A stretch of 64,000 bases of DNA, taken from contig JBAYHI010000003.1 of the NCBI GenBank assembly GCA_041666205.1, positions 13,215 through 77,214 of the forward strand. Reading direction: 5' to 3'. The notes beneath the pieces were generated by a model. It was not told the origin of the DNA. It worked only from the letters and a program-made list of their open reading frames with translations, and did no database searches. The DNA is from Patescibacteria group bacterium (lineage in GTDB: Bacteria > Patescibacteriota > Patescibacteriia > UBA9934). Positions 1 to 64,000 of the stretch are shown piece by piece; the stretch's first letter is position 1; every line of letters starts with the position of its first letter. The translations under genes were made by a program, and so were the position numbers.

Positions 1-822
1 AAAATTGCGCATGTGCATTTGGTCCATGATTTACAACTCATATTCCCGTCGGGCCTATTACTTGCGGGTCGCGAAAAGGTGTCATTCATTTCTTGGCCAT
101 TCTACACCGTATATGCCATGGTATGTCGATGTCTGTTTGGAAGTCCGGATTTGGTGATTTTCCCTTCACAGTATTTGAAGGGGATGTATGAACACTGGCA
201 TTTTTTCCCGCGTTCAGAAGTGATTGTGCTTCCAAATCCTTCGCCGGATTTTCCCCTCGTGGATCGTCTCCCACCAGAGCGTCAAAAAGTACGCTTGCTC
301 TTTGTGGGGCAACTGGAATCGCATAAAGGTGTTCGATTTTTAGTAGAGTCATTGAAGCGTATGCCTGAAGTAGAACTCACGATTGCCGGGGAGGGCACGC
401 TGACAGACTGGGTGACAAAACACTGCGAAGAAAATAAGCGATTGAATTTTTTGGGATTCATTTGTGCAGATCATTTGCAGGCCTGTTTGGGCACGGTGGA
501 TGCGGTTGTAGTGCCGTCGCTTTGCTATGAGAATTCGCCAACGGTTATTTACGAGAGTCTGTCGGCCGGGGTACCGGTGCTCGCTTCTGACATTGGTGGT
601 GTGGGGGAATTGGTACGCGATGGGATAAATGGATACTTATTCAAAGCCGGGGACGCGCATGCTCTGGCGCATGCGATTTGGCGATTGCGCGAACATCGGG
701 TGGCGTTCATGGCAAATCAGACAGAAATCTCCGCAACGGTTGCGCCGTTTGGACTGAAAAATTATACAGAAGAATTGCTTCGACAACTCGAGCGTGTTAT
801 CGCTCGAAAACGAAAATCGTAA
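1..822 (+). CDS. Glycosyltransferase family 4 (GT1-fold), C-terminal part; 5' end truncated by the window edge
   Basis: ORF 13..822 is in frame from base 1. Typical GT4 C-terminal sugar-nucleotide binding region (EX7E-like, 'GFICADHLQACLGTVDAVVVPSLCYENSPTVIYESLSAGVPVLASDIGG'). Confidence 0.8.
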   Translation, partial: KIAHVHLVHDLQLIFPSGLLLAGREKVSFISWPFYTVYAMVCRCLFGSPDLVIFPSQYLKGMYEHWHFFPRSEVIVLPNPSPDFPLVDRLPPERQKVRLLFVGQLESHKGVRFLVESLKRMPEVELTIAGEGTLTDWVTKHCEENKRLNFLGFICADHLQACLGTVDAVVVPSLCYENSPTVIYESLSAGVPVLASDIGGVGELVRDGINGYLFKAGDAHALAHAIWRLREHRVAFMANQTEISATVAPFGLKNYTEELLRQLERVIARKRKS

Positions 823-2872
823 CATCGCCATCGCCCACGGCAAACCAATCATTGGCAACCGCTTTTGTTTGTTCAATGATGGCATCCGCATCCCACCAGT
901 ACGCATTCACCACAAAATACGCACGATCCACTCCGGCTAACTCCATTGCAGAAATCATCGTGGCGCGCGAAGGCGTTCCTTCTGCCATGGCGAGATATTT
1001 TTCATAGAGCGGTCCTCCGGTTGGAATCGGGTAGTAAAAGAGGTCGCCGTTGTAATAGGTTTTAAATCCAAATTCGTGGAGCGCTGCGGCGGAAACCGAT
1101 TGATTGGCAAGAACGATATAGTCCGACGATCCAGCATCCTGCGCAATATCTCGCACGGCAATGAAATCCGTTGCGCTCACATTAAATCCGGCTGATCGTG
1201 CATAATTATCGTGGCGTGGATAGGCGCCATACACATTGGCCGTCATCCACAGCGAAAGAAAAACAAGAAATGACATTGCCAAATAGGGCGATGTTTTTTT
1301 GCATGCTTCCAAGACTCCCACAAGCGCAATGCCAAGGTAGGGCAGTAAAAAAAGGCAGGCAAGCACCAAGAGTCGCTCTGCATAATCTTGGCGTTCGTAT
1401 TCAATGAGGAATGAAAAATTGAGTGTGGTTGAGAGAAGCCAAAAGTTCATGAGGCATACGATACTCGATAGCGCGGGAAGATAAACGCTCATGGGTGCGT
1501 GTTCTTTGATTGCAAAATAAATGCCGATGGCACTGAGAATCAAGATTGGTAAAATTCCATTGCCGATAAACAAATAGAAAAGGTCGAAGATCGGTTGACC
1601 TTGGCTTCCAAGAAAATGTGGTAGTGCCAAAAGAGAAAAATCAAATAGATGTGAAAGCGACGGTGCGATGTCGAGTCCGGAAAGACGCGCTTGCAATAAG
1701 AAAACGAGAGGAATCGAGATGCAGGAACCAAGCGCGATGAAAATGGTGAGGAAATTACGAACGGATTTTTTCGTGATCGTCGAATGAAGAAGAAGGAAGA
1801 AGAAATACCAGAGCGCAGGAATGCCAGCGAGTGGGTGTAAACACAAGACAGCGGCAGTGAGGACTCCAAGCACCCAAAGTGGTGGGGTTGTGGTTTTTTC
1901 CAAGATGCGTGGAAGAGAAAAAAGTACGACGCTCGCGATCAATATGTAGGCGATCGTTTGTGGCGTTGTGGAGATAAATGCGCCAAGCGGAAGAAGGAAA
2001 AGCGAGAAAAGCGCAATCGGGCGACGTGATTGGAATGCGGTTTTGAATGCGAAAAATCCGCTTGTTGTGAGGAGCACGGTTGCAAGCACAGGCGCCAAAA
2101 ATCGATTTAAAAGTTCAAGTGGAAGTGCAAAAAGGTGAAGCCCACCGAGTTCGAGCATATACTGCCCGATGTAGTAGAGGGTCTTTGGCGTGAGTGTGCC
2201 GGTCGTCGCAATGTGTGAAATGGAAGCTTCGTGAATGAACGGATCAAATCCATACCCAAGCGGATACAATATAGCTGCAAGGGAGATGCTGGAGAAAAAA
2301 AGGATTGCAAACAGCAGAATGAGAATCGGTTGGGTTTGTTGTTTGTAAAAAAGAAATGAGAGACTGAGGAGTGCTAGGAAGATGGGGAGGAGGGTCAGGG
2401 GAGACAAAACAGCCCAGAGACTTCGCACGGCATCGAGAATTTGAATCGGCGATACAATGGACCAGAACAAAAAGAGAAATACAGCGATGGCTAGCACGGC
2501 AAACCAAAATCCCTTTGGCAGCTGGATTTTTTCATCTGTGTCTGCATTTGGTTTTTGGGCAAGCGCCAAAATCGTGCACGTGGTCGCAACAAGCAGGAAA
2601 GAGAAGACAATCCCAGGAATCGGCATAAGCCAATAGGCCATGGTGCCAAGGATCAGGAAAAAGACGCAGGCAATCACAGCCCCAAGGATTGTTTGCACAT
2701 AGGACGTGGCGTTTGGAAGTACGCGCGGACCTAGCAATCGTCCCGCAGAAAAAAGCCATGCGCATAAACACAGCGCTCCTAAAAGCGCATTCTGTACAAA
2801 GAATTGGAGCGTGATCGTGGTGGCAGTTGTTGCCAATAGAAGCATCACGGATGAAGAAATTCCTTTGCTCAT
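797..2872 (-). CDS. Large polytopic membrane protein (about 14+ TM) with C-terminal soluble domain; putative GT-C-like glycosyltransferase or polymerase
   Basis: 691-aa ORF, highly hydrophobic N-terminal two thirds and a soluble C-terminal 150 aa. Lies in a glycan-assembly gene neighbourhood. Function inferred only from architecture. Confidence 0.55.
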   Translation of the reverse strand: MSKGISSSVMLLLATTATTITLQFFVQNALLGALCLCAWLFSAGRLLGPRVLPNATSYVQTILGAVIACVFFLILGTMAYWLMPIPGIVFSFLLVATTCTILALAQKPNADTDEKIQLPKGFWFAVLAIAVFLFLFWSIVSPIQILDAVRSLWAVLSPLTLLPIFLALLSLSFLFYKQQTQPILILLFAILFFSSISLAAILYPLGYGFDPFIHEASISHIATTGTLTPKTLYYIGQYMLELGGLHLFALPLELLNRFLAPVLATVLLTTSGFFAFKTAFQSRRPIALFSLFLLPLGAFISTTPQTIAYILIASVVLFSLPRILEKTTTPPLWVLGVLTAAVLCLHPLAGIPALWYFFFLLLHSTITKKSVRNFLTIFIALGSCISIPLVFLLQARLSGLDIAPSLSHLFDFSLLALPHFLGSQGQPIFDLFYLFIGNGILPILILSAIGIYFAIKEHAPMSVYLPALSSIVCLMNFWLLSTTLNFSFLIEYERQDYAERLLVLACLFLLPYLGIALVGVLEACKKTSPYLAMSFLVFLSLWMTANVYGAYPRHDNYARSAGFNVSATDFIAVRDIAQDAGSSDYIVLANQSVSAAALHEFGFKTYYNGDLFYYPIPTGGPLYEKYLAMAEGTPSRATMISAMELAGVDRAYFVVNAYWWDADAIIEQTKAVANDWFAVGDGDVTIFVFER

Positions 2873-2903
2873 ACGAAAATTATGCTATCATAAGAGCAGA
2901 ACT

Positions 2904-3476
2904 ATGGCACGCGACGCGCATAAACCGTTTCCACACGACAAGTATCTATACTGGTTCATCCAATGGATTCCCCGTTGGGTGGAGCCAAATCACATTACGC
3001 TTTTGCGTCTTATTTTGACGCCGTTTGTGATCATCTTTTTGCTGTACGAAAATTATGATGTGGGGGTCCCGCTCTTTATTTTCACTGCGCTTACCGATGC
3101 GGTGGACGGCACCTTGGCACGCATGCGAAAGCAAGTCACGCCGTGGGGAATTTTCTACGATCCGGTGGCGGATAAGATTCTTATTGGCTCCGTGGTATTG
3201 CTCGTGGTGATTCAACACATCAATTTCTATATTGCTATTGGAATGGTTGCCGTGGAACTCATGCTCATTATTGGGGGATGGTATCGTCGACGCAAAACCC
3301 ATATTGAATCCGCTAATATTTGGGGAAAAATAAAGATGATTCTGGAGGTGATTGGCGTCCTATGCCTTCTCATTGCGCTTTGGTCTGGGGTAGATCTTTT
3401 TGTTCAAATTTCTAACGGGACGCTCATCGTGGCACTCCTATTTGCCATTGTATCGCTTTTGACCTACTCTCTTTGA
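2904..3476 (+). CDS. CDP-alcohol phosphatidyltransferase family protein
   Basis: Motif 'DAVDGTLAR...GIFYDPVADK' (D-G-x2-A-R...G-x3-D-x3-D). First in-frame ATG (2904) lies after the convergent upstream gene end; multi-TM. Confidence 0.8.
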   Translation: MARDAHKPFPHDKYLYWFIQWIPRWVEPNHITLLRLILTPFVIIFLLYENYDVGVPLFIFTALTDAVDGTLARMRKQVTPWGIFYDPVADKILIGSVVLLVVIQHINFYIAIGMVAVELMLIIGGWYRRRKTHIESANIWGKIKMILEVIGVLCLLIALWSGVDLFVQISNGTLIVALLFAIVSLLTYSL

Positions 3477-3479
3477 GGT

Positions 3480-5075
3480 ATGGCACTGCGAATTCTCAAA
3501 ATCATTGGGCTTTCTCTTTTTTTCGTTTCGTGTTTTACCACCACATTTTTCGTGGGGCATCTTGCCAATTCGCCCGATGAATCGGCAAATTATTTATTTG
3601 CCTCGCAAATTGCAAACGGAAATGCAATGCGTTTTTCTGAGCCTCTTGAGGCGAGTTTGGGGAATCTAATTCATCCGCGCAGTATGGTTGCAGTCGGGGA
3701 GTTTATCGTGCCTGGGAGTTTTTTGGGATTGCCGGTACTTGCAGGAATCATGGGAATAGGTTGGAAGGATGGTGTTTATTTGCTTACCCCGCTTCTTGCC
3801 GTGCTTGCGATTCTTGCGTGGCGAAGTTTTGTGAAAAACCTATTCGCAAATGAACTCCTCGCTGATCTTTCTGCATTTTTTCTGGCCATCCACCCGGCAT
3901 TTTGGTATTACGCTGGTAGGCCCATGATGCACAATGTGGGATTCCTAGCATTTTTGATTTTTGCCGTGTGGGCAATTGGCGTGCGACCCATTAAGGAAAA
4001 GTGGACGATCCTTAATTTTGTGCTCGGAGGCGTATGTTTGGCTTGGGCCTTGGCATTTCGAACTGCGGAAGCGGTTTGGGTTTTGCCAATTGCGCTTGCG
4101 ATCCTTGCCGTGATTTGGAAAAAGCATGTTATTTCGTGGAAGCAACTCCTTGGTGTTGTGGTTGGATTTGTGATTGTGATCCCGCCATTTTTGTGGCTCA
4201 ACAATTCGCTCTACGGAAGCCCATGGCTCACAGGCTATACCATGCCGAGCACAAGTGTGGTCACGTCAGACGCTCCTGCGGTTGCGGTTTCTGTTATTAC
4301 AAAGATCGCGAGTCTCGTTTTCCCATTTGGGATTCACGAGATGAATATTTTGCAAAATGGATGGTCGTATGGATTTTTGCTGTACCCGATTCTCACCCTG
4401 TTGGCACTCCTTGGGATTGGACTCGTTTTTGCGCGTTGGAAGCAGGAAACTGCCACATGGCGGTTCCTCCTTATTATAGGGGGTCTTATTTTGGCTTGGT
4501 TACTGGTCGTTTACGGCAGTTGGAAATTTAATGATAACCCTGATCCGCTGGTGCTTACGATTGGAAATTCGTATGTACGATATTGGCTTCCGATTTTTGC
4601 GATCGCTTCTGTTTTTGTTGCAAAAGCTGTGCAGTGGATTTCTGATGTTCCATTCCCGCGTGTGAAAATTGGAATCAGTGTGGCGATCATGGGAGTTTGC
4701 ATTGGTGCATCAGCGTTCACGGTGTTTGGTGGCACGGATGGGTTCTTGGCGATTCGTACGCATCTTGCGGAAAGCGCACAGAAAAAAGAAGCAGTCCTCA
4801 AGGCAACGCCAAGCGATGCAATGATCATTACAGATTACGGCGATAAATATTTATTCCCAGATCGTCGGGTGGTGGTTCCGCTTCGAAGTGATGCAACATA
4901 TGCGATGCTCCGAAACCTCGTTGACGCCGCGCCGGTTTATTATTTCGGGCTCACGCTTCCCGATGGTGATGTGGATTATTTAAATACCACGATTTTGGGT
5001 CCGCAGGGGATTATCTTGGATCGTTCGATTACAATTCTTGACGAAACGCTCTATAAATTGCGCGACATGCGCTAA
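3480..5075 (+). CDS. GT-C superfamily membrane glycosyltransferase (ArnT/PMT-like, GT39/GT83-type)
   Basis: 531 aa with about 11 TM helices. First periplasmic loop has an acidic motif (PDESANY), as in ArnT/PMT-like enzymes. Confidence 0.6.
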   Translation: MALRILKIIGLSLFFVSCFTTTFFVGHLANSPDESANYLFASQIANGNAMRFSEPLEASLGNLIHPRSMVAVGEFIVPGSFLGLPVLAGIMGIGWKDGVYLLTPLLAVLAILAWRSFVKNLFANELLADLSAFFLAIHPAFWYYAGRPMMHNVGFLAFLIFAVWAIGVRPIKEKWTILNFVLGGVCLAWALAFRTAEAVWVLPIALAILAVIWKKHVISWKQLLGVVVGFVIVIPPFLWLNNSLYGSPWLTGYTMPSTSVVTSDAPAVAVSVITKIASLVFPFGIHEMNILQNGWSYGFLLYPILTLLALLGIGLVFARWKQETATWRFLLIIGGLILAWLLVVYGSWKFNDNPDPLVLTIGNSYVRYWLPIFAIASVFVAKAVQWISDVPFPRVKIGISVAIMGVCIGASAFTVFGGTDGFLAIRTHLAESAQKKEAVLKATPSDAMIITDYGDKYLFPDRRVVVPLRSDATYAMLRNLVDAAPVYYFGLTLPDGDVDYLNTTILGPQGIILDRSITILDETLYKLRDMR

Positions 5076-5076
5076 T

Positions 5077-6540
5077 ATGGGAACGCGCATTTTTCAACTC
5101 GTCCTCATTTGCATTCCGGTCGGGTTATTTTGCTATTTGCTTGGCGTGGACATTGCGCCAGGTGGCATGCGCGAAGCATCGCTCGTCGCCGGGGGATATA
5201 GCGCGTTCATCGATCGCTTGCTTCCAGATGAACGCGTGTCGAGCGTTGAGATAACAGAAGCCGGTGGCGCGTACGCTTCTCTTCTTGACGACCCGACGTA
5301 TTTCTCGGTTCACAAACCGCAAACGGATTTTTCGGAAATTGAGGTGGAGATTTTGTATCAAAGCGAGGGTCAGCCCCTCATTCAAACAGGGCCACGCCTC
5401 GATGTGGTTTCGGATAGTTATGCCCTGCAACCACTCGTGAGCGAGACTATTGAATCGCTTGGGTGGAGCGAGATCGAAGAAGACGGAGTTCGTCTTCTTG
5501 CGCGAAACGGAGATGTGTCGAGCGTGTCGGAATTTTTGTTCGATCTGCCAAGTCGATCACGCATTGGCGTGCTTGGGTATGAGCTCACAGCGCTATATCT
5601 CCTGCCAAATTATGCTTCGCTCGGGTACAGTCAAACGTTTGATGTGAGCTTGCGCGGATATCACAAATATGTGACGTACGTAAAAAATGAATCGTTTGAT
5701 TTGGATGCAACATATTGGGACATGAATCGTACGATTGGAAAAGACGATGCCATGGTGCGTGTGCGCAATTCCGCTGGTGAGGTTTGGTTTGAAGCGCCCA
5801 TCGAAGACGACGGAAATACCACGGAAAATCAAACACCGAGTTCAGAGACGATTTCCATTCATGAATCCGGTTGGCCAGAAGGCGTTTACTCCGTTGAATT
5901 AGTCGGTACCTCGGATATTTTTTGGCGCAAATTTGTGACGTCGGAGCGCTATATGACGTTTGTCTCCAAGATTTATATCGGCGATGATGTGGGATATTTG
6001 GGTGCTACAAAGGCAACGCGATTCTATACCAGCGCAAAGCACCTCGATTTGGAAACGTATCATGCGGACGCGACCCAAGAAGTCCAGCTTGGATCGTCAC
6101 GTGTCGCAATTGTCACGAGTCATGAGCCGGTGCACGCCGTCATTGCGGACGCTGGCGTCGTAGCCGGGTACACGGCGCAAGGCGACGTAAAAATTGTGGG
6201 CGACGGGAAATTCTCTTTCTCACGCGATTCATTTTTCGATCCAGACCCGGTGCAAATCGGCGCCGAAACCGATGTGGATGCACTAAACGTTGATTATATT
6301 CTCACGACGGTTGAGGATCCAACCATTGAAGGAGAATGGAGCGTTGCCTTAACGACGTTTTCAACCGAGGGGATTTGGGACGAAAACGGCGATGCTAAAT
6401 TTGTGCTTTCAATGCCGGCGATTCAAGAAAATGGTGGCACCGTAAAGATTCACGAGATTCGAATTCGTTTTCTCAAAGACCCTTTGAATTTTTGGGGAGT
6501 GATTCGAGCACTTCGTGATTTATTGCCGTTTGGAATCTAA
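5077..6540 (+). CDS. Hypothetical membrane-anchored protein (N-terminal TM, large extracytoplasmic domain)
   Basis: ATG at 5077 lies 2 nt after the upstream stop. N-terminal hydrophobic helix. No recognisable motif. Confidence 0.55.
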   Translation: MGTRIFQLVLICIPVGLFCYLLGVDIAPGGMREASLVAGGYSAFIDRLLPDERVSSVEITEAGGAYASLLDDPTYFSVHKPQTDFSEIEVEILYQSEGQPLIQTGPRLDVVSDSYALQPLVSETIESLGWSEIEEDGVRLLARNGDVSSVSEFLFDLPSRSRIGVLGYELTALYLLPNYASLGYSQTFDVSLRGYHKYVTYVKNESFDLDATYWDMNRTIGKDDAMVRVRNSAGEVWFEAPIEDDGNTTENQTPSSETISIHESGWPEGVYSVELVGTSDIFWRKFVTSERYMTFVSKIYIGDDVGYLGATKATRFYTSAKHLDLETYHADATQEVQLGSSRVAIVTSHEPVHAVIADAGVVAGYTAQGDVKIVGDGKFSFSRDSFFDPDPVQIGAETDVDALNVDYILTTVEDPTIEGEWSVALTTFSTEGIWDENGDAKFVLSMPAIQENGGTVKIHEIRIRFLKDPLNFWGVIRALRDLLPFGI

Positions 6541-6541
6541 T

Positions 6542-6895
6542 ATGGATTATTCACGCATTGGAAAAACCGGATTTCTTGTGAGTATCATTTCATACGTTGT
6601 GTTTTGGCTTGCGGATTTTTGGCGCACGGGATTTGTGAGTACGGTTTTTTCTGTGCATTGGTTTTTATTGTTTGCGTGGATGTTTGGTGCGCTTTGGATG
6701 CTTACGACGACGACGCGTGAAACGCGATTATCAAAATTACTCATTGCAACCCTTTGCCTCATCTTTTTTATCGTACTGTGGAAATTGGGCGATGTATTTG
6801 GAGATTTGCAAATCCTCTTGGCGTTTTTTGGCGCCCTCGTGCCGGTGATTGGATTTGTCCTCTTGTCACACAAAAATGAACAAGGTACAACATAG
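6542..6895 (+). CDS. Small integral membrane protein (4 TM), hypothetical
   Basis: First ATG (6542) lies 2 nt after the upstream stop; the ORF track start at 6515 is GTG. Confidence 0.5.
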   Translation: MDYSRIGKTGFLVSIISYVVFWLADFWRTGFVSTVFSVHWFLLFAWMFGALWMLTTTTRETRLSKLLIATLCLIFFIVLWKLGDVFGDLQILLAFFGALVPVIGFVLLSHKNEQGTT

Positions 6896-6901
6896 GTATC
6901 T

Positions 6902-7321
6902 ATGAAAGATCCAAATTGCATTTTTTGTAAAATTGCTGCGCACGAAGTTCCGAGTCACATTGTCTACGAAGATGAACTCACGATTGCGTTCCTCGATATT
7001 GCTGCGGTGAGCAAAGGTCATACATTGGTTGTGCCAAAAATCCACGCGGAAAATCTTTCCGGAAATACAAAAGAAGAAGCCGAAGCACTTATGGACGTGG
7101 TTTGGAAAATCGCGCCAGCAATTATGAAGGCACTTGGTGCCAGTGGATACAATCTTGGCATGAACCACGGCAAAGACGCGGGGCAGGAAGTTGCGCATAC
7201 GCATTTTCATATCATGCCTCGTTATGCGGGGGTGGAGCGATCGTTCCGACGCTTGTCACCAGCAGATTTTGAGCTCGACGAAGTAGCTACACAAATCAAA
7301 GCCGCAATTGAGATTGTATGA
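6902..7321 (+). CDS. HIT family (histidine triad) nucleotide hydrolase
   Basis: 'CIFCKI' N-terminus and the HxHxHxx motif 'HTHFHIMPR'. Confidence 0.9.
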   Translation: MKDPNCIFCKIAAHEVPSHIVYEDELTIAFLDIAAVSKGHTLVVPKIHAENLSGNTKEEAEALMDVVWKIAPAIMKALGASGYNLGMNHGKDAGQEVAHTHFHIMPRYAGVERSFRRLSPADFELDEVATQIKAAIEIV

Positions 7322-7887
7322 GCTTATTTCACTGGAAAAAATTATCCTCTGAAATTAAAGCGGAAAATCCGTGGTGGAGCTATCGGGTTGACCGCTTTTT
7401 AGGTCCAAAAAGCAAAGAAGTGTCCTATCACAGCATGGAACATCCTGGTACGGTTGTGATTATTGGGCTGAATGCTGAGGGAAAGATTCCGCTCGTGCGT
7501 CAGTTTCGTCCTTTATTTGATGCGGAGTGTACCGAATTGCCCGCAGGTCGGATTGACGAAGGGCAAGCATTGCTCCAGGCTGCACGGATTGAGTTTGCGC
7601 AAGAGGCAAATTTTGCCGCAACGAAACTCTCGCAGATTGGGAAATTTATGGTTGCTCCTGGGTGTAGCAATGCGTGGGCGTTTGTGTTTTTGGCAACCGA
7701 TTTGGTGCCAGCAAACGATACCCCAGCCGATGAGATGGAAGAATTTGAACACATGCTCGCAACACCCGCGGAACTCGACACCCTGATTGCCAATGGTACC
7801 ATTCAAGATGGCGTTTCTATCACCGCGTGGGCTCTCGCAAAACCTCACATTTTAGCTCTACTTGACCAAGAAAACGCCACGCGCTAA
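7318..7887 (+). CDS. NUDIX hydrolase (ADP-ribose pyrophosphatase-like)
   Basis: Degenerate Nudix box 'AGRIDEGQALLQAARIEFAQEANF'. ATGA overlap with the HIT stop suggests translational coupling. Confidence 0.65.
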   Translation: MSLFHWKKLSSEIKAENPWWSYRVDRFLGPKSKEVSYHSMEHPGTVVIIGLNAEGKIPLVRQFRPLFDAECTELPAGRIDEGQALLQAARIEFAQEANFAATKLSQIGKFMVAPGCSNAWAFVFLATDLVPANDTPADEMEEFEHMLATPAELDTLIANGTIQDGVSITAWALAKPHILALLDQENATR

Positions 7888-7900
7888 GGTACTTGGTACT

Positions 7901-8911
7901 ATGAAAGTACTGGTAACCGGAGGCTGTGGGTTTATTGGTTCTCATTTCATCCGCACGGTTTTTGACCATCGCCCAGATTGGCAGGTCATTAATTTGGATG
8001 CGCTCACCTACGCTGGAAATTTGGCCAATACCTTGGATATTCAAACCCATCCACGGTATCGTTTTGTGTATGGATCCATTACGAATCGCGAACTTGTAGA
8101 AGCGCTCGTGCAGGAAGCGGATGCGGTTGTGAACTTTGCGGCAGAAACGCATGTGGATCGTTCCATTGTTGATAATGAGCCGTTCATCATGACCAATATT
8201 TTGGGCGTTCAGCGACTCATTGATGCATGCGTCAAATATGGAAAACGGTTTCATCATGTGAGCACCGATGAGGTGTTTGGACACCTGGGGCCAACCGACC
8301 CCAAATTCAATGAATCCACGCCCTACGCTCCACGCAATCCATATAGCGCTACAAAAGCTGCGTCTGATCATTTGGTACGCGCGGCCGTGGCAACGCATGG
8401 ACTTCGTGGAACGATTTCGAATTGCACAAATAATTACGGGCCTTATTTGTACCCGGAAAAATTCTTTGCGATTTCAATTACAAACTTGCTTCAAGGCAAG
8501 CCCATTATGATTTGCGGGAGTGGCTCGCAAGTTCGCGATTGGATTCAAGTAAAAGATCATGCGCTCGGCGTCTTGGCCATTTTGGAACGCGGTCGGATAG
8601 GGGAAACGTATATGATGGGCGGAAATTCAGAATTGAGTGTGGTGGAAGCGGGAAAAAAGATTTTGAATGTGATGGGATACGGAGAGGAGCATTTGCTATT
8701 GGTTGCGGATCGTCCGGGGCAAGATAAACGCTATGCAATCGACTATAGCAAAATCAAATCCGAACTTGGCTGGGAACCAACATATACGTTTGAAGAGGGA
8801 ATCCGCCACATGGTGCAGTGGTACAAACAAAACGAAGATTGGTGGAAACCTGTACGCGAAAGTTCTGGCTACCGTCGGTGGTATCGGATGCAATTTGGCA
8901 TTGATCCTTAG
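7901..8911 (+). CDS. rfbB: dTDP-glucose 4,6-dehydratase
   Basis: 'MKVLVTGGCGFIGSHF' Rossmann start plus the SDR 'YSATK' catalytic motif. Full-length similarity to RmlB. Confidence 0.92.
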   Translation: MKVLVTGGCGFIGSHFIRTVFDHRPDWQVINLDALTYAGNLANTLDIQTHPRYRFVYGSITNRELVEALVQEADAVVNFAAETHVDRSIVDNEPFIMTNILGVQRLIDACVKYGKRFHHVSTDEVFGHLGPTDPKFNESTPYAPRNPYSATKAASDHLVRAAVATHGLRGTISNCTNNYGPYLYPEKFFAISITNLLQGKPIMICGSGSQVRDWIQVKDHALGVLAILERGRIGETYMMGGNSELSVVEAGKKILNVMGYGEEHLLLVADRPGQDKRYAIDYSKIKSELGWEPTYTFEEGIRHMVQWYKQNEDWWKPVRESSGYRRWYRMQFGIDP

Positions 8912-8916
8912 CTCGT

Positions 8917-9025
8917 TATAAATTTCGACTGCTGCTTTGTCGCCTTCAGTCCGTTCTCCTCACCGTACACATGGGTACGGCTCGTCGGTACTCCTTCGGC
9001 TCCTCGCATCAGTCTGAAATTTATA
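8917..9025 (-). repeat. 109-nt element with terminal inverted repeats TATAAATTT/AAATTTATA, copy 1 (inverted relative to copy 2)
   Basis: About 80% identical to 34973..35080 in reverse complement. Fills the rfbB-rfbC spacer. Confidence 0.7.
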
Positions 9026-9044
9026 CACTCGCTGAATAAATGAT

Positions 9045-9587
9045 ATGAACATAATCCCCACAAAAATTCCGGATGTAAAAATCATTGAGCTTGATGTTTT
9101 TGGCGACGAGCGAGGATTTTTTTGCGAAACATTCAATGAAGAAAAATTTGCATCCGCCGGACTTCCAACGGATTGGAAACAGGATAATCATTCTGCATCG
9201 GTAAAAGGTGTTTTGCGCGGATTGCATTTTCAATTGCTTCCAAAGCCGATGGCAAAGCTCGTGCGTTGCACAAAAGGAAAAGTATTCGATGTCGCGGTGG
9301 ATTTGCGAAAGAGTTCGCCCACCTATTTGCAATGGGTCGGGGTAGAACTCTCAGCGGAAAATAAAAAAATGCTTCTTATCCCAGAAGGATTTGCGCATGG
9401 ATTCTATACGCTTGAGGATTGTGACTTCCTGTACAAGTGCTCCAACGTTTACGTGAAAGAACTCGATGCAAATGTTCGTTTTGATGATCCAGCGTTTGGC
9501 GTCGCGTGGCCACTCCAGGGCGCACCTGTGCTTTCAAATCGCGATGCCGCGGCGCCGGCGTTTTCAGAACTTGATTTACCATTCTAG
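9045..9587 (+). CDS. rfbC: dTDP-4-dehydrorhamnose 3,5-epimerase
   Basis: Cupin; 'DERGFFCETF...LRGLHFQ' matches the RmlC signature. Confidence 0.92.
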   Translation: MNIIPTKIPDVKIIELDVFGDERGFFCETFNEEKFASAGLPTDWKQDNHSASVKGVLRGLHFQLLPKPMAKLVRCTKGKVFDVAVDLRKSSPTYLQWVGVELSAENKKMLLIPEGFAHGFYTLEDCDFLYKCSNVYVKELDANVRFDDPAFGVAWPLQGAPVLSNRDAAAPAFSELDLPF

Positions 9588-9589
9588 AT

Positions 9590-10462
9590 ATGAAATTTCT
9601 TATTACCGGCGCACAAGGAATGCTTGGCAATGATTTGGTGCGCTTGATTCAACAGACTGGCTACACCGTGATTGCAACCGATCGCGCCACACTCGATATC
9701 ACTAACCGTGATCAAGTCCTCGCAAAAGTCCGCGAAATCAAACCCGACGTTGTCATAAACGCTGCGGCGTACAATTTAGTCGATAAGATTGAAGAAGAAG
9801 CGGTGTATCCAATTGCGCGCGCCATCAATGCAGAAGGGCCACGCAATCTCGCGGAAGCCGCAAAAGAAATCGGTGCGCGATTTGTGCACTACAGCACGGA
9901 TTATGTATTTCCCGGGGAAAAGCCAGAAGGCTACCTTGAAACCGACGAGGTGCGCCCTATTTCGAAATATGGTGAGACCAAGGCTGAAGGCGAGCGGCTC
10001 ATTCAAGAGGTTGGTGGGGATTATTTAATTTTTCGCTTATCAAAAATTTTTGGCGATCCGGGTACGGGCACAGATTGCAAGGAAAGTTTTGTGGCGCTCA
10101 TGCTTCGCTTAGCAAAAGAAAAACCAGAACTGAAAATCGTAAACGAAGAAGTTGGATCGCCAAGTTATACCAAAGATGTGGCGCGTGGCACGCTCAATGC
10201 ACTTTTGGAGCGCCGGCCACCAGGGATTTACCATTTAGTAAACGAGGGCCCTGGTGTGACGTGGTATGAATTTGCGGAAGAAATTTTTGGAGCTGCGCAT
10301 GTAACAACGCCGCGCTACCCGTGTCTTTCTTCGGAATTTCCAAAACCCGCCAAGCGTCCAAAGTTTGCTGCACTCAAAAATACAAAACTTCCCGTTCTGC
10401 GTGACAGACGGGAAGCATTACGTGAATTTCTTCTTGCTTTGTTGCGCCGTCCTTCAGCGTAA
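9590..10462 (+). CDS. rfbD: dTDP-4-dehydrorhamnose reductase
   Basis: 'MKFLITGAQGMLG', 'YSTDYVF' and full-length similarity to RmlD. Confidence 0.9.
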   Translation: MKFLITGAQGMLGNDLVRLIQQTGYTVIATDRATLDITNRDQVLAKVREIKPDVVINAAAYNLVDKIEEEAVYPIARAINAEGPRNLAEAAKEIGARFVHYSTDYVFPGEKPEGYLETDEVRPISKYGETKAEGERLIQEVGGDYLIFRLSKIFGDPGTGTDCKESFVALMLRLAKEKPELKIVNEEVGSPSYTKDVARGTLNALLERRPPGIYHLVNEGPGVTWYEFAEEIFGAAHVTTPRYPCLSSEFPKPAKRPKFAALKNTKLPVLRDRREALREFLLALLRRPSA

Positions 10463-11791
10463 CGGGAGGTGATAAAAGCCGGTGACGCTATTGATGGCGC
10501 CAAAGAAATATCCTTCTTTCCCTGATTCAGAAATCCATACACGCTCCAGATTGCCACCCTCCAAGAGGGTGGTGATTTGTCGGTTTGTGGCGTGGATCGC
10601 GCGATCGAATGCACTTAGGGTGCTGGAGGTGGCAAAGAGCACGGCATGGCCAGTCGGGTCCCAAGCGAGATACTCAATTGCATCGCTTTGTCGCAATAGG
10701 AATGTGGTTGTATGCGACGACGGGGTATAAAGATTGAGTTCATACCCGTCGCTCCACAGTAAACTCGATTCTTCCGCGAGCCAGTCAAATAGGGTGCCAC
10801 GTCCTTCCAAAAGAATCGGTTGACGCGCAGCAATATCGAGTAAAATAAATCCAGAATTATCATTGGTGAGCACCAAGTAATTTCCTTGTCGCAATGCAAT
10901 GGTATACGCACTTCGTGGAAGGAGCGCAATCAGCGTTTGTGTGGAACCAATTTGCTGGCGTAACTCGGTATAGGTGCCGTTATCTACAAACGATAAAATA
11001 CTTGCGTCTAGAAGAATTTGTGTTGAATCCGCGGCGCTCACAAGCACTTCTTTATTTCCACTGCGACTCGAGACGTCCAGTTGCTTAATCGCATCTTCAT
11101 GAACGGCAGACAAGATTCGATCATCGCTTGGGTGCCAGGAGAGATAATCCGGTGCTTCCATTTCCTGTAGGGAGGAAAGCGCGGTTCCGCTGGCGTCATA
11201 AACCGCAATTTTTTTGGCAGGCAGATCTGCAAATAAGAAATACGAACTTCCCGCAGACCAATCGAGAGTCATCTCGGAGGCATCGGTGGTGGTTGGATAG
11301 GTGAAGAGCGTTGTATCTTTACTTGTCGTTGTCTCAAAAAGATGAAGTGCACGTTCATTTTTTTCTTCGACCGTGTACAAAACAAGCGATCCGTCGGCAT
11401 TGGGCGCAACGCGACTCACATCTTGTTGAAATAATAATTCCGGAGACGCTTGCTTAAATAGCAATAAATCTCGAATCGTTGTGGTAAGCCCCTCTTTGAT
11501 TTCTACCTCATCATTCCACGCGTGATAATCTGTTTTTGAAAATCCCAGCGTATAGGTGCCGGGAATGATGTGCTTGAAAATATAGGGAGTGACCTCATCC
11601 ACCGCCACATCATCGAGCGAGATGGAAGCTCCGCGCGGCAGCGTTGCAAGCGATAGAACCCCTGTGCGCGTAACCAGCCCTTCTTGGAAATCATAGCGAA
11701 ACCCGGCGGTGTAGAGCACAATCGTGGGTGCTGCGATGCAAAAGAAGATGAGAAAAAACGCGAAGATGATTCGACGAAGATAGCGTGGCAT
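10454..11791 (-). CDS. PEGA-domain protein with N-terminal TM anchor and predicted beta-propeller
   Basis: N-terminal TM helix. A PEGA-like segment ('SISLDDVAVDEVTPYIF...PGTYTLGFSKTDYHAWNDEVEIKEG') followed by repetitive beta-rich sequence. Confidence 0.6.
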   Translation of the reverse strand: MPRYLRRIIFAFFLIFFCIAAPTIVLYTAGFRYDFQEGLVTRTGVLSLATLPRGASISLDDVAVDEVTPYIFKHIIPGTYTLGFSKTDYHAWNDEVEIKEGLTTTIRDLLLFKQASPELLFQQDVSRVAPNADGSLVLYTVEEKNERALHLFETTTSKDTTLFTYPTTTDASEMTLDWSAGSSYFLFADLPAKKIAVYDASGTALSSLQEMEAPDYLSWHPSDDRILSAVHEDAIKQLDVSSRSGNKEVLVSAADSTQILLDASILSFVDNGTYTELRQQIGSTQTLIALLPRSAYTIALRQGNYLVLTNDNSGFILLDIAARQPILLEGRGTLFDWLAEESSLLWSDGYELNLYTPSSHTTTFLLRQSDAIEYLAWDPTGHAVLFATSSTLSAFDRAIHATNRQITTLLEGGNLERVWISESGKEGYFFGAINSVTGFYHLPLR

Positions 11792-11867
11792 AGATAGTCA
11801 CAGCGTATCAAATTTGAAACAATTTGCCCATGGATTTTGTGCGTCGCTCGTGTTAGACTACAGTCGT

Positions 11868-13100
11868 ATGGAAAAAATGAAAACTCCTTGGAAAGGGGCG
11901 TCCCTTGGGTATTTATTGCTCGCTGCCAGTTTGGCGGTCACGCTTTTTTATGGAGGATTTTTCTTGGGCCAGTGGCAAGGGGCCACATCAGGCACAAGCG
12001 TAAATGGAACCGCGGTCATTCCAAGTGGAAATTTATTTGGGAATGAATCGGATTTAGATTTTGGATTATTTGAAGAAACCTGGACGCTCATCCGTGATAC
12101 GTATTTGCGAACGCCCGTAGAAGATGAAACGCTTTTTTACGGTGCGCTCGAAGGCATGGTAAACGCACTCGACGATCCGTATACCACGTTCTTTGATCCA
12201 GAAACCGCAAAAGAATTTACCGAAGAACTCGATGGTGTATTTTCCGGCATTGGTGCAGAAATTGGTAAGCGCGATGATTTGATCGTGATTATTGCTCCGC
12301 TTCCCGATAGTCCAGCACAGCGCGCAGGACTCCTATCGGGCGATGCGATTTTGGCGGTCGATGGGGAAGACACCTATGATTGGTCGGTGAGCGAAACCGT
12401 CATGAAAATTCGTGGGGAAATCGGAACCGATGTGGTGCTCACCATTTATCGCGAGGGCGAAGAAACTTCGCGCGATGTCACGCTGACGCGAGCGGAAATC
12501 AATGTGGATAGCGTCACGTGGGAATTGCGCGACGATGGGATTGCCGTGATTGAGGTCTCCATGTTCAACGAAGATAGCACGACGCTATTTCAGCAAGCTG
12601 TTCAAGAACTCATCCCACAAAATCCAAAAGGAATCGTGCTTGACTTGCGTAATAATCCAGGAGGCTTGCTAACCGAGGCAATCAATTTAGCTGGGTTCTG
12701 GGTAGATGGAAAAACGGTCGTGCAAGAACGTGTTGGCGAGACGGAATTTGAATTTCCCGCATCGGGTTCTGCACAACTTGCCGGGATCCCAACCGTGGTA
12801 CTGGTGAACGAAGGAAGCGCTTCTGCGTCAGAGATTCTTTCCGGCGCATTGCAAGATTATAAGCTCGCACGCCTCATTGGCACGCAAACATTTGGGAAAG
12901 GATCTGTGCAGGAATATCACGAATTCCCCGATGGCTCTGCGCTTAAAGTGACGGTGGCAGAATGGCTCACAGCCAAGGGGCGCTCCATCGATAAGGTGGG
13001 GATTGAGCCTGATCAAATTATTGAATTAACGCTTGAAGATTATAATGCAGGAACCGATCCACAGTTCGACGCGGCGATCGATTTCCTCACGGCGAGGTAA
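11868..13100 (+). CDS. ctpA: Carboxyl-terminal processing protease (S41 peptidase family)
   Basis: PDZ domain ('GLLSGDAILAVDG') plus the S41 catalytic region ('GIVLDLRNNPGG...GSASASEILSGALQDYKLARLIGTQTFGKGSVQ'). First in-frame ATG at 11868; the ORF track start at 11814 is TTG. Confidence 0.88.
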   Translation: MEKMKTPWKGASLGYLLLAASLAVTLFYGGFFLGQWQGATSGTSVNGTAVIPSGNLFGNESDLDFGLFEETWTLIRDTYLRTPVEDETLFYGALEGMVNALDDPYTTFFDPETAKEFTEELDGVFSGIGAEIGKRDDLIVIIAPLPDSPAQRAGLLSGDAILAVDGEDTYDWSVSETVMKIRGEIGTDVVLTIYREGEETSRDVTLTRAEINVDSVTWELRDDGIAVIEVSMFNEDSTTLFQQAVQELIPQNPKGIVLDLRNNPGGLLTEAINLAGFWVDGKTVVQERVGETEFEFPASGSAQLAGIPTVVLVNEGSASASEILSGALQDYKLARLIGTQTFGKGSVQEYHEFPDGSALKVTVAEWLTAKGRSIDKVGIEPDQIIELTLEDYNAGTDPQFDAAIDFLTAR

Positions 13101-13131
13101 ACTCCGTGGGGGCCGTAAGGTCCGGACCGAA

Positions 13132-13575
13132 GTGTCCGCAGGGGGTTTGGTCTTTCGGAGGACGAAGCGCGGTGTTCAGATTGCCATGCTCGAGGACGCA
13201 TTTGGACATTGGACGTTTCCAAAAGGTCATGTGCGACGTTTGGAAACCTTGCGCGATGCTGCGGAGCGCGAAATTGCAGAAGAGCTCAGTCTCACTGGAT
13301 TGCAATTCCGCGGACAGCTGGGGACGATTGATATTTGGTTCCGTGATCGATTTGTGTGGAAGGGTATGATGATCCACAAATTCATTCACTACTTTTTATT
13401 TGAAGCGCCTGCAGATCAGAAATTGGTCCCGCCCCCGCTCGGGGAGCACGGGGAGCAAATCCTTGCGGTTGCCTGGGTACCGGTTGAGAAAGTCTTGCGC
13501 AGGTCTACGTATCGCGATTTGCAGCCCATCATTGAAAAAGCCATTGGGATTTTGCGTCTTGCACAGCCTCGTTGA
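13132..13575 (+). CDS. NUDIX hydrolase
   Basis: Nudix box 'GHVRRLETLRDAAEREIAEELSL'. ORF is open from TTG at 13033, overlapping ctpA; GTG at 13132 is the first plausible start after the ctpA stop, so the start is uncertain. Confidence 0.7.
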   Translation: MSAGGLVFRRTKRGVQIAMLEDAFGHWTFPKGHVRRLETLRDAAEREIAEELSLTGLQFRGQLGTIDIWFRDRFVWKGMMIHKFIHYFLFEAPADQKLVPPPLGEHGEQILAVAWVPVEKVLRRSTYRDLQPIIEKAIGILRLAQPR

Positions 13576-13610
13576 CGCACAGGGGTAAACATCGATATCA
13601 TATTTGCGTT

Positions 13611-14051
13611 ATGAAAATTATCCTCATGGAGGACGTCAAAGAATTAGGCCACAAAGGGGAGGTCGTGGAAGCGTCTGAAGGGTATGTCCGCAATTTTTTG
13701 TTTCCACAGCATTTTGCCGTGGAAGCAAGCGAAGAAGCGCTTCGGGCCCTGCGCGAAAAAGAAAAAGCCCAAGGTCGACGCGAAAAAAAGCAGGAAAACG
13801 AAGAGAAAAAACTCGCAACCAGTCTTGAGGGGCGGGAATTCGTGATCACGGCAAAAACCGATCACGGCAAATTGTACGGATCCATTGGAAAAAAAGAAGT
13901 TGCGAGCGCGCTCAAAAAAGCGGGATTTGCGATTTCCGAGGAATGGATTACGTTTGCTCCGCAAAAAGAGGTTGGCAGCGCGGAAGCACTCGTTTCCTTC
14001 CCGAGCGGTTTTGAAGCCGCAGTTACCATTGTCATCGAAGATAACCCTTAA
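13611..14051 (+). CDS. rplI: 50S ribosomal protein L9
   Basis: 'MKIILMEDVKELGHKGEVVEASEGYVRNFLFP' is the canonical L9 N-terminal domain. Confidence 0.93.
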   Translation: MKIILMEDVKELGHKGEVVEASEGYVRNFLFPQHFAVEASEEALRALREKEKAQGRREKKQENEEKKLATSLEGREFVITAKTDHGKLYGSIGKKEVASALKKAGFAISEEWITFAPQKEVGSAEALVSFPSGFEAAVTIVIEDNP

Positions 14052-14060
14052 CTCACCATC

Positions 14061-14090
14061 TATCGACCCTGCGGGGTCGATCTTTCGTTT
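14061..14090 (+). terminator. Intrinsic terminator-like hairpin after rplI
   Basis: 'atcgaccctgcggggtcgat' perfect stem followed by 'ctttcgttt'. Confidence 0.5.
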
Positions 14091-15710
14091 ATGAAGCATC
14101 ATTATTTGTTCGTGGTCGGCGGTGTTATGAGTGGCGTTGGAAAAGGAACGTCGTCAGCAGCGCTTGGGCTCACCATTCAGGCAAAAGGATATTCTGTAAC
14201 GTCCATCAAAATCGATCCGTATGTCAATGTGGACGCGGGCACCATGAATCCGGTGGAGCACGGCGAAGTATTCGTCACCGTTGACGGCGACGAAACCGAT
14301 CAGGATGTGGGAACCTATGAGCGCTATTTGGGGCGAGACATTACGCGCATGAATTACATGACAACTGGTCGTGTGTATCAAACCGTAATTGAAAAAGAAC
14401 GAAACCTCGAATATGGCGGAAAGTGCGTGGAAGTTGTGCCTCATGTACCAGAAGAAGTGATTCGTCGTATTGAACATGCGTCAAAAGAAGCGAAAGCGGA
14501 CGTAACCCTCATTGAGGTTGGGGGAACGGTTGGGGAGTATCAAAATGTATTGTTCTTGGAAGCGGCTCGCATGATGAAAGCGAAAAATCCGGATGCCGTG
14601 CGATTTGTGCTGGTGAGCTATTTGCCCGTTCCGCCATCGATTGGAGAAATGAAAACCAAACCAACGCAATACGCGGTGCGCACCTTAAACGGGGCTGGCA
14701 TTCAACCGGATTTCATTATTGGTCGTTCTACCATGCCAATTGATAAACCTCGCAAGGAAAAAATTGCGCAATTTTGTGCCGTGCCCTGGGAGCACATTAT
14801 CTCAGCACCAGACGCAAAATCGGTTTACCATATCCCCGACATGTTTGAGGATCAAAATTTTGCTTCGCTTGTTCTTAAGAGTTTCAAACTCAAAGTGAAA
14901 GGCAATGACCTATCCGCGTGGAATGAATTCACAGAAAAACTCGAGACGGCCAAGACGCCAGTAAAAATCGGGGTGATTGGGAAATATTTTTCCACAGGCG
15001 ACTTCACGTTGTCGGACGCGTATATTTCCGTTCTCGAAGCCATCAAACATGCTTGCGTTGCCGAAGGCGTGAAACCAGAAATTGCGTGGCTCAATTCCGA
15101 AGAATATGAAGAGCATCCGGAAAAACTCGATGAGTTGAAAACGTTTGACGGGATTCTCATTCCTGGGGGATTTGGATCGCGTGGCGTTGAGGGGAAAATT
15201 GCGGCAATCGAATATGCCCGCAAACACAAGATTCCTTATTTTGGGCTTTGCTATGGCATGCAATGCGCGGTCATAGAATACGCACGCCATGAACTTGGAT
15301 ATACAGACGCCAATACCACGGAAATTAATCCAAAAACGAAATACCCTGTGATTCATTTGATGGATGATCAAGAGAAAAAACTCGAAGACAAACAATACGG
15401 CAATACCATGCGATTGGGGAGCTATCCATGTGTCCTCAAGGCTGACACGATTTCGCGCGCATCCTATGGCGAAGAAAAAATCAGCGAGCGACATCGCCAC
15501 CGCTATGAATTCAATAATGCGTATCGTGCGGAACTTCAAAACGCCGGGCTCGTGCTTGCTGGCACGTCGCCGGATGATCGATTAGTGGAAATAGTTGAAA
15601 TCAAGGATCATCCATTTTTCGTGGGAGTTCAATTCCATCCAGAGTTTCAGAGTCGACCCCTGTTGCCACATCCGTTATTTGTTGCATTCGTGAGGGCAAT
15701 GAAAAAGTGA
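14091..15710 (+). CDS. pyrG: CTP synthase
   Basis: N-terminal 'GGVMSGVGKG' synthetase domain and C-terminal glutamine amidotransferase domain ('GLCYGMQ', 'HRHRYEFN'). Confidence 0.95.
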   Translation: MKHHYLFVVGGVMSGVGKGTSSAALGLTIQAKGYSVTSIKIDPYVNVDAGTMNPVEHGEVFVTVDGDETDQDVGTYERYLGRDITRMNYMTTGRVYQTVIEKERNLEYGGKCVEVVPHVPEEVIRRIEHASKEAKADVTLIEVGGTVGEYQNVLFLEAARMMKAKNPDAVRFVLVSYLPVPPSIGEMKTKPTQYAVRTLNGAGIQPDFIIGRSTMPIDKPRKEKIAQFCAVPWEHIISAPDAKSVYHIPDMFEDQNFASLVLKSFKLKVKGNDLSAWNEFTEKLETAKTPVKIGVIGKYFSTGDFTLSDAYISVLEAIKHACVAEGVKPEIAWLNSEEYEEHPEKLDELKTFDGILIPGGFGSRGVEGKIAAIEYARKHKIPYFGLCYGMQCAVIEYARHELGYTDANTTEINPKTKYPVIHLMDDQEKKLEDKQYGNTMRLGSYPCVLKADTISRASYGEEKISERHRHRYEFNNAYRAELQNAGLVLAGTSPDDRLVEIVEIKDHPFFVGVQFHPEFQSRPLLPHPLFVAFVRAMKK

Positions 15711-15723
15711 TGCCGTACGGGTC

Positions 15724-15750
15724 GGGTTGCCCGACCCGTACGACGACGTA
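15724..15750 (+). repeat. REP-like element: GTAC-led GC-rich hairpin 'gtacgggtcgggttgcccgacccgtac'
   Basis: Member of the hairpin family also seen at 21877, 62965 and 46641. Confidence 0.7.
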
Positions 15751-15763
15751 AATATTCCCGATT

Positions 15764-15792
15764 GCATAATGCAATCGGGAATTATTAATTGG
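15764..15792. promoter_or_regulatory. Perfect 13-bp-arm palindrome 'attcccgattgcat-aa-atgcaatcgggaat', a candidate operator upstream of the giant surface-protein gene
   Basis: Seen directly. Sits 20 nt upstream of an extended -10 (tgtTATACT, 15815..15823) that precedes the ATG at 15832. Confidence 0.4.
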
Positions 15793-15831
15793 GGATAATT
15801 CCGCGGGGGCTCGCGATTTTTTTGTTATACT

Positions 15832-18800
15832 ATGCTCAATATGAATCGCCGATTTTTTGCGCCGAAATATTTTTTCGTCGCACTTTCACTAATTCTTGGA
15901 ATTGGTCTTTTTGCGTACGCGGATTCTGCATCCGCTGCGGCGATTTCGTGGGATAGCGGTGGGGCGAACAACGATTGGGAAACGGTCGAAAACTGGTCGG
16001 GCGATGCCGTGCCAACCGATGCAGATGACGTGACGATTGATTATGCGGAGACGATTGCTATCAATGCAACAACAACGGTGAATTCTTTAACAGTCGGTGG
16101 TACGAACGCAACGGTTCTCAATTTCGATTACGATGCCATTACCGGCGGGGCACTTATTATTGATGCGGGGAACTTGACGGTTGCCGCAAATGGAACGATT
16201 ACGCATACAGGTGGGTCAACAAGCTCGGTTCTTGCCACGGTTTTTATTGATGTACAAACAGGCGACGCAACAATTACAGGAACAGTGAATGTGGACGGAA
16301 AGGGGTATGCAAAAGGGTATGGTACCGGAAAGGGTACGGGCTTTGGTGGAGGTGGTTACGGGGGCGAAGGCAGTGCTGGGAACGGAGGTACGGGAGGCAC
16401 AACATACGGCTCTATTACTGCTCCGACAGATCTTGGTAGCGGAGGATCTGGAAGCTGTAATGGTGGGGCTGGAGCCGGGTCTGTGAAGTTATTAGTTGCT
16501 GGCGGATTAACGGTTGCGGGAAGTATCTCTGCAACAGGTGCAACGTCCAATGAGTGGTGCGCTTCGCCGGGGTCGGGCGGGTCAATTTATCTGGATGCGG
16601 GGACATTTGCTGGAGCCGGGACGGTTGATGTGAATGGTGGAGCATATAGCTATTTTAATGCAGGCCAAGGTGGTGGCGGGCGTCTTGCAATTTATTATGA
16701 TACGAATACCTATTCGGGAACTCCAACCGCATACGGTGGCTATGACGCCTCCAATGGGTACTATGCCGGTGCGGGCACAGTCTATATTAAAGACAATGCC
16801 GATACATACGGAAGTCTCACAGTCGACAACAATAGTCATGACATGACAACCGATGATCGATATTTGGGAAAAACAAATCTTTCTTCAACAGCGACCTATA
16901 AAAATCTTACAATTTCCAACGACGGTCATATTGATTTAATTTCCGGAGCAACCATTACCGTTGATTCAACGTTTACGTGGACAGGTGGAAATGTCACAGA
17001 TAGCGGTGGGGTGCTTGCAACCATAACATCAGGGGATGTTGTTGTACCGGCGGGGTCTTACTTTTATGCAAATACGGCGCGCACTGGAGCAGGGGCGCTC
17101 ACAAGTCTTACGATAAATGGTGTTCTTACACATTCAACAAATAGTACCCTTACATCTTACGTATTGGATGTGGAAACAACAGGCGCAACAGATATTGCTA
17201 CCGGGGGATCGGTCAATGTTGCAGCGCGTGGTCTTCAAAGAGGGTATGGTACTGGCGCGGCTTCGGGTGATCGCAGTGGAGCTGGATATGGAGGAGAAGG
17301 GGGCACAGGATATACATTGGCAGGTGGTGGCACCACATATGGGTCTATTACGGCCCCAACGAGTTTAGGCAGCGGAGGCTTTTCTGGGTGTGCGTCTGGA
17401 AATGGGGGCGGGGCAATTAAGCTTACGGTTGGCGGGACGCTTACAGTGACTGGGAGCATTACCGCCAGCGGTGGAGCGAGTGGGGAATGGTGTGGTGGAG
17501 GAGGATCGGGTGGCTCTATTTATCTAGACACAGGTACAATCACAGGGGCGGGGGCCATTACATCTGCGGGTGGCGCGGCAACAACAGCGGATGCGGGAAA
17601 TGGCGGAGGTGGTCGCATCGCAATCTATTACGATGCGAGTACCTATTCTGGGACTCCAACCGCGTATGGAGGATACTTTTCGACGAATTATTTTGGCGGA
17701 GCTGGCACGATTTATATAAAAGACAATGCCGACACGTATGGAAGTCTTACGGTAGATAATAATAGTCGTGATATAACAACGGATGATCGGTATTATGGGA
17801 AAACAAATCTTTCTTCAACGGCAACCTATAAAAATATTACGATTTCCAATGACGGCCATATTGATTTAATTTCCGGAGCAACCATCACGGTTGATTCAAC
17901 GCTCACGTGGACGGGCGGGAATATTACAGATAGCGGAGGGGTATTGAGCTCGGTAAATTCCGGGGACGTTGTTATCCCTGCGAACGCTCGTTTCCTAGCG
18001 AATACAACGCGGAGTGTAACCTCGCTTACCGTGAATGGCACGATGACACACTCAAAAAATACGACAGTGGAGACACATAAAATAAACTATACAACGAGCG
18101 CAGATGTCACAATCGGTGCCTCTGGGACAATAAATGTAACTCAGCAAGGTTTTATTGGGGGCTATGGGGACGGTCATGGGCACGATGCAGGGGCGTATGG
18201 TTCTGGTGGAGGTTATGGAGGCGTTGGAGGGGATACGGCAGATGGTGGAGATACCGGAGGGATTACGTATGGCTCGGAAACAGCACCGTCCAATCTCGGT
18301 TCGGGCGGGATGGGTGAGGGCGCGTCAAACCTCGGATCATCGGGCGGTGGCGCAGTCAAGCTTTCGGTGGGTGGAAATTTGAGTATTGGTGGAACAATTG
18401 TTGCAAATGGTGGATCAGATTATAGTGGGTGGTTCTTGAATTATGGCGGTGGCTCGGGCGGTTCCATTTGGCTTGCTGTTTCGGGCGCGATATCTGGAGG
18501 AGGGAATGTTTCTGCACAGGGATCAAGCGCACAAAGTGCCGGCGCTGGTGCCGGGGGTGGTGGACGTATCGCGATGACCGCCGCATCAAGTACGTGGTCG
18601 GGTTCGGCGTCTGTTATTGCTGGCACAACCGGCTATGCCGGCGGTGTTGGTACAGTGTATGATAATTACGCTCCAACAGCTGGCAATCCTTCCAATACGT
18701 TTGCAACAGATGGGACGGGCGAGATGCTTGTTTCCCTTGTTGTTGACGATCCCGATGATGAAACACTTTCATTGAAGGTGGAATATTCTATGGACGGAGG

Positions 18801-21800
18801 CGGCACGTGGGAAGACCCAACACTTTCAGAAACGCTAGGGGATACAACCGCAAGTTTTGGGACGCCGGCCACGGAAAACGATAATGCGTATCAAATTTCC
18901 AGTGTTATCACGTCATCGGGTGCAAATACAATTGCGTTCGTGTGGAATTCAAAAACCGATGAGCCAACCGGCGATGTTACCAATGCGAAAATTCGCGTCA
19001 CGGTCAACGACGGCGGAATGGATGGGACGCCAGCAACGAGTACAAATACCACGCTCGATAATGCCGCACCAACCGGTCTTGCCGACTTGGCTGTCACTGC
19101 CTATCCTTCAACCTCACTTTCTCTTTCTTGGACTGCGGCAACATCAGAATCTCACTTTGATCATTACGAACTGTGGTATGGTTCGAATTCATCCGACGTC
19201 AACAATCGTACCGGTTCCGCGACGGAATGGGACAATGCGGATGATGGTGCGCTTGCAACCATGAGTACCACTTCTACCACCATTACGGGTCTTTCACAAA
19301 ACGTCACGTACTACGTAAAGATTTGGGCGGTGGATGATTACACCAATGAAGCAACGCTTGTTGCGATCTCACAAAAAACAAATGGGCTTCCAACCGCCGC
19401 GACCGTCACACCGACGTTTGCCACAGATGGAACTGGAAGAACGACTGTGACGGTCATTATTGACGACGCAGACGATCAAACGTCTTCATTCAAAGTTGAG
19501 TATTCCACAAATGGCGGAGGTGCTTGGGCAGATCCAACACTTTCCACAACCGCGGAGGATTTGTCTGGAACGTTTGGTACTCCAGCGCTCAATAATGCGT
19601 CTACCTACCAAATTAGCAATGTCACAACCGCGTCGGGCGCGAATACGATTTCGTTCGTTTGGAACTCTGGAACGGATGTTCCCACTGCAGATGTTTCAAA
19701 CGCTCTTATTCGAATTACTCCATACGACGGTGCAGAGGCGGGGTCGGGTGTGAATTCCGCGAGTTTCTCCATGGATAATGCGGACCCTTCTGGCATGGCA
19801 GGTCTTGGTGTTGGTTCATATGCGTCCGATGAAGTTGTGATGACCTGGACTGCAGTTTCTTCTGAAACCAATTTTGATCACTACGAACTCTGGTATGGGA
19901 CTAATTCCTCGGATGTAGATAACCGCACAGGGACGGCAACAGAATGGGATAATTCCGACGATGCCACGCTCGCTACCATGACAACGGCCACGACAACAAT
20001 TCCAAGTCTTGTGGCAAATACTACGTATTACATCAAGGTTTGGGCTGTTGACGATTACGGCAATGAAGCAACGCTTGCCTCAAGTACACAAAAAACAAAC
20101 GCTATTGTGACAGCCACTACACCGACCGCGACGGTTGCAACAGACGGCACGGGTGAGGTGACGGTTGTCACGACCATTGATGACGCCGACGACGAAGACT
20201 CCCGCTTCTTGGTGGAATATTCCATCGATGGCGGTGGCACCTATGCCAAAGCGACGCTTTCGGAAACGGATGTAGACACCACGGCCACCTATGGGGATCC
20301 GGATGTTGCCAATGTAAATTCCTACCAAGTTGGAAATGCCTCCGGCTACGTTACAACTGCCTCTGGGGCAAATGCGGTAACCTTCATTTGGAATTCGCAT
20401 ACCGACGTGCCAACGGCCGATGTTACAAATGCAAAAATTCGTGTCACACCAAATGATCAAATTGAAGACGGCACCGCAATGCCATCTGCTAATTTCACGC
20501 TAGATAATGCACATCCCCAAGCACTTGCAGATTTTGTGGTGAGCGCAAAGAGTGCAACGTCTGTTACACTTACCTGGACAGCAGCAACAGATACACACTT
20601 TTCACACTATGAAATTTGGTATGGCGAAGATTCCGGAGATGTTGATGGACGGACCGGTACTGCAACGGAATGGGATAATTCCGACGATGCAGCACTCGCA
20701 ACTGCAACAACCGCAACAACACGTATCCTTCCTCTGGAGTCAGCAACAACCTATTTCTTCAAGATTTTTGCTGTCGACGATTATACAAACGAAACAACGC
20801 AGGCAGCGACTTCTGTAAAAACCTCTTCAAGAGGGAGCACTGCGTCGCGACCGACGCCAGCACCGGATCTTACCAACCTCACCGTCTCCCAAGATGATGG
20901 CACAACCACCGCGTCGCTCATGGAAGAAAAATGGACATCTGTGAATTGGCTCTCGCTTGGCGCGGTGCCAAATGTGAATGTGTATTACTCGGTTGACGAA
21001 GGAGTAAATTGGCTCAAGTTTGTTGGCCCGATTGCCAATCGCGACAATATTGGATTTGTGATGCCAGCAGGACTGGGCACCACCTTTATGCTTCGCGTCA
21101 TTGGCACCGACCTTGCCGTCAATCTCGATACTGAGACAACAGGCATCCTCACCCTCATTCCTCGTCCAATGACAGTTGAACCCGAGGCTCCGTCGGTTGT
21201 TTACAAGCCGGTTGAACCTATCTATCCCACTGATCCTTGGCTTGGCGTACCAGACCTTAACCCGGAGTGGCCACAAGAAACCGCACCGTTTATCCCTCCG
21301 GTAAAAGAAACGCCAACCGTCATTCCAGGTCAGTCTCCAATTATTACCTACACCGAACCAGAAGCCATTTCTCCGGTAACGGGACTCGAAGAACCGGTGT
21401 CAGACGTGCAGCCTGGCGACTATATTAAGAGCCCAAGTTTCCCAACCGTTTACTATGTGACGGAAGATTTGGCACGCAAACCATTTGCTGATGCACAAAC
21501 CTATTTCACCTACGAGGCAAGTTTTGATCGTATCAAAGTTGTGACAGACGCAACGCTTACGCTCCTCAATCTTTCCGGCCCCATGCTTCCAAAGCCATCC
21601 ACCGTGCTTGTAAAAATTCAAAGTGATCCAAAGGTTTACGTAGTGTCAGAAAATCCAGAGAATCCTTATCGCCCAATTCTCCGTTGGCTCTCAAGTGAAG
21701 AGCTTGCTACCACGCTGTATGGCGCCCATTGGTCAGATTATGTGATTGACGTGCCGGTGACGCTCTTTGCACGGTTTGAGATCGGGAATGCCATTGGGCT

Positions 21801-21864
21801 CCTTGATTTCCAAAGTGCGTTTGAAAAATCAGCCATGAAATTGCGGAGCGCAATTGTTCGATAA
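15832..21864 (+). CDS. Giant secreted/surface repeat protein (2010 aa): signal peptide, three Gly-rich beta-helix-like repeats, three Fn3/Ig-like repeats, C-terminal domain
   Basis: N-terminal signal 'FFVALSLILGIGLFAYADSASA'. Tandem DNA repeats with about 940-bp period (16.27-18.65 kb) and about 720-bp period (18.66-20.82 kb), with high nucleotide identity between units. Confidence 0.85.
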   Translation: MLNMNRRFFAPKYFFVALSLILGIGLFAYADSASAAAISWDSGGANNDWETVENWSGDAVPTDADDVTIDYAETIAINATTTVNSLTVGGTNATVLNFDYDAITGGALIIDAGNLTVAANGTITHTGGSTSSVLATVFIDVQTGDATITGTVNVDGKGYAKGYGTGKGTGFGGGGYGGEGSAGNGGTGGTTYGSITAPTDLGSGGSGSCNGGAGAGSVKLLVAGGLTVAGSISATGATSNEWCASPGSGGSIYLDAGTFAGAGTVDVNGGAYSYFNAGQGGGGRLAIYYDTNTYSGTPTAYGGYDASNGYYAGAGTVYIKDNADTYGSLTVDNNSHDMTTDDRYLGKTNLSSTATYKNLTISNDGHIDLISGATITVDSTFTWTGGNVTDSGGVLATITSGDVVVPAGSYFYANTARTGAGALTSLTINGVLTHSTNSTLTSYVLDVETTGATDIATGGSVNVAARGLQRGYGTGAASGDRSGAGYGGEGGTGYTLAGGGTTYGSITAPTSLGSGGFSGCASGNGGGAIKLTVGGTLTVTGSITASGGASGEWCGGGGSGGSIYLDTGTITGAGAITSAGGAATTADAGNGGGGRIAIYYDASTYSGTPTAYGGYFSTNYFGGAGTIYIKDNADTYGSLTVDNNSRDITTDDRYYGKTNLSSTATYKNITISNDGHIDLISGATITVDSTLTWTGGNITDSGGVLSSVNSGDVVIPANARFLANTTRSVTSLTVNGTMTHSKNTTVETHKINYTTSADVTIGASGTINVTQQGFIGGYGDGHGHDAGAYGSGGGYGGVGGDTADGGDTGGITYGSETAPSNLGSGGMGEGASNLGSSGGGAVKLSVGGNLSIGGTIVANGGSDYSGWFLNYGGGSGGSIWLAVSGAISGGGNVSAQGSSAQSAGAGAGGGGRIAMTAASSTWSGSASVIAGTTGYAGGVGTVYDNYAPTAGNPSNTFATDGTGEMLVSLVVDDPDDETLSLKVEYSMDGGGTWEDPTLSETLGDTTASFGTPATENDNAYQISSVITSSGANTIAFVWNSKTDEPTGDVTNAKIRVTVNDGGMDGTPATSTNTTLDNAAPTGLADLAVTAYPSTSLSLSWTAATSESHFDHYELWYGSNSSDVNNRTGSATEWDNADDGALATMSTTSTTITGLSQNVTYYVKIWAVDDYTNEATLVAISQKTNGLPTAATVTPTFATDGTGRTTVTVIIDDADDQTSSFKVEYSTNGGGAWADPTLSTTAEDLSGTFGTPALNNASTYQISNVTTASGANTISFVWNSGTDVPTADVSNALIRITPYDGAEAGSGVNSASFSMDNADPSGMAGLGVGSYASDEVVMTWTAVSSETNFDHYELWYGTNSSDVDNRTGTATEWDNSDDATLATMTTATTTIPSLVANTTYYIKVWAVDDYGNEATLASSTQKTNAIVTATTPTATVATDGTGEVTVVTTIDDADDEDSRFLVEYSIDGGGTYAKATLSETDVDTTATYGDPDVANVNSYQVGNASGYVTTASGANAVTFIWNSHTDVPTADVTNAKIRVTPNDQIEDGTAMPSANFTLDNAHPQALADFVVSAKSATSVTLTWTAATDTHFSHYEIWYGEDSGDVDGRTGTATEWDNSDDAALATATTATTRILPLESATTYFFKIFAVDDYTNETTQAATSVKTSSRGSTASRPTPAPDLTNLTVSQDDGTTTASLMEEKWTSVNWLSLGAVPNVNVYYSVDEGVNWLKFVGPIANRDNIGFVMPAGLGTTFMLRVIGTDLAVNLDTETTGILTLIPRPMTVEPEAPSVVYKPVEPIYPTDPWLGVPDLNPEWPQETAPFIPPVKETPTVIPGQSPIITYTEPEAISPVTGLEEPVSDVQPGDYIKSPSFPTVYYVTEDLARKPFADAQTYFTYEASFDRIKVVTDATLTLLNLSGPMLPKPSTVLVKIQSDPKVYVVSENPENPYRPILRWLSSEELATTLYGAHWSDYVIDVPVTLFARFEIGNAIGLLDFQSAFEKSAMKLRSAIVR

Positions 21865-21876
21865 TTGCGTGATATT

Positions 21877-21924
21877 GTAGGGGTCGGGTTCCCCGACCCG
21901 TTGGGCGGGGAAACCCCGCCCGTA
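21877..21924 (+). repeat. REP-like pair: 'gtaggggtcgggttccccgacccg' plus 'gggcggggaaaccccgccc'
   Basis: Near-identical pair recurs at 62965..63016. Confidence 0.75.
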
Positions 21925-21940
21925 TGGCGTACGATAAAAT

Positions 21941-21986
21941 AAAAAACCCTCCCGAAGCTCCGAAGGAGCGAAGGAGGGTTTTTTAT
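21941..21986. terminator. Bidirectional intrinsic terminator between the giant gene and rpmA
   Basis: 'aaaaaaccctcccgaagctccgaaggagcgaaggagggttttttattt': stem ccctcc/ggaggg flanked by an A-run and a T-run. Confidence 0.7.
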
Positions 21987-21990
21987 TTGA

Positions 21991-22272
21991 TTAAACCGCT
22001 TTGATAATTTCGACGAGCGTTTTCATGAACAGAGCGCCGTGGAAATTTGGAAGTTTTTTTTGTTTGAATTTGACCGTGCCGTTGACTGCGGCGTAGAGGG
22101 TATCGTCTTTTGCGCGGAGCACGTTTTTGCCTGGACGATATTTCGTGCCACGCTGTTTGATGATGATTTCGCCAGCACGCACAAGTTCGCCATCCGTCTT
22201 TTTCAGACCTAAGCGTTTTGCCACGGAATCGCGGCCATTACTGGTAGAACCTTGGGCTTTTTTGTGTGCCAT
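21991..22272 (-). CDS. rpmA: 50S ribosomal protein L27
   Basis: '[51 protein letters not shown]' is the L27 signature. ATG at 22272 is chosen over the longer ORF. Confidence 0.92.
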
Positions 22273-22421
22273 AGGGCGATAATTTTTAGAACGTCTTTTG
22301 ACGTGAACGGGTGAAATTGTACCCAAATGAGCCAAAAACGTCAAGTGGAATGGGGATTGTGGATGAGGTACGTCTGGAGGGAGGCGAAAAAAGGAGTATA
22401 CTAGCCCTATAACCTCAATGC

Positions 22422-22817
22422 ATGCGTAAGGGATTTCAGCAGTTTTTTTCGGCGTTTTCGCACCTTCGCCATGAGCGATTTGTGCAACAAACCACAGGGC
22501 TCGTATTCCTGTTTATCGCCCTTTCTCTTGGATTTTTGTTCTGGAAATTGTGGCCAGACATGGCTTCACAGCCCTCGGTTCCACTTCATTATAATATCCA
22601 CTTTGGCACAGATCGGGTGGGGGCGTGGTACAATCTTTTCGTTTGCCCGGCTTGGATGCTTGTGATGTACATCGTAAACGCAGTCACATCGCTTGTGGTT
22701 TGGAAAAAAGATCATACGCTTTCCTTTTTCTTGTTTGGCACGAGCGCGATTGTGAGCGCAATTCTCTTTATTGCACTCATCTTTATTGTTCTTCTAAATA
22801 TGACCTACTATGGTTGA
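22422..22817 (+). CDS. Small membrane protein (3-4 TM), hypothetical
   Basis: Hydrophobic 131-aa ORF immediately upstream of mraY, overlapping it by 8 nt. Confidence 0.5.
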
Positions 22818-23862
22818 TACGTTTCTTGTTGTGAAAATCCTCGTGCTGGCAACGCTCGCGTTTTTAGTGACCATTGCCTGGACGCCAGCGCTTACGCATT
22901 TTTTGTATAAATATCGCCTTGGAAAATCCTTGCGTGAAAAAAAGCAGGCACCCACGTATCACGCCATGCACAAGAATAAGGAAGGTACTCCCACGATGGG
23001 AGGCGTGCTGATTTGGATGACCACGCTAGGAATCGCCGGCCTTTTTGCGCTTTGTTCTTATCTTGCGCCGGAATCATTTTTAGGACAGCTGAATTTTTTC
23101 TCGCGCGGGCAAACATGGCTGCCGTTATTTGCACTTGTTTCCGCCGGTTGCATTGGACTCTTGGATGATTTTTTAAATGTACGTCGCATTGGGCGCAATG
23201 GCGGTGGGATTGATATTCGTCAGCGTCTTTTGCTATACGCGGCCGTCGCTGTTGTTGGTGCACTGTGGTTTTATTTCAAATTGGATTGGGACGTTTTACA
23301 TGTGCCATTTTTTGGCGATTTCAATATCGGCTGGTGGTATATCCCGCTTTTCATTGGCGTCGTGGTTGCCACGTCGTTTTCTGTGAATCAAACCGATGGG
23401 CTCGATGGACTTGCGGGTGGGACATTGGTTTCTTCGTTTGCAGCGCTTGCGGTGATTTCATTCCTTCAAGAGCGTTACGATTTGGCTGCGTTTTGTGCAG
23501 TGATTATTGGGGCGCTTGTGGCATTCCTCTGGTTTAATATTTATCCGGCCCGATTTTTTATGGGAGATACCGGAGCCATGTCGATGGGGGTCACGCTCGC
23601 CATCATTGCGCTTCTCACAAATACGGCGCTCTTCTTGCCAGTGATTGGGATTATTTTCGTTATCGAAGCCATTACGACCATTATTCAACTGATTTCGAAA
23701 AGAGTGTTTCATCGCAAAGTATTTTTGGTGGCACCCATTCATCATCATTTCGAAGCGCAAGGGTGGCCGGAGCCAAAAGTGGTGATGCGATTTTGGGTGA
23801 TCTCGTGGGTTGCAGCAGGCCTTGGAATTATTATGGTGCTCGTAGACATGGCCATTGTCTAG
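22810..23862 (+). CDS. mraY: Phospho-N-acetylmuramoyl-pentapeptide transferase
   Basis: 'DDFLNVRR', 'NQTDGLDGLAGG', 'GDTGAMSMG' and 'VAPIHHHFE' are MraY hallmarks. Confidence 0.95.
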   Translation: MVDTFLVVKILVLATLAFLVTIAWTPALTHFLYKYRLGKSLREKKQAPTYHAMHKNKEGTPTMGGVLIWMTTLGIAGLFALCSYLAPESFLGQLNFFSRGQTWLPLFALVSAGCIGLLDDFLNVRRIGRNGGGIDIRQRLLLYAAVAVVGALWFYFKLDWDVLHVPFFGDFNIGWWYIPLFIGVVVATSFSVNQTDGLDGLAGGTLVSSFAALAVISFLQERYDLAAFCAVIIGALVAFLWFNIYPARFFMGDTGAMSMGVTLAIIALLTNTALFLPVIGIIFVIEAITTIIQLISKRVFHRKVFLVAPIHHHFEAQGWPEPKVVMRFWVISWVAAGLGIIMVLVDMAIV

Positions 23863-23863
23863 T

Positions 23864-24982
23864 ATGCCACGCGGAAGATTCAAAGGAATCGATCTTCCGT
23901 TTCTGTTTCTTTTTTTGGGCATTCTGTTTTTTGGATTTCTTGTTTTGACATCTGCGTCTGGACCCGATGCCTACTCGCAATACGGCGATAGCTATTATTA
24001 CATCAAACATCAGCTCCTTTCTGGACTTCTTCCTGGAGCGGTCGCATTTTTGGTGGGACTTCTCGTACCCTATCAGCTTTGGAAGAGGTTGGCTCCTGTT
24101 ATTTTACTGGGAACCATTGTTCTTCTGGTGCTGGTTTTTATCCCGGGCATTGGGCAAGACTATGGCACGTCCGCAAAAAGTTGGGTGAGCATTGCAGGGA
24201 TCGGGTTTCAGCCTGCAGAACTCGCAAAAGTCGGATTCCTCCTTTATATCGCGTCTTGGCTTTCCTCTCGACGTGAAGCGGTCGCAGATTTCAAAGAAGG
24301 ACTATTGCCATTCATCGGACTTCTTTCGATCGTCGGGGCACTCATCTTTTTCCAGCCGGATTTGGGAACACTCTCGATTATTGTTGCGATGGCATTCCTT
24401 ATGTATTTTTCTGCCGGTGGTCGCACACATTATCTTGTGGCGCTTGGAGCTGGGGGGATTGCGCTCTTCATTCTCGCGGTAAAGTTGTCGCCGTATCGAT
24501 TGGAGCGTTTTACAACATTTTTACATCCAGAGCTCGACCCGCAAGGGATTGGGTATCAAATAAACCAAGCGCTCTTGGCAATTGGTTCGGGCGGATTTTT
24601 TGGGCGAGGCTACGGGCATTCACTCCAAAAGTATCAATATCTTCCCGAGGTCATTGGAGACTCCGTATTTGCGGTGATGGCGGAAGAATTCGGATTCCTC
24701 ATGACCACGGCGTTCATCGTTGCATTTGTTTTTTTTATTCTGCGCGGACTGCGTATTGCCGATCATGCACCTGATGATTTTTCAAAATACGTCTGTATTG
24801 GTGTGATGGCTTGGTTTGGGGTGCAGGCATTTGTAAATATTGGTTCGATGGTGGGAATCATGCCAATGACCGGCGTGCCACTCCCATTTGTGAGCTATGG
24901 CGGAACCTCGCTTATTGTGTCCTTGTTTGCAGTTGGTATGATGGTACATATCTCCTCACACGCTTCCTATGGACGAACATAA
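23864..24982 (+). CDS. ftsW: SEDS-family peptidoglycan glycosyltransferase FtsW/RodA
   Basis: 'GIGYQINQALLAIGSGGFFGRGYGHS...LPEVIGDSVFAVMAEEFGF' SEDS motifs. ATG at 23864; the track start at 23855 is TTG. Confidence 0.9.
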   Translation: MPRGRFKGIDLPFLFLFLGILFFGFLVLTSASGPDAYSQYGDSYYYIKHQLLSGLLPGAVAFLVGLLVPYQLWKRLAPVILLGTIVLLVLVFIPGIGQDYGTSAKSWVSIAGIGFQPAELAKVGFLLYIASWLSSRREAVADFKEGLLPFIGLLSIVGALIFFQPDLGTLSIIVAMAFLMYFSAGGRTHYLVALGAGGIALFILAVKLSPYRLERFTTFLHPELDPQGIGYQINQALLAIGSGGFFGRGYGHSLQKYQYLPEVIGDSVFAVMAEEFGFLMTTAFIVAFVFFILRGLRIADHAPDDFSKYVCIGVMAWFGVQAFVNIGSMVGIMPMTGVPLPFVSYGGTSLIVSLFAVGMMVHISSHASYGRT

Positions 24983-26045
24983 ATCAACGCATGTTTTGAT
25001 GACGGGTGGCGGCACATTGGGGCCTGTGACGCCCTTGCTTGCAATTGTAGAAGCGTGGCGACGCATTGATCCTGGCGTGCGCGTAACGTGGATTGGAACG
25101 CCTCATGGACCGGAAGCCGAACTTCTAGATGAATTGCATATCCCGTTCATTCCCATGGCGAGCGCAAAATTTGATCGCGCGCGTTTGTGGACCTTGCCGT
25201 GGAACGCGGTGGTGTTTGTGTGGAGTTGTGCACGTGCATATACGCTTCTTAAGCATCTGCAGCCCAATATGATTTTTACGGCAGGCGGATATGTGAGCGT
25301 GCCGCTCGTCATTGTGGGACGACTCATGAAAATTCCTGCATGGGTGCATCAACTCGATGTGCGTCCAGGGCTCGCAAATAAACTCATGGCCCCATTTGCC
25401 AAACGTGTGAGTGTTACGTGGGAACGCACGGCAAAATATTTTTCCGCAAAAAAGACGATCGTGGTTGGAGGGATGGAACGATCTGGTTTGCGTATTGGCG
25501 ACGGGAATGCTCTGTTGCAATCTCTGGGTATGTCTCCAGCGTGTCCAACGATTTTGGTGATGGGCGGCGGCACAGGCGCACGTACGATCAACGAAACGAT
25601 TCGCGCAATCATTCCTGAGTTGCCTGAGGTGAATGTGATCCACCTCACGGGAAAAGGGAAAAATTCCGGCGTTGGGGCACCTGGTGCGCATCATCATTAT
25701 TTTGCAACGGAATTTTTCACCCATGAAATGGGCGACGCCTATGCCGCCGCCGACGTGGTTGTGGCGCGTGCGGGCATGGGCACGATTTTGGAAGTTGCGG
25801 CACTCGGGAAGCCCACGATTTTTATTCCGATTGAAAATTCAGATCAGCTGGCAAATGCAAAAATGCTTTATAATCTGAATGCAGCGATCATTATCGACCA
25901 TCTGACCCCGCAACTCTTACGCCAAGAAATCGATCGTCTGCTCAAGGATGGATTATTGCGTCGACGGCTTTCGCAAAATATTTCGAACATATTTCCCTTT
26001 GGGGCAGAAGAAAGGATCGTTGAAGAGGCGAGAAAGATCATTTAA
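24969..26045 (+). CDS. murG: Undecaprenyldiphospho-muramoylpentapeptide beta-N-acetylglucosaminyltransferase
   Basis: 'LMTGGGTLGPVTPLLAI' G-loop, GT28 architecture and position in the cell-wall synthesis cluster. Confidence 0.9.
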   Translation: MDEHKSTHVLMTGGGTLGPVTPLLAIVEAWRRIDPGVRVTWIGTPHGPEAELLDELHIPFIPMASAKFDRARLWTLPWNAVVFVWSCARAYTLLKHLQPNMIFTAGGYVSVPLVIVGRLMKIPAWVHQLDVRPGLANKLMAPFAKRVSVTWERTAKYFSAKKTIVVGGMERSGLRIGDGNALLQSLGMSPACPTILVMGGGTGARTINETIRAIIPELPEVNVIHLTGKGKNSGVGAPGAHHHYFATEFFTHEMGDAYAAADVVVARAGMGTILEVAALGKPTIFIPIENSDQLANAKMLYNLNAAIIIDHLTPQLLRQEIDRLLKDGLLRRRLSQNISNIFPFGAEERIVEEARKII

Positions 26046-26050
26046 TCGCC

Positions 26051-26074
26051 GTAGGGACGTTGCGTGCAACGTCC
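26051..26074 (+). repeat. REP-like element 'gtagggacgttgcgtgcaacgtcc' preceded by 'cgcc'
   Basis: The 'cgccgtagg' leader is shared with 62961. Arms 'agggacgttgc/gcaacgtccct' recur at 63029..63086. Confidence 0.6.
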
Positions 26075-26129
26075 ATTCGTTAAAAAGAAGCGCCGGGAAG
26101 CGAGTGGCGCTTCTCGGCGAAGGGGAGGG

Positions 26130-26519
26130 CTAGGCAGCGATGGGGCAGAGAACAAGCGCGCCCGCGCACCAGGAATCGACCTCGGAAAACCAGGCTCTTC
26201 TCCAGGCTTTTTCCGGGTCTTTCTCTTGTTCATCGTGAACGAAACAGAGGAAATCGTCTTGACCATTCCTCATATTAGTCACGAGAATGTGAACGCCACG
26301 AAAAGGCGGTTCTGCTTTCGGCTTGCCCTTTGTTGGCTTTGCCTTGAGACCTCTTTCGAGAGCGTCGATGTCTCCTCTTGAGGCCACGGGGTCACGAATT
26401 CGTTTGAAGATCTCGGGTGCGGGGATCGTCTTTTCCTCAGGCTTGAGGAAACCGACCGCCACGAACTCGCGACCATCGTCGAGCATAAACGAAATACGGG
26501 TCTCGGAATGGGGGGTCAT
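26130..26519 (-). CDS. Hypothetical protein (GC about 58%), SD-led, immediately downstream of the RAYT transposase
   Basis: ATG at 26519 preceded by AGGAG with 5-nt spacing. The overlapping + strand ORF looks like antisense. Confidence 0.5.
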   Translation of the reverse strand: MTPHSETRISFMLDDGREFVAVGFLKPEEKTIPAPEIFKRIRDPVASRGDIDALERGLKAKPTKGKPKAEPPFRGVHILVTNMRNGQDDFLCFVHDEQEKDPEKAWRRAWFSEVDSWCAGALVLCPIAA

Positions 26520-26577
26520 GTGAACTCCTATCTGTGCAGAAGGGTTTTTCTAACATATCAGTCCGGCAAAGATAAGG

Positions 26578-27099
26578 TCAAGGTTTGCGGTGATTATGTG
26601 GGTTTTGCTGGATGTATTCGCGGACCCGGTCGAGATCACGCGGGGAACGAATGACGTGTTCGTAATAACCCCGTTGCCAAAAGGATTTTTTGAATTTCGG
26701 CCAATACCCGGCATACACGCCTCGAATATATTCATTTGTGGTTTTTGTTTTGAAAAAATTAATCATATCCGCCAATGATTTCGATTCTGTAGGGGCGGCC
26801 CAATGTGGCCGCCCGTTTGCAATTTGAATGATGCCATGGAAATGATCGGGCATAATGATAAATTCATCCAATCGCGTATTTGCAAAATGATCCGGGATTT
26901 GATTCCAAATGTTTTGAATCATATCCCTGGCCTGGGATAAACGCATTTCTTGCGGGCGGCCACATTGGGCCGCCCCTACGGTAAATAATTTCTGGCGACG
27001 ATACAAACAAATCGTCACAAAATAATATCCCTCCTGCGCATAATCATATTGCGGCAAACGGATCGATCTCCGAACAGGCAAATGCGAATTTCCTAACAT
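26578..27099 (-). mobile_element. IS200/IS605-family Y1 tyrosine transposase (REP-associated tyrosine transposase, RAYT-like)
   Basis: HuH motif 'MPDHFHGIIQI' and catalytic-Tyr region 'FWQRGYYEHVIRSPRDLDRVREYIQQNP'. N-terminal 'RRSIRLPQYDYAQEGYYFVTIC' is typical of this family. Carries two copies of a GTAG hairpin in inverted orientation inside the CDS. Confidence 0.85.
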
Positions 27100-27223
27100 A
27101 AATCCCCAAAATTATTTGGGGAGGTTTCATTTATTCATATTCGATTTTTTGGTTCCTGTCAATCCATTTATCCCCCAATGATCAAAATATGGCTTCAGGC
27201 CTTGATTTTCTTTCTAGAAAATG

Positions 27224-27232
27224 GTATAACGT
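27224..27232 (+). promoter_or_regulatory. Extended -10 promoter (TGgTATAAC) for tRNA-Lys
   Basis: Lies 25 nt upstream of the tRNA 5' end. Same TGnTATAAC form precedes tRNA-Gly (34589..34597). Confidence 0.45.
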
Positions 27233-27257
27233 CCCATGTTTCCAAGCCAAATATCAC

Positions 27258-27333
27258 GCGCTGGTAGCTCAGTCGGTAGAGCGAGGGCCTTTTAAGCCCG
27301 CGGTCGTGGGTTCGAATCCCACCCGGCGCACCA
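27258..27333 (+). tRNA. tRNA-Lys (anticodon TTT)
   Basis: Cloverleaf folds: acceptor gcgctgg/ccggcgc, anticodon loop cTTTTaa, T-arm gtgggTTCGAATcccac, 3' CCA encoded. Confidence 0.9.
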
Positions 27334-27424
27334 AAAATACCTGGATTTATTCCGGGTATTTTTGTATCTAAAAAAGAAGAACCCCACGCCGTGAGGTTCT
27401 CCTCTCGGGGTGGGGTAGGGATGT

Positions 27425-27727
27425 TCAGTAGGGCCACTCGTTCGGGAAGCCCAGCTCATCGAAGAGGCCTTGGATCACGTATCGAAGCCCGTCATCCATA
27501 TTGTTGAACGGGCCGAAGGATCCGAACATGGCTCGCGCATCACGATAGCTGTGAAACGCCAGAGTTCCGAAGGGCAACTCCAATATGATGGGGCGAGCCA
27601 GTGGGCTACAAGGCTCTCCTTCAACCATGAGTTGCTCATTGACTATTACTCGCGCCATGCACTCAATCTTTTGCATGCCTGTTATTGTTGCGATCGAGAA
27701 AGAGAACCTTTTTTCGGCGTATGCCAT
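27425..27727 (-). CDS. Hypothetical small protein
   Basis: 100-aa ORF; GC-rich hairpin terminators lie just after its 3' end (27335..27420). No motif recognised. Confidence 0.4.
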   Translation of the reverse strand: MAYAEKRFSFSIATITGMQKIECMARVIVNEQLMVEGEPCSPLARPIILELPFGTLAFHSYRDARAMFGSFGPFNNMDDGLRYVIQGLFDELGFPNEWPY

Positions 27728-27854
27728 TTATTCTCCAATCGCTCTTTTAAGAGCGGAAGGTTGTTTCAAGAACCCAGAAATCTACTCCAAAATTGTCGTT
27801 TTGTCAATAATTCCTCCACAAGGAAAAATCCCAAAAAACAGGTATAATGGCCCC

Positions 27855-28967
27855 ATGCGAATAGCAATGATTGGTCAAAAAGGAATCGAGCTTGGAAGCC
27901 GTGGGGGCGGGGTTGAGGTACATGTTGCACAAATTTCCTCTCGCCTCGTGAAAAAAGGTCACGACGTGACGATTTTTTGTCGCGCAAAATATAGTCCGAA
28001 AAAGCCGGGGGAATATCAAGGTGTTCATCTTCGGTATTTACCAACGATTTATACCAAACGCCTTGAGGCGATTGTCCACACGTTTTTTTCAACGCTTGCG
28101 GTTGTTGCAGGCTCGTTTGATGTTGTGCATTATCACGGTGTTGGACCGTCTACACTCGCATTTATTCCACGCATCTTTCGACCGCGCATGACCGTGGTTG
28201 TGACCTTCCATGCACGCGATATGCTCAATCGAAAATGGGGCTGGGGCGCACGACGACTTCTGGCATTTGCCGAGCGCACAGCGATTTGGTTTTCGCATTA
28301 TTGCATTGCTGTCTCGCATGATTTGCAGGTCTATTGTCGCGACGTGCTGCACCGCGAAGTTGTCTACATTCCAAATGGCGCCACGATTCAGGAAGAAACG
28401 GGCACAAATGAACTTGAAAAATTCGATCTCAGAGCACGAGAATATATTCTGACGGTTGGGCGGTTGGTTCCGGCAAAGGGCCTTCATTATCTTGTGGAGG
28501 CATTTCGTGGAATCGAAACGCAGCAACAACTCGTGATTGTTGGCGCGCCGAGTTATTCCGACGCCTATTTGGAATCGCTGTACGCCTTGGCCGAAGGCGA
28601 TGAGCGTATTCATTTTTTGGGATTTCAGACTGGCGAAACACTCCGCCAATTATTTGGCCATGCCTATTTGTATGTCCAACCATCCGAAGTTGAAGGGCTC
28701 CCACTCGTCGTGCTTGAAGCGATGAGCTTTGGCATTCCTCCGCTGGTTTCTGACATCGCCCCAAATCTCGAGGCAATCCACAATGGCGGATTTACATTTG
28801 AAACACAAAACGCCAATGATTTGCGCAAGCACCTGGTGGAGTTATTGGACCATCCTGATTTGGTTGCAGCGAAAAGTGCGCAAGCAAAAGAAATTATTCA
28901 AACCAAGTTTAACTGGGATGTGATTGCTGATCATACCGAGGCGATTTATATTTCGGCGCGGCACTAA
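27855..28967 (+). CDS. Glycosyltransferase family 4
   Basis: 'MRIAMIGQKG...GGGVEVHV' N-terminus and C-terminal 'EGLPLVVLEAMSFGIPPLVSD' (E-x7-E). TATAAT at 27843..27848 lies 6 nt before the ATG (leaderless-type). Confidence 0.85.
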   Translation: MRIAMIGQKGIELGSRGGGVEVHVAQISSRLVKKGHDVTIFCRAKYSPKKPGEYQGVHLRYLPTIYTKRLEAIVHTFFSTLAVVAGSFDVVHYHGVGPSTLAFIPRIFRPRMTVVVTFHARDMLNRKWGWGARRLLAFAERTAIWFSHYCIAVSHDLQVYCRDVLHREVVYIPNGATIQEETGTNELEKFDLRAREYILTVGRLVPAKGLHYLVEAFRGIETQQQLVIVGAPSYSDAYLESLYALAEGDERIHFLGFQTGETLRQLFGHAYLYVQPSEVEGLPLVVLEAMSFGIPPLVSDIAPNLEAIHNGGFTFETQNANDLRKHLVELLDHPDLVAAKSAQAKEIIQTKFNWDVIADHTEAIYISARH

Positions 28968-28968
28968 T

Positions 28969-29940
28969 ATGCAAGAGGGTGCTTCACTACTCGCAGTCCA
29001 CCATCAGAGCGTGCAAGACGCCTTGGCACTTTTTGGTGTCTCGCGTGCGGGGCTCTGCGAAGAAGATGTGCTTGTGCGCGGCGCTTCATTGGCACGACCA
29101 ACGTCATGCACGGTTGCCATTGTGCGACGGCAACAACATTTGCGACAGGTGGATGCTGAGGGGTTGGTTGAAGGAGATATTGTGCTCTTGCGCCCGGGTT
29201 TTTCTGTTTTTGCCGATGGGAGGCTCCTCCTTGCATCAGATCTCCACATGAATGAGCTCCAGATATTTGGAAATACTGATGTGCATAAGCAATTGGCTGC
29301 GCTTTTGCCAGAAACACTTCCCATCGATGCAACCAATATGGTATTTGCTGGTTCACGCGTCCTCTCCGGAACAGGCGAATACGTTGTAACCGCACCATCG
29401 GATAAATCGCTTTGCAGAAAATTCAATCTTTGTGATGTAGCATGCGAACCCGTCACAGACGTCTGCTTGGAGTTCGTGGAGTCCTCGGTGTCTGATCGCG
29501 AGCTTTTGTGTTTGCATGCAACCTTGGGCGATGAACTCATCTTAAATCCGCATACTGGCGTGTTCGAATCCATTGGCGGGCGTTATGAAAAAGCGATCGC
29601 CTTGTTTTTGCAACAGCATCCCATGGAAATCGGGTTGCGCGTTTTTCATCATCCCATGGATGCGGAACGTGGTGTTGCTATCGCAGTCGTAGAAATGGTT
29701 GGTGGGCGTACGGTTTTGCTTGCGGGGGAAGCCGATGTCCTGTTGCCGCTGCTTGATATCACCGATAAAGAACGCTCTCAAATCACAAGAAAACTTCAGG
29801 ATGCGCGAAAAAAACACATGCTCACCCTTCTTCTTGCAGAAACGCCAGGGAGTGAGCAGGCACAAACAGTTGATGCACTTGGCGATCTCTCGTATGTCGG
29901 GCTGGTGTATTTTTCGGCGATAAAAAACAAGAACTCCTAA
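28969..29940 (+). CDS. Soluble P-type-ATPase-like protein (Cation_ATPase_N + actuator + partial nucleotide-binding domain) lacking TM helices and the DKTGT phosphorylation motif
   Basis: 'SVQDALALFGVSRAGLCEEDV' N-domain, then 'VEGDIVLLRPGFSVFADGRLLLASDLHMNELQIFGNTD' (A-domain; TGES degenerate), then 'GRTVLLAGEADVLL...HMLTLLLAE' (N-domain-like). No hydrophobic segments. Confidence 0.6.
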   Translation: MQEGASLLAVHHQSVQDALALFGVSRAGLCEEDVLVRGASLARPTSCTVAIVRRQQHLRQVDAEGLVEGDIVLLRPGFSVFADGRLLLASDLHMNELQIFGNTDVHKQLAALLPETLPIDATNMVFAGSRVLSGTGEYVVTAPSDKSLCRKFNLCDVACEPVTDVCLEFVESSVSDRELLCLHATLGDELILNPHTGVFESIGGRYEKAIALFLQQHPMEIGLRVFHHPMDAERGVAIAVVEMVGGRTVLLAGEADVLLPLLDITDKERSQITRKLQDARKKHMLTLLLAETPGSEQAQTVDALGDLSYVGLVYFSAIKNKNS

Positions 29941-29966
29941 ACCTTGGTATACTAGTAAAAAATCGT

Positions 29967-31424
29967 ATGGATTTTACACGCATTGAAAATTTTCAAGACG
30001 CTGTGGTGACTGTGATGGGTCTTGGGCGTTATAAACAAGGAAGTGGGCTGGGCGCTGCCAAGTGGCTTATTCGCCATGGCGCGCAAACCATTATTACGGA
30101 TTTGAAAGATCAAACCGAGCTTGAGGAATCCATGTCGCTCGTTACCGAGTGGTATGAAAAATATCGCACGCTGTACCCGAATCGCACGATTTACCAGCCG
30201 ATTTTTGTGCTGGGCGAACACCGCAAAGAAGATTTCACCGATGTAGACTGTGTGGTGCAAAATCCTGGGGTGCCGAGTGAATCAGAATTTATTCTTGCGG
30301 CAAAAGAAAAAGGCGTCTCCATCGAATCCGACGTCAGTTTATTTTTCCGTTATTGCCCGTATCCCATTATTGCGGTCACGGGAACAAAAGGGAAAACCAC
30401 CACCACCAAACTTATTGGCACCATGCTCGAGACACGCGACCCGCAAGCTGTGACGGCTGGGAATATCAAAGTGAGTCCGCTAGAAACGCTCGATGAACTG
30501 CTCACGCGTGGCGAGCCAACGCTTGTTGTATTGGAACTCTCGTCGTGGCTTTTGGAAAGTTTGCCACCGGCGTTTGCTGATCTCAAAAAAGGACCCGATA
30601 TCTCGATTCTTACCAATGTCTACCCGGATCACTTGAATCGCTATCCAAGTTATGGCGATTATATCCATTCAAAAGAAATTATTTTCCTCGATCAAACTGC
30701 CGATCAATATACGATTCTCAATTGGGATCACGAAACCGTGCGTTCCATGGAGCCGGAAGTAAAAGGGCATTTGTTTTGGTGCTCAAAAACGTATCAGAAA
30801 CACGATGGGTGTTTTGTAAAAGATGGGCAGGTGGTTATTCGCATGGGGGAGATTGAGGAAGTGGTGATTCCGGTTGCCGATATTGCGCTCAAAGGGGATC
30901 ACAATTTGGAAAATATCTTATCCTCGGTTTGTGCGGCGCGTTTGCGTGGTATTCCAGTTGAGTTGGTGCGTGAGGTTTTGAAGACCTTCCAAGGTGTTTC
31001 GGATCGCCAGGAATTGGTGCGTGAAGTTGATGAGATTTCGTATGTGAACGATACAACGGCTACGGCGCCTGACGCAGTGATTGCGGCGCTCAAACGCTTT
31101 GGAAACGATGGCGACATTATTCTCATTGCCGGCGGAGTTGATAAGAAGATGGATTTCAAGGGCATGGTTGAGGAAACCGTGAAAACGTGCAAACACGTGA
31201 TTTTATTTGATGGCGATGCGTCCGACATTATTGAAACAGGCATTGCGGGTCGGATTCCTGTGGAAACGCATGTGAAATCTATGAAAGAAGCCGTGCAAAA
31301 AGCAAAAGCCCTAGCAAAAACAGGCGATATTGTTTTGCTCTCGCCAGGTGCGGCAAGCTTCAATTTGTTTAAAAACGAATTTGATCGCGGAGAACAATTC
31401 CGCGAGGAAGTCCGTAACCTCTAA
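29967..31424 (+). CDS. murD: UDP-N-acetylmuramoylalanine--D-glutamate ligase
   Basis: N-terminal Rossmann 'VTVMGLGRYKQGSGLGAAKWL' and Mur ligase P-loop 'AVTGTKGKTTTTKLIG'. MurD-like domain order. Confidence 0.8.
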   Translation: MDFTRIENFQDAVVTVMGLGRYKQGSGLGAAKWLIRHGAQTIITDLKDQTELEESMSLVTEWYEKYRTLYPNRTIYQPIFVLGEHRKEDFTDVDCVVQNPGVPSESEFILAAKEKGVSIESDVSLFFRYCPYPIIAVTGTKGKTTTTKLIGTMLETRDPQAVTAGNIKVSPLETLDELLTRGEPTLVVLELSSWLLESLPPAFADLKKGPDISILTNVYPDHLNRYPSYGDYIHSKEIIFLDQTADQYTILNWDHETVRSMEPEVKGHLFWCSKTYQKHDGCFVKDGQVVIRMGEIEEVVIPVADIALKGDHNLENILSSVCAARLRGIPVELVREVLKTFQGVSDRQELVREVDEISYVNDTTATAPDAVIAALKRFGNDGDIILIAGGVDKKMDFKGMVEETVKTCKHVILFDGDASDIIETGIAGRIPVETHVKSMKEAVQKAKALAKTGDIVLLSPGAASFNLFKNEFDRGEQFREEVRNL

Positions 31425-31426
31425 CC

Positions 31427-32755
31427 ATGACGCTCAAATCGCTCATTCGTCCATTTATTCCAGCGCTCGTTTTCCGTGCGTATCATTTTGCCTTAGCCGC
31501 AAGCGCAGCGATTTTTTACGGAAATCCTTCCTCCAAAATGATTGTGATTGGGGTCACGGGCACGAATGGAAAATCCTCAACCGTGCAATTTATTTCTCAG
31601 CTCCTTGATTATCTTGGGTATAAAAACGGCTATACAACCACGGCAGGGTTTTCCATTGCGGGTCAGCAAATCGAAAATCGCATGAAAATGACCATGCCAG
31701 GGCGATTCTATTTGCAGCGCTTGCTAAGCGATATGCAAAAAGCCGGATGCGCATATGCGCTGGTGGAAACGTCTTCGCAAGGCCTTGATCAATATCGTCA
31801 TTTGGGCGTGAATTATGACGCAGCGCTTTTCACAAATCTCACGCCAGAACATATTGAAGCGCATGGCGGATTCGATGCGTATAAGCGCGCAAAGGGAAAA
31901 CTATTTGCGCATCTCACACAGTTGCCAGAGAAAGTAATTGACAGCAAGGAGATTCCAAAAACGATTCTCGTAAACGACGATGATCCGCACGCGGATTATT
32001 TTGCATCGTTTCCGTCCGATCGTACGATTCGATTTGGGTGGAACAGTGCGGAGTCTAGTCGCGATCGCCTTGTTGCGCACTACCATGTGAACACCGCGTC
32101 GCATACAACCTTTGAGGTGAATGGGGTGCCGATGCAAACATCGCTTCGTGCCGCGTATCAACATAAAAATATTTTGGCCGCGATTGCAGCCGTATATGCG
32201 TACGACATTCCTCTTACGGAAATTGCAGAAGCGGTTGAGAAATTACAACCAATCCCCGGGCGATTTGAATCTGTTGATCTGGGTCAACCGTTTCATGTGA
32301 TTGTCGATTATGCCTATGAGCCGTATGCGCTCGAAGCCTTGTATGAGGCCGCAAAGATTTTGAAACCAAAACGCGTGATCGGCGTTCATGGCTCGGCAGG
32401 CGGGGGACGCGATATTGCGCGACGCGTGGAAATCGGCAAACTCGCTGGGGAAAAAGAAGAGATTGTGTTTGTTACAAATGAAGATCCGTACGATGAAGAT
32501 CCGCGCCAGATCATTGAGCAGGTTGCGGAGGGCGCAAAACTCGTTGGCAAGGTTGAAAGCAAAGATTTACGATTGGTGACAGACCGCGCGGAAGCGATTG
32601 CGCAAGCGATCGGGGAAGCGCAAGAAGGCGACCTTGTATTGATCACGGGCAAAGGTTCGGAGCCAGTGATGGCTGTGGCAAATGGGAAGAAAATTCCTTG
32701 GAGTGATTTACAAGAAGCAAAAAACGCTCTACATTCATTAGGATATGGCGCTTGA
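31427..32755 (+). CDS. Mur ligase family protein (MurE/MurC-like; N-terminal substrate domain apparently absent)
   Basis: P-loop 'VIGVTGTNGKSST' at residue about 44. C-terminal 'GDLVLITGKGSEPVMAVANGKKIPWSDLQEAKNAL' is the Mur ligase C-domain. Confidence 0.7.
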   Translation: MTLKSLIRPFIPALVFRAYHFALAASAAIFYGNPSSKMIVIGVTGTNGKSSTVQFISQLLDYLGYKNGYTTTAGFSIAGQQIENRMKMTMPGRFYLQRLLSDMQKAGCAYALVETSSQGLDQYRHLGVNYDAALFTNLTPEHIEAHGGFDAYKRAKGKLFAHLTQLPEKVIDSKEIPKTILVNDDDPHADYFASFPSDRTIRFGWNSAESSRDRLVAHYHVNTASHTTFEVNGVPMQTSLRAAYQHKNILAAIAAVYAYDIPLTEIAEAVEKLQPIPGRFESVDLGQPFHVIVDYAYEPYALEALYEAAKILKPKRVIGVHGSAGGGRDIARRVEIGKLAGEKEEIVFVTNEDPYDEDPRQIIEQVAEGAKLVGKVESKDLRLVTDRAEAIAQAIGEAQEGDLVLITGKGSEPVMAVANGKKIPWSDLQEAKNALHSLGYGA

Positions 32756-33290
32756 ATTTGTAAAATTTAATCCAAATGAGGAAATCGTTGGCGTGGTTCG
32801 CCAGAGTAGTTTATTGGCCTGGCCACGGTTGGCGCTTGCTGGGCTTTGGTTTTTGCTTCCGTTTTTTTTCTTTTTCCCTCTGCTTTCTTTGGGCCTAAGC
32901 GGATTTGCGATTTTTTTGGCACTCGCCGCCTCTGGAATGTATGTGGCATTTCGTACTTGGCTTCGATGGCGCAATACGGTTTTGTTCATTACCAATGAAC
33001 GGGTGATTGATGTGGTGCAACAAGGATTATTTGATCATGAGATTTCCGATTTGGCACTCCAGGATGTAAGTGATGTGCGGGTAGAGAAAAAAGGATGGAT
33101 TGCAAAGCGGCTTGATCTTGGGGTCTTGACCCTAGAGACCATCAAATCAAGCGAATTTGATTTGCGCATGGAAGGTGTGTCGCATTCAGAGCGTGTGCGT
33201 GATCTGATTTTAGAGCTCGCACTCCTTTCGCAAGGAAAAACGCTTCCAACAGAATTCTCCCATGAACGTATTGCCTATGATGAAGCATGA
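32745..33290 (+). CDS. Membrane protein with bacterial PH domain (YdbS/DUF304-like)
   Basis: Two TM helices followed by 'ITNERVIDVVQQGLFDHEISDLALQDVSDVRVEKKGWIAKRLDLGVLTLET'. Confidence 0.6.
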   Translation: MALEFVKFNPNEEIVGVVRQSSLLAWPRLALAGLWFLLPFFFFFPLLSLGLSGFAIFLALAASGMYVAFRTWLRWRNTVLFITNERVIDVVQQGLFDHEISDLALQDVSDVRVEKKGWIAKRLDLGVLTLETIKSSEFDLRMEGVSHSERVRDLILELALLSQGKTLPTEFSHERIAYDEA

Positions 33291-33678
33291 TCGCCCACGC
33301 GGAAAAAAATGGCGATGGTTCTTGGCAATGAACCTTGGGGTTTTTGTTTTTTTGGGCATGGCATTCGGCCGAGAATACGTTGGTCATTTACAAGTAGAGC
33401 ATGAAATTGCTCGCCTGCAAGCGGAGTACACCGATGTCGTGGATTCACAACTGGAGACTGTTTCGCTCTTGAGCCAGCTTGCAAGTCCGTATTATTTGGA
33501 GGGTGAGGCGCGCGTCAAACAAGGTCTTGGTAAAGATGGGGAAACGCTCCTGGTCATTGAAACGCCTCAGGTGACAACGTCCTCCGCGTCCGCGAGCGAG
33601 GAGCGTGTGATTTCAAATCCGATCAATTGGTTTTATTATTTTTTTGATGCCTCAGGCGCGATGCGCCAATCCTTATGA
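33277..33678 (+). CDS. Septum formation initiator (FtsB/DivIC-like): TM helix plus coiled coil
   Basis: Basic N-terminus, one TM helix, then heptad-like 'EHEIARLQAEYTDVVDSQLETVSLLSQL'. Alternative ATG at 33262. Confidence 0.55.
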   Translation: MMKHDRPRGKKWRWFLAMNLGVFVFLGMAFGREYVGHLQVEHEIARLQAEYTDVVDSQLETVSLLSQLASPYYLEGEARVKQGLGKDGETLLVIETPQVTTSSASASEERVISNPINWFYYFFDASGAMRQSL

Positions 33679-34565
33679 CGCTCGTGCCACGCGCCTATCG
33701 TGACGAGTCCGCATCGTTTTACCCGGTGCGGTTTTTGCATATTTTTATTCTGGTCTGTGCATTACTGGCATTGGTTGGGGGGATTTTTGGTGTGGTTGCG
33801 TTTTATCAATCCCATTGGTTTACCCCGGCTTCGCGCACGATTGCGCGTATCCTTCCATTGCCCGTGGCGCTTCTTGACTATACGCCGGTTTGGTATTACG
33901 AGGCAGCGGATTTTGCCGCGGTATTTGATGTGTACGGAGATAATGGGGAGGTGTTGGACGATCCATTTGAATCTGGAATAGCGCGCGCCATTGATTATAA
34001 ATTGCTCCATGAATTTACCCGTGAACGCGGCGTGACCGTTTCCCGGCAAGACATGAATGCGTACCCGGTCGAGGCGGCAGATTTAGAAACATTTTTAGAC
34101 GATACGCATTGGAATCAGCGGCAATACAATCAGTACGTGATTGAGCCACTGCTCGCGGCACAAGAACTGGAAACCATGATTTTAGCTTCGGAAGAAGATC
34201 AGCGCACGGTCGTTGCGGAAATGGAATCGATTTTGGAGCGCATTGATTTGGGGGTTGCATTTGGAGACCTGGCAACACAGTATTCTGACGACCCATCTTC
34301 GGATTATGCTGGGATCTTGGGGTTCCTCGAAGCGAGCGCATTTCAAAATGGACTCACACCGATTTTTGATCTTCCGGTGGGCTATATTTCTCCAATCTTG
34401 GAGGCAGAAACGTATTTTGTGGTCGCCAAGGTTTTGGATGAAGTTGTGATAGATGGCGTCCGCACGCAAGTGAATATTCAAATTATTACAAAGAATAAGA
34501 ATGGATTGCAGGAGGTTTTTGAAGATTATAAACAATCAAAAACCATCCGAAACCTCATTCCGTAG
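33675..34565 (+). CDS. Parvulin-type peptidyl-prolyl isomerase (SurA/PrsA-like), membrane-anchored
   Basis: N-terminal TM helix; PpiC domain 'GDLATQYSDDPSSDYAGILGFLEASAFQNGLTPIFDLPVGYISPILEAETYFVVAKV'. Confidence 0.7.
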   Translation: MTLVPRAYRDESASFYPVRFLHIFILVCALLALVGGIFGVVAFYQSHWFTPASRTIARILPLPVALLDYTPVWYYEAADFAAVFDVYGDNGEVLDDPFESGIARAIDYKLLHEFTRERGVTVSRQDMNAYPVEAADLETFLDDTHWNQRQYNQYVIEPLLAAQELETMILASEEDQRTVVAEMESILERIDLGVAFGDLATQYSDDPSSDYAGILGFLEASAFQNGLTPIFDLPVGYISPILEAETYFVVAKVLDEVVIDGVRTQVNIQIITKNKNGLQEVFEDYKQSKTIRNLIP

Positions 34566-34607
34566 GTCTCGACAACACGAAAAACTTGTGTTATAACGTC
34601 ACAACCT

Positions 34608-34683
34608 GCGGTAGTAGCTCAGTTGGTAGAGCATTTGCTTCCCAAGCAAAGGGTCGCCGGTCCGAATCCGGTCTACCGCTCCA
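34608..34683 (+). tRNA. tRNA-Gly (anticodon CCC)
   Basis: Acceptor gcggtag/ctaccgc, anticodon loop tTCCCaa, CCA encoded. Extended -10 'tgtTATAAC' (34589..34597) lies 10 nt upstream. Confidence 0.88.
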
Positions 34684-34972
34684 CCGAGCTTAGCTCGGTT
34701 TCTGTAAGATGATGGACGCTCAGCGTCCATCAAGGAAACAAAAAGTTTGCTAAGCTCGGTGGCCAGTCACGCTAAGCGTGACCACAAAGAAACCGAATTA
34801 CAGCGCTTAACGTTAGCCTCAGTTTGAGGTAAGTGTTCTTAAACAAGGTGAGCGTCTTGGATTTTACAGCCGGCTAGAAGAGAGATCGGTTTTCATGCCC
34901 ATTGTAAATTGCAAACCTGAAGGATTGCGTATAAATTTGGATAAAAAGCGCAGTTCTTGATAAGGTGAGCGT

Positions 34973-35080
34973 ATAAATTTTGGACTGATGCTAGGAGACG
35001 AGGGAGCGACGACGAGCCGTACCCAGATGTACGGTGAGGAGGCGCGCACCGAGGCGACAACGCAGCAGACAAAATTTATA
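34973..35080 (+). repeat. 108-nt TIR element, copy 2 (TATAAATTTT...AAAATTTATA)
   Basis: About 80% identical to the reverse complement of 8917..9025. Central hairpin ccgtac-N6-gtacgg. A partial TIR duplicate lies at 34927..34941. Confidence 0.7.
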
Positions 35081-35091
35081 GCGAACAATAT

Positions 35092-35167
35092 GCCATCGTA
35101 GCTCAGCTGGTAGAGCAATGCTTTCGTAAAGCAGAGGTCGGCGGTTCGAATCCGCCCGATGGCTCCA
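35092..35167 (+). tRNA. tRNA-Thr (anticodon CGT)
   Basis: Acceptor gccatcg/cgatggc, anticodon loop tTCGTaa, T-arm ggcggTTCGAATccgcc, CCA encoded. One A·G mismatch in the anticodon stem. Confidence 0.82.
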
Positions 35168-35279
35168 TCCCGTTAGAGATTAAGTAGATCAACATATCTG
35201 ATGTGAGACTAGTAACGTCGTTGCTACTCCCAGCTCAAAGCTGTTGGCCACTCTATCTCTAACGGGATCCATAACGTGT

Positions 35280-35540
35280 ATGTATTTTACGTACGTTCTA
35301 CGAAACGAAAAATTGCAAATATACGTTGGTTACACGAATGATCTTCAAAAACGTTTTTCTTTGCACCAAGAGAAGAAAGTATTCTCTACTCGACGAATGG
35401 GAGGCACTTGGACACTAATCTATTACGAGGCTTGTCTGAACCAATTTGATGCCTTGGCCCGAGAACGCTATTTGAAAAGTGGCCCTGGTCGCGCATTTCT
35501 TAGAAAACGCATTCCGCATACTTTGACCAAACCAATGTAA
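35280..35540 (+). CDS. GIY-YIG nuclease-superfamily protein (UPF0213/YhbQ-like)
   Basis: 'MYFTYVLRNEKLQIYVGYTNDLQKRFSLHQE...LARERYLKSGPGRAFLRK' matches a compact GIY-YIG domain. Gene lies directly after tRNA-Thr, bracketed by 11-bp inverted repeats (35169..35179 / 35254..35264). Confidence 0.7.
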   Translation: MYFTYVLRNEKLQIYVGYTNDLQKRFSLHQEKKVFSTRRMGGTWTLIYYEACLNQFDALARERYLKSGPGRAFLRKRIPHTLTKPM

Positions 35541-35570
35541 ACCACCCCGTCTGCGGGGTGTTTTGTGTTT
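35541..35570 (+). terminator. Rho-independent terminator 'accaccccgtctgcggggtgttttgtgttt'
   Basis: GC stem plus T-tract. Near-identical copy at 36426..36454. Confidence 0.75.
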
Positions 35571-35586
35571 CTATGGCCCCGGCTCT

Positions 35587-35613
35587 TGACAGGAATGTTA
35601 GAATGATATAACA
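35587..35613 (+). promoter_or_regulatory. Sigma70-like promoter TTGACA-N15-TATAAC
   Basis: Consensus -35 at 35587..35592 with a -10-like hexamer upstream of the 35622 gene. Confidence 0.5.
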
Positions 35614-35621
35614 TCAAAACA

Positions 35622-36215
35622 ATGTTACTTAATTCTAACTTTATGACAGAAAAAGAATTTCGAGTTTACAATCTGGTTGCGACGATGATTATTGGGTTTG
35701 TGAGCTCATTGCTTTTCCAGAACGAGCTATATTGGTTATTCGGGCTCGTATGGATTCTTCTTGGTCTTGCCGTTTGGTTTGTACAACGCCGTGTAAAGGG
35801 AGTTGTAGTCGATGAACGAGATCGCGAACTTGAAGCTCGTGCGGCTCGATATGCCATGTGGAGTTATTCAACGATCGGCATGATTGTCGTCCTGGTATTG
35901 CTGTCGTTCCAGTCTGTTAATCCCATTTTTGAAACGATTGCGATGACTCTCCTTTGCACTTTGTTTGGGTTCGTTCTGGTTTTTTTGTGTATTTTTCTTT
36001 TCCTAAAGCAAACGACCGCATCAATTGTTGGCGCATGCGTCATTATTGGTCTTTCGTTGTTCATGCTGATGGCATTCTCCGGCATATTCTATACGGAACT
36101 CATGGGTGGCCAAGATATGTGGGGGTGCGAAGATGGTGCGTGGGTGTTGATTCGAGACGGAAAAATCGATGTCCCGATGCCGACCGAAACGTGCGCGCAA
36201 CGGATGCCGATGTAA
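35622..36215 (+). CDS. Membrane protein (4 TM, DUF2178-like), hypothetical
   Basis: Hydrophobic ORF paired with a downstream XRE-family regulator. Confidence 0.55.
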
Positions 36216-36222
36216 ACAGGAT

Positions 36223-36411
36223 ATGGAAAATAACATTAAAGAACTTCGCGCGAAGTTTAAGATGACGCAGGAAGATCTCGCGAATAAAGTTCGCGTGCGG
36301 CGCGAAACCATCGTCTTCCTGGAACAGGGAAAATACAATCCGTCTCTTCGGCTCGCGCACGATGTCGCAGACGCCCTGAAAACGACCATTGACGAGTTAT
36401 TCCAATTCTAA
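36223..36411 (+). CDS. HTH XRE-family transcriptional regulator (62 aa)
   Basis: '[39 protein letters not shown]' is a classic Cro/CI-type HTH. ATG at 36223 with AGGA 4 nt upstream. Confidence 0.8.
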
Positions 36412-36425
36412 AATTCTTTTTACAA

Positions 36426-36459
36426 ACCACCCCATCCGCGGGGTGTTTTGTGTTATAAT
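36426..36459 (+). terminator. Terminator 'accaccccatccgcggggtgttttgtgtt' fused to an extended -10 (TGtTATAAT, 36451..36459) for ftsE
   Basis: TATAAT ends 6 nt before the ftsE ATG at 36466, which suggests a leaderless transcript. Confidence 0.6.
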
Positions 36460-36465
36460 ATCCCC

Positions 36466-37149
36466 ATGATTGAACTGCGCAATGTCACAAAGCATTACGC
36501 GCCTCATACAAATGCTCTCAAGAGCATTTCTTTGCATATCCGGCCCGGGGAATTTGTGTCCGTGGTCGGGCAAAGCGGTTCGGGGAAAACCACACTCGCA
36601 AAACTGCTTTTTGCCGAGGAACGTCCCACGAAGGGGAAAATTATTATTGGCGATTGGGACATTTCCGCCATTCATCAACACGAGATTCCGATTTTGCGTC
36701 GTCAAATTGGGGTGGTATTCCAAGATTACAAGCTCCTACAGCGCAAAACGATTTTCGAAAATATTGCATTCGCACTAGAAGTTGCCGGCGCACCACAAAA
36801 AACGATCCGTGATATCGTGCCCAACGTGTTGAAAATCGTAGGGCTTGGCGATAAAAAAGATCGCTATCCACGCCAACTATCCGGTGGCGAGCAACAACGT
36901 GTTTCCATTGCGCGATCGCTTGTGCATCGCCCAAAAATTTTGGTTGCCGATGAGCCTACGGGAAATCTTGATGCCATCCATTCCCATGAAATTATCGAAC
37001 TCTTGAAGCGCATCAATGAATATGGCACCACGGTCGTGCTTGTTACACACGATCGTGAAATTGTGAACGCTCTCAAAAAACGGGTGATCACGCTTCAGGA
37101 TGGCGAAATCGCGTCTGATATTGAACACGGTAAATACATTCTTTCATGA
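36466..37149 (+). CDS. ftsE: Cell division ATP-binding protein FtsE
   Basis: Walker A 'GQSGSGKTT', ABC signature '[13 protein letters not shown]', Walker B '[12 protein letters not shown]'. Followed by ftsX with an ATGA overlap. Confidence 0.9.
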
Positions 37150-38066
37150 GCCTCTATCTTTCTACGATGCGTGTTTTTCGATTCACCTTCCAGAATATCT
37201 TCCGAAATTTCTGGCTCTCGTTTGTGTCCATGACGGTTTTTGTGCTCACGCTCCTTACGGTGAACTGTGTCATCATCATGAACGTGCTAGCAAGCGCTAC
37301 GCTCGAAAGCGTTGAACGCAAAGTTGAAGTCACCATTTATTTCAATGCCGATGCTACGGAAGATTTGGTGAAGGGCGCACAAGGGTATTTGCTGGGCTTG
37401 CCGCAGGTGCGTGATGTTTCGTATATTTCCGACGCCGATGCGCTCGATGCATTTATGCGAGCAAATGCCAATGATCCATTGGTGCTTGAATCGCTTGAAG
37501 AACTCGATCGCAATCCGTTTGGTCATTCTTTGGTGGTGTCTGCACATTCCTCTGACGATTTTCCATTTATTCTTGAAGCGATTGAAACCCCTGAGTTCTC
37601 CCCATTCATCAAAGAAAAAGATACAGCCGACTATGATCGGATCATTGAGGGCATTCAAAATTTGAGCACCAAAGTCCGTTGGGGCGGCATTGCCTTGGCA
37701 GGATTTTTCGCGCTCGTTGCCATGCTCATTATTTTCAATACGATTCGCGTTGCCATTTATGTGCATCGTGAAGAAATCGGCATTATGAAGCTTGTGGGTG
37801 CAAACGATTGGTTTGTGCGCGGTCCGTTTATTTTAGAATCTCTCATTTACAGCGCAGTGGCAGCTCTCGTAATGCTTGGGTTGATTGCCTTGGTGCTTGG
37901 CGCCATGCAACCATGGATTTTGCGTTTCTTTGGCGACATTGATACGAGCCTTTCGGCGTATTATTGGAAAAACGGACTCTGGATTTTTGGTGGGCAGTGG
38001 ATCGCGCTCTCGGTCCTCAGCCTCGCAACCACCTTTATTGCCATGCGACGCTACCTTCGGGTATAG
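37146..38066 (+). CDS. ftsX: Cell division permease FtsX
   Basis: One N-terminal TM, periplasmic domain, three C-terminal TM helices; FtsX-like. Confidence 0.85.
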   Translation: MSLYLSTMRVFRFTFQNIFRNFWLSFVSMTVFVLTLLTVNCVIIMNVLASATLESVERKVEVTIYFNADATEDLVKGAQGYLLGLPQVRDVSYISDADALDAFMRANANDPLVLESLEELDRNPFGHSLVVSAHSSDDFPFILEAIETPEFSPFIKEKDTADYDRIIEGIQNLSTKVRWGGIALAGFFALVAMLIIFNTIRVAIYVHREEIGIMKLVGANDWFVRGPFILESLIYSAVAALVMLGLIALVLGAMQPWILRFFGDIDTSLSAYYWKNGLWIFGGQWIALSVLSLATTFIAMRRYLRV

Positions 38067-38091
38067 TCTGTCTTCAATTGATTTTGATCCT

Positions 38092-39576
38092 ATGCCTCAA
38101 ATCGGACAATACGGCAAACATCGGTTCTGGGAAATCATTCCCGGACTTTTGATATGGACCACGTTTTTCTTGGCAATTTTTTGTTCGTTTTTTGTGCCAA
38201 TCGCTGCGGTCATCTTCATTCTGGTGTTTGATTTGTATTGGACCATGCGTGTAATTTATTTTATCGTGCATGTCTTTGCGTCCTATAAAGAATATCGTCG
38301 AGTCCTCCGGACAAATTGGCAAGAAGAGGTGAAAGAAATTCCAACTTGGGAGCGCATCTATCATTTGGTGATGCTCCCAACGTATAAAGAAGATATTTCG
38401 ATTTTGCGGCATTCCTTGAATGCGTTAGTGGCGAGCAATTATCGGCATGATCGATTTTTTGTCGTGCTTGGTGGGGAAGAAGGGGACTTGGAGAATTTCA
38501 TGAAGTGTAAAGAAATTCTTGAAAAAGAATTTGCAGGGAAATTTTCAGAGCTTATGTTTACCGTACACCCGCGTGGATTGGGTGACGAAATTCCGGGAAA
38601 AGGATCGAATTTGCACTGGATGGCGACCCAGGTTCAGAAGCGCATTGATAAGCTGGGAATTCCCTACGAAGATATTGTGGTCTCAGCGTTTGATGTGGAT
38701 ACGATTGCGCACCCACAGTATTTTGCGCGTCTTTCATGGCTGTATCTTACGGTTCCCAATGCCATGCATTCGTCGTATCAACCGCTCAATCTTTTTTCAA
38801 ATAATATTTGGTATGCCACGGCACCGGTGCGCGTTTCCGCGTTTGGAACCACATTTTGGCTTCTCACGGATTTGGTGCGCCCGGAACGCTTGTGGACATT
38901 TTCCTCACATTCCATGCCATGGAAAATGCTCGTGGACGTGGGATTTTGGGAAACGAATATGGTTTCAGAGGATTCACGCATCTTTATGCAGGGCTTCATT
39001 CGTTACAATGGCGATTACCGCGTGACATCGATGTTTTTGCCCGTGCATATGGATGCGGTTGAGGGCGATGGGTATTGGGATAGTTTGAAAGCACTTTATA
39101 AGCAACAGCGACGTTGGGCGTGGGGCGTGGAGCATTTTCCCTATATGCTCGAGAAGTTCCGCGGAAATAAACTGATCCCACGACATCTCAAATGGAAATT
39201 CATTTTCAATCACATGGAAGGGATGTATACGTGGGCCACGGCTCCGCTTCTCATTTTTATTCTCGGGTATTTGCCGTTTTATGTGCATAGCGGTTCGGGT
39301 GCCACCGCGCTTTTCACAAATTCGCCGTTTACGTTGGAGCTCATGATGCAGGTTGCAACCGTTGGCGTATTCGTTTCAGGATTTTTTAGTTTCCTCTTCT
39401 TGCCATCTCGTCCGCAAGATATTCGCCCGTGGACCTGGCTTATTATGGTCCTCCAGTGGGTGATGCTCCCGGTCACATTCATCCTTTTTGGGGCATTTCC
39501 CGCAATCGATGCGCAAACCCGCATGATGCTTGGCAAATATCTGGGGTTCAATGTCACCAAAAAAATCGCGAAATAA
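38092..39576 (+). CDS. Processive GT2 glycosyltransferase (cellulose/chitin-synthase-like), integral membrane
   Basis: DxD 'SAFDVDT', 'VSEDSRIF' (ED) and 'YKQQRRWAWG' (QxxRW). Multiple TM helices at both ends. ATG at 38092 after the ftsX stop. Confidence 0.75.
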   Translation: MPQIGQYGKHRFWEIIPGLLIWTTFFLAIFCSFFVPIAAVIFILVFDLYWTMRVIYFIVHVFASYKEYRRVLRTNWQEEVKEIPTWERIYHLVMLPTYKEDISILRHSLNALVASNYRHDRFFVVLGGEEGDLENFMKCKEILEKEFAGKFSELMFTVHPRGLGDEIPGKGSNLHWMATQVQKRIDKLGIPYEDIVVSAFDVDTIAHPQYFARLSWLYLTVPNAMHSSYQPLNLFSNNIWYATAPVRVSAFGTTFWLLTDLVRPERLWTFSSHSMPWKMLVDVGFWETNMVSEDSRIFMQGFIRYNGDYRVTSMFLPVHMDAVEGDGYWDSLKALYKQQRRWAWGVEHFPYMLEKFRGNKLIPRHLKWKFIFNHMEGMYTWATAPLLIFILGYLPFYVHSGSGATALFTNSPFTLELMMQVATVGVFVSGFFSFLFLPSRPQDIRPWTWLIMVLQWVMLPVTFILFGAFPAIDAQTRMMLGKYLGFNVTKKIAK

Positions 39577-39614
39577 TTTTTGACCGCAATATCCCTTAGG
39601 GGTAAGCTCTGCCT

Positions 39615-40655
39615 ATGAAGGTTTATTGCCATCTCTTGACGTGGAATGATCACCGGTATTTGCCGGAGTTATTTGCGTCTTTTGATGCGCAAACGTATCG
39701 TGATTTTTCGGTTCGTGTGCTCGATAATGGGAGTAATGATAAGACCGTGGAATACCTTCAAACGCACGTTCCGCAAACGCTTGTGGGGCATAATGTCCGA
39801 AATCTCGGATTTGCCGAAGGTCATAATCAGCTTGTGCGGTTTACGCTTGAACACGAAATTGGTTCAGAGATCGATCCATGTATTTTGATCATGAACTCTG
39901 ACATGATCTTGCACAAAGATGCCATAAAAAATATGGTTGAAGCGCTCGATGCACATCCAGAATGGAGCGCGGTTCAACCAAAAGTTTATCGCGCGTTCGG
40001 CGAACATACAGGCGATGAGTCGCTCAAGGAAACCGTTCTTTCGGATATTTTAGATACGACTGGTCTTCGCGTGCAGAAGGGCTGGCGCATGACTGATCGG
40101 GGTGCTGGCGAAATGGATAGCGGGCAATACGATTCTCACATTGAACTATTCGGGCCCGCAGGCGCAATTTTCATGATTCGCCTTTCTGCGCTCAAGGAAT
40201 TATTTGTGAATGCGGAATTATTTGATCGTGAATTTTTTGCGTATCGAGAAGATTGCGATTTGGCTTGGCGTATGGCAGGCAAACGTCTGAAAACCGGTTT
40301 TGTGCCAAGTGCCACGCTTCATCACTATCGAGGGATGTATGGCGCAGAGCGCTTGTCGTTTTGGAAGCGTTTGCGCAATCGCCAAGGGCAACGTCCATTT
40401 TTTGCAGCACTTTCCACACGAAATCAACTCTTTCTGCTCCTCAAGAACTTATCGTTTGGAGATTTGTGTTTGGCACTACCATGGATTGTATGGAACGAAG
40501 GCATTCGCGTTGGCTATGGATTTCTCTTTGAACCAGAAACGCGACGATGTCTTTTGGGCATGTGGAAGGCGGTGGGGTCTATGATGGCAAAACGAAAAAC
40601 GATCCTTGCAACACGTATTGCCACCGGAGGGGAATTACGATCTTATGTCGTGTGA
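39615..40655 (+). CDS. Glycosyltransferase family 2
   Basis: 'SVRVLDNGSNDKT' and 'FAYREDCDLAWR' are GT2_A motifs. Confidence 0.8.
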   Translation: MKVYCHLLTWNDHRYLPELFASFDAQTYRDFSVRVLDNGSNDKTVEYLQTHVPQTLVGHNVRNLGFAEGHNQLVRFTLEHEIGSEIDPCILIMNSDMILHKDAIKNMVEALDAHPEWSAVQPKVYRAFGEHTGDESLKETVLSDILDTTGLRVQKGWRMTDRGAGEMDSGQYDSHIELFGPAGAIFMIRLSALKELFVNAELFDREFFAYREDCDLAWRMAGKRLKTGFVPSATLHHYRGMYGAERLSFWKRLRNRQGQRPFFAALSTRNQLFLLLKNLSFGDLCLALPWIVWNEGIRVGYGFLFEPETRRCLLGMWKAVGSMMAKRKTILATRIATGGELRSYVV

Positions 40656-41514
40656 TGTTTCTATTTTAATTGTCCAAACCTTCGAGGTCCGAAAGGTGCG
40701 TCAAACCATTCGGAATATTTATCGTGCTGCGCCACAGGTTTCGTTTGAGATTATCGTCATCGATAATAATCCGGCTGCGGGGATGCATGCGATTCTTGAA
40801 AAAGAATTTCCACATGTGCGCTATATTGCGCTCGATCGCAATAAGGGATTCGGCGGAGGAATGAACGAGGGGATTCGAATTGCCAATGGTCGATACATTT
40901 TGGTGTTCAACCCCGATATTGTTGTGGAAGCGCAATCTTTGGAAACGCTCACCCGTTTTATGGATGCACACCCAGATGTAGGTGTTGTGGGACCAAAACT
41001 TGTGAATCCCAATGGGAGCTTGCAGTTTTCTTGCTATCGATTGCCTCCACTGCTTTGGCCAGTGTATCGACGGACGCCGTTGGGAAAAACTGCGGTTGGC
41101 AAGCAGGTGATTGAAGAATATCTCATGACAGCTAACCCACATGCGGAAACGCAAGACGTGGATGCACTCATTGGCGCTGCGCTTTTTTGTCGACGCACAG
41201 ATTTGCAGGCAATCGGCTTGTTCGACGAGCGCTTTTTCATGTATTATGAGGACAATGATTTGTGCCGGCGGTTCTGGGAACGTGGCAAGCGCGTGGTGTA
41301 TTTACCGTCCGCATCCATGATCCATTATCATCGTCGCGCATCAGCAGATGGATCGCTATTGCAGCAATGTTTTTCGCGCTTCACCTGGATTCAGATTGCA
41401 AGTTTCGTGCGGTATATGCAAAAATACTTCCGCGCGCCAAACCCCCGACTTACGTATTTCGCATTTCATGGAGGAACCCATCAACCCACCAATGCCCCCT
41501 CAGAACGATCCTGA
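40645..41514 (+). CDS. Glycosyltransferase family 2
   Basis: 'EIIVIDNNPAAG', 'FNPDIVV' and 'FMYYEDNDLCRR'. Overlaps the upstream gene by 11 nt. Confidence 0.8.
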   Translation: MSCDVSILIVQTFEVRKVRQTIRNIYRAAPQVSFEIIVIDNNPAAGMHAILEKEFPHVRYIALDRNKGFGGGMNEGIRIANGRYILVFNPDIVVEAQSLETLTRFMDAHPDVGVVGPKLVNPNGSLQFSCYRLPPLLWPVYRRTPLGKTAVGKQVIEEYLMTANPHAETQDVDALIGAALFCRRTDLQAIGLFDERFFMYYEDNDLCRRFWERGKRVVYLPSASMIHYHRRASADGSLLQQCFSRFTWIQIASFVRYMQKYFRAPNPRLTYFAFHGGTHQPTNAPSERS

Positions 41515-43744
41515 TTTTCCCGATAAGTTTCAGGCGATTTTTGGTGTTCCAAAAACGTCTCCGTCCGCACCTGCATCGCCGCCTGTTTATACCGATCGAC
41601 TTCAAGAAGCACTCACGCAGACATTCCCGGAAGATACGCAACCGGTCATTGTTCCCGTTGAACCCTCTCGAGCGGTGGCGGAAGAAATTCCTCCGGTGGT
41701 GTCGGGTGATTTTTTGATTACTCCGCCCGAAGTACCGGGCGTTTTTGCGCCTCCGTTTCAAACCGAGAGCGCGCCCATTTTTGGCATTGAGCATACCCTG
41801 CACGGCGAAGATGAAATATTCGCACCCGCGCCGCTGCCACGACGAAAAACGCATTGGCTGCGGAAATTGGCGTTTGCCTGTTTTATTGCGTTTTTGGGAA
41901 TGAATGTAGCTGGGGTGGCCCTATTGGGAAGTGGGTTTTATGCGGCCAAGCAAGATGTTGACCGCATGTTTGAGTCGGTGAGCGCTTTGCAAATTGACGA
42001 TGCAGTTGAGGATCTTGCGGCAGTACGCGATGATTTTGCCCGTGCACGCAATGGCGCATATCTTTTGCAATGGGCGCGCCCAATCCCTTGGGTGGGTGAT
42101 CAAATCGAGGGCGCTGGTACGCTCCTTGTTGTTGCCGTGCAAACGCTCGATGTGCTCGAGCAAGCCGGCACCTTAGCCCAAGACCTCTATCACATCGTGA
42201 CGGACGCAGAAATTATTGCCGACGATGGCACCATTGTGACCGACATTACGTTTGAGGATATTCCAGATCGCACAAAAGAAGAGTTATTTCGAACACTTGC
42301 GTTGGCATCGCCTGATTTGTACGAACTGCGATCCAAAGTCCATTTAGCGCAAACGCGCATGACGTCGCTTGATCGGCTTTCTGTGCATCCACTTCTTGCA
42401 AGCGGATCAGAAGAATTGAATTCGATTTTGGTGCAGTTGTCGCAAGGCATTGATTTTTTGGTGCCATTTGCTTCCACAGTTGGGGAATTGGCAGGCGTCG
42501 GAGAAGATCGCCAGTGGCTCGTTTTATTCCTCAACAATACGGAGCTTCGTCCTGGCGGAGGTTTTATTGGCGTCTATGGGCTCCTCACGATGCGCGATGG
42601 GTCAATCGTGAATATGGTGACCGATGATAGTTACGCCATCGACAAACTGGTAGAGGGCAATCCTGCGTACTCGGTAACGCCACCAAAACCATTTCAGGAA
42701 TACATGATTTTGAAAAATTGGTACTTCCGCGACAGTAATTGGTCGCCGGATTTTCCGTCCTCATCTGAAAATGTGGTTCGCATGATGCAAAATGAGTTTA
42801 AGGTTGCAGGCCAACCATCTCCGGCAATCGACGGCGTGATTGGATTTACTCCGGATTTGGCAGAAGATATGCTTGGGATTATTGGCCCTGTGACAGTGGA
42901 TGGGTTTACATTCACGCACGACAATGTAACCGCCCAGCTTGAGGAATTGGTGGAATTTTATTATGCGGGGATTGGGGTGCCAAAAGAAGAGCGAAAGGAA
43001 ATCGTTGGGGATTTAACAGATGCAGTTTTGGCAAAGGTATTGGCGTCAGACTTGGACGTCTGGCAAGAAATACTTGTGATGATTGAAACAAAATTCCGTG
43101 AAAAGCACATTGCGCTTTATTCATTCGATGAGAAAACTCAAACGGCGTTTGATGATTTTGGTTGGGCAGGCTCTGTGGATTCAGGGGTTGGGGACGACAA
43201 ACTAATGCTTGTAGACGCAAATATTGCGGCCTTAAAAACCGATTTAGTGGTTGATCGAAAAATCGATTACGCCATCACAAAAGAAGGAAGTGATTATGAA
43301 GGTCATGCGACGGTTACGTATACCAATACCGGAACCTATACAAAAACCACGGGGATGTATCGCACGTTTATGCGTCTTTATGTTCCAAAAGGAAGCGAAT
43401 TTTTATCCTACGATGGCGATGTCTTTGGGATGGAAATTGAAGAAGACCTTGGGCTGTTAAGTATTGGCGGATATATTGAGGTAAAACCCGGGCAAACCGC
43501 TTCCGTCACTTACCATTATCGTTTGCCAGAATCTGTGAACGAAGCGGTGCAAAACGGCGTCTATCAATTAGCAGTTTGGAAACAAATGGGATCAAAAAAT
43601 CACGCGTTGACGCTTGACCTTGATTTTGGTAAGAACATACGTACAGCTCTGCCTGCAGAAGAGAAAGAAAACTGGGGAAATACCCAGTATGAAATCACTA
43701 CAACCATCCCGGAAAATCTTCTGTTCACAGTAGAGTTCAATTAA
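41468..43744 (+). CDS. DUF4012-domain protein with N-terminal Pro-rich region and TM anchor (cell-envelope glycan-associated)
   Basis: 'LFLNNTELRPGGGFIGVYGLLTMRDG' is the DUF4012 hallmark. Start uncertain (41468 or 41489). Confidence 0.65.
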   Translation: MEEPINPPMPPQNDPDFPDKFQAIFGVPKTSPSAPASPPVYTDRLQEALTQTFPEDTQPVIVPVEPSRAVAEEIPPVVSGDFLITPPEVPGVFAPPFQTESAPIFGIEHTLHGEDEIFAPAPLPRRKTHWLRKLAFACFIAFLGMNVAGVALLGSGFYAAKQDVDRMFESVSALQIDDAVEDLAAVRDDFARARNGAYLLQWARPIPWVGDQIEGAGTLLVVAVQTLDVLEQAGTLAQDLYHIVTDAEIIADDGTIVTDITFEDIPDRTKEELFRTLALASPDLYELRSKVHLAQTRMTSLDRLSVHPLLASGSEELNSILVQLSQGIDFLVPFASTVGELAGVGEDRQWLVLFLNNTELRPGGGFIGVYGLLTMRDGSIVNMVTDDSYAIDKLVEGNPAYSVTPPKPFQEYMILKNWYFRDSNWSPDFPSSSENVVRMMQNEFKVAGQPSPAIDGVIGFTPDLAEDMLGIIGPVTVDGFTFTHDNVTAQLEELVEFYYAGIGVPKEERKEIVGDLTDAVLAKVLASDLDVWQEILVMIETKFREKHIALYSFDEKTQTAFDDFGWAGSVDSGVGDDKLMLVDANIAALKTDLVVDRKIDYAITKEGSDYEGHATVTYTNTGTYTKTTGMYRTFMRLYVPKGSEFLSYDGDVFGMEIEEDLGLLSIGGYIEVKPGQTASVTYHYRLPESVNEAVQNGVYQLAVWKQMGSKNHALTLDLDFGKNIRTALPAEEKENWGNTQYEITTTIPENLLFTVEFN

Positions 43745-43753
43745 ACTGGCCTC

Positions 43754-44758
43754 ATGTTTTCAAAAAAGATTGGAATCGATCTTGGCACCACCACGGTGCT
43801 TGTGTATTTGCCAAAGCGTGGGATTATCATCAACGAGCCATCGGTGGTTGCGGTTTCGCGTTTGGATAAAAAAGTGCTTGCGGTAGGGAAAGAGGCAAAA
43901 GACATGCTTGGCCGTACGCCAGATTCCATCATTGCTCGCCGGCCTCTCAAAGATGGCGTGATTGCTGACTATCGCACCACCGAAGCCATGCTTCGCTATT
44001 TCATCAATAAAGCCCTTGGTGGCATGCGCATTTTTCGCCCAGAAGTGATGGTTGCCGTTCCTGGCGGGATTACCTCAACAGAACGACGCGCCGTGATTGA
44101 CGCTACGCTTTCTGCTGGTGCTAAAGCCGCCTACATCATCAAACAGCCAATTGTTGCCGCAATCGGTGCAAATATTCCAATCGGAAGCCCATCGGGCCAT
44201 ATGATTGTGGAAATTGGTGGGGGCACAACTGAGATGGCTGTTATTTCGCTTGGCGGCATTGTGACCTCGGATTCTGTGCGTATTGGTGGCGTGAAATTTG
44301 ATCAAGCTATCATGGAGCATATTCGAAAGACGTACAATTTGGCTATTGGCGAGCGCACGGCTGAAGAAATCAAGATTCGCGTTGGGTCTGCGATGTATTT
44401 GGAGGATAAGCTCACTACGGAAATCAAGGGGCGCGATATGATTACAGGCTTGCCAAAGATCGTTGAGGTGAGTTCTGACGATGTGACTGAGGCCATTAAG
44501 ACACTGTTGGAAGGAATACTCACCACAATCAAAGAAGTCTTATTTAAAACTCCACCGGAGCTCTCGGCTGATGTCATGGACAAGGGAATTGTGATTTCCG
44601 GCGGAAGCGCCCAGCTTCGAAATTTGGACCGATTGATTGCCGAGTCAACGGGCGTTGCCACCTATTGCGCCGACGATCCACAGATGTGCGTGGCTCGTGG
44701 CACGGGCATGGCAATTGAAAACCTTGATGCTTATAAACGAAGCGTATTCACTCAATAA
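43754..44758 (+). CDS. mreB: Rod shape-determining protein MreB
   Basis: 'IGIDLGTTTVLVY', 'DGVIADY' and 'VEIGGGTTEMAVIS' are actin-fold motifs. Confidence 0.93.
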   Translation: MFSKKIGIDLGTTTVLVYLPKRGIIINEPSVVAVSRLDKKVLAVGKEAKDMLGRTPDSIIARRPLKDGVIADYRTTEAMLRYFINKALGGMRIFRPEVMVAVPGGITSTERRAVIDATLSAGAKAAYIIKQPIVAAIGANIPIGSPSGHMIVEIGGGTTEMAVISLGGIVTSDSVRIGGVKFDQAIMEHIRKTYNLAIGERTAEEIKIRVGSAMYLEDKLTTEIKGRDMITGLPKIVEVSSDDVTEAIKTLLEGILTTIKEVLFKTPPELSADVMDKGIVISGGSAQLRNLDRLIAESTGVATYCADDPQMCVARGTGMAIENLDAYKRSVFTQ

Positions 44759-44759
44759 T

Positions 44760-45884
44760 ATGAAAACATACGGGATCGATGTGAATGCTTTGACCCGGGC
44801 GCGTAAAACTGGAACAGAGCGCTATGTTTTCGAGCTTTTAAAAGAAATGATAAAAACACCGCTTCAAAATGAAGAGCGGGTTGTTTTGTATTCAAGCGCG
44901 CTAATCCCAGAGCTTGGCACGCTCCCAAATGGATGGATCCTCAAGATTCTCGATTGGAAGCTCAAAAAAGCGTGGACTCACGCTCGACTTAGCTGGGAAC
45001 TTCTTACACGAACACCAGATGTATTTTTTAGTCCCGCGCATGAGATTCCGCTTTTTCACCGACGAACAAAATTTGTATCCACCGTGCATGATGTTGCATT
45101 TCGGATTGTGCCTGAGGTTTATTCCAAGAAGAGCGTGAAGCGGCAGGAATGGGCGGTTGCTCGTGCACTCAAGCTCGACCAGAAAATCATCACGATTTCT
45201 GAAACGTCCAAAAACGATTTGGTGAATCTGTATCATGTGGCACCAGAGCGTATTGCCATCACGCCTCTGGCCGTGCATCCGGAAGCATTTGCAACGGTCG
45301 AGGCCGATAAACAAAACGTTTTGGATAAATATCGCCTCAATGCCGGTCTTTATTTTGTAACGGTTGGGCGCGTTGAGAAAAAGAAAAATATTCCGTTTCT
45401 TTTGAGCACATTTGAAGCGTTTAAGCGTGATCGTGGCATTGGCGACCCATATCAACTGGTGCTTGCCGGCACATTTGGGGAAGATGCAAAGGAAATTCAA
45501 GCACAAATCGAAAAATTAGTATGCAAAGATGTTGTGCGCGTTTTGGGATATGTTCCCGACGCAGAATTGCCAGGGCTTCTGGCTGGTGCCGTCGCTTACG
45601 TTTTTCCAACACGTTACGAAGGATTTGGCATTCCAGCACTCGAGGCAATGGCTTCGCGCATTCCACTTATCGCGTCCGATATTCCGGCGCTTCGTGAAGT
45701 TGCGGGGGATGCAGCCCTTTTTGCAGGAGTTGAGGATGCTGGGGCGTGGATTGAAGCGATGCAAAAAATTGTCGATAATGAATCGCTTCGCGCGGATTTG
45801 GTACTAAAGGGTGCACAGCGTTTGCATGACTTTTCTTGGGTAGAGACGGCAAAAAAGACGTGGGAGGTGTTGCGAAGTGTGTAG
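44760..45884 (+). CDS. Glycosyltransferase family 4
   Basis: C-terminal 'EGFGIPALEAMASRIPLIASD' E-x7-E motif. ATG at 44760, 2 nt after the mreB stop. Confidence 0.8.
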   Translation: MKTYGIDVNALTRARKTGTERYVFELLKEMIKTPLQNEERVVLYSSALIPELGTLPNGWILKILDWKLKKAWTHARLSWELLTRTPDVFFSPAHEIPLFHRRTKFVSTVHDVAFRIVPEVYSKKSVKRQEWAVARALKLDQKIITISETSKNDLVNLYHVAPERIAITPLAVHPEAFATVEADKQNVLDKYRLNAGLYFVTVGRVEKKKNIPFLLSTFEAFKRDRGIGDPYQLVLAGTFGEDAKEIQAQIEKLVCKDVVRVLGYVPDAELPGLLAGAVAYVFPTRYEGFGIPALEAMASRIPLIASDIPALREVAGDAALFAGVEDAGAWIEAMQKIVDNESLRADLVLKGAQRLHDFSWVETAKKTWEVLRSV

Positions 45885-46656
45885 TATGCGCGATCTCGTT
45901 CACGATTTAGTTCGACTTGGATTTTCTGAAAAAGAAGCCGAAGGCTATGTGGCGCTTTTATCTTTAGGGAAAGCACCGGTGCAGGTGATTGCGCAGAAAA
46001 CCGGAATCAATCGGGCGAGTGTTTACCATGTGCTCGATGCCTTGGTGAAAAAAGGATTAGCAATCGTGTCAGTCGAGCATGGAGAAAAAATGTATTCAGC
46101 CGAACCGCCGGCTCGTTTGATTACGCATTTGAGCATTCAAATGCAAGAGCTCGAAGAACGTCGACGCCTGGCAGACGGGCTCATGATGCGTTTGCAGGTT
46201 TTTTACAATACAAGCGGAACCAAGCCAAAGATTTCGTATATTGAGTCGGTGGATGGACTTCGAATGCTTCAGCGGGAATATGAGGAAATGGGGGAGGACA
46301 TGATTCAAATTGTTGGCTACGATGCATTTTTGGCGCTTCGCGATACGTCAGCATCTAAGATTCACCAAAAAGAATTGGCGCGTCAGCATCGACGTGTACG
46401 ATCAATTATTGTGACAGACCGCAAGGTTGAGTTCCCAGATTTTCCGGAAATGGAAATTGTGGTGATTCCAAAAGGCGTTGTTGAAATTGATGGGGAAATG
46501 ACGGTTTGTGGCGACCGGCTTGTGATGTTTTCGTATGCGTCCGGGATTATCGCCGTTGAAATCAAATCAAAAACAATTGCAAATACAGCAAAAGCAACGC
46601 TTGAGCTCGCTTGGAAAGAGGCAAAACGCTTCGATTCTGTACGGGCAGGTCTGTGA
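45877..46656 (+). CDS. TrmB-family transcriptional regulator (HTH + sugar-binding-like domain)
   Basis: 'LGFSEKEAEGYVALLSLGKAPVQVIAQKTGINRASVYHVLDALVKKGL' is a TrmB HTH. GTG start at 45877 with GGAGGT 9 nt upstream; alternative ATG at 45886. The 3' end is overlapped by a REP hairpin. Confidence 0.7.
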   Translation: MCSMRDLVHDLVRLGFSEKEAEGYVALLSLGKAPVQVIAQKTGINRASVYHVLDALVKKGLAIVSVEHGEKMYSAEPPARLITHLSIQMQELEERRRLADGLMMRLQVFYNTSGTKPKISYIESVDGLRMLQREYEEMGEDMIQIVGYDAFLALRDTSASKIHQKELARQHRRVRSIIVTDRKVEFPDFPEMEIVVIPKGVVEIDGEMTVCGDRLVMFSYASGIIAVEIKSKTIANTAKATLELAWKEAKRFDSVRAGL

Positions 46657-46694
46657 CCTGCCCTTTTCGTATGGGCTTGACATGCCAAGCCCAT
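46641..46694 (+). repeat. REP-like hairpin pair: 'gtacgggcaggtctgtgacctgccc' plus 'atgggcttgacatgccaagcccat'
   Basis: The 5' flank 'tcgattctgta' is identical to the flank of the REP copy inside the RAYT gene (26781..26791). The stem gggcaggtc/gacctgccc recurs at 50561. Confidence 0.7.
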
Positions 46695-46795
46695 ACGGCT
46701 CGACACTGAAACAAAAATCCGCCCCCACGATGTGAAATCATGAATGCGGATTTTCCCCCGAACCCTGCGCGGTACGCATGGTTCGGAGACGAGAA

Positions 46796-47587
46796 CTAGA
46801 GGTCGAAGTGCGAGCGCAGTGGCGGTTCTCCTTCTTCGAGCTCCTCGGTTCTTTCATCAAACGCGCAACATCCATCGGGGCGTGGTCTTGTGCTTGTTGG
46901 GATTTCCGAGGGTGGAGTTTTCGGAGGCACGAATGTAGGAAAAGCCTGATGAATCACGGCAAGCGGGATCCCAGCGAGGTGCGCCCGCGTAGCTGCACCC
47001 GAGGCATCCACGATTCCGGCCGCAGATGGCTGCGTGGCACATACCTGCAGGAGAAAACGCCCTTGTTCGTATTCTTTCGCGTAGAGATAGAGTCGGACAC
47101 GTGTGACACTCGGGCCGAATGTGAGTGCCTCGTTACCTTCGCGGTTGTTGTATTGGATCGAGACACCGCCGGTACTTCCAGTCTTGATACCTTTTTTGGC
47201 ATCTACGGCATCCATCTCCGTGGCTGCACGTTTGAAGGCGTTGAAGACCTCGGTCATGAACCCAATGGAGACAGTTCTTCCGTCAATCCATCTAGGACCC
47301 GCAGGACCTGGTCGGGCTCCGAAGCACATGCAGGCCTTGGCAAATGCCAGTAGGGCCTTGTCACGTTCCTCGAAGAAGTGTCGTACCGTACGCCCTGGAT
47401 CTTGGTAAACCCGCGCGATTCTTCTCACCTTCCCTCCAATGGGCAATATTGTCTGGATCTCAAGATTGTTTTCGAAGTTCCAAGACTGTCGAGAATACTC
47501 AAATATTTGAAAAATTGCAAGAGTTAGCCAAACAAAAAATCCGCGTTCACGATTTTCATCATAAATGCGGATTCTTCCTCGAGACAT
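46796..47587 (-). CDS. Hypothetical protein in the high-GC island (263 aa)
   Basis: ATG at 47587 preceded by GAGGT with 9-nt spacing. Resemblance to a tyrosine-recombinase catalytic-domain layout (R...K...R...H, but no C-terminal Tyr) is weak and speculative. The opposite-strand ORF has antisense-like composition. Confidence 0.45.
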   Translation of the reverse strand: MSRGRIRIYDENRERGFFVWLTLAIFQIFEYSRQSWNFENNLEIQTILPIGGKVRRIARVYQDPGRTVRHFFEERDKALLAFAKACMCFGARPGPAGPRWIDGRTVSIGFMTEVFNAFKRAATEMDAVDAKKGIKTGSTGGVSIQYNNREGNEALTFGPSVTRVRLYLYAKEYEQGRFLLQVCATQPSAAGIVDASGAATRAHLAGIPLAVIHQAFPTFVPPKTPPSEIPTSTRPRPDGCCAFDERTEELEEGEPPLRSHFDL

Positions 47588-47631
47588 GCAGTGCATACCT
47601 CAAGGACGTTTGGAACGGCTCGAGTCGAGCG

Positions 47632-48096
47632 CTAGTTCCAGTCCCAGCCGTGTTCTTCCTCGGTCATTTCCGAGAGCTCACTGATATGTCGGTTACAGCG
47701 ATGGCACTGACCGTCGCAGGTCGACTTATCGCGGTCGGACGGAACTACGAACACGAGCGTTCCGCGCAGGAACTGCTGGAAAAGACCCTTGAGGAACTGG
47801 TCGTTGTCCAGCTCGCAGGTTTCTCCGCGGTCCTTGGACTCTCTCGCGAACTTCAGCACGTCGCTGATCGAGATGTTGAGTTCCCTCATCGTGAAGACGA
47901 AGGCGTGGAACGTCTCGATGTTCATGATGGTGGACCCCAGCGAGGCCAGGGCGTCCAGCAGGTTGAACAAGCTTTGGAGCTGTTCGTCACTCGCCTCCGC
48001 GACGAAGTTGAGGCTCGTGGGTGGCTCTCGGAAGAACACTCTCATGACGCGTGCTGTATTCTGCTCAAGCTTCTTCCGCTTCTTCGGATCGAACAT
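47632..48096 (-). CDS. Hypothetical protein in the high-GC island (154 aa) with C-terminal CxxC...HxC cluster
   Basis: ATG at 48096 preceded by AAGGAGGG with 7-nt spacing. The longer ORF start at 48153 is TTG. Confidence 0.5.
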   Translation of the reverse strand: MFDPKKRKKLEQNTARVMRVFFREPPTSLNFVAEASDEQLQSLFNLLDALASLGSTIMNIETFHAFVFTMRELNISISDVLKFARESKDRGETCELDNDQFLKGLFQQFLRGTLVFVVPSDRDKSTCDGQCHRCNRHISELSEMTEEEHGWDWN

Positions 48097-49291
48097 AACC
48101 GCGCCCTCCTTGGCGTTTCTAGTTGGAGCTCTTAGTACCTCGAATTGCTTCAAGGTTCCAGTTGAGCCCCCTAGAACACATCAGGCGATGCGGGCTAGGG
48201 AGAAGCTCGGAGTTGGCACTTTCGCAGCTCAGGCGAGTCTATTTTGTGGAAACGAGCGACCAACCTCGGTTTTGACCTTACGTGGACGCTTCGTGCATCG
48301 GTCAGTTGCACAAAGCGTTTCTCTCATCGTCACCTCGTGGTGAATGGTGAAGTAGATGCGAGATGGGCAAAGCACGTTGCCCGACAGAGTGTGAGCCCGC
48401 CCAGTTCTGGAGAGGCGCGGCTCATTGTTTACGATGGCGTGCTCCATCGGCCGGTTTTCTTGTCTTCCGCCCCGGCGAGCGGTTCTATATGAGGCTCAAT
48501 TCTTGATACCCCCTCCGGCGTATATGCCGGTTCGAAGTTCTCCGTCAGTTGTGGCTTCAGGCGATTTTGAATCGATGTGCCCGATGCCGTGAGTGAACGG
48601 AGAACGGTCTTGAGGACTAGCGACGAGTGTCGTGAGTCCTGTGGGACCCCCGAGACATGTTTTCACGCATGCTCAGGGAAGGGGTGAGGATCTGCTTCCT
48701 CAGGGCTCACCACTGCTTGCGGGCCAGGCAAGACGTACGGACAGGTGACTTCCGGATGCTTTGGTTTCGAGCCTAACGACGGTCCAGCGTATTGTGCTGA
48801 AGAATTCTCCATATCGGGATCGCTTCGTACTTGAGTTTCACCTCGTTCCTGACTCCCCGACACAAGAATTCGCATCTCCGCCGATTATTCTAACCCTCTC
48901 GAAAGGGCTTTTTAGTATTCCCAGGCGAATAATGTGACCTTACGGCCCCCGGGACACCAATTTCAACAGACCATTTCTTCCTTAATTTTCGAGCATCTCA
49001 CGTGTGCTCGGTATCGTTTTCCGAGTCGACTCGGAAAAATGAACGATTCTATTTTTTTGATGTACACCTCCCGGTTCGTTGTTTCGGTTGCGTGCGTAGA
49101 GCTATTTACGCAAACCACGACGGGTACATTGTACCTCCGTGTAGCACGCGTCTTCCGCGTGTGCTACGTGTTTTGGTTCTACAGTTTTTTGCCGCTGTAG
49201 TCCGGCAAAAGGTTCTTAAGGTCTCGCGGTGAAGCGGGACCCAGTCGAACCCCCAACTCGCGGTTTCATGCGCGGTTAGGGAAGATAGGGG

Positions 49292-49621
49292 CTAGTAGTT
49301 GTGGCCGAACGTTCGGCATCGGCGCATGGCGCCTTTGGCCCCGCGCCGGCGCGGGGAGAACCCGCACGCGTGGACGCGTTCGTCCGTCTCCACCGGCACC
49401 ATGAGCGCGGTGCCACCGTCGTCGGTCGAGACAAACTCGCCGACCACGGTCCCGGGGTTGGGAATTCGCGTGGCCCGCAGGCCGGGACGGAACTTCCCGT
49501 CGCCCTCCGGGATCATTGGCGTGAAATCCGACGCCGAGGTTTCCCCCGGCGCTTCGTACGTGGCGTCGACGGGGTTGCCGTCGGCGTCCGTGGCCTCGAT
49601 TCGAACGGTCTTCGTGGGCAC
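49292..49621 (-). CDS. Hypothetical protein (109 aa, GC about 68%)
   Basis: GTG start preceded by AAGGAGGGG with 5-nt spacing. Both strands carry long ORFs here because of the high GC, so the call is tentative. Confidence 0.35.
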   Translation of the reverse strand: MPTKTVRIEATDADGNPVDATYEAPGETSASDFTPMIPEGDGKFRPGLRATRIPNPGTVVGEFVSTDDGGTALMVPVETDERVHACGFSPRRRGAKGAMRRCRTFGHNY

Positions 49622-49938
49622 GGGCCCCTCCTTCGATGGTTAAGTTATGCGCACAAGCCTGGAGGTGAGTGCTACGCCAAAGCGTAGCGGCTCAGCACTC
49701 GTCTGAGCTATAACAGTGATTGCCGAAGCAATATGCTATACGGCACCCGGGTGTGTGCAGAAAGCAAGCCGGAGCCTGGTTCAAGCACTTGGGTACCAAG
49801 TCATTGTGTTATCGTCAGACGGAAATCCGACGACCAAAAACCCTACCTCCTCTCCCCCAGAGTTATGCGCACAAGTTGTAAAGATCACATCGAAGTTCAC
49901 AAATTTTTTGAACTTTGACGTGACCGCGAGATTTTTGA

Positions 49939-50376
49939 TTACTCGCTGGTAAGTTGGAATCCATTGGCGCGAAATCGTTCGCGTATGGCTTCCAGTTGCT
50001 CCGGGTATTTCTCCTTCATTTCCCGAAGCAGACGCTGTGCCGCCTCGTTGTAGGTTTCCATCCGAACCGTGTCTGGCGGTTCGAGGTGGATCCACAAGGG
50101 GACGGAGTCGAGATAAAAAGCGATTTCCGATAGCAGATAAGCTCTGCTGTCATATCGGGCACGAATACTCATCTCCTTGATTGAAATGCCCTTAGCTTTT
50201 TCTGGAAGCTGAATGGCAACCAATATGAAGATGATTCCCCATGCTCGACGTTCGGACATTGAAGTTTGTTTGAAGATCTCGACAAGGGTATCGATCATGA
50301 GCTTCTGAACCACGGATGCCTGAGGTGACACGAGTTTTTCAAGCTTTGTGCCCTGCATCATAATGAAATGAAGCAT
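49939..50376 (-). CDS. Hypothetical protein (146 aa)
   Basis: First ATG of a longer ORF (49939..50766). The upstream extension runs through a REP hairpin cluster and starts at TTG, so it is trimmed. Confidence 0.45.
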   Translation of the reverse strand: MLHFIMMQGTKLEKLVSPQASVVQKLMIDTLVEIFKQTSMSERRAWGIIFILVAIQLPEKAKGISIKEMSIRARYDSRAYLLSEIAFYLDSVPLWIHLEPPDTVRMETYNEAAQRLLREMKEKYPEQLEAIRERFRANGFQLTSE

Positions 50377-50560
50377 TCTAGCACGAAGATTAAAATCGCG
50401 TCTTTTCTGGAACCTCTCGAGGTCCCGTTGTATACGTTTTTTTATATCCAAGACGGTTTTTTCCTTTGAAAAAGAACCGGGAATAATAGCAGAAAAATAG
50501 CGATTTGTCAAGCCATACCAAGGCAATTTTTGGCGAAAATTGCGTGAATTGTGACGAATT

Positions 50561-50703
50561 GGGCAGGTCGCAGACCTGCCCGTACGGAATCGAATCCGCG
50601 TAGGGGCGGCCCAATGTGGCCGCCCCTTGGTAATATGATTCGAATCGAGGATGAAGCAATCAAATCGAGAATGACGGGCAGACGCTTGGGTCTGCCCGTA
50701 CAG
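50561..50703. repeat. BIME-like cluster of three GC-rich hairpins
   Basis: The three hairpins are 'gggcaggtcgcagacctgcccgtacgg', 'gtaggggcggcccaatgtggccgcccc' and 'gacgggcagacgcttgggtctgcccgtacag'. The middle hairpin is identical over 26 nt to the two copies inside the RAYT gene. It is flanked by inverted 'gaatcgaatcc / gattcgaatcg'. Confidence 0.75.
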
Positions 50704-50921
50704 ATTTGGATCTGCTGGAGTGTGGCCACGCAATTCCTGTCCTTCCGCCGGATTCCTCTTTGACAATGCTCGAGCCGGCGAATCGAAAAAAACAGGCTAC
50801 CGAACACAGCCCGACCGGAAAAACATGCCTGCCCTGGACGGTTTGGTTCTTCAGATGTTTTTCCGGGCTGACCAATTGCGAGGTCAGGATGGGCTATAAG
50901 AAAACAGACCCTTTCTTTTCC

Positions 50922-50986
50922 CCCCTCTTTTCTTTGGGTCCAGCAAAGAAAAGAGGGGCCAGGGTTAAAGGGGCAGGATGCCCCTT
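50922..50986. repeat. Two strong hairpins upstream of holB
   Basis: 14-bp perfect stem 'cccctcttttcttt-N9-aaagaaaagagggg' and 'aggggca-gga-tgcccct'. Followed by TATAAT (50993..50998) 9 nt before the holB ATG. Confidence 0.55.
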
Positions 50987-51007
50987 ATATGCTATAATCA
51001 CCTTGTT

Positions 51008-51904
51008 ATGACAGGGGATTTTAATGGCATTATTGGCCACCAGGCGCAAATTGAGTATTTGCGCAAAATTATTGCTGGCGAAAATGTGGCTCATGCCTAT
51101 TTATTCTCTGGCGCAGAGCGACTGGGGAAACGCACCATTGCTCGTGAATTTGCATCCATCATGCTCGGGATTGAGGAAAACGCCCTTGATACGCACCCCA
51201 ATTTCTATTTCGTGGATTATCCACTCGACGAAAAGACAGGCGAACCAAAACCCCACATCGATATCGATTCAATCCGTGATGCGCGAGAACGCATGCAACT
51301 TTCAACGTTTGACGGTGGGCGAAAAATCCTTCTCATTGATCACGCGGACAGCATGACGCTTGGCGCGCAGAATGCACTCTTGAAAACGCTCGAAGAACCA
51401 AGTGGCGATGCACTCATCATTTTGGTTGCCTGCATGCCCAAAATTCTTTTGCCAACGATTGTGTCTCGATCTGTTCACATTCGATTTGCTCCAGTTGCGT
51501 CGAAAATTATTTTGCAGTCGCTTGGCGACAAAGCACTTGCACTCAAAGAACTCGTCGAATCATTTGCCTATGGTCGTCCGGGAATTGCGCTGGAATTTTT
51601 AAACGATGAGCGTCGAGAGGAGATCGAATTGCAACGCAAGGATGCAAAAGCATTTTTTCGAGCGCCCCTTGCAAAACGATTTGGCATCATTGCAAGTCTT
51701 ACAAAGAAAAAAGAACGCAATGCCGTGCAGGAAGCGCTAAAAACCTGGCGCATGCAACTTCATGAAGATTTGGCTGAATCTCTTGGCACGCCAAGTGCAC
51801 TTCGCGTCGCAATTGCACTCAATGCGCTCGAAGAAGCCGATGAGTCGATTCGTCGCAACGGCAATGTCCCCCTTGCTTTAGAATATTTCGCAATTCATTT
51901 ATGA
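51008..51904 (+). CDS. holB: DNA polymerase III subunit delta-prime
   Basis: 'IIGHQAQIEYLRKII..NVAHAYLFSGAERLGKRTIAREFA', 'ILLIDHADSMTLGAQNALLKTLEEP' and 'SRS' sensor. AAA+ clamp-loader motifs lacking a full P-loop Lys-Thr, typical of delta-prime. Confidence 0.8.
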   Translation: MTGDFNGIIGHQAQIEYLRKIIAGENVAHAYLFSGAERLGKRTIAREFASIMLGIEENALDTHPNFYFVDYPLDEKTGEPKPHIDIDSIRDARERMQLSTFDGGRKILLIDHADSMTLGAQNALLKTLEEPSGDALIILVACMPKILLPTIVSRSVHIRFAPVASKIILQSLGDKALALKELVESFAYGRPGIALEFLNDERREEIELQRKDAKAFFRAPLAKRFGIIASLTKKKERNAVQEALKTWRMQLHEDLAESLGTPSALRVAIALNALEEADESIRRNGNVPLALEYFAIHL

Positions 51905-53013
51905 ATATGAACAATAAAAATGGCATAGGAAAGAGACCCTTCGCTATCGCTCAGGGTGACGGCATGCGGGTGACTTATTTTGTCGCGTCGCTTTGTGCGC
52001 TCATGCTCATTGGAGCGGGATGTCTCAACTCCACGGAAACTGCTACCAATGGCGGGCTTTGGAAAACTGCCGACGCGGGCGTGACCTGGTCACAGTTAGC
52101 CTCCCTCCCACAAACCAGTGGCGTTGGCTCGATTGGTGGCGTCAATGTGACCGCGCTCGAGATTGATCCAACCGATACGTCGGTGTTCTATCTTGGCACG
52201 GCACAAAACGGCATTTTCATTTCAACCGATTATGGAAGTTCATGGGCGCGACCAGAAGATAGCGATGCACGCGAAGGAGCGGTCGTGGATATTGAAGTGA
52301 GCCCATCGGATACGTGTACGCTTTTTGTCATGAAGACTGATCGAATTTTGAAATCAACCGATTGTGCACGATCGTTTGCAACGGTTTTTACAGAAACGCG
52401 CGAAGGCGAGGCGTTCACAACCATGGCCATGGACTGGTATAGCGCAAATACGATTTGGTCTGGCACTACGGCCGGGGACATCCAAAAGAGTCTGGACGGA
52501 GGCAAAAATTGGACCACAGTGTATCGCATTAAAGACGACGTGAGCGACATCATGGTGTTTAACGCCGATAGCCGCATTGTTTTGGTGGGAAGTTCGCGTA
52601 GCAGCGTTTATCGCACACAAGATAGCGGAGGCACGTGGACAGAACTTGAAGATACGTTTGAGGACTATACGAATTCCGACCGCGTGTACGGACTCGATCA
52701 AACCGCAAATGGCGGGAAAATTTTGCTCAATACCAAGTACGGACTTTTTGTTTCAAAAGATAAAGGCGTTACGTGGACTCCACTTTCGCTCATTACGTCG
52801 CCAGGGGAAGTGCGCATTTGGGGCGCTGCCATGCATCCAACAGACGGCGACATTATTTACTACGGAACGGGCGGAAATCTTTATCAGTCGCAAAATGGCG
52901 GGGAATCGTGGCTCACGGAAGAACTCCCATCCTCGCGTATGCCGTTCGTTCTCAAGGTTCACCCGGACTATTTGAATATCGTGCTGACGGGTTTTAATAG
53001 CGTTGAAGACTAA
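51901..53013 (+). CDS. BNR/Asp-box repeat beta-propeller lipoprotein (Ycf48/sialidase-like fold)
   Basis: Lipobox 'LIGAGC'. Six S-x-D-x-G-x-T-W repeats ('TADAGVTWS', 'STDYGSSWA', 'SLDGGKNWT', 'TQDSGGTWT', 'SKDKGVTWT', 'SQNGGESWL'). ATGA overlap with the holB stop. Confidence 0.75.
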   Translation: MNMNNKNGIGKRPFAIAQGDGMRVTYFVASLCALMLIGAGCLNSTETATNGGLWKTADAGVTWSQLASLPQTSGVGSIGGVNVTALEIDPTDTSVFYLGTAQNGIFISTDYGSSWARPEDSDAREGAVVDIEVSPSDTCTLFVMKTDRILKSTDCARSFATVFTETREGEAFTTMAMDWYSANTIWSGTTAGDIQKSLDGGKNWTTVYRIKDDVSDIMVFNADSRIVLVGSSRSSVYRTQDSGGTWTELEDTFEDYTNSDRVYGLDQTANGGKILLNTKYGLFVSKDKGVTWTPLSLITSPGEVRIWGAAMHPTDGDIIYYGTGGNLYQSQNGGESWLTEELPSSRMPFVLKVHPDYLNIVLTGFNSVED

Positions 53014-53052
53014 TTGACGTGAATCATCGCCATCTGTAACATACTATTCACT

Positions 53053-53595
53053 ATGAATTATTCCGTAGAAATTGCTCCGCTTTTGCAAAAGAATGTGGAG
53101 CATCTCCAGAAAGAATTAGGCACCCTTCGCACGGGCCGATCGTCCCCCGCACTTGTGGAGGATTTATCGGTTGAAGCATATGGTTCGCGCCAGCCCCTCA
53201 AGGCCTTGGCGAGTATTTCCACGCCCGACGCAAAAACAGTTCAAATTGAACCGTGGGACGCGAGCATGGTGAAAGCAATCGAAGTTGCGATTATGCAATC
53301 GTCCATTAATATTCCCCCAAACGTTGATGGAAAAATCATCCGCTTATTCATGCCCATGATGACCGAAGAAACGCGTCAGAAAATGGTGAAGGTCATGAAA
53401 GAAAAAATTGAAGAAGCGCGTGTTTCTGTACGAAAAGTACGCGAGGAATTCAAGAAAAAAATCGAAGCCGATGAATCCTTGAGCGAAGACATGACTCACG
53501 CCGAGCTCGAAACCCTTGATAAGAAAATCAAAGAAGTGAATGCAACGATCGACGACATTGGTAAGCGCAAAGAAGAAGAAATCATGAAAGTTTAA
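53053..53595 (+). CDS. frr: Ribosome recycling factor
   Basis: Full-length RRF-like: 'LRTGRSSPALVEDLSVEAYGSRQPLKALASISTPDAKTVQIEPWD'. Confidence 0.93.
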   Translation: MNYSVEIAPLLQKNVEHLQKELGTLRTGRSSPALVEDLSVEAYGSRQPLKALASISTPDAKTVQIEPWDASMVKAIEVAIMQSSINIPPNVDGKIIRLFMPMMTEETRQKMVKVMKEKIEEARVSVRKVREEFKKKIEADESLSEDMTHAELETLDKKIKEVNATIDDIGKRKEEEIMKV

Positions 53596-53597
53596 GT

Positions 53598-54914
53598 ATG
53601 GTAAGCATGGATACACTCGTGGCCTTATGTAAGTCACGCGGATTTATTTATCCGGGTTCAGATATTTATGGCGGTCTTGCCAACTCGTGGGACTACGGCC
53701 CGCTTGGCGTTGAACTGAAAAATAATATCAAGCAGGCCTGGTGGAAACGATTCGTGCAAGGGCGACTCGACATGGTAGGCATCGACGCCGCACTCATGAT
53801 GAATCCAAGCGTTTGGGAAGCGTCTGGTCACTTGGAGCATTTTACCGATCCATTGGTGGAGTGTCGTATTTGTCACGAGCGCTATCGCGCGGATCAAATT
53901 GATTTGCAAGCACCGTGTCAGAAATGTGGTGCAAAGGGTCAGCTCACGGATCCGGCATCATTCAACATGATGTTTAAAACGTTCATGGGTGCCAAAGAAG
54001 AAGGTGCGAACGTTGTGTATTTCCGACCAGAAACCGCGCAAGCGATGTTTGTGGATTTCCCACAGATTTTGCAAACCACACGCAAGCGCTTGCCATTTGG
54101 CGTTGCGCAAATTGGAAAAGCATTCCGCAATGAAATCACGCCTGGCAATTTCATTTTTCGTACGCGTGAATTTGAGCAAATGGAAATTGAATACTTCGTG
54201 AAACCCGATGCGTGGAAAGAAACGTTTGAGATGTGGCTCCAGGAAATGCATGGGTGGCTTGCGTTTTGCGGCATCAAAGAAACCGAAGCGCACGACTACG
54301 AACAGAAACCCGAAGAGCGCGCGCATTATTCCGATCGCACCGTGGACATTGAATACGATTATCCATTTGGTCGAAAGGAATTGTACGGACTTGCGTATCG
54401 CACCGACCATGATTTGCAATTGCATGCCAAACATTCAGGTGCGGACATGAACTATACCGATCCGACAACGGGCGAAAAAGTTGTCCCGCATGTGATTGAG
54501 CCATCGTTTGGTGTTGATCGAACCTTACTTGCGGTGCTTTTATCTGCCTACACCGAAGAAGAAGTGCCAACCGGCGACGGTGGTGTTGATAAACGTGTGG
54601 TTTTGAAAATCCCATCAGCGCTTGCGCCAATCAAAGTTGCCATTCTTCCGCTCTCGAAGAAACCGGAATTGCAGGGGCCAGCAACCGAGATTGCAAAAAC
54701 ACTCGCAAAGCATTGGCGGGTTGAGTATGACGAAACGCAATCCATTGGAAAGCGTTATCGCCGACAAGATGAGATTGGGACGCCGTATTGCATTACGGTT
54801 GATTTTGAAACGCTAAACGATCAGGCAGTCACGGTTCGTGATCGCGATACCATGAAGCAAGAACGAATTGCCATTGGAGAGCTGGAGGGCTATTTCCGAA
54901 CTCACTTAATTTAA
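53598..54914 (+). CDS. glyQS: Glycine--tRNA ligase (dimeric class II type)
   Basis: 'FIYPGSDIYGGLANSWDYGPLGVELKNNIKQAWW' and class II motifs 'FRNEITPGNFIFRTREFEQMEIEYF'. Anticodon-binding C-terminus. Confidence 0.92.
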   Translation: MVSMDTLVALCKSRGFIYPGSDIYGGLANSWDYGPLGVELKNNIKQAWWKRFVQGRLDMVGIDAALMMNPSVWEASGHLEHFTDPLVECRICHERYRADQIDLQAPCQKCGAKGQLTDPASFNMMFKTFMGAKEEGANVVYFRPETAQAMFVDFPQILQTTRKRLPFGVAQIGKAFRNEITPGNFIFRTREFEQMEIEYFVKPDAWKETFEMWLQEMHGWLAFCGIKETEAHDYEQKPEERAHYSDRTVDIEYDYPFGRKELYGLAYRTDHDLQLHAKHSGADMNYTDPTTGEKVVPHVIEPSFGVDRTLLAVLLSAYTEEEVPTGDGGVDKRVVLKIPSALAPIKVAILPLSKKPELQGPATEIAKTLAKHWRVEYDETQSIGKRYRRQDEIGTPYCITVDFETLNDQAVTVRDRDTMKQERIAIGELEGYFRTHLI

Positions 54915-54917
54915 TCT

Positions 54918-56201
54918 ATGTTGGAACCGAAGAAACTTAAAAACGGGATGCGCGTTCATCTCGTGCCTGTGCTTGGAACAACCGCCACCACCGTCATGGT
55001 CTTGGTTGACGTGGGATCGCGTCGTGAACCCGATGAGGTTTGGGGCGGCGCGCATTTTTTGGAACATTTGTGCTTCAAGGGCACAAAGAAATATCCAAAG
55101 ACTAAAGACATTTCTTCGCTCTTGGATCGCTACGGCGCGCAATACAATGCGTTCACCGGAAAAGATCTCACGGCCTATTATGTGAAAATCGAAGGCGGTA
55201 AAACAAAAATCGCAATTGATTTGCTCTACGAAATGCTTTTCCAGTCCCTGCATCGTCCAAAAGATTTGGAGCAAGAGCGCAAAGTCATTTTGGAAGAATT
55301 CAAAATGTATGAGGAAAATCCACTCATGCACGTGGACGATTTGCTTGAACGCGCTCTGTATCGTGGCACACGCCTTGGCAAAGACATTATTGGAAGCAAA
55401 AAATCGCTCGCCAGCATGACGCGCGCAGATTTATTGAAATTCCGCGCCGCACATTATGAGCCGTCGCAGATGGTTGTGGTCGTGGCAGGGGCAATTCCAG
55501 AAACGATTATGAAAACGCTCGAAGGATCCTTTGGAAAAGTCGCCACGGGGAAAAATGAAACGAAAAAAGAAGAATTAACGCTTGAAACATACGGCACGTC
55601 TTCAGAACCACGCATTGAGCGTCAATATAAAAAATTGGAACAAATTCAGGTGGGGATTGCGTATCCAACATTTGGGCGAGACCACAAAGACAGTGCGGCG
55701 CTTGGAATGCTCTCGTATATTTTGGGTGGCTCCATGAGTTCACGCTTATTCTTGGAAGTGCGTGAGCGCCATGGGCTTTGCTATTTTGTGCGTGCTGAAG
55801 CCGATGGATTCAAAGATATCGGAAGTTTCACCATTCGCGCAGGACTCGATGCTGCGCGGTTGCCCGAGGCACTCAAGGTGATTTTTGCTGAAGTCGAAAA
55901 GATTAAATCAAAAGGGGTGAGCGCAGAGGAACTCGCGTTTGCCAAAGATCACATTGCAGGCGCCACAAAGCTCGCATTTGAAGATTCATTTGCGCAGGCT
56001 GAATTTGTGGGTCGACAAGAAATCATGCTCGGCGACGTGAAAACCATTGAAGAGAAACTCAAAAAAATTCGTGCAGTCACGAAAGAAGATGTCAAGCGCG
56101 TGGCAAAACTCATCCTCACGCCGGAGCGGATGTCGCTTGCGGTGGTCGGCCCCTATAAAACCGACGCAGCTTTGCGCGAGGCATTACCCGTGATAAAGTA
56201 A
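54918..56201 (+). CDS. M16-family zinc metallopeptidase (insulinase-like)
   Basis: Inverted zinc motif 'HFLEHLCFKGT' (HxxEH) and a downstream Glu region. Confidence 0.85.
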   Translation: MLEPKKLKNGMRVHLVPVLGTTATTVMVLVDVGSRREPDEVWGGAHFLEHLCFKGTKKYPKTKDISSLLDRYGAQYNAFTGKDLTAYYVKIEGGKTKIAIDLLYEMLFQSLHRPKDLEQERKVILEEFKMYEENPLMHVDDLLERALYRGTRLGKDIIGSKKSLASMTRADLLKFRAAHYEPSQMVVVVAGAIPETIMKTLEGSFGKVATGKNETKKEELTLETYGTSSEPRIERQYKKLEQIQVGIAYPTFGRDHKDSAALGMLSYILGGSMSSRLFLEVRERHGLCYFVRAEADGFKDIGSFTIRAGLDAARLPEALKVIFAEVEKIKSKGVSAEELAFAKDHIAGATKLAFEDSFAQAEFVGRQEIMLGDVKTIEEKLKKIRAVTKEDVKRVAKLILTPERMSLAVVGPYKTDAALREALPVIK

Positions 56202-56207
56202 AGACGT

Positions 56208-56978
56208 ATGAAAACCATCGTTGGCAATTGGAAAATGCACCTGGGAATCCGGGAAAGTGTTGCCTTGGCCCGCGGGGTTGTGCGTCATTTGCGAGGGAAG
56301 CTTGAAACGCCCGATTTGGTGCTGTGTCCGTCGTTTACTTCGCTTTCGGAAGTGCATAAAGTGCTTGCGCGCAGTCGTGTGAGTTTGGGGGCGCAAGACG
56401 TCGGGTTTGATCGCACCGGGCCGTATACCGGCGCTATTTCTGCGGCCATGCTCCAGGATGTTGGGTGTGGGTATGTGATCATTGGTCACACGGAACGACG
56501 ACGATTTTTTGGGGAAACCGATCAGATGATTGAAAAAAAGATTTCCACCATCGACGACTCGAAGTTAACGCCCATTGTCTGTATTGGGGAGTCGTTCACA
56601 AAAAATCCAGCAGATGCGCAGCAAGAAATTCTAAGGCAACTCGATGTCTTCCAGGGATTTGATTTGCCACGCGGTCGCAAGCTCTATATTGCCTATGAAC
56701 CGGTTTGGTCGGTTGGCACGGGGAAGCCGGCTGATGTTGGCGCAGCAGTTGAAATAATCGGGCTGATTCGTGACACCATGGCATCGCGATTCGGTCTCAA
56801 GAGCCCACAGTTGCGAGTGCTCTATGGTGGTTCGATTGATCCGAAAAACGCCTATCAGTTTTTGCGTGAGGCACAAATTGATGGATTGATGGTTGGGGCG
56901 GAAAGTATTAAATTGCAATCGTTTGAAAAAATTATCGATGCAGCAATCGATGTTATGAATGCGCAAGCAAAATTGTAG
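56208..56978 (+). CDS. tpiA: Triosephosphate isomerase
   Basis: 'VGNWKMH', 'IIGHTERR' and 'AYEPVWSVGTGKPA' catalytic motifs. Confidence 0.95.
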   Translation: MKTIVGNWKMHLGIRESVALARGVVRHLRGKLETPDLVLCPSFTSLSEVHKVLARSRVSLGAQDVGFDRTGPYTGAISAAMLQDVGCGYVIIGHTERRRFFGETDQMIEKKISTIDDSKLTPIVCIGESFTKNPADAQQEILRQLDVFQGFDLPRGRKLYIAYEPVWSVGTGKPADVGAAVEIIGLIRDTMASRFGLKSPQLRVLYGGSIDPKNAYQFLREAQIDGLMVGAESIKLQSFEKIIDAAIDVMNAQAKL

Positions 56979-56980
56979 CT

Positions 56981-57796
56981 ATGTGGCTCACGATTCTTCT
57001 CACCGTTTTGATTGTTGCGGCACTTGGCGTGCTTATTTATTTGATGTGGAAAAAATGGCCACAGCTTCGGATGATTGATCCGGCTGCAGCCCCTGGGTCA
57101 AAAACACGCGAACTAAAAGGCGATTTGATTCGTCAGCGTGTTGAGCGTGCATCGTTTGAAAAACTGATGGGGGTGTGGCGCACCTATCTTCGCCCTGCGC
57201 TTTCCGCAACGCAAAATGGCATTCGCCGTCTTGCCGGGCGACTCACCGCAGCAGAACGTCGCTATCAGGAGCGCATGAAAAAAGATCGAGGTGAAAAGCC
57301 AACGACCACGGCCATGCGTCAGATGATTGAGGAATCGGAAAAATTGATGGATGAAGAACTGTGGGATCGAGCGGAAAAAATTCTCATTGAGGTGATTTCT
57401 GCCGATCCAAAGCATGTGTCTGCATATGAACATTTGGGATGGCTCTACCTGCGCAAAAAAGAATATGATTTGGCACGGGAGACATTCACGTTTTTGCGCA
57501 AACTTGCGCCAACCGATGCGAGTGTGATTGCAAGTCTTGGCGAAGTAGAAGAATTGCAAAACCATCCGCGCGAAGCCTACGAGGCGTATAAGCAGGCTGT
57601 GGACTTGAGTCCCAAGAATCCGAAATATCTTGATTTCTTCATTGGCGCCGCAATTGCGGTTGGGGAAAAACATGAGGCCATGAGTGCGGTTGACCGCTTG
57701 CGTGCCGTGAATCCGGAGAATCAAAAGATCGAGGAATTTGAAGCACAGATTGCAGAACTTCCGGGGATCGCAAAAAAAGAAGAAATTGCAGAATAA
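56981..57796 (+). CDS. TPR-repeat protein with N-terminal TM anchor
   Basis: N-terminal TM helix. TPR-like 'AYEHLGWLYLRKKEYDLARETFTFLRKLAP' and 'AYEAYKQAVDLSPKNPKY'. Confidence 0.6.
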   Translation: MWLTILLTVLIVAALGVLIYLMWKKWPQLRMIDPAAAPGSKTRELKGDLIRQRVERASFEKLMGVWRTYLRPALSATQNGIRRLAGRLTAAERRYQERMKKDRGEKPTTTAMRQMIEESEKLMDEELWDRAEKILIEVISADPKHVSAYEHLGWLYLRKKEYDLARETFTFLRKLAPTDASVIASLGEVEELQNHPREAYEAYKQAVDLSPKNPKYLDFFIGAAIAVGEKHEAMSAVDRLRAVNPENQKIEEFEAQIAELPGIAKKEEIAE

Positions 57797-57832
57797 AAAA
57801 ACCTCGGGGCAAGGCCTCGAGGTTTTTGATTT
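57797..57832. terminator. Bidirectional intrinsic terminator
   Basis: 'aaaaaaacctcggggcaaggcctcgaggtttttgatttt' between the convergent TPR gene and rpmG. Confidence 0.7.
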
Positions 57833-57871
57833 TACCCTCCGTAGCTCTGTTGTGGCAGAGCGAAGGACGGG

Positions 57872-58027
57872 TTACTTTGTTTCTTTGTGACCGGTATGGG
57901 CTTTGCATTGCTTGCAGAACTTTTGGAGTTCCAAGCGAGTTTTGAGGGTTTTGACGTTTTTGTGCACGCGGTAATTCACGGTTTTGCACGTCGTACACTC
58001 CAATTTGATCATGTTGTCTTGTGACAT
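57872..58027 (-). CDS. rpmG: 50S ribosomal protein L33
   Basis: 'MSQDNMIKLECTTCKTVNYRVHKNVKTLKTRLELQKFCKQCKAHTGHKETK' is an L33 zinc-ribbon (CxxC...CxxC). Internal ATG chosen over the 96-aa ORF. Confidence 0.85.
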   Translation of the reverse strand: MSQDNMIKLECTTCKTVNYRVHKNVKTLKTRLELQKFCKQCKAHTGHKETK

Positions 58028-58188
58028 AGGGATTGTTTGAATGGGGGAAGTGTACGTAATCGCGGCAGTTTTGTCAATTCCCGCAGGGGCTTGGATTGAC
58101 AAATCGCCATTTTTTTGATAGTTTTTTCGGTTCCTCGAGTGAGGACAACAGGTCATTCCCACTAGATTTTTCTCCGCGGAGGTTTGAA

Positions 58189-59256
58189 ATGCAGTCCTAC
58201 ATCCAGTGCGTGCCCGGGAACCACAACCGGTGCGAGGCGCAGGGGCACGGGAAGCGTCTTATCCGGGATGGAACGTGTTCGATTGGTCGGGCCTGGGCGT
58301 TGCGCGCCCTGCCCTGCGCCGGGTGTGAGATGCTGGTGCCCGCGCACCTCGGAAAGCGCGTGAATCCGGCGTTCGTGGTTGCGATCGCGGGGGTCGGGAA
58401 CATCAAGGTCGCGCCCGGAGCATTCATGCTCTACGCGGCCGTCACCGTCGACCCCGAGGCGCGCTTGTGCGACGAGTGCGCGGAAAAGCTCGCGAGCGCT
58501 GTGCAGAACGGCTCGGGGAAGCCCGGGTTCGTTCATCTCGGTTCGCAGGTCGTCCCGCTTCTCATGAGCCCCACGACTGCGCAGACCGAACTTGCGCGCT
58601 GTGAGGAGGCGCGGGCCCTGGAGCGCGCCGAGCGCGTCCAGAAGATCGTGGCGCTCGTCGAGCGAATTCGCGCGGGATCTCAGGTCGCATTCGCGCGCAA
58701 GATGCGCGAGGGCGGTGAGCTTTGGACCGAATGCACGACGCACCGCAACACGCCCGACGGCACGTGCTTTGACGATGAATCCGCTCACTACGGCTACGCC
58801 AACTGGCACGAGATGCCGTCGATTCGCGCCGACAACAAGGTCTTCGGATTCTGCCCGACTTGCGCCAAGGAAGCGAAGGGCGCCGGCGTGGAGTTCAACG
58901 GCATGATGGCCGCGCTCGTCGCGCAGGTGCAGAATTTGCCCTACACGAATCCGAGCGATCGGGGGCGGAGTGGCAACACTGCGCTTGGTCACATCACGAC
59001 CGTGGACGAAGCTTCGCGTGAGATTGGGGCGCGTCTCACGCTTGCTCAGAAGTCCGATGGTCAGCGGGACTGGGTCGCACGGAATTTCGAGTTCGGTGCG
59101 ACCGGGATGGGGCGGAAGCATCGCGTGACGCGCAAGCCCGTACAGCTCTCGCCCGAAGAAATCGAGCGTCGTCGGGCCGAGCGCGCGAAGCGCAAGGCCG
59201 ATGAGAAGAGACAGCAGAAGAAGGGGGGAGGCGGCAACAAGAAGAAGGGCCGCTAG
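58189..59256 (+). CDS. Hypothetical high-GC (about 66%) protein with multiple CxxC zinc-ribbon-like motifs and a Lys/Arg-rich C-terminal tail
   Basis: ATG at 58189 preceded by GGAGGT with 5-nt spacing. Composition differs sharply from flanking genes. The opposite-strand 369-aa ORF looks antisense (R/L/A-rich). Confidence 0.55.
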   Translation: MQSYIQCVPGNHNRCEAQGHGKRLIRDGTCSIGRAWALRALPCAGCEMLVPAHLGKRVNPAFVVAIAGVGNIKVAPGAFMLYAAVTVDPEARLCDECAEKLASAVQNGSGKPGFVHLGSQVVPLLMSPTTAQTELARCEEARALERAERVQKIVALVERIRAGSQVAFARKMREGGELWTECTTHRNTPDGTCFDDESAHYGYANWHEMPSIRADNKVFGFCPTCAKEAKGAGVEFNGMMAALVAQVQNLPYTNPSDRGRSGNTALGHITTVDEASREIGARLTLAQKSDGQRDWVARNFEFGATGMGRKHRVTRKPVQLSPEEIERRRAERAKRKADEKRQQKKGGGGNKKKGR

Positions 59257-59362
59257 TCCCTCGTATCCCACCTCACGCGAGGTGGGCTCAAGTCCGCAGC
59301 AACGTCACCGGTGGTGGCCTTGTCTGCGGGCTTTTTGGTTTGTTGTGAACAGATCAAACGCG

Positions 59363-59368
59363 TATAAT
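59363..59368 (+). promoter_or_regulatory. -10 box TATAAT 6 nt upstream of the ATG at 59375 (leaderless-type)
   Basis: Same arrangement as at 27843, 36454 and 50993. Confidence 0.5.
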
Positions 59369-59374
59369 GCGAGT

Positions 59375-61189
59375 ATGCACGTACATATTTGGCGATGGTT
59401 TTTTTGGTCTGGCATCCTCTTTATTGTCTTGGGAGGCGTGTTTGCGATTGGTCTTACGCTTGGGCTTATTTGGAAAAATGAGTTTGAGCTTCCGGTGCGC
59501 GAAGTAGGACCCCTGTATTCCTCGGGATTGCAAACGAAAGATTTTTTTGATGGTGCGTATGCAGCTGCGGAGCCAGGTGATTCGGTTTCGGTTGTGAGCG
59601 CAGTATCAGCGCATCATCTTTTGGTTGCAAAAGAGATTGCTTCGCTTTTTGAAACGATTGGTTCGGGGAGTGTCAAAACCGTCATTGTGGTGAGCCCGAA
59701 TCATTTTGATGCTGGTGTTCACCCCGCGCAGGTTTCATTCGGAAATTGGGAAACGCCGTATGGCATGGTGGAATCTTCCACGAAAGCGCGTGTGCTTGCA
59801 AATCGTGGTGGGATCGTTTGGAATGAAGAAAAAGCATTTGAACAAGAGCATGGTATTGGAGCACTCACGCCATTTGTCGCGCATTCATTTCCAAACGCGA
59901 AAATCATTCCGCTCGTGATTGATGATTCGCTCACCGCGGATGAAGCAAAGGTTGTTGCGGGCGAACTCTACGACGTTGCGCCCGACGCCATTCTGATTGC
60001 GTCCTCTGACATGTCGCACTATTTGCCAAGTTTGGCGTCGGATTACCACGACGAGGTGACGGAGAATTGCTTGGCGCGTGGAATTGCGTGTTTAGAAAAT
60101 TTGAATTTGGAAGTGGATACAAATGCCGTGCTTCAGGTTTTGGGTGAGTGGAATCGTTTGCAGGGCACGCAAGTGTGGACGCAAACCTATCACGGCAATT
60201 CGCTTGCCATGGGCATTGGCGACGCAGCAGAAGAAAATACAAGCCATATTCTGGGGTACTTTACAAAAGGTGCGCCGGTGACGTCACCCTCGGCTTCCAT
60301 TCATTTCGTTGGTGACATTATGCTTGATCGTGGTGTGCGAAAAGCAATCGATGCAGCCGGTGGCGACCCGAATTTTCCCTGGCAGCACGTGATGCGCTTT
60401 TTGCAAGGATCAGATTTGCGCGTTGGCAACCTGGAAGGAACCGTGAACGAACAACAAAGCACCTATACCTACGATCCGCCATTTCGATTTGTCTTTTCGC
60501 CAAGCTATGTGGAAGCAATGAAACCATTCATCGACGTGGTATCGCTTGCCAATAATCACGTCTGGGATGTGGGCAGTGCTGGGGAAACTGAAACGCATAC
60601 CTGGCTGGATTCCATGGGCATTCCGTGGTTTGCTTCGTATAAATCGCCAGTGCCACGCTACGACCAAGATATTAACGGAATCCCGATTACGCTCATTGGC
60701 TATCATTCATTCCAGCCCGACGAGGATTTACTGCTGGAGACGATTGCAACCGCACAAAGTGATGGGCGATTTATCATCGTCATGCCACATTGGGGCGTTG
60801 AATATGAACATCAACCGCAAACCGCACAACGGGCACTGGCTCAGAAAATGATCAACGCTGGCGCTGACCTTATTATGGCCGGTCACGCACATGTGCCAGA
60901 GGGGATTGAAGTCATCGACGGCGTGCCAGTTCTTTACTCGCTTGGGAATTTCGTTTTTGATCAACAGATTCCGGAAACCTGGTCCGCACTCACGGCTGGA
61001 GTGATTATCACGGATGAAAAAATCGAAATTAACCTCCTGCCAGTGGACGTCAGTTTGAAAGCGCCAAAGCCGATGGAGGGCGATAAAGCCACCGCACTCC
61101 TCAAACACCTTGCGGAGTATTCCGACGACGTGCTAAAAGAACAAATAATTAATGGCAAACTAATTTTTGACCGATATGAAACAAACTAA
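59375..61189 (+). CDS. Fusion protein: N-terminal TM + Memo-like (AmmeMemoRadiSam system protein B family) domain + C-terminal CapA/PGA_cap metallophosphatase-like domain
   Basis: Memo-like 'VVSPNHF...HGIG...SSDMSHY'. CapA-like 'SLANNHVWDVG...GHAHVPEGIEVIDGVPVLYSLGNFVFDQ'. Confidence 0.6.
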   Translation: MHVHIWRWFFWSGILFIVLGGVFAIGLTLGLIWKNEFELPVREVGPLYSSGLQTKDFFDGAYAAAEPGDSVSVVSAVSAHHLLVAKEIASLFETIGSGSVKTVIVVSPNHFDAGVHPAQVSFGNWETPYGMVESSTKARVLANRGGIVWNEEKAFEQEHGIGALTPFVAHSFPNAKIIPLVIDDSLTADEAKVVAGELYDVAPDAILIASSDMSHYLPSLASDYHDEVTENCLARGIACLENLNLEVDTNAVLQVLGEWNRLQGTQVWTQTYHGNSLAMGIGDAAEENTSHILGYFTKGAPVTSPSASIHFVGDIMLDRGVRKAIDAAGGDPNFPWQHVMRFLQGSDLRVGNLEGTVNEQQSTYTYDPPFRFVFSPSYVEAMKPFIDVVSLANNHVWDVGSAGETETHTWLDSMGIPWFASYKSPVPRYDQDINGIPITLIGYHSFQPDEDLLLETIATAQSDGRFIIVMPHWGVEYEHQPQTAQRALAQKMINAGADLIMAGHAHVPEGIEVIDGVPVLYSLGNFVFDQQIPETWSALTAGVIITDEKIEINLLPVDVSLKAPKPMEGDKATALLKHLAEYSDDVLKEQIINGKLIFDRYETN

Positions 61190-62960
61190 GGTCGAGCCCG
61201 TCGACATGACGGAGCAAGTACCCGTGCCCGAAGTTACAGCTCCCAAATTCAATAAAACGCTTCTGATTGCAATTGCAGCCCCGGTGGTTGTCTTGCTCGT
61301 GATTGCGTCATTCATCAGTGGCTTGCTGGTTTCGCGACTGATTGCCAATGAGACAGAAGTTGAGGATGAGGTTATTGATGGCTCTGATGAAACTGATACG
61401 GAAGAAGTATTTTTAGATGTGGAGTTTTTACCGATTGCGGCTCAGGAAAAAGTTGAATTAAATCCAGGACTCGTTGCAACATTTTCAAAACCTGATTCCA
61501 CATTTTCAGTTGATGAGAGTTCTGCCTATCTTTTGGGAGTTGTTCAGGGTGGAACCTATGATGGGTATGAGCTCGTACAAAATATTTTTGGCTCTTTAGG
61601 AATGGGGTGGGCGTATGATTATTATTATGTTCTTGAAAACCCAAACGATCGCATAGATGCAGTGCTTCTTAGCCGTTATATGAGTTATATGGGAATGTGG
61701 GAATTCCCGGTGAGAGAGTCTGATACAACAAATGGGGATACGTTTAGTACAACAATTACAGATGGAGAGCTTGCTATTCCTGAATTTGAAATGTCGTCAA
61801 CAATTACAGATGTTAATGAAATTTTGTTTGATTATGCAGGATTGTTGAACCGAATTGATTTTGAAGGTGTAGATGCGAATAAAGCGCCAAAGATTGGAAG
61901 CTCATGGTCGCAACTTGCGGACGGAACCGTTGTGTATGAAATGGTCGAGGGGACTTCAACTGTGTATGAGGATAGTTTTTATACGATTCGACCCGACAAT
62001 CGGTACGCCATTTATGAAGTGAATGTCCCATTCTGGACGGCTGGTCCGGAAGGAGATTTGAATGTGCCAAATACACCAAATATCATTTGGGAGGATGGAT
62101 CGAGAAATACGGATGAATATCTCCGCGGAGATCAATCCAGATGTGGCATGAGCTCCATTACAAACGTGGCGTCAGATATCACAGATAGCGATTTGATTTT
62201 TGCTGGAACAATCGAAAGTGAACGCGTCTTTACACCAAAAACGCTAACAGCTGATCGTTATAAGAGTAGTATCGCATCGTATAATTCTTTTTCAGGTGAA
62301 GAAGAAGTTACGCTCGAAGAATTGCAAGAAATACATCCGTATTTTTACTGGCAGGATTCACTTGGTCGTTGGATTGAATTTACGAATGTGAATTTTCTTC
62401 CGGCTGCAGAATGTGGCAAGCCGGTTATTTACCTCTACCCAGAAGAAACCACGCAGGTGAATGTACAATTGGCGCCGGTGGGAGGATTTTCCTACACCGA
62501 GCCGGCATATGGTATGGGATGGAATGTGGTGGCAGAGCCAAATGGCGAGCTCACAAATCTATCCGATGGAAAAACATATCCATATCTTTTCTGGGAAGGT
62601 AAAGGTGGACTTTACCAGGCACCAGAGAAATATTGGGTGATTGCAAAAGCTGATGTAGAAGGATTTTTGACTTCAACGCTTGCGCAACTTGGGCTTAATG
62701 AAAAAGAAATTGCAGACTTCAATGAGTTCTGGCTTCCACGCATGCAAAATGCGCCGTACTACAAGATTGGATTCCATGGAACGAGTGTTATGAACGCTCT
62801 GGCGCCAATGCAAATAACGCCTGCGCCAGATTCAGTACTGCGAATCCTCATGGATTATCAAGAGCTCGATACGGCAATCCCATCGAACCCGCCAACGCTT
62901 CCAAAAACATTTGAGCGAACAGGATTTACGGTTGTGGAATGGGGAGGGGTGATTCAATAG
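61176..62960 (+). CDS. Hypothetical membrane-anchored extracytoplasmic protein (595 aa)
   Basis: TM helix at residues about 30-55, acidic linker and a large soluble domain. ATG at 61176; the track start at 61167 is TTG. Confidence 0.5.
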   Translation: MKQTKVEPVDMTEQVPVPEVTAPKFNKTLLIAIAAPVVVLLVIASFISGLLVSRLIANETEVEDEVIDGSDETDTEEVFLDVEFLPIAAQEKVELNPGLVATFSKPDSTFSVDESSAYLLGVVQGGTYDGYELVQNIFGSLGMGWAYDYYYVLENPNDRIDAVLLSRYMSYMGMWEFPVRESDTTNGDTFSTTITDGELAIPEFEMSSTITDVNEILFDYAGLLNRIDFEGVDANKAPKIGSSWSQLADGTVVYEMVEGTSTVYEDSFYTIRPDNRYAIYEVNVPFWTAGPEGDLNVPNTPNIIWEDGSRNTDEYLRGDQSRCGMSSITNVASDITDSDLIFAGTIESERVFTPKTLTADRYKSSIASYNSFSGEEEVTLEELQEIHPYFYWQDSLGRWIEFTNVNFLPAAECGKPVIYLYPEETTQVNVQLAPVGGFSYTEPAYGMGWNVVAEPNGELTNLSDGKTYPYLFWEGKGGLYQAPEKYWVIAKADVEGFLTSTLAQLGLNEKEIADFNEFWLPRMQNAPYYKIGFHGTSVMNALAPMQITPAPDSVLRILMDYQELDTAIPSNPPTLPKTFERTGFTVVEWGGVIQ

Positions 62961-62964
62961 CGCC

Positions 62965-63016
62965 GTAGGGGTCGGGTTCCCCGACCCGGCAACGGGCGAG
63001 GAAACCTCGCCCGTAC
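62965..63016 (+). repeat. REP-like pair 'gtaggggtcgggttccccgacccg' plus 'gggcgaggaaacctcgccc'
   Basis: Near-identical to 21877..21924. Preceded by the 'cgcc' leader as at 26047. Confidence 0.75.
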
Positions 63017-63028
63017 GACGATTCGAAT

Positions 63029-63086
63029 AGGGACGTTGCATCCTCCTTCGCTCTTCGAGCTTCGGCGGGACAAGTGCAACGTCCCT
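63029..63086. repeat. Inverted repeat 'agggacgttgca' ... 'tgcaacgtccct' (34-nt spacer), related to the 26051 REP
   Basis: Seen directly. The ORF 63074..63349 5' extension runs through it and is likely spurious. Confidence 0.6.
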
Positions 63087-63151
63087 TGTCGAATTCAAAT
63101 TTTTCGTGTATATTTCTTCGTTGCTTGTGTCTGGAGCAACAGGAGGTCGCG

Positions 63152-63349
63152 ATGACGGAAGTATGGCGGCGTGGTAAGAAGCCACGCTATGTGCGAAGCG
63201 GGGATCCGGATCCGATTCGCGAGTACCCCGTAGAGGAGCTCGACGAGTTCCTGATCGTCGGCGAGCGTCCGGATCGCACGCGTTCCCGCAAGGTGACGCA
63301 GGAACAACTTGATCGCGCGCATGCCGGCGTGGGCAAGGGGCCGCAATGA
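63152..63349 (+). CDS. Hypothetical small protein (65 aa, high GC)
   Basis: ATG preceded by AGGAGG with 5-nt spacing; Arg/Asp/Glu-rich. Confidence 0.45.
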   Translation: MTEVWRRGKKPRYVRSGDPDPIREYPVEELDEFLIVGERPDRTRSRKVTQEQLDRAHAGVGKGPQ

Positions 63350-63519
63350 AGAGGAAGAGCCGGCTAAAGGACACACCTCAGCCGCTGGTCATCACTCGTC
63401 CTCGACGCGGGACGAGACCACGCACGCCCACGTCCGAGGTCATCAATCGGCGCCACGAGGAGGGTGATCGTCCTCGTGTCCGCCCGGAGCTTCCACCGCC
63501 CAACAAGGGCGACAAGTGA
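63346..63519 (+). CDS. Hypothetical small basic Pro/Arg-rich protein (57 aa)
   Basis: ATGA overlap with the upstream stop, which suggests coupling. Not in the ORF track because it is under 60 aa. Confidence 0.3.
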   Translation: MKRKSRLKDTPQPLVITRPRRGTRPRTPTSEVINRRHEEGDRPRVRPELPPPNKGDK

Positions 63520-63657
63520 GGCTCCTCGTCCCTGACGTCCGCTGGCAGCTGCCGGCGGCGTTTCTGTTTTTATCCACTAGTCGCAATGATGTTTCTTTGG
63601 TATCTTCCGTAGGACCATTGGACCCAGCCTCTCGCGAGAGGCGGGGTGGAGGTACTG

Positions 63658-63858
63658 ATGCGCCAGTCTCGAACATTTCGTACGCAGTTCGATGGCCGGG
63701 TTGATGATCCGAACCAGTGGAGAACACTCGCATCGAACGGGGAAGTCCTTCCTGCAGATCCAGCGCTCTTCAGTGACTTGCCTTCCGTCGAGGAACGAAC
63801 CGAAGAACGCGAGAAGATCTTCCCTCGCAGTCGTCCTGATTCCGTTCCAACGCCCTAG
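63658..63858 (+). CDS. Hypothetical small protein (66 aa, high GC)
   Basis: ATG preceded by GGAGGT with 4-nt spacing. Confidence 0.4.
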   Translation: MRQSRTFRTQFDGRVDDPNQWRTLASNGEVLPADPALFSDLPSVEERTEEREKIFPRSRPDSVPTP

Positions 63859-64000
63859 CTCGCTGCTACCTCTCCTTGCCCGTCGTGCTGGCGGGCATCT
63901 GCCTTTAGAGGATTGCTTTTTCGAAATTCGGTGCAGGATCCATGAACATATTTGCTTTTCCCGTGACGAGTGCCGGGTCGCCGGTTGTATAAAATGTGCG

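Follow-up and report, generated by a model that had tools for sequence, protein, structure and literature searches.

Two similar stretches of 109 nt, one between rmlB and rmlC and the other just ahead of a tRNA gene, raise the question of whether the window (the whole 64,000-nt stretch of Patescibacteria DNA that was analyzed) carries a miniature mobile element or a small structured RNA. The stretches had been predicted as paired copies in opposite orientations, each bounded by a 9-bp terminal inverted repeat, and a pattern search located both: TATAAATTT-N(80-110)-AAATTTATA has just two matches in the window (8917-9025 and 34972-35080) and none across 100 dinucleotide-preserving shuffles of it. 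The start of copy 2 had been placed at 34973, which is off by one since both copies are 109 nt long. As reverse complements the copies agree in 91 of 110 aligned columns (83%, where about 80% had been estimated), and identity rises to 86% when the alignment takes in the flanks. The central hairpin CCGTAC-N6-GTACGG is present in both (8963-8980 in copy 1, 35017-35034 in copy 2), as is the long imperfect stem, and the two fold with z-scores of -3.5 to -6.5, a stability that none of 200 shuffles equals. A filters-off search of the 64-kb window with a covariance model of the family described below returned only these two copies, the weaker matches being unrelated hairpins. The sequence of copy 1 occurs identically in three independent assemblies (SRR6484324, JGI 3300037810 and SRR18595301) and is therefore no assembly artefact; JGI 3300037810 contains the relative L038 as well as the window organism.

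The two strands of each copy are not equivalent. The purine-rich strand (R) folds better than the pyrimidine-rich strand (Y). R is the minus strand in copy 1 (-40.5 kcal/mol, z = -6.5, as against -33.1 kcal/mol for the plus strand), where Y runs in the same direction as rmlB and rmlC, and it is the plus strand in copy 2 (-37.2 kcal/mol, as against -30.5 kcal/mol for the minus strand), where it runs in the direction of the tRNA genes. Both hairpins outrun the 9-bp repeat, which is followed by two base pairs, a tandem G.A mismatch and another two base pairs; in copy 1, read on the R strand, the A/T repeat is extended to either side, by GC-GA-GU(G) and by AC-GA-GC. The covariance model matches copy 1 at 8909-9033 (E = 3.5e-6) and copy 2 with 46.8 bits (E = 2.7e-9). 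The tip of copy 1 has a stem of 6 bp together with a G-U pair, and C-G closes its tandem 5'-GA/3'-AG mismatch. The left end of the full copy-1 hairpin, GCTCGTT, shares the final base of the rmlB stop codon and recurs in two loci from other genomes (L017 and L044), a third (L045) having GCGAGTT. An extra partial end predicted at 34927 was confirmed as GCGTATAAATTTGGA; it is a remnant or partial duplication of the element, and a similar solo end lies at 268-292 of another locus, L042.

Table 1. Positions in the window of the two copies, their parts and the adjoining genes.
Feature	Position	Strand	Remarks
rmlB (dTDP-glucose 4,6-dehydratase)	7862..8911	+	TIGR01181, 423.6 bits; 5' of copy 1
Copy 1, full hairpin	8911..9032	-	Flank similarity between window copies; covariance model
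Copy 1, 109-nt unit	8917..9025	-	R (purine-rich, better-folding) strand = minus
Copy 1, conserved tip	8958..8987	-	R strand = CGACGAGCCGUAC-N6-GUACGGUGAGG
rmlC (dTDP-4-dehydrorhamnose 3,5-epimerase)	9045..9587	+	3' of copy 1
tRNA-Gly(ccc)	34608..34683	+	5' of the spacer carrying copy 2
Solo R-strand 5' end, GCGTATAAATTTGGA	34927..34941	+	42 nt 5' of the same sequence in copy 2
Copy 2, full hairpin	34964..35090	+	Outer GU-GA-GC / GC-GA-AC
Copy 2, 109-nt unit	34972..35080	+	R strand = plus, same direction as tRNA genes
Copy 2, conserved tip	35010..35039	+	CGACGAGCCGTAC CCAGAT GTACGGTGAGG
tRNA-Thr(cgt)	35092..35167	+	Directly 3' of copy 2

The flanking genes are those originally named, rmlB, rmlC and rmlD around copy 1 and tRNA-Gly(ccc) and tRNA-Thr(cgt) around copy 2. 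Copy 1 had been said to fill the rmlB-rmlC spacer exactly; the spacer actually spans 8912-9044 and measures 133 nt. The 109-nt unit of copy 2 does lie 11 nt ahead of tRNA-Thr, and its full hairpin stops 1 nt short of the tRNA, so that it would form the tRNA 5' leader if the two are co-transcribed. Further long hairpins adjoin the same tRNAs in the window.

The window copies are the local form of an imperfect palindrome of ~122-127 nt, and the Patescibacteria (CPR) family to which they belong is apparently undescribed so far. Open-access papers and preprints yielded no description of such a CPR element, and a search of the whole window against Rfam at the gathering score returned tRNAs only. 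No Rfam 15 family with E up to 10 around copy 1 overlaps the element tip; a DicF match (14.4 bits, E = 1.4) overlaps only the left end of copy 1 and is taken as chance, and eight of the loci gave no Rfam match at E up to 1. The family tip reads CGAGCCGUAC-N6-GUACGGUGAGG on the purine-rich strand, and a scan of species-representative genomes for the exact tip yielded 34 more loci. These are labeled Patescibacteria, 'bacterium' only or, in six doubtful cases, Gammaproteobacteria; RpoB of L033 speaks against the last label, and a homologue search with a protein of the so-labeled locus L006 matched nothing but the query itself. A metagenome scan with the tip of the window's own lineage gave a single locus, L042. 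The tip pattern had no match among viral contigs, and a phage origin was rejected on that ground.

With the covariance model, 46 copies were found in 318 kb and 5 in later loci, and these 51 copies come from ~350 kb of loci picked for carrying a copy; for comparison, the density in the window is 2 copies per 64 kb. The exact tip is absent from 13 of the 51, most of which are compensated variants such as ACGUAG/CUACGU and CCGUAU/AUACGG, and its conservation is partly a matter of ascertainment, because the other 38 were found or chosen via the exact pattern. In an alignment made with MAFFT from sequence only, 89% of cells are paired and double changes occur at 36 of 47 pairs. The covariation score of 0.552 compares with 0.187 in shuffles, none of 500 of which reach it, and falls to 0.09-0.11 when the pairing partners are slid. 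The arms of the family thus drift yet remain complementary, and what is conserved is the central hairpin. Over its whole length the element is an imperfect palindrome, to which the window copies add 9-bp perfect ends and an outer stem, and the 9-bp TATAAATTT repeat is the window lineage's version of the covarying stem and no hallmark of the family, whose ends include TCAAAAC/GTTTTGA and AAAATGG/CCATTTT as well as TATAAATTT.

The strand asymmetry seen in the window holds throughout. R folds better in every one of the 37 copies compared, the mean margin being 15 kcal/mol, with 164 G-U against 33 A.C pairs and 173 purine-purine against 36 pyrimidine-pyrimidine mismatches; A and G make up 81% of internal-loop bases, and the asymmetry is also kept in copies inside open reading frames. 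Of 19 co-directional gene pairs, 16 have Y as the sense strand (p = 0.004), as do all six intragenic copies. Counted per copy, Y has 1.35 stops with 1.9 open frames, as compared with 4.07 stops and 0.78 open frames on R. In 35 of 46 copies the C-rich (template/lagging-sequence) strand is the one that carries R.

Evidence for insertion comes from presence/absence polymorphism at three orthologous sites, rmlB-rmlC, fpg and polA. In five relatives with the same HIT-NUDIX-rmlB-rmlC-rmlD-PEGA order, the rmlB-rmlC gap is 1-3 nt or the genes overlap, as compared with 133 nt in the window, and no copy was found in 75.7 kb searched from four of those relatives. Copy 1 has therefore inserted into a formerly tight rmlB-rmlC junction. 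L017, L044 and L045 carry the element at the 'LIWRG' site of fpg, and in L043 and L046 the same codon is empty; residues 1-75 and 152-332 of the L017 product align to residues 1-79 and 93-272 of Fpg. The polA gene has an in-frame insert of 54 aa in L045 and none in L044 (82% protein identity), and dus of L007 is likewise interrupted in frame. The fpg, polA and dus copies are all from Saccharibacteria, where close orthologues are without the element. Copies occupy gene junctions, directly abut tRNA genes or lie within genes in frame; the element has no ORF of its own and is read through only inside genes.

No clear direct repeat is seen at the rmlB-rmlC, fpg and polA sites, where the flanks are too diverged or palindromic, and the TATA ends would mask a TA duplication. 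The neighbors of the copies are housekeeping genes, an all-against-all BLASTP of 302 ORFs from the 34 loci found no family in more than four loci, and neither a transposase of the family nor a long element bounded by family ends, such as a parent autonomous IS would be, was identified among them. Copies from the same genome are often no closer to each other than copies across genomes, and the window pair is only 83% identical; nothing thus points to a recent burst.

The original prediction leaned toward a miniature mobile element, and this is supported by multiple copies in both orientations and in unrelated contexts, by truncated ends and by in-frame gene interruptions. We put at roughly 70% the probability that the copies are non-coding, non-autonomous mobile palindromic elements, that is, MITEs of the Rickettsia palindromic element (RPE)/ERIC type, that have spread through Patescibacteria. 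Such an element would be copied in trans by some enzyme, and the form recognized would be the single R strand folded into a hairpin that bears the tip GAG-NCGUA...UACGN-UGA along with conserved G-U(T) wobbles and a number of tandem G.A mismatches. The R strand may act as ssDNA for an HUH/Y1 (RayT/IS200-like) enzyme or as an RNA intermediate. The host would then filter the copies by orientation, leaving survivors with Y as the sense strand, a step that is suggested because the stop-poor Y strand is the usual sense strand. Since Y has few stops, start and Shine-Dalgarno-like motifs and a fold weaker by ~15 kcal/mol, read-through of the element and even its translation are possible. In the window, copy 1 is expected to form part of the rml operon transcript, with a hairpin energy of about -33 kcal/mol; this would uncouple rmlB from rmlC, and the hairpin might be a substrate of double-strand RNases. 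Copy 2 would form the 5' leader of pre-tRNA-Thr.

Some features of the family sit less easily with mobility. Functional RNAs typically show conserved G-U positions and tandem G.A motifs like those of the family, which counts against a mobile element. Compensatory change at possibly orthologous sites may fit selection for the hairpin in place, which would mean a host function; the sites that may be shared are one upstream of nrdJ (L004 and L011) and the fpg site (L017, L044 and L045). It is possible, if on the unlikely side, that the family is the footprint of a Patescibacteria-wide system built on a single-stranded hairpin, either an RNA-mediated or HUH-type mode of copying or a domesticated RNA-processing or insulator module. 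In the former case a dedicated enzyme could act on the hairpin of the R strand, whose tip is conserved and whose tandem G.A mismatches are regularly spaced; we know of no MITE for which RNA-mediated or HUH-type copying has been described. In the latter it could be a general module in genomes with few RNases. The compensatory evolution at the nrdJ and fpg sites and the conservation of the tip across CPR classes are compatible with such a system.

A host cis-acting RNA module employed downstream of genes and between tRNAs and selected site by site, whether terminator, insulator, RNase III site or 3'-end stabilizer, with mobility only incidental, is improbable. It would account for the fact that copies very often have their start 0-5 nt past a stop codon or, with no gap, at a tRNA end (L018, L019 twice, L024, L029 twice and window copy 2), for the A-run and U-run at the stem base of most members, which recall bidirectional terminators, and for the compensatory change that maintains the hairpin; the position 5' of nrdJ common to L004 and L011 and the presence of other long hairpins beside the window's tRNAs also agree with it. 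However, a terminator or cleavage site in frame within fpg, polA or dus would destroy the gene, copy 1 lies within an operon whose genes overlap in relatives, in 16 of the 19 tandem contexts it is the stabler strand that runs antisense, and a terminator role leaves the sequence-conserved tip without a reason. An intrinsic terminator was rejected for the two window copies, where a scan for the consensus (a G+C-rich stem with a U-run within 0-2 nt) gave no match and AAA parts the U-run from the G+C stem; this negative applies to the window copies only, since many copies elsewhere carry A4-5/U4-5 at the foot of the stem.

The other reading offered at the outset, a small structured RNA, may hold for the structure, given the strong covariation and the G-U pairs and tandem G.A mismatches of one strand, and is unlikely to hold for an independent RNA gene. 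The copies show no promoter signal, have the folded strand mostly antisense to their neighbors, occur in ORFs and are missing from syntenic relatives. A gene family whose R-strand transcripts, made from a promoter of their own, would work in trans together with a protein partner is thus very unlikely, even with the strand-specific G-U pairs, tandem sheared G.A mismatches, purine-rich loops and a tip conserved across CPR classes that would speak for it. A promoter scan at both window copies found none, and across the family sigma-70-like promoters are enriched 5' of neither strand (mean best score 7.1 on the R side versus 6.7 on the other). On the R-strand upstream side copy 1 leaves a spacer of just 12-19 nt, R is antisense within coding sequence in six of six intragenic copies, the syntenic relatives are without the element, and Rfam matches none even at E up to 1-10. 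Particular RNAs were also considered and rejected. Domain V of group II introns (GAGCCGUAU...GUACGGUUC) has no counterpart here to its 2-nt bulge and GNRA loop, the element is only ~125 nt long, and the A of AGC stands opposite G; the GAAA-like bases of a hammerhead core (CUGAUGA...GAAA) are stem-paired and unconserved; symmetric 2x2 loops contain the tandem G.A pairs, without the 3-nt bulge of a box C/D kink-turn; and SRP RNA, 6S RNA and the sarcin-ricin loop do not agree with a variable apical loop and absent diagnostic motifs.

Least likely is a recombination site of a known ssDNA class, either REP/REPIN moved by RayT (Y1 HUH) or integron attC-like, which is in any case a specific form of the mobility mechanism and no separate identity: the hairpin is strand-specific with mismatches, R lies on the C-rich strand in 35 of 46 copies and Y1_Tnp genes do occur in CPR (L041, 410-958; L010, 3616-4299, ~540 nt from a copy), but a conserved 5' GTAG is absent, neither Y1 gene is bracketed by copies, the attC R''/R' boxes (RYYYAAC / GTTRRRY) are unconserved, variable ends with a conserved center are attC reversed, and the copies lie among housekeeping genes outside cassette arrays. 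An association with Y1_Tnp was itself rejected, since the L041 gene is unlinked to copies and tblastn with its protein found one homologue near a copy, that of L010, and no enrichment.

A large part of bacterial diversity falls within Patescibacteria, whose genomes measure ~1 Mb and are considered poor in repetitive and selfish DNA. The present family fills spacers, abuts tRNAs and adds S/T/P/R-rich loops to Fpg, PolA and Dus, and gene calling, protein-length comparison and structure prediction are affected as a result. If mobile, it would be a second, independent case of palindromic selfish DNA in protein genes, hitherto a Rickettsia curiosity, and both cases would be from reduced, host-dependent bacteria. 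A strand-specific hairpin with a conserved tip also offers a handle on how orphan elements, RPEs included, move. The covariance model could be used to mark lineages and, in metagenomes, to detect insertion polymorphism at the level of strains.

Among known systems, TIGR units form tandem arrays beside a Tas (Nop-domain) gene and have two loop spacers of 8-12 nt flanked by box C/D motifs; a TIGR-Tas array was rejected, as the copies are solitary or loosely clustered, are nearly all helix and share no neighbor gene. Like attC sites, the element is an imperfect palindrome within the range of 60-140 nt that starts from or over a stop codon, has an antisense folded strand and keeps its arm structure longer than its sequence. 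Unlike them, it lacks R''/R' core sites, cassette arrays and an integrase, and its center is conserved. The hallmarks of REP/REPIN-RAYT are a GTAG at the foot of a ~35-nt palindrome and a RAYT gene between inverted REPs. Strand-specific, non-autonomous hairpin repeats, long persistence and presumed movement as ssDNA are shared with that system, whereas the present element has no GTAG at its foot, conserves the tip and not the foot, is 3-4 times longer and shows no REPtron arrangement.

Correia elements have conserved 26-bp terminal repeats, a TA duplication, promoters and an IHF site, whereas the ends of the present element are variable and no promoter was detected. Correia/NEMIS of Neisseria is nevertheless a model for the possible behavior of copy 1 in the rml transcript, in that the co-transcribed inverted repeats of this short MITE form long RNA hairpins that are cut by RNase III and modulate neighboring genes (PMC10969869). 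With ERIC/IRU of Enterobacteriaceae and Vibrionaceae the family shares its occurrence in both orientations, in transcribed intergenic regions and occasionally within genes. ERIC, as reportedly described by Hulton et al. in 1991, is an imperfect palindrome of ~127 bp with a conserved central inverted repeat. The present element has no sequence relationship to ERIC, of which a TA duplication is a feature, and it differs from the typical ERIC in often lying in frame within genes and in being associated with tRNA ends. ERIC folds in mRNA and affects transcript stability (PMC10969869).

RPEs are likewise non-coding palindromes of ~100-150 bp in small genomes of host-dependent bacteria, found both in intergenic regions and in frame in housekeeping genes. 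They insert in frame into genes, and no transposase is known for them (PMC10969869). As with RPEs, the element adds a peptide and keeps the ORF, here in fpg (L017, L044 and L045), dus (L007) and polA (L045). RPEs differ in host, being elements of Rickettsiales, and since the hosts here are Patescibacteria, only behavior is held in common. In contrast to RPEs, which are confined to one genus, the present element spans many CPR classes and has a conserved center, covarying arms and an RNA-like strand marked by G-U pairs and tandem G.A mismatches.

Within the window, the pattern TATAAATTT-N(80-110)-AAATTTATA has exactly two matches of 109 nt each, and it has none in 100 dinucleotide-preserving shuffles. 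Copy 1 and the reverse complement of copy 2 agree in 91 of 110 aligned columns (86% identity when flanks are included) and share a mismatch-free 30-nt block, CCTCACCGTAC-NNN-TGGGTACGGCTCGTCG. These results bear out the original prediction of two oppositely oriented copies with terminal repeats, and the flanking genes (rmlB and rmlC for copy 1, tRNA-Thr for copy 2) and an extra partial end near 34927, GCGTATAAATTTGGA, are likewise as claimed. Copy 2 starts at 34972 rather than at 34973, and copy 1 does not exactly fill the rmlB-rmlC spacer, which is 133 nt long. One long hairpin is predicted for all four strands of the two copies, with z-scores of -3.5 to -6.5. On the purine-rich, better-folding strand (R, defined by reading CGAGCCGUAC...GUACGGUGAGG; Y is its complement) the hairpin continues beyond the 9-bp repeat as GC-GA-GU(G)...AC-GA-GC in copy 1 and GU-GA-GC...GC-GA-AC in copy 2, which sets the extent of the full units (Table). 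The sequence of copy 1 is identical across three independent assemblies.

Table. Coordinates of element copies and neighbouring features
Feature	Sequence	Position	Strand	Remark
rmlB	window	7862-8911		flanks copy 1
Copy 1, full unit	window	~8911-9032
Copy 1, pattern match	window	8917-9025
rmlC	window	9045-9587		flanks copy 1, then rmlD
Intrinsic terminator	window	21932-21994		bidirectional
tRNA-Gly(ccc)	window	34608-34683
Unrelated long hairpin	window	34678-34767		-47.7/-53.3 kcal/mol on the two strands
Solo element end	window	34927-34941		truncated end
Copy 2, full unit	window	~34964-35090
Copy 2, pattern match	window	34972-35080
tRNA-Thr(cgt)	window	35092-35167
Unrelated long hairpin	window	35167-35270
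Hairpin of ~108 nt	window	59526-59633		plus -44.7, minus -23.5 kcal/mol
Copy upstream of nrdJ	L004	7546-7672
Copy upstream of nrdJ	L011	3779-3904
Copy upstream of rpoB	L033	848-975
Mini element, 70 nt	L042	1-70
Full copy	L042	98-225
Solo left end	L042	268-292
fpg region	L045	5001-6266
Element copy	L010	2947-3073
Inverted repeat, 159 nt	L010	3081-3239		between copy and Y1_Tnp
Terminator-like hairpin	L010	3243-3284		between copy and Y1_Tnp
Y1_Tnp, RayT/IS200-like	L010	3616-4299	minus

Two more long hairpins of the window are unrelated to the element in sequence. The first begins within the 3' end of tRNA-Gly and the second, with a perfect 12-bp outer stem (CCCGTTAGAGAT/ATCTCTAACGGG), at the 3' end of tRNA-Thr, so that with copy 2 the latter tRNA has a long hairpin on either side. 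A third hairpin, strongly asymmetric between its strands, lacks the CCGTAC tip and may represent a different hairpin family. Local G+C is 0.556 at window positions 48001-50000 and 0.577 at 58001-60000, compared with about 0.48 in the background. Neither window copy shows a promoter or terminator consensus; a bidirectional intrinsic terminator of textbook form (AAAAAACCCTCCC...GGGAGGGTTTTTT) indicates that the organism has canonical terminators distinct from the element.

The element is polymorphic for insertion at three kinds of site. The window belongs to an NCBI 'Patescibacteria group bacterium' MAG, and the nearest named relatives of its RmlC are from Uhrbacteria. Five relatives with RmlC proteins 64-73% identical share the gene order HIT-NUDIX-rmlB-rmlC-rmlD-PEGA, and in all five rmlB and rmlC either have a 1-3 nt gap or share a 4-nt overlap. 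Aligned with them, the window has about 130 additional nucleotides at this junction, and an exhaustive, filters-off model search of 75.7 kb from four of the five relatives found no copies. The comparison of this spacer among relatives, proposed as a check in the original prediction, marks copy 1 as an insertion.

In Saccharibacteria MAGs, elements are inserted in frame inside genes with Y as the sense strand. Residues 1-75 and 152-332 of the fpg product of locus L017 align with residues 1-79 and 93-272 of a solved Fpg, and residues 78-120 are encoded by the element; dus of L007 is interrupted in the same way. A peptide encoded by the element, L-x-P-H-R-T-x-x-Y-G-S-V, is common to these two otherwise unrelated proteins. 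Of the Fpg orthologues at 66-83% identity, P0136, P0155, P0173, P0224 and P0226 have no insert after 'LIWRG', and others carry 35-60 additional residues or, at the C-terminus, a second peptide derived from the element. The listed Saccharibacteria orthologues (P0122-P0241) are 282 to 445 aa long, the additional length being S/T/P/R-rich element-derived peptide at these two positions; P0137 and P0205 have about 100 further residues of repeats. At the nucleotide level the fpg site is empty in L043 and L046 and filled in L017, L044 and L045, whose inserts are recognised by the covariance model. A 54-aa in-frame insert in polA of L045 is absent from the 82% identical polA of L044. L045 by itself accounts for three of the intragenic copies: two interrupt fpg and the third lies in polA.

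Copies are dispersed across the Patescibacteria (CPR). A scan for the conserved central tip, CCTCACCGTAC-N6-GTACGGCTCG, in one genome per GTDB species returned 34 loci labelled Parcubacteria/Paceibacterota, Uhrbacteria, Nomurabacteria, Saccharibacteria, Peribacteria, Minisyncoccia, 'Patescibacteria group' or plain 'bacterium', with six (L006, L008, L015, L030, L031, L033) titled 'uncultured Gammaproteobacteria'. The 1085-aa RpoB beside the L033 copy aligns in a single piece with its Firmicute, cyanobacterial and actinobacterial counterparts, and with the 1342-aa E. coli RpoB only in four fragments and at a lower score; for a 528-aa protein of L006, a search of 5.8 billion sequences gave no homologue. 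Judged from these sequences, at least one of the six labels is doubtful and all look wrong. A pattern scan of phage contigs did not find the tip. At every locus the tip crowns a 110-130-nt hairpin whose arms vary in sequence and keep their complementarity. A covariance model built from a MAFFT alignment of 11 copies found 46 copies in the window and the 34 loci, and five more in loci fetched later, giving 51. In L042 a mini element with the compensated tip CCGTAT...ATACGG lies beside a full copy, with a solo left end 40 nt downstream, which suggests size variants and decay products.

The palindrome covaries. Of the 47 pairs that RNAalifold predicted from the plain 11-copy MAFFT alignment, 36 show compensatory double changes. 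Cells were paired in 89% of cases, compared with 70% after shuffling and 35-39% when partners were slid by 1-3 columns; the covariation score was 0.552, compared with 0.187 after shuffling (the observed value being reached by 0 of 500) and 0.09-0.11 after sliding. The exact tip is absent from 13 of the 51 copies, most of which keep GAG-NCGUA...UACGN-UGA with a compensated stem (for example ACGUAG/CUACGU, CCGUAU/AUACGG and CGAAUA/UAUUCG). The tip is therefore conserved as sequence and structure, and its apparent invariance in the 38 copies found first is an ascertainment effect.

The two strands are not equivalent. R folds better than Y in 37 of 37 copies, by a mean of 15 kcal/mol, and intragenic copies keep both the hairpin and this asymmetry (R/Y: -52.4/-36.7, -66.6/-52.6 and -55.9/-50.1 kcal/mol). 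In the model-based alignment R has 164 G-U pairs versus 33 A.C, 173 purine-purine versus 36 pyrimidine-pyrimidine mismatches, and internal loops in which A makes up 45% and G 36%. This composition stems from symmetric 5'-GA/3'-AG tandem mismatches, which on inspection recur along the helix, one directly below the tip and one or two in the arms; the window copies have an additional one at the helix base. Several G-U positions are conserved, such as columns 22/112, 33/100 and 56/75 of the counted alignment. Such asymmetry is to be expected where selection acts on a nucleic acid in single-stranded form, be it RNA or ssDNA.

Neighbours of the copies are mutually unrelated housekeeping genes (nrdJ, gyrA, nusA, cca, efp, purH, rpoB, murC), with no recurrent gene family found near the copies and no promoter enrichment. 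Copies often start at a distance of 0-5 nt from the preceding stop codon or directly abut a tRNA end. Two lie upstream of class II ribonucleotide reductase genes (NrdJ 78% identical) and show compensated differences, and another is 14 nt upstream of rpoB; these may reflect positional conservation or insertion hot spots. Y is the sense strand in 16 of 19 co-directional gene pairs (p = 0.004) and in all six intragenic copies, and for 35 of 46 copies R coincides with the strand that is C-rich locally. Stop codons number 1.35 per copy in Y and 4.07 in R, and open frames 1.9 and 0.78; R is also rich in AUG and GAGG motifs. The simplest account of this bias is a post-insertion filter in which copies placing the strongly folding, stop-rich R strand in mRNA would be lost. 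Alternatively, insertion could be strand-specific through a mechanism tied to replication; with gene direction confounded with GC skew, the data fit both accounts.

The MITE-like (miniature mobile element) reading in the original prediction is supported by the insertion at rmlB-rmlC and the intragenic copies, and extends to a CPR-wide family resembling the Rickettsia palindromic element (RPE). Two further readings are kept because divergence among the copies of one genome often equals that between genomes, and possibly orthologous copies (at the fpg site, and upstream of nrdJ in L004 and L011) differ by compensated changes, which could mean old elements kept by hairpin selection or repeated hot-spot insertion. 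A more novel single-strand system, which overlaps with the other readings, is improbable. A host RNA function of the hairpin appears somewhat less probable still. A duplex protein-binding site is not expected to produce the strand asymmetry, and the compensated tip variants argue against a duplex operator.

As a mobile element, it would be mobilised in trans, perhaps through a single-stranded R intermediate recognised via the tip and G.A motifs, with the host filtering copies by orientation; copy 1 would be co-transcribed with the rml operon and copy 2 would form a leader of tRNA-Thr. Two loci have RayT-like Y1_Tnp genes: the one in L041 has no linkage to a copy, and the one in L010 has a copy at about 540 nt, but neither is bracketed by copies. 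The L010 gene encodes a candidate mobilising enzyme, a single case that does not amount to an association.

The element matches no Rfam family. TIGR stem-loop arrays differ in architecture, integron attC core sites are absent, and so is the GTAG of REP elements. No description of such an element was found in the full-text literature, within incomplete coverage. By its behaviour the element is filed as a new family, belonging to no named one, among the small palindromic repeats of bacteria, a class that includes RPE, ERIC and Correia (PMC10969869). It resembles RPE in its in-frame insertion into housekeeping genes and ERIC, a ~127-bp palindrome transcribed within mRNAs, in its form, and the likeness to Correia would lie in the hairpin, which in Correia is cleaved by RNase III.

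Follow-up and report, generated by a model that had tools for sequence, protein, structure and literature searches.

The window (the whole 64-kb stretch of DNA that was analysed) contains an intact gene for a REP-associated tyrosine transposase (RAYT, or TnpAREP) and a family of GC-rich hairpins preceded by a tetranucleotide foot. Hairpins were located by scanning for a foot of the form [AG]TA[GCT] and a stem of at least 7 bp with at least 60% GC. The 15 matches obtained in the window comprised 13 distinct, perfect hairpins with a GTA[G/C/T] foot, because two 'double-foot' palindromes scored on both strands. One long-loop variant was also present. Thirty dinucleotide-preserving shuffles of the window yielded a mean of 0.43 footed hairpins and a maximum of 4. 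Every copy listed in the initial annotation of this DNA is present. The features are listed below in order of position.

15715-15741, strand not assigned: double-foot REP, a 13-bp perfect palindrome, GTAC GGGTCGGG ttg CCCGACCC GTAC; folding z-score -6.2
21877-21899, plus strand: REP, left half of a doublet, GTAG GGGTCGGG ttc CCCGACCC
21903-21925, minus strand: REP, right half of the 21877 doublet, ATAC GGGCGGGG ttt CCCCGCCC on the minus strand
26051-26074, plus strand: REP after murG, GTAG GGACGTTG cgtg CAACGTCC
26578-27099, minus strand: RAYT/TnpAREP gene, 173 aa, intact, with HUH, Tyr and foot-recognition motifs
26789-26814, plus strand: REP inside the RAYT ORF, in frame, GTAG GGGCGGCC caatgt GGCCGCCC
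26954-26979, minus strand: REP inside the RAYT ORF, in frame, identical to the 26789 copy and inverted relative to it
46639-46663, plus strand: REP preceded by the flank TTCGATTCT, GTAC GGGCAGGTC tgt GACCTGCCC
46669-46696, strand not assigned: double-foot REP-like palindrome, GTAT GGGCTTG acatgc CAAGCCC ATAC
50561-50585, minus strand: REP, first hairpin of a three-hairpin cluster, GTAC GGGCAGGTC tgc GACCTGCCC on the minus strand
50600-50627, plus strand: REP, middle hairpin of the cluster, GTAG GGGCGGCC caatgt GGCCGCCC CT
50675-50701, minus strand: REP, third hairpin of the cluster, GTAC GGGCAGAC ccaagc GTCTGCCC on the minus strand
62965-62987, plus strand: REP, left half of a doublet, GTAG GGGTCGGG ttc CCCGACCC, after the 61176-62960 gene
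62993-63016, minus strand: REP, right half of the 62965 doublet, GTAC GGGCGAGG ttt CCTCGCCC on the minus strand
63027-63085, plus strand: long-loop variant with foot ATAG, whose arms GGGACGTTGCA / TGCAACGTCCC match the 26051 REP

Family members have the short GC-rich stem-loop form of REPs, with perfect stems of 8-13 bp and loops of 3-6 nt. The window has 22 perfect GC-rich hairpins of 8 bp or more, 13 of which fall in this family. All six segments folded as single-stranded DNA gave z-scores between -4.0 and -8.1. Stems started with GGG or CGGG in 12 of the 13 hairpins. The exception was the 26051 REP, whose stem begins GGA unless the last G of the foot is counted. Three further copies were found in 16 kb of flanking contig outside the window, giving a density of 13-14 copies in 64 kb plus 3 in the flanks, with at least eight different stem sequences within 80 kb. 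Among the 17 copies of window and flanks, GTAG stood directly at the foot in eight and ATAG in one; the others had GTAC (n = 6), ATAC (n = 1) or GTAT (n = 1). A GT[AG]G foot was thus not universal, about half of the copies carrying one of the latter three.

Five of the seven window sites overlapped a stop codon or lay within 4-13 nt of one. The 15715 REP begins 5 nt past the pyrG stop (15710), the 21877 doublet lies 3' of a giant (2010-aa) gene with its stop at 21864, and the murG stop (26045) precedes the 26051 REP by 6 nt. The 46639 REP contains, across its loop and 3' arm, the stop codon of a TrmB-like ORF (45877-46656), in agreement with the overlap reported previously. The exceptions were the pair inside the RAYT ORF and the 50561-50701 cluster, which occupies a divergent region between a strong minus-strand promoter-like site (50511 to 50483, 11 of 12 matches) and plus-strand holB. 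The initial annotation had placed the repeats at the 3' ends of genes. This was borne out, gene identities included, at the pyrG, giant-gene, murG, TrmB-like and 61176-gene sites; it does not hold for the RAYT-internal pair and probably not for the cluster. The cluster itself does consist of three hairpins, the middle one starting at 50600. The copy previously put at 63029 is real, with its ATAG foot actually at 63027 and a 34-nt loop that holds a copy of another small repeat. A separate structured repeat of approximately 285 nt was observed at 50705-50990, apart from the REP hairpins.

Identical units recurred at unlinked sites. The 26-nt GGGCGGCC REP was present three times without a difference, twice in the RAYT gene and once at 50600. 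Unit boundaries were sharp, the units being identical and their flanks unrelated. The doublet unit was likewise present three times in window and flanks. The 21877 and 62965 doublets had been described as near-identical over 48 nt, which overstates the match: their first hairpins (24 nt) are identical, a single compensatory change (G>A paired with C>T) distinguishes their second hairpins (21903 and 62993), and the two halves are 2 nt apart in one doublet and 5 nt apart in the other. The 11-nt flank TCGATTCTGTA, said to be common to 46631 and the RAYT-internal copy, occurs exactly at 46631 and 26781, and a minus-strand copy with one mismatch (50583-50593) adjoins the REP there. An unrelated metagenome contig has the flank too, again beside this REP type, which makes it look like a component of a single REP subtype. 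The hairpins at 46643 and 50561 have the stem GGGCAGGTC/GACCTGCCC in common, as reported, in opposite orientation.

The RAYT protein contains an HUH motif (H86-F-H88), W141-Q142, E147-H148, R151 and a catalytic tyrosine (Y162) in the motif YIQQNP; a C-terminal tail is absent. It matched Pfam Y1_Tnp with 28.4 bits (cut-off 23) and NCBIfam REP_Tyr_transpos with 66.3 bits, under the curated cut-off of 80. An AlphaFold model (mean pLDDT 81.5, pTM 0.79) had the HUH/Y1 transposase fold, with 4ER8_A as its best PDB match (E 2.4e-7, TM 0.57/0.60, approximately 19% identity). The HUH motif, catalytic tyrosine and GTAG-recognition residues aligned with those of E. coli TnpAREP, W141, Q142, E147, H148 and R151 corresponding to W94, Q95, E100, H101 and R104, and Y162 to the catalytic Y115 of 4ER8. 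The encoded peptides are GRPHWAAPT for the 26789 REP, in the loop that directly follows the HUH strand, and VGAAQCGRP for the 26954 REP, in the loop that joins strand beta1 to helix alphaA. In the model, the REP-encoded peptides formed lower-confidence loops (residues 43-51 and 95-104), which places the internal REPs in predicted surface loops either side of the HUH strand. At the DNA level, a 27-bp stem enclosing 137 nt is predicted for this identical inverted pair. With two REPs inside the gene and the 26051 REP 504 nt beyond its stop, the locus has the REPtron arrangement of a RAYT with REPs within approximately 1 kb. The original proposal of a REP family accompanied by a RAYT is upheld by the Y1_Tnp match, the aligned catalytic and recognition residues, the structural match to 4ER8, the copies beyond the window and a REP occupancy unlike that of a syntenic relative.

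Orthologous sites were compared with the nearest available relative, in which gene order is kept and MurG is 66% identical. This genome had no REP at three orthologous sites (after pyrG, the large gene and murG) and lacked the RAYT; it carried a REP with the GGGCAGGTC stem where the window has none. Occupancy therefore differed at four of four comparable sites. From these absences, together with the relative's own REP elsewhere, we infer that the hairpins are gained and lost over evolution and are not ancestral terminators. Contigs of three other assemblies were 99.98-100% identical to the window and had no REP insertion or deletion difference from it at any REP site. The core TA[GC]GGGTCGGG-NNN-CCCGACCC was found in at least 114 genome stretches from many phyla. 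Among the 133 matches listed, the unconstrained base before the core was G in 115, and a GTAC foot on the same stem in other phyla accounted for just 7. The same foot was conserved in more than 10 phyla.

Taken together, the hairpins are very probably REPs of the GTAG-tagged class, accompanied by a RAYT (HUH/Y1) encoded in the window, and not the terminators of the adjacent genes. Such repeats are short, palindromic and non-autonomous, and an HUH/Y1 transposase of the RAYT kind is credited with spreading them. If the RAYT works as E. coli TnpAREP does, it would recognise a hairpin plus its 5' tetranucleotide foot on single-stranded DNA, and would cleave and rejoin the strand beside the foot via a covalent phosphotyrosine intermediate; cleavage at GTAC, ATAC and GTAT feet is putative. 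In this way the enzyme could copy or move single REPs and outward-footed inverted doublets, chiefly to the narrow gaps behind stop codons. Copies after genes would be transcribed within the 3' untranslated region, where their RNA hairpins could, as inferred from E. coli, protect for instance against 3' exonucleases.

Two rival explanations were weighed against this. The hairpins might be ordinary Rho-independent terminators that resemble one another by chance, as their closeness to stop codons at five of seven sites would allow. A terminator was taken to be a GC-rich hairpin with a T/U tract directly behind it in the sense strand. Such a tail was found on one of the 13 hairpins, that at 46643-46663 (TTTT), which passed the terminator scan; the other 12 lacked it. 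The 21877 doublet lies upstream of its own separate, canonical terminator (approximately 21946-21985), and the relative has a terminator at that position without any REP, as it has plain terminators and no REPs at orthologous sites. Neither a conserved 5' foot nor identical sequences at unlinked sites would be expected of terminators; an ORF contains two of the copies, and a divergent promoter region contains a cluster. Chance resemblance among terminators is thus very improbable and already largely refuted, and the terminator role assigned in the initial annotation was not supported by these observations. It is just as improbable that the hairpins arose independently at each site, selected as stable 3' RNA hairpins. 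Placement mostly after stop codons and the compensatory change in one stem are what such selection would leave; sharp boundaries around identical units with unrelated flanks, a foot conserved at the DNA level across more than 10 phyla, and copies inside this RAYT gene and homologous RAYT genes elsewhere are not.

A limited though appreciable likelihood attaches to the hairpins being a relic family, which spread in the past and is now immobile, the RAYT being domesticated or idle and the hairpins neutral or host-useful structures. Stems and feet are strongly diversified, and comparison of the window with the three other assemblies revealed neither a transposition event nor an insertion polymorphism. 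The missing polymorphism is weak evidence, because these assemblies may sample the same clonal population. Perfectly identical 24-26-nt copies at unlinked sites, an intact RAYT ORF with all catalytic residues, and the differing occupancy in the relative speak against immobility. In PMC5581495 and PMC6006769, RAYTs are reported to behave more like housekeeping genes than like transposases, in keeping with a relic. Current or recent activity of the REPs is unproven. The identical copies at unlinked sites and the differing occupancy argue for mobility over evolutionary time, and the heterogeneity of the stems fits an old, diversified family equally well as an active one.

The REPs of the window resemble several known systems. 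Like the E. coli REP/BIME elements, they are GTAG-footed extragenic palindromes that often form alternating-orientation pairs just after genes. E. coli REPs have longer, bulged stems of few types (Y, Z1, Z2), and conserved linker motifs join them into BIMEs. Stems in the window, by contrast, are perfect and short (8-9 bp) and vary greatly in sequence. Their linkers show no conservation, those of the doublets being 2 or 5 nt and those of the 50561-50701 cluster unrelated. The term 'BIME-like' used previously is therefore apt in the loose sense of pairs in alternating orientation, and not as regards linkers. The window RAYT and E. coli TnpAREP (4ER8; subclass 2.2) are both single-copy HUH/Y1 proteins and agree in fold and foot-recognition residues, at an identity of only approximately 19%. 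Pseudomonas REPINs (Bertels and Rainey 2011, PMC3116915) are similar in their sharp-edged inverted REP doublets that recur as units and in their single-copy RAYT. Unlike a REPIN, which forms one long hairpin, the intergenic doublets of the window have halves with different stems and fold as two separate hairpins; only the RAYT-internal pair is predicted to self-pair. GTAG-tagged REPs (Di Nocera et al. 2013, PMC3733652) share the tag, the preference for sites after unidirectional or convergent ORFs and the occurrence as singles, dimers and clusters. In both, some copies lie in frame within genes or overlap the end of an ORF. REPs inside a RAYT gene and GTAC feet are not described in the accessible part of that paper.

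The closest correspondence was with TnpAREP subclass 2.4 (Quentin et al. 2018, PMC6006769), equivalent to RAYT group 4 of Bertels et al. 2017. This subclass is defined by NH[IFV]H, WQ and YIxNNP; the base of its REPs consists of three G-C pairs, some of them are 'double foot', and they are often in frame within tnpAREP. The window RAYT has the H-F-H form of the HUH motif, WQ, the class 2 signature Y---NP, no C-terminal tail and the variable insert between the HUH strand (beta3) and helix alphaC. Its REPs have the GTAG foot, the three G-C pairs at the stem base and double-foot forms (15715-15741 and 46669-46696). The subclass hallmark of in-frame REPs in the transposase gene is present as two identical, mutually inverted copies. 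Inserts at both sites were also seen in RAYT homologues, and in-frame REPs were found at the DNA level in those of five loci from the GGGTCGGG/CCCGACCC core matches; the distribution over many phyla is similarly patchy. Differences are the length (173 aa against a median of 194), the HUH context DHFH in place of NH[IFV]H, with D or N there in the closest homologues, the Tyr motif YIQQNP, matching five of six consensus positions, the GTAC, ATAC or GTAT foot on about half of the REPs, and the second in-frame REP before the HUH motif, where approximately 13% of the 117 closest scorable homologues have an insert. The host, a Patescibacteria MAG, also differs; the accessible text of PMC6006769 contains no mention of Patescibacteria or candidate phyla. 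Judged on these sequence features, the RAYT and its REPs fit subclass 2.4 (RAYT group 4). REP hairpins with a linked RAYT are an ordinary case, and the only unusual point is the tiny-genome host.

Perfect hairpins of at least 8 bp were listed across the window, and both strands were searched for a foot of the form [AG]TA[GCT] with a GC-rich stem (≥7 bp) starting no more than two bases after it. The hairpins picked out in the initial annotation were all recovered, at most a few bases from where it had placed them. The footed search of the window returned 15 hits, which represent 13 distinct hairpins, two double-foot palindromes scoring on both strands. The same search on 30 dinucleotide-preserving shuffles of the window averaged 0.43 hits, with a maximum of 4. 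The window has 22 perfect GC-rich hairpins, 13 of them from this family, and single-stranded DNA folding gave z-scores of −4.0 to −8.1 for the doublets, the three-hairpin cluster (50561-50701) and the singletons. The hairpins are real and far above chance. Strand bias relative to GC skew was also considered as evidence, and was dropped as uninformative because every doublet gives one copy per strand.

Each REP unit comprised a 4-base foot, a perfect stem of 8 to 9 bp that nearly always opens with GGG, and a loop of 3 to 6 nt. Across the window and its flanks the feet were GTAG (8), GTAC (6), ATAG (1), ATAC (1) and GTAT (1). Stems were diverse: GGGTCGGG, GGGCGGGG/GGGCGAGG, GGGCGGCC, GGGCAGGTC, GGGCAGAC, GGACGTTG and TGGGCTTG. 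A TTCGATTCY flank lies 5′ of three window copies and, in an unrelated metagenome contig (L121), 5′ of the same REP type. Composite and variant forms were as follows.

Composite and variant REP forms
21877, window: doublet
62965, window: doublet
12186-12234 of L116 (source-contig flank, outside the window): doublet
15715-15741, window: double-foot REP, foot at both sides
46669-46696, window: double-foot REP, foot at both sides
63027-63085, window: long-loop REP-like element, arms those of the 26051 REP, loop 34 nt

All three doublets share one layout, in which a GTAG-footed GGGTCGGG hairpin comes first and a GGGCGRGG hairpin footed on the other strand comes second, so that both feet face outward. 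All three copies agree exactly over their first 24 nt. The second hairpin is the same in two copies, and in the third carries a compensatory G>A and C>T. The two hairpins are separated by 2 or 5 nt, and the flanking sequences are unrelated. Judged from these alignments, this is the picture that a sharp-ended mobile unit would give.

Copies outside the window were sought in 7.1 kb upstream and 9.0 kb downstream, on the 250,590-bp ENA contig that carries it. These flanks hold three more REPs, as one doublet and one single, at the same density as the window. Patescibacteria (CPR) genomes are usually viewed as streamlined; within the sampled 80 kb, a REP/RAYT density of about one copy per 5 kb is possible in such a genome. 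Species-representative genomes were scanned for TA[GC]GGGTCGGG-NNN-CCCGACCC and genome contigs for TASGGGTCGGGNNNCCCGACCC; the source MAG was not among the matches listed for either query. The former pattern occurred in at least 114 stretches of species-representative genomes, and the matches listed included Patescibacteria, Poribacteria, Chloroflexota, Cyanobacteria, Ignavibacteria, Armatimonadota, Clostridia, Gammaproteobacteria and others. The unconstrained base before the pattern was G in 115 of the 133 matches listed, and many of the matches listed had an inverted partner ending in CTAC. Recurrence of the GGGTCGGG stem across phyla was considered as a sign of recent transfer and rejected as unsurprising in itself: the stem alone is no evidence of recent transfer, because each genome holds many different GGGNNNNN stems. 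In the Poribacteria sequence OZ220744.1 (L009, L016, L022, L026 and many other loci), the GGGTCGGG REP lies within a longer repeat with identical flanks (atacttcgTAGGGGTCGGGTCACCCGACCCccttgttgatatgcaaaacttatatgactgag…), which is found in about 30 of the matches listed.

The contig with the closest MurG on record (66% identity) was used as a syntenic relative. It shares with the window the order L9, pyrG, large surface protein, L27, mraY, ftsW, murG, tRNA-Lys and glycosyltransferase. The relative has no REP 3′ of pyrG, the large gene or murG, and has plain T-tailed hairpins instead 3′ of pyrG and of the large gene. Its one REP (GTAG GGGCAGGTC tgt GACCTGCCC) stands 3′ of a rotamase gene, where the window site is empty. 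Occupancy at orthologous sites, the comparison proposed with the initial annotation, therefore differs at 4/4 comparable sites, which favours gain and loss of repeats. The claim that the system is active or recently active fared less well: contigs of three other assemblies match the window at 99.98-100% identity with zero REP differences, so recent activity is not demonstrated by them. Against contig L001 the window seemed to have a 74-nt indel, which turned out to be a run of Ns in the scaffold rather than a REP polymorphism.

The relative also lacks the RAYT gene and ORF129 (26130-26519, −), which adjoins it. In the spacer between murG and the glycosyltransferase gene (window 26130-27333; relative, L119, 11078-11485), the window has gained a REP, ORF129, the RAYT and an 83-aa ORF, and its tRNA-Lys is inverted, lying on the opposite strand in the relative. 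The spacer looks like a small insertion or rearrangement adjoining a tRNA gene. ORF129 had no Pfam match, and none of the fetched loci contained a homologue, so it could not be tied to the REP/RAYT system.

The repeats had also been proposed to serve as transcription terminators, and this did not hold. In the sense orientation, the terminator scan accepted the 46643-46663 hairpin only. The 21877 doublet follows the stop codon and precedes a separate canonical terminator, and the relative also has a terminator at that position. The single scan pass and the separate terminator argue that the REPs are not the terminators. The E. coli analogy makes it plausible that they act as 3′ RNA hairpins. 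A second hairpin family, of the form CCCTCC-GRAGCTC-loop-GAGCGAAGGAGGG, was observed at six sites and may be a shared terminator type.

Second hairpin family
21946-21985 (+), window: T-rich tail 3′
63042-63066 (−), window: within the long loop of the REP-like hairpin 63027-63085
16387-16421 of L117 (source-contig flank): T-rich tail 3′
10545-10577 of L121
10632-10662 of L121
10709-10741 of L121

REPs bear on the annotation and assembly of such MAGs. The final residues (…DSVRAGL) and stop codon of the TrmB-like regulator gene (45877-46656) come from the REP at 46639-46663; the original C-terminus was apparently replaced when this REP inserted. Gene callers carry the ORF at 49939-50766 (−) across the whole three-REP cluster, a spurious extension; a strong promoter-like site (50511->50483; TTGACA, 17-nt spacer, TATTAT and an upstream TG) suggests that the true start lies downstream of the cluster. 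One independent assembly breaks off at 50775, which is 74 nt past the cluster. An Rfam search of the ORF-poor region at 47.6-51.1 kb was empty. Within it, about 1.8 kb (~48150-49930) has no convincing ORF and a GC content of 55.6% against ~48% elsewhere, and gave only chance microRNA hits in Rfam at E≤1. A further stretch (58096-59271, GC 57.7%) holds long overlapping ORFs of 386 aa (+) and 369 aa (−).

A non-coding element of approximately 285-420 nt was found beside the cluster.

Copies of the ~285-nt element
50705-50990 (+), window: directly right of the REP cluster
18424-18844 of L117 (−): second copy on the source contig, window-equivalent ~69.6-70.0 kb
5071-5369 of L121 (+): unrelated metagenome contig
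3-232 of L121 (−): unrelated metagenome contig

The source-contig copies are 90% identical, with four single-base indels. The element shows indels that break the frame and base changes that are compensatory. The full form has similar 13-15-bp hairpins in the same orientation at both ends (CTCCACTTTCTTTGG..CCAGCAAAGAAAGTGGAG). RNAalifold on three copies gave 60 pairs, 7 with compensatory double changes, and no match was found in Rfam. In the window copy, the 5′ hairpin and ~125 nt are missing at the junction with the REP cluster, and a REP interrupts one L121 copy. The candidate identities are a new small RNA that has paralogues and a non-autonomous IS200/IS605-like element; the element may be more novel than the REP finding itself.

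The RAYT ORF (26578-27099, −; 173 aa) scored 28.4 bits against Pfam Y1_Tnp, exceeding the cut-off of 23, and 66.3 bits against NCBIfam REP_Tyr_transpos, below the cut-off of 80. Its HUH motif is H86-F-H88. W141-Q142, E147-H148 and R151 align to W94-Q95, E100-H101 and R104 of E. coli TnpAREP (PDB 4ER8), and Y162 aligns to the catalytic Y115. An AlphaFold model built with 22 homologues (mean pLDDT 81.5) matched 4ER8 best in the PDB, followed by IS200/IS605 transposases. An identical protein is recorded from the MAG "Patescibacteria group bacterium" under the JGI label RayT; the next homologue on record has only ~50% identity.

Two identical, mutually inverted copies of GTAGGGGCGGCCCAATGTGGCCGCCC lie in frame within this ORF (26954-26979 and 26789-26814), and a third lies at 50600-50627. 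The internal copies encode VGAAQCGRP and GRPHWAAPT respectively, which sit in lower-confidence loops flanking the HUH strand of the model. RAYT homologues have variable inserts at both same sites, with peptides typical of translated REPs, in almost all cases at the post-HUH site and in only ~13% at the pre-HUH site. DNA-level inspection of five homologous genes from other phyla confirmed their inserts as GTAG-footed hairpins. As single-stranded RNA, the internal REPs are predicted to form a mutual 27-bp stem around the 137 nt coding for HUH. One explanation, which we consider improbable, is that the RAYT gene and its own in-frame inverted REP pair form a self-contained seed. Were this true, horizontal transfer of the gene alone would bring both enzyme and template REP, which would account for one REP type being found across many phyla, a reduced Patescibacteria genome among them. 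This enzyme would then have a broadened or shifted foot specificity, reflected in the abundance of GTAC-footed copies, and the internal stem might let it sense or limit its own expression.

A search of the open-access literature found no paper on REPs in Patescibacteria (CPR), and the REP sequences searched as literature text returned unrelated primer sequences only. Where Di Nocera et al. (2013, PMC3733652) treat GTAG REPs in general, locations after ORFs, dimers and intragenic copies are described. The account of TnpAREP subclass 2.4 in Quentin et al. (2018, PMC6006769), equivalent to RAYT group 4 of Bertels et al., gives the motifs NH[IFV]H, WQ and YIxNNP, an enzyme whose tail domain is absent and which has a variable insert following the HUH strand, and a distribution scattered over phyla. 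[quoted passage not shown] The window system fits this description, with small deviations: the residue before the HUH is D rather than N, and the Tyr motif is YIQQNP. The window thus holds a genuine REP family with a cognate subclass 2.4 RAYT, a type of system already described. It is a clear added example of the oddity of REPs within the transposase gene. Three features are of modest interest: the Patescibacteria host, the pair of identical inverted REPs bracketing the HUH-coding segment, and the frequent GTAC foot, a variant that is a possible probe of how RAYTs read the foot.

Follow-up and report, generated by a model that had tools for sequence, protein, structure and literature searches.

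The RAYT gene and its surroundings

The sole RAYT ORF of the window (the whole 64-kb stretch of DNA analyzed here) lies on the minus strand at 26578..27099 and encodes a TnpAREP-like HUH-Y1 protein of 173 aa, recognized from its translation, profile searches, homologues and a structure model. An earlier note on this DNA had described a RAYT-type ORF of this length with HuH and Tyr motifs, and both motifs are present, in the stretches MPDHFHGII and FWQRGYYEHVIR; the HuH motif corresponds to H86-F-H88 and the catalytic tyrosine region to W141-QRGYYEHVIR, with WQRGYYEH at residues 141-148. The protein matches Pfam PF01797 (Y1_Tnp) with 28.4 bits, passing the cutoff of 23, and its best NCBIfam model is REP_Tyr_transpos (NF047646; 66.3 bits, E 2.7e-18), at a score below the curated equivalog cutoff of 80 bits. 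The NCBIfam model transpos_IS200 scores 30.3 bits, far under its cutoff of 55.

Since a PDB sequence search gave only a marginal match to 4ER8 (E 0.023, ~19% identity), a fold search was needed. The AlphaFold (AF2) model of the protein has a pLDDT of 82.7 and is confident outside two loops, both encoded by the repeats described below. Its top PDB match in Foldseek is 4ER8 chain A (E 1.1e-7, TM 0.59-0.62), which is the E. coli TnpAREP in complex with a REP hairpin, and the TnpA proteins of IS608 and ISDra2 rank next.

A protein search returned 5563 homologues. A MAG labelled 'Patescibacteria group bacterium' has an annotated protein of identical sequence, and the next-best homologues, about 50% identical, come from many lineages. 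All 22 invariant residues of the homologue alignment (A1) are kept, including the HuH motif and the Tyr region, and W141 is nearly invariant. The C-terminus lies 6 residues past the conserved N166-P167, with no conserved C-terminal extension.

A tRNA-Lys(ttt) gene is located 158 bp upstream of the RAYT start codon on the opposite strand, so that the RAYT gene is on its 5' side; an Rfam scan of 25900-27500 returned this tRNA and nothing else. A hairpin, TCCCCAAATAATTTTGGGGA, ends 3 nt ahead of the RAYT ATG, and the one Shine-Dalgarno-like GGGGA lies within it. Directly downstream is an ORF of 129 aa (26130..26519, minus strand), which, as noted earlier, is Shine-Dalgarno-led and GC-rich: AGGAG precedes its ATG by 6 nt and its GC content is 54%, vs. 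41% for the RAYT gene minus its REPs. The encoded protein has no Pfam or NCBIfam match and no homologue besides itself among 5.8 billion proteins. It was considered as a conserved partner of the transposase and rejected, the neighbours of RAYT homologues differing from locus to locus; the 129-aa gene is an orphan without detectable link to the REP/RAYT system.

Two copies of one hairpin within the reading frame

The 26-mer GTAGGGGCGGCCCAATGTGGCCGCCC has three exact matches in the window, two within the RAYT gene at 26954-26979 (minus strand, site 1) and 26789-26814 (plus strand, site 2), and one at 50600-50625 (plus strand); further sites in the window are absent even with 3 mismatches allowed, and 100 dinucleotide-preserving shuffles gave no match. 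Site 1 (26954..26979) is sense to the gene and is read in frame as GTA GGG GCG GCC CAA TGT GGC CGC CC(G), giving V41-GAAQCGRP-49 in the β1-αA loop upstream of the HuH motif. Site 2 (26789..26814) is antisense to the gene and is read in frame as GGG CGG CCA CAT TGG GCC GCC CCT AC(A), giving G96-RPHWAAPT-104 in the β3-αC loop directly after HuH. The exact matches and codon readings thus bear out the claim of an inverted 26-nt palindrome occurring twice, in frame, in the gene, and the two identical inverted copies bracket the HuH catalytic core. The third, extragenic copy (50600..50625) is the middle unit of a three-hairpin cluster at 50561-50701. The earlier note had listed this copy as identical, which holds for 50600-50625; the end it gave, 50626, takes in one additional base that extends the stem.

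Each unit consists of GTAG followed by an 8-bp GC stem with a 6-nt loop, with three G-C pairs in succession at the foot of the stem (GGGC...GCCC), and has a GC content of 77%. Folding of the single-stranded DNA, one of the checks proposed for these hairpins, gave -11.2 kcal/mol (z -3.6). Identity among the three copies stops at exactly 26 nt and the flanks are unrelated. The spacer between the two in-gene copies is 139 nt of coding sequence, and the pair occurs once in the window. In the predicted RNA fold of the minus-strand transcript of 26780-26990 the two copies are paired end to end, at -97.7 kcal/mol vs. -58.5 in shuffles (z -8.3).

The homologue alignment has just two hypervariable positions, and they coincide with the REP-encoded segments, site 1 after the conserved 'LF(G)' that ends β1 and site 2 immediately after HuH. 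Site 2 is empty in the shortest homologues, and most homologues show a shorter GxIxxGxM stretch where site 1 lies. In the structure model the site 1 loop, an excursion between β1 and αA, has pLDDT below 50 at residues 44-47, and the site 2 loop lies between the strand 86-93 and the helix 109-129. Judged from the alignment, which had been suggested as a check, and from the model, both segments are insertions relative to homologues, placed in predicted surface loops. In the model of Quentin et al. (2018, PMC6006769) the β3-αC variable region lies at a distance from the surface that serves catalysis and DNA binding.

REP-like hairpins elsewhere in the window

The window was scanned for GTA[G/C/T]GG directly followed by a hairpin, with 20 shuffles as control, and yielded 14 matches in 64 kb, vs. 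a mean of about 0.35 in the shuffles. Twelve of the 14 lie outside the RAYT gene and represent about 10 elements, as two palindromic hairpins were counted on both strands. According to the ORF map, all 12 are outside genes or extend no further into a gene than its last codons, and the only units within gene bodies of the 64-kb window are the two of the RAYT gene. Besides the identical copy, the window thus holds about a dozen related extragenic GTAG or GTAC hairpins, in answer to the suggestion that further copies be sought.

The intergenic cluster 50561-50701 is composed of three GTA[GC]-tagged hairpins: GTACGGGCAGGTCTGCGACCTGCCC at 50561..50585 (minus strand), the identical copy, and GTACGGGCAGACCCAAGCGTCTGCCC at 50676..50701 (minus strand), which is again 26 nt long with an 8-bp stem and a 6-nt loop. 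A double-footed hairpin with GTAC on both sides (15715..15741) begins 5 nt after the stop codon of the ORF 14091..15710, and a REP doublet at 21877..21925, made up of a GTAG-GGGTCGGG hairpin, a GGGCGGGG hairpin and a terminal GTAT, is found just past the stop of a 2010-aa ORF (15832..21864). Two hairpins are present at 46639..46696, the first covering the last codons and stop of the ORF 45877..46656 and the second following it, and another doublet, in inverted orientation, occupies 62965..63016 just past the stop of the ORF 61167..62960. The hairpin GTAGGGACGTTGCGTGCAACGTCC (26051..26074, plus strand), 6 nt after the stop of a murG-like ORF, is the extragenic unit nearest to the RAYT gene, 504 bp away and beyond the orphan ORF; no canonical REP directly flanks the RAYT gene, and none lies between it and the upstream tRNA-Lys. 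Placement after gene ends is usual for REPs (Di Nocera et al. 2013, PMC3733652). Most of the extragenic REPs of the window differ from the in-gene copies in stem sequence.

In-gene REPs among RAYT homologues

REP-encoded peptides were recognized in 84 of the 120 best homologues (out of 5563), about 30% being without a recognizable one. The peptides are of the type VGAxxCxxP when the REP is read in sense, and GxPxxxAPT or GxHxGxPL in two antisense frames. A REP-type peptide at site 1 was found in 12 of these 120 homologues, scattered on a neighbour-joining tree that was built minus the variable regions; for example, P0111 has site 1 and P0035, at a distance of 0.18, does not. As about nine changes are required on this tree, site 1 has been gained or lost repeatedly.

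The DNA of nine homologue loci, from organisms with 37-61% GC, was read, and eight of them have at least one canonical in-gene hairpin, the exception being L175 with decayed copies only. Seven loci (L168, L170, L171, L173, L176, L177 and L178) each carry a canonical 26-nt in-gene pair, always with the sense unit first and the antisense unit second, so that the GTAG feet point outward. Locus L180 shares the bracketing arrangement of the window and has two identical copies, the antisense one being read in the other frame (GGHMGPPL). Locus L179 has one intact and one mutated copy, and its GRPHWAAPT derives from the palindrome of the window with one substitution. In most homologues the two in-gene REPs differ in their stems. 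According to the earlier note, homologues from unrelated genomes with the same peptide segments but no palindromic DNA would make the hairpins a coding coincidence. The one homologue with the peptide GRPHWAAPT that was checked at the DNA level (P0078) encodes it by the same palindrome with one substitution, and other homologues encode different peptides by different, perfectly paired GTAG hairpins.

Over eight loci, 17 units were counted in 5.0 kb of RAYT genes vs. 10 in 127 kb of flanking DNA, a density about 43-fold higher within the genes. Flanking REPs are present at L168, L176, L177 and L179, and at L176 and L177 units identical to the in-gene ones occur within 300 bp of the RAYT gene. 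At L170, L171, L173 and L178 the canonical REPs of 13-21 kb are all inside the RAYT gene. Identical REP sequences recur in the RAYT genes of different organisms.

The alignment of 18 in-gene units comprises 13 distinct sequences, in which all 8 stem pairs are 100% paired and changes at the 3 variable pairs always affect both sides. Covariation scores 0.446, vs. 0.125 in shuffles, and pairing drops to 32-50% in slid controls. The stem thus co-varies while the encoded peptides vary, so that it is the DNA hairpin, not the peptide, that is under constraint.

Distribution of the 26-mer

The exact 26-mer was found in 47 unrelated metagenome contigs, with sharp 26-nt boundaries and unrelated flanks, which extends the search for further copies beyond the window; none of these 47 loci resembles the window or lies in a RAYT ORF. 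In a scan of genome contigs, the stem of the 26-mer with the loop left free was present at at least 120 loci in genomes of many phyla, including Acidobacteriota, Chloroflexota, deltaproteobacterial lineages, Cyanobacteria and Saccharibacteria; the organism of the window was absent among the stem matches listed. Among these listed matches the loop is mostly C-NNN-GT, and one of 144 lies in a RAYT ORF, the rest being ordinary dispersed REPs.

Relation to known systems

The classification of TnpAY1 proteins by Quentin, Siguier, Chandler and Fichant (2018; BMC Genomics 19:475; PMC6006769) distinguishes subclass 2.4 by REP sequences that are inserted in frame in the tnpAREP gene itself. The REPs listed for this subclass include units of 26 nt with GTAG, an 8-bp stem and a 6-nt loop, e.g. 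GTAGGGGCAGACCGGCGCGTCTGCCC (Table S1 of PMC6006769), and its distribution across phyla is patchy and resembles that expected from horizontal transfer (PMC6006769). The system of the window is alike in its HUH-Y1 core without a C-terminal extension domain, in the hypervariable β3-αC region made of in-frame REPs, where site 2 lies, in the three G-C pairs at the foot of the REP stem and the same 26-nt architecture, and in its patchy distribution. It differs in its host, a MAG of the Patescibacteria (CPR), and in that two identical copies enclose the HuH core, with no REP directly flanking the gene. On the basis of these shared features the RAYT of the window is probably of the subclass 2.4 type. 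The statement of the earlier note that REPs normally flank the gene is consequently untrue of this subfamily, for which in-gene REPs were reported by Quentin et al. (2018); the REP/RAYT interpretation offered in that note is supported.

The E. coli TnpAREP (4ER8; Messing et al. 2012, PMC3479197; Nunvar et al. 2010, PMC2817692) shares the fold, the HuH and Tyr motifs and the association with GT[AG]G-tagged hairpins. However, it is only about 19% identical to the window protein and belongs to subclass 2.2, and E. coli REPs are longer, bulged and flank the gene instead of lying inside it. The IS200/IS605 TnpA proteins (IS608, ISDra2) have the same HUH-Y1 fold and the same logic of recognizing a hairpin plus a tetranucleotide, whereas the RAYT gene is not flanked by same-strand left- and right-end hairpins, occurs once in the window and falls short of the IS200 profile (30.3 vs. 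55).

A catalogue of intragenic REPs in other genes was compiled by Di Nocera et al. (2013, PMC3733652); these, like the Rickettsia palindromic elements, are short in-frame GTAG palindromes, single or dimeric, that add about 9-30 residues; the authors suggest that such insertions may be neutral in flexible linkers or loops (PMC3733652). They are hosted mainly by replication and repair genes, at sites that vary by gene, whereas the in-gene REPs of the window reside in the gene for the REP enzyme itself, at sites found repeatedly within the family. A REPIN (Bertels and Rainey 2011, PMC3116915) likewise has two inverted REPs able to pair as one long hairpin, and the extragenic doublets of the window at 21877-21925 and 62965-63016 fit this description. 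The in-gene pair, in contrast, has a conserved coding spacer of 139 nt and a single occurrence, and is not a compact non-coding mobile dimer.

The in-gene REP arrangement has thus already been described for this enzyme subfamily (2018), and the window is a new example rather than a new kind of system. Modestly new are the Patescibacteria (CPR) host, the copy upstream of HuH that results in bracketing of the core, and the exact 26-mer in 47 unrelated metagenome contigs. The main text of Quentin et al. (2018, PMC6006769) has no occurrence of Patescibacteria, none of the papers listed by our literature search links RAYTs to Patescibacteria, and a term search of Nunvar 2010 (PMC2817692) and Bertels 2017 found no mention of in-gene REPs. 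The present results add the Patescibacteria, with their reduced genomes, to the hosts of REP/RAYT systems that have in-gene REPs, show that insertions also recur at a second site, ahead of the HuH motif, and show that one exact 26-nt REP is common to very different organisms.

Origin and possible role of the in-gene REPs

We consider it probable (about 0.78) that the gene encodes a RAYT/TnpAREP of the subclass 2.4 kind that has its own REPs in frame in two permissive loops. The cognate substrates of the enzyme would be the 26-nt units, in which a GTAG 'foot' is joined to a GGGC-led hairpin of 8 bp with 6 nt in the loop; units of this kind are dispersed after gene ends in the Patescibacteria genome. 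By analogy with the E. coli TnpAREP (4ER8), we infer that the protein binds and cleaves these hairpins. Two units would have become part of the reading frame of the enzyme, each adding nine residues that are predicted to be flexible, at positions likely to be permissive, namely the tip of the β1-αA excursion and the β3-αC loop right after HuH. Only stop-free orientations and frames survive, namely the sense reading GTA-GGG-GCx, giving VGA.., and antisense readings giving ..APT or ..PL. Insertion or conversion of REPs is the probable source of the in-gene copies; the enzyme, acting in cis close to the gene that encodes it, may have promoted this, and the copies seem to be largely neutral passengers. 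The decayed in-gene copies of L175 and L179, together with the homologues that have no copy at all, favour this reading as passengers. Nevertheless, the ~43-fold enrichment and the strict outward orientation exceed what simple neutral tolerance would give and so leave room for a function. On account of this orientation and enrichment and of the stable long-range pairing, a regulatory or 'seed' role stays open, at low probability.

Two other readings, coding coincidence and pseudogene, were rejected. Palindromes that are a mere by-product of conserved peptide motifs, and not REP elements, might be suspected from the similar-looking peptides VGAxxCxxP and GxPxxxAPT that recur in homologues. These peptides, however, result from reading one and the same DNA element in its two or three open frames; the element is identical to an intergenic copy and keeps sharp 26-nt boundaries in 47 unrelated contexts; the stem positions co-vary perfectly while amino acids change, the antisense copy is read in different frames (GRPHWAAPT in the window, GGHMGPPL in L180), and the REP-encoded positions are missing from the shortest homologues. 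Hairpin covariation, frame switching and the identical intergenic copy effectively refute such a coincidence. The gene could also be a decaying or inactive RAYT relic colonized by REPs, as might be thought from the NCBIfam score under the cutoff (66.3 vs. 80) and from the site 1 insertion, which displaces part of the conserved GxIxxGxM stretch. This is very improbable in view of a full-length ORF, the presence of the 22 invariant residues, HuH and Tyr region included, and of the nearly invariant W141, a model that is confident outside the two loops, and the occurrence of the same protein sequence on contigs from independent sources; on the strength of the ORF, the invariant residues and the model, we rejected the pseudogene reading.

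Two further readings assign a function to the in-gene hairpins. The hairpins may be a selected autoregulatory device that keeps a potentially genotoxic nuclease at a low level, either at the ssDNA level, where the enzyme would bind or nick its own gene, or in the mRNA, where a 27-bp duplex around the HuH-coding core would lower translation or become a target of a double-strand RNase. The end-to-end pairing of the copies in the transcript of 26780-26990 (z -8.3), the constant orientation and strong in-gene enrichment across lineages, and hairpin pairing that is perfectly kept while peptides vary are consistent with such a device. We nevertheless regard it as unlikely: the stems of the two in-gene REPs differ in most homologues, which rules out the long duplex there, a recognizable REP peptide is missing from about 30% of the top homologues, some homologues carry decayed copies, and the integrity of the hairpins could equally stem from recent copying out of the genomic REP pool. 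It is quite unlikely, in our estimate, that the in-gene pair is a 'seed' REP dimer, by which enzyme and repeat are co-inherited or co-transferred and from which the extragenic REPs are copied. Such a role would agree with the four loci (L170, L171, L173 and L178) whose canonical REPs within 13-21 kb are only inside the RAYT gene, with the recurrence of identical REPs in RAYT genes of different organisms, with the 26-mer in 47 unrelated metagenome contigs and its stem at at least 120 loci in many phyla, and with the patchy, horizontal-transfer-like distribution of subclass 2.4 (PMC6006769). The pair is, however, parted by 139 nt of essential coding sequence and is not a compact mobile dimer, the extragenic REPs of the window mostly have other stems, many homologues have no in-gene REPs, and these data do not indicate which way the copying went. 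A bolder proposal combines the two, in that the gene would contain the substrate of its product in the form of a built-in REP dimer with outward feet, serving both as a travelling seed and as a self-limiting switch by way of a long ssDNA or mRNA hairpin that spans the HuH-coding core. Although it would explain the ~43-fold in-gene density, the constant orientation and the cross-phylum 26-mer, we put it forward as speculation with a rather small chance of being right.

If the orientation and enrichment of the subclass 2.4-like in-gene REPs do reflect function, the system would offer a compact model for the linkage of a domesticated transposase and its repeats. The repeats also matter for annotation, as REP-encoded peptides (VGAxxCxxP, GxPxxxAPT and GxHxGxPL) inflate and diversify RAYT proteins, and REPs create spurious N- or C-terminal extensions of ORFs, e.g. 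in the 275-aa ORF 49939..50766.

Distribution of the REP across genomes and metagenomes

The exact 26-mer that forms the REP unit was found in 47 unrelated metagenome contigs (L121-L167), with boundaries that are sharp at 26 nt, and its stem, searched with the loop left free, occurs at at least 120 genome loci (L001-L120) from many phyla, where the loop is usually C-NNN-GT. The REP sequence, identical or closely variant, is therefore common to different phyla. The stem matches at the genome loci are often inverted doublets with a spacing of 24-105 nt. In one of the metagenome contigs (L122, approximately 129-154), another copy lacking the GTAG foot (ggaggggcggcccaatgtggccgcc) comes immediately after the 26-mer, and the hairpin is in this way partially duplicated in tandem.

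REPs and gene boundaries

Within the window, REP-like hairpins lie on both sides of a 2010-aa ORF (15832-21864, plus strand): a double-footed hairpin upstream (15715-15741) and a doublet (21877-21925) immediately 3' of the stop codon. REPs can also be taken up into gene calls. A mechanically called 275-aa ORF (49939-50766, minus strand) carries the REP-encoded peptide GRPHWAAPT close to its N-terminus, because the ORF runs through the intergenic REP cluster. Almost certainly, a shorter gene has here been spuriously extended at its 5' end, an example of REP-derived annotation artefacts. Among the RAYT homologues, the ORF of P0114 as called (L178, 2738-3379) begins with a translated REP doublet, which extends the N-terminus by VGADLCVCP...GAHTGAPL; the gene call has probably taken in a REP pair that flanks the gene upstream.

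Sequences adjoining the RAYT gene

An 8-bp AT/GC hairpin, TCCCCAAATAATTTTGGGGA, is located on the minus strand at 27103-27122, just 5' of the RAYT gene, whose start codon (ATG, at 27099) follows the hairpin end by 3 nt. The sole Shine-Dalgarno-like GGGGA is located within this hairpin, which therefore could occlude ribosome binding. A consensus scan also marked the hairpin as terminator-like on both strands. The next ORF downstream, directly after the RAYT gene, is a 129-aa orphan (26130-26519, minus strand). Its GC content is 54%, compared with 49% in the whole window and 41% in the RAYT gene when the REPs are left out. This ORF has no Pfam or NCBIfam match, a search of 5.8 billion proteins returned only the ORF's own product, and it is not conserved as a neighbour of RAYT homologues.

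Neighbourhoods of RAYT homologues

The RAYT homologue P0101 (L171, 10001-10615) resides within a type I restriction-modification cluster, flanked by a Fic gene and an HsdS (Methylase_S) gene, with HsdM upstream and HsdR downstream. At 15327-16700 of a Patescibacteria contig (L173), a bAvd gene adjoins a reverse transcriptase (RVT_1), a pair that looks like a diversity-generating-retroelement module; the RAYT homologue P0023 lies approximately 8 kb away.
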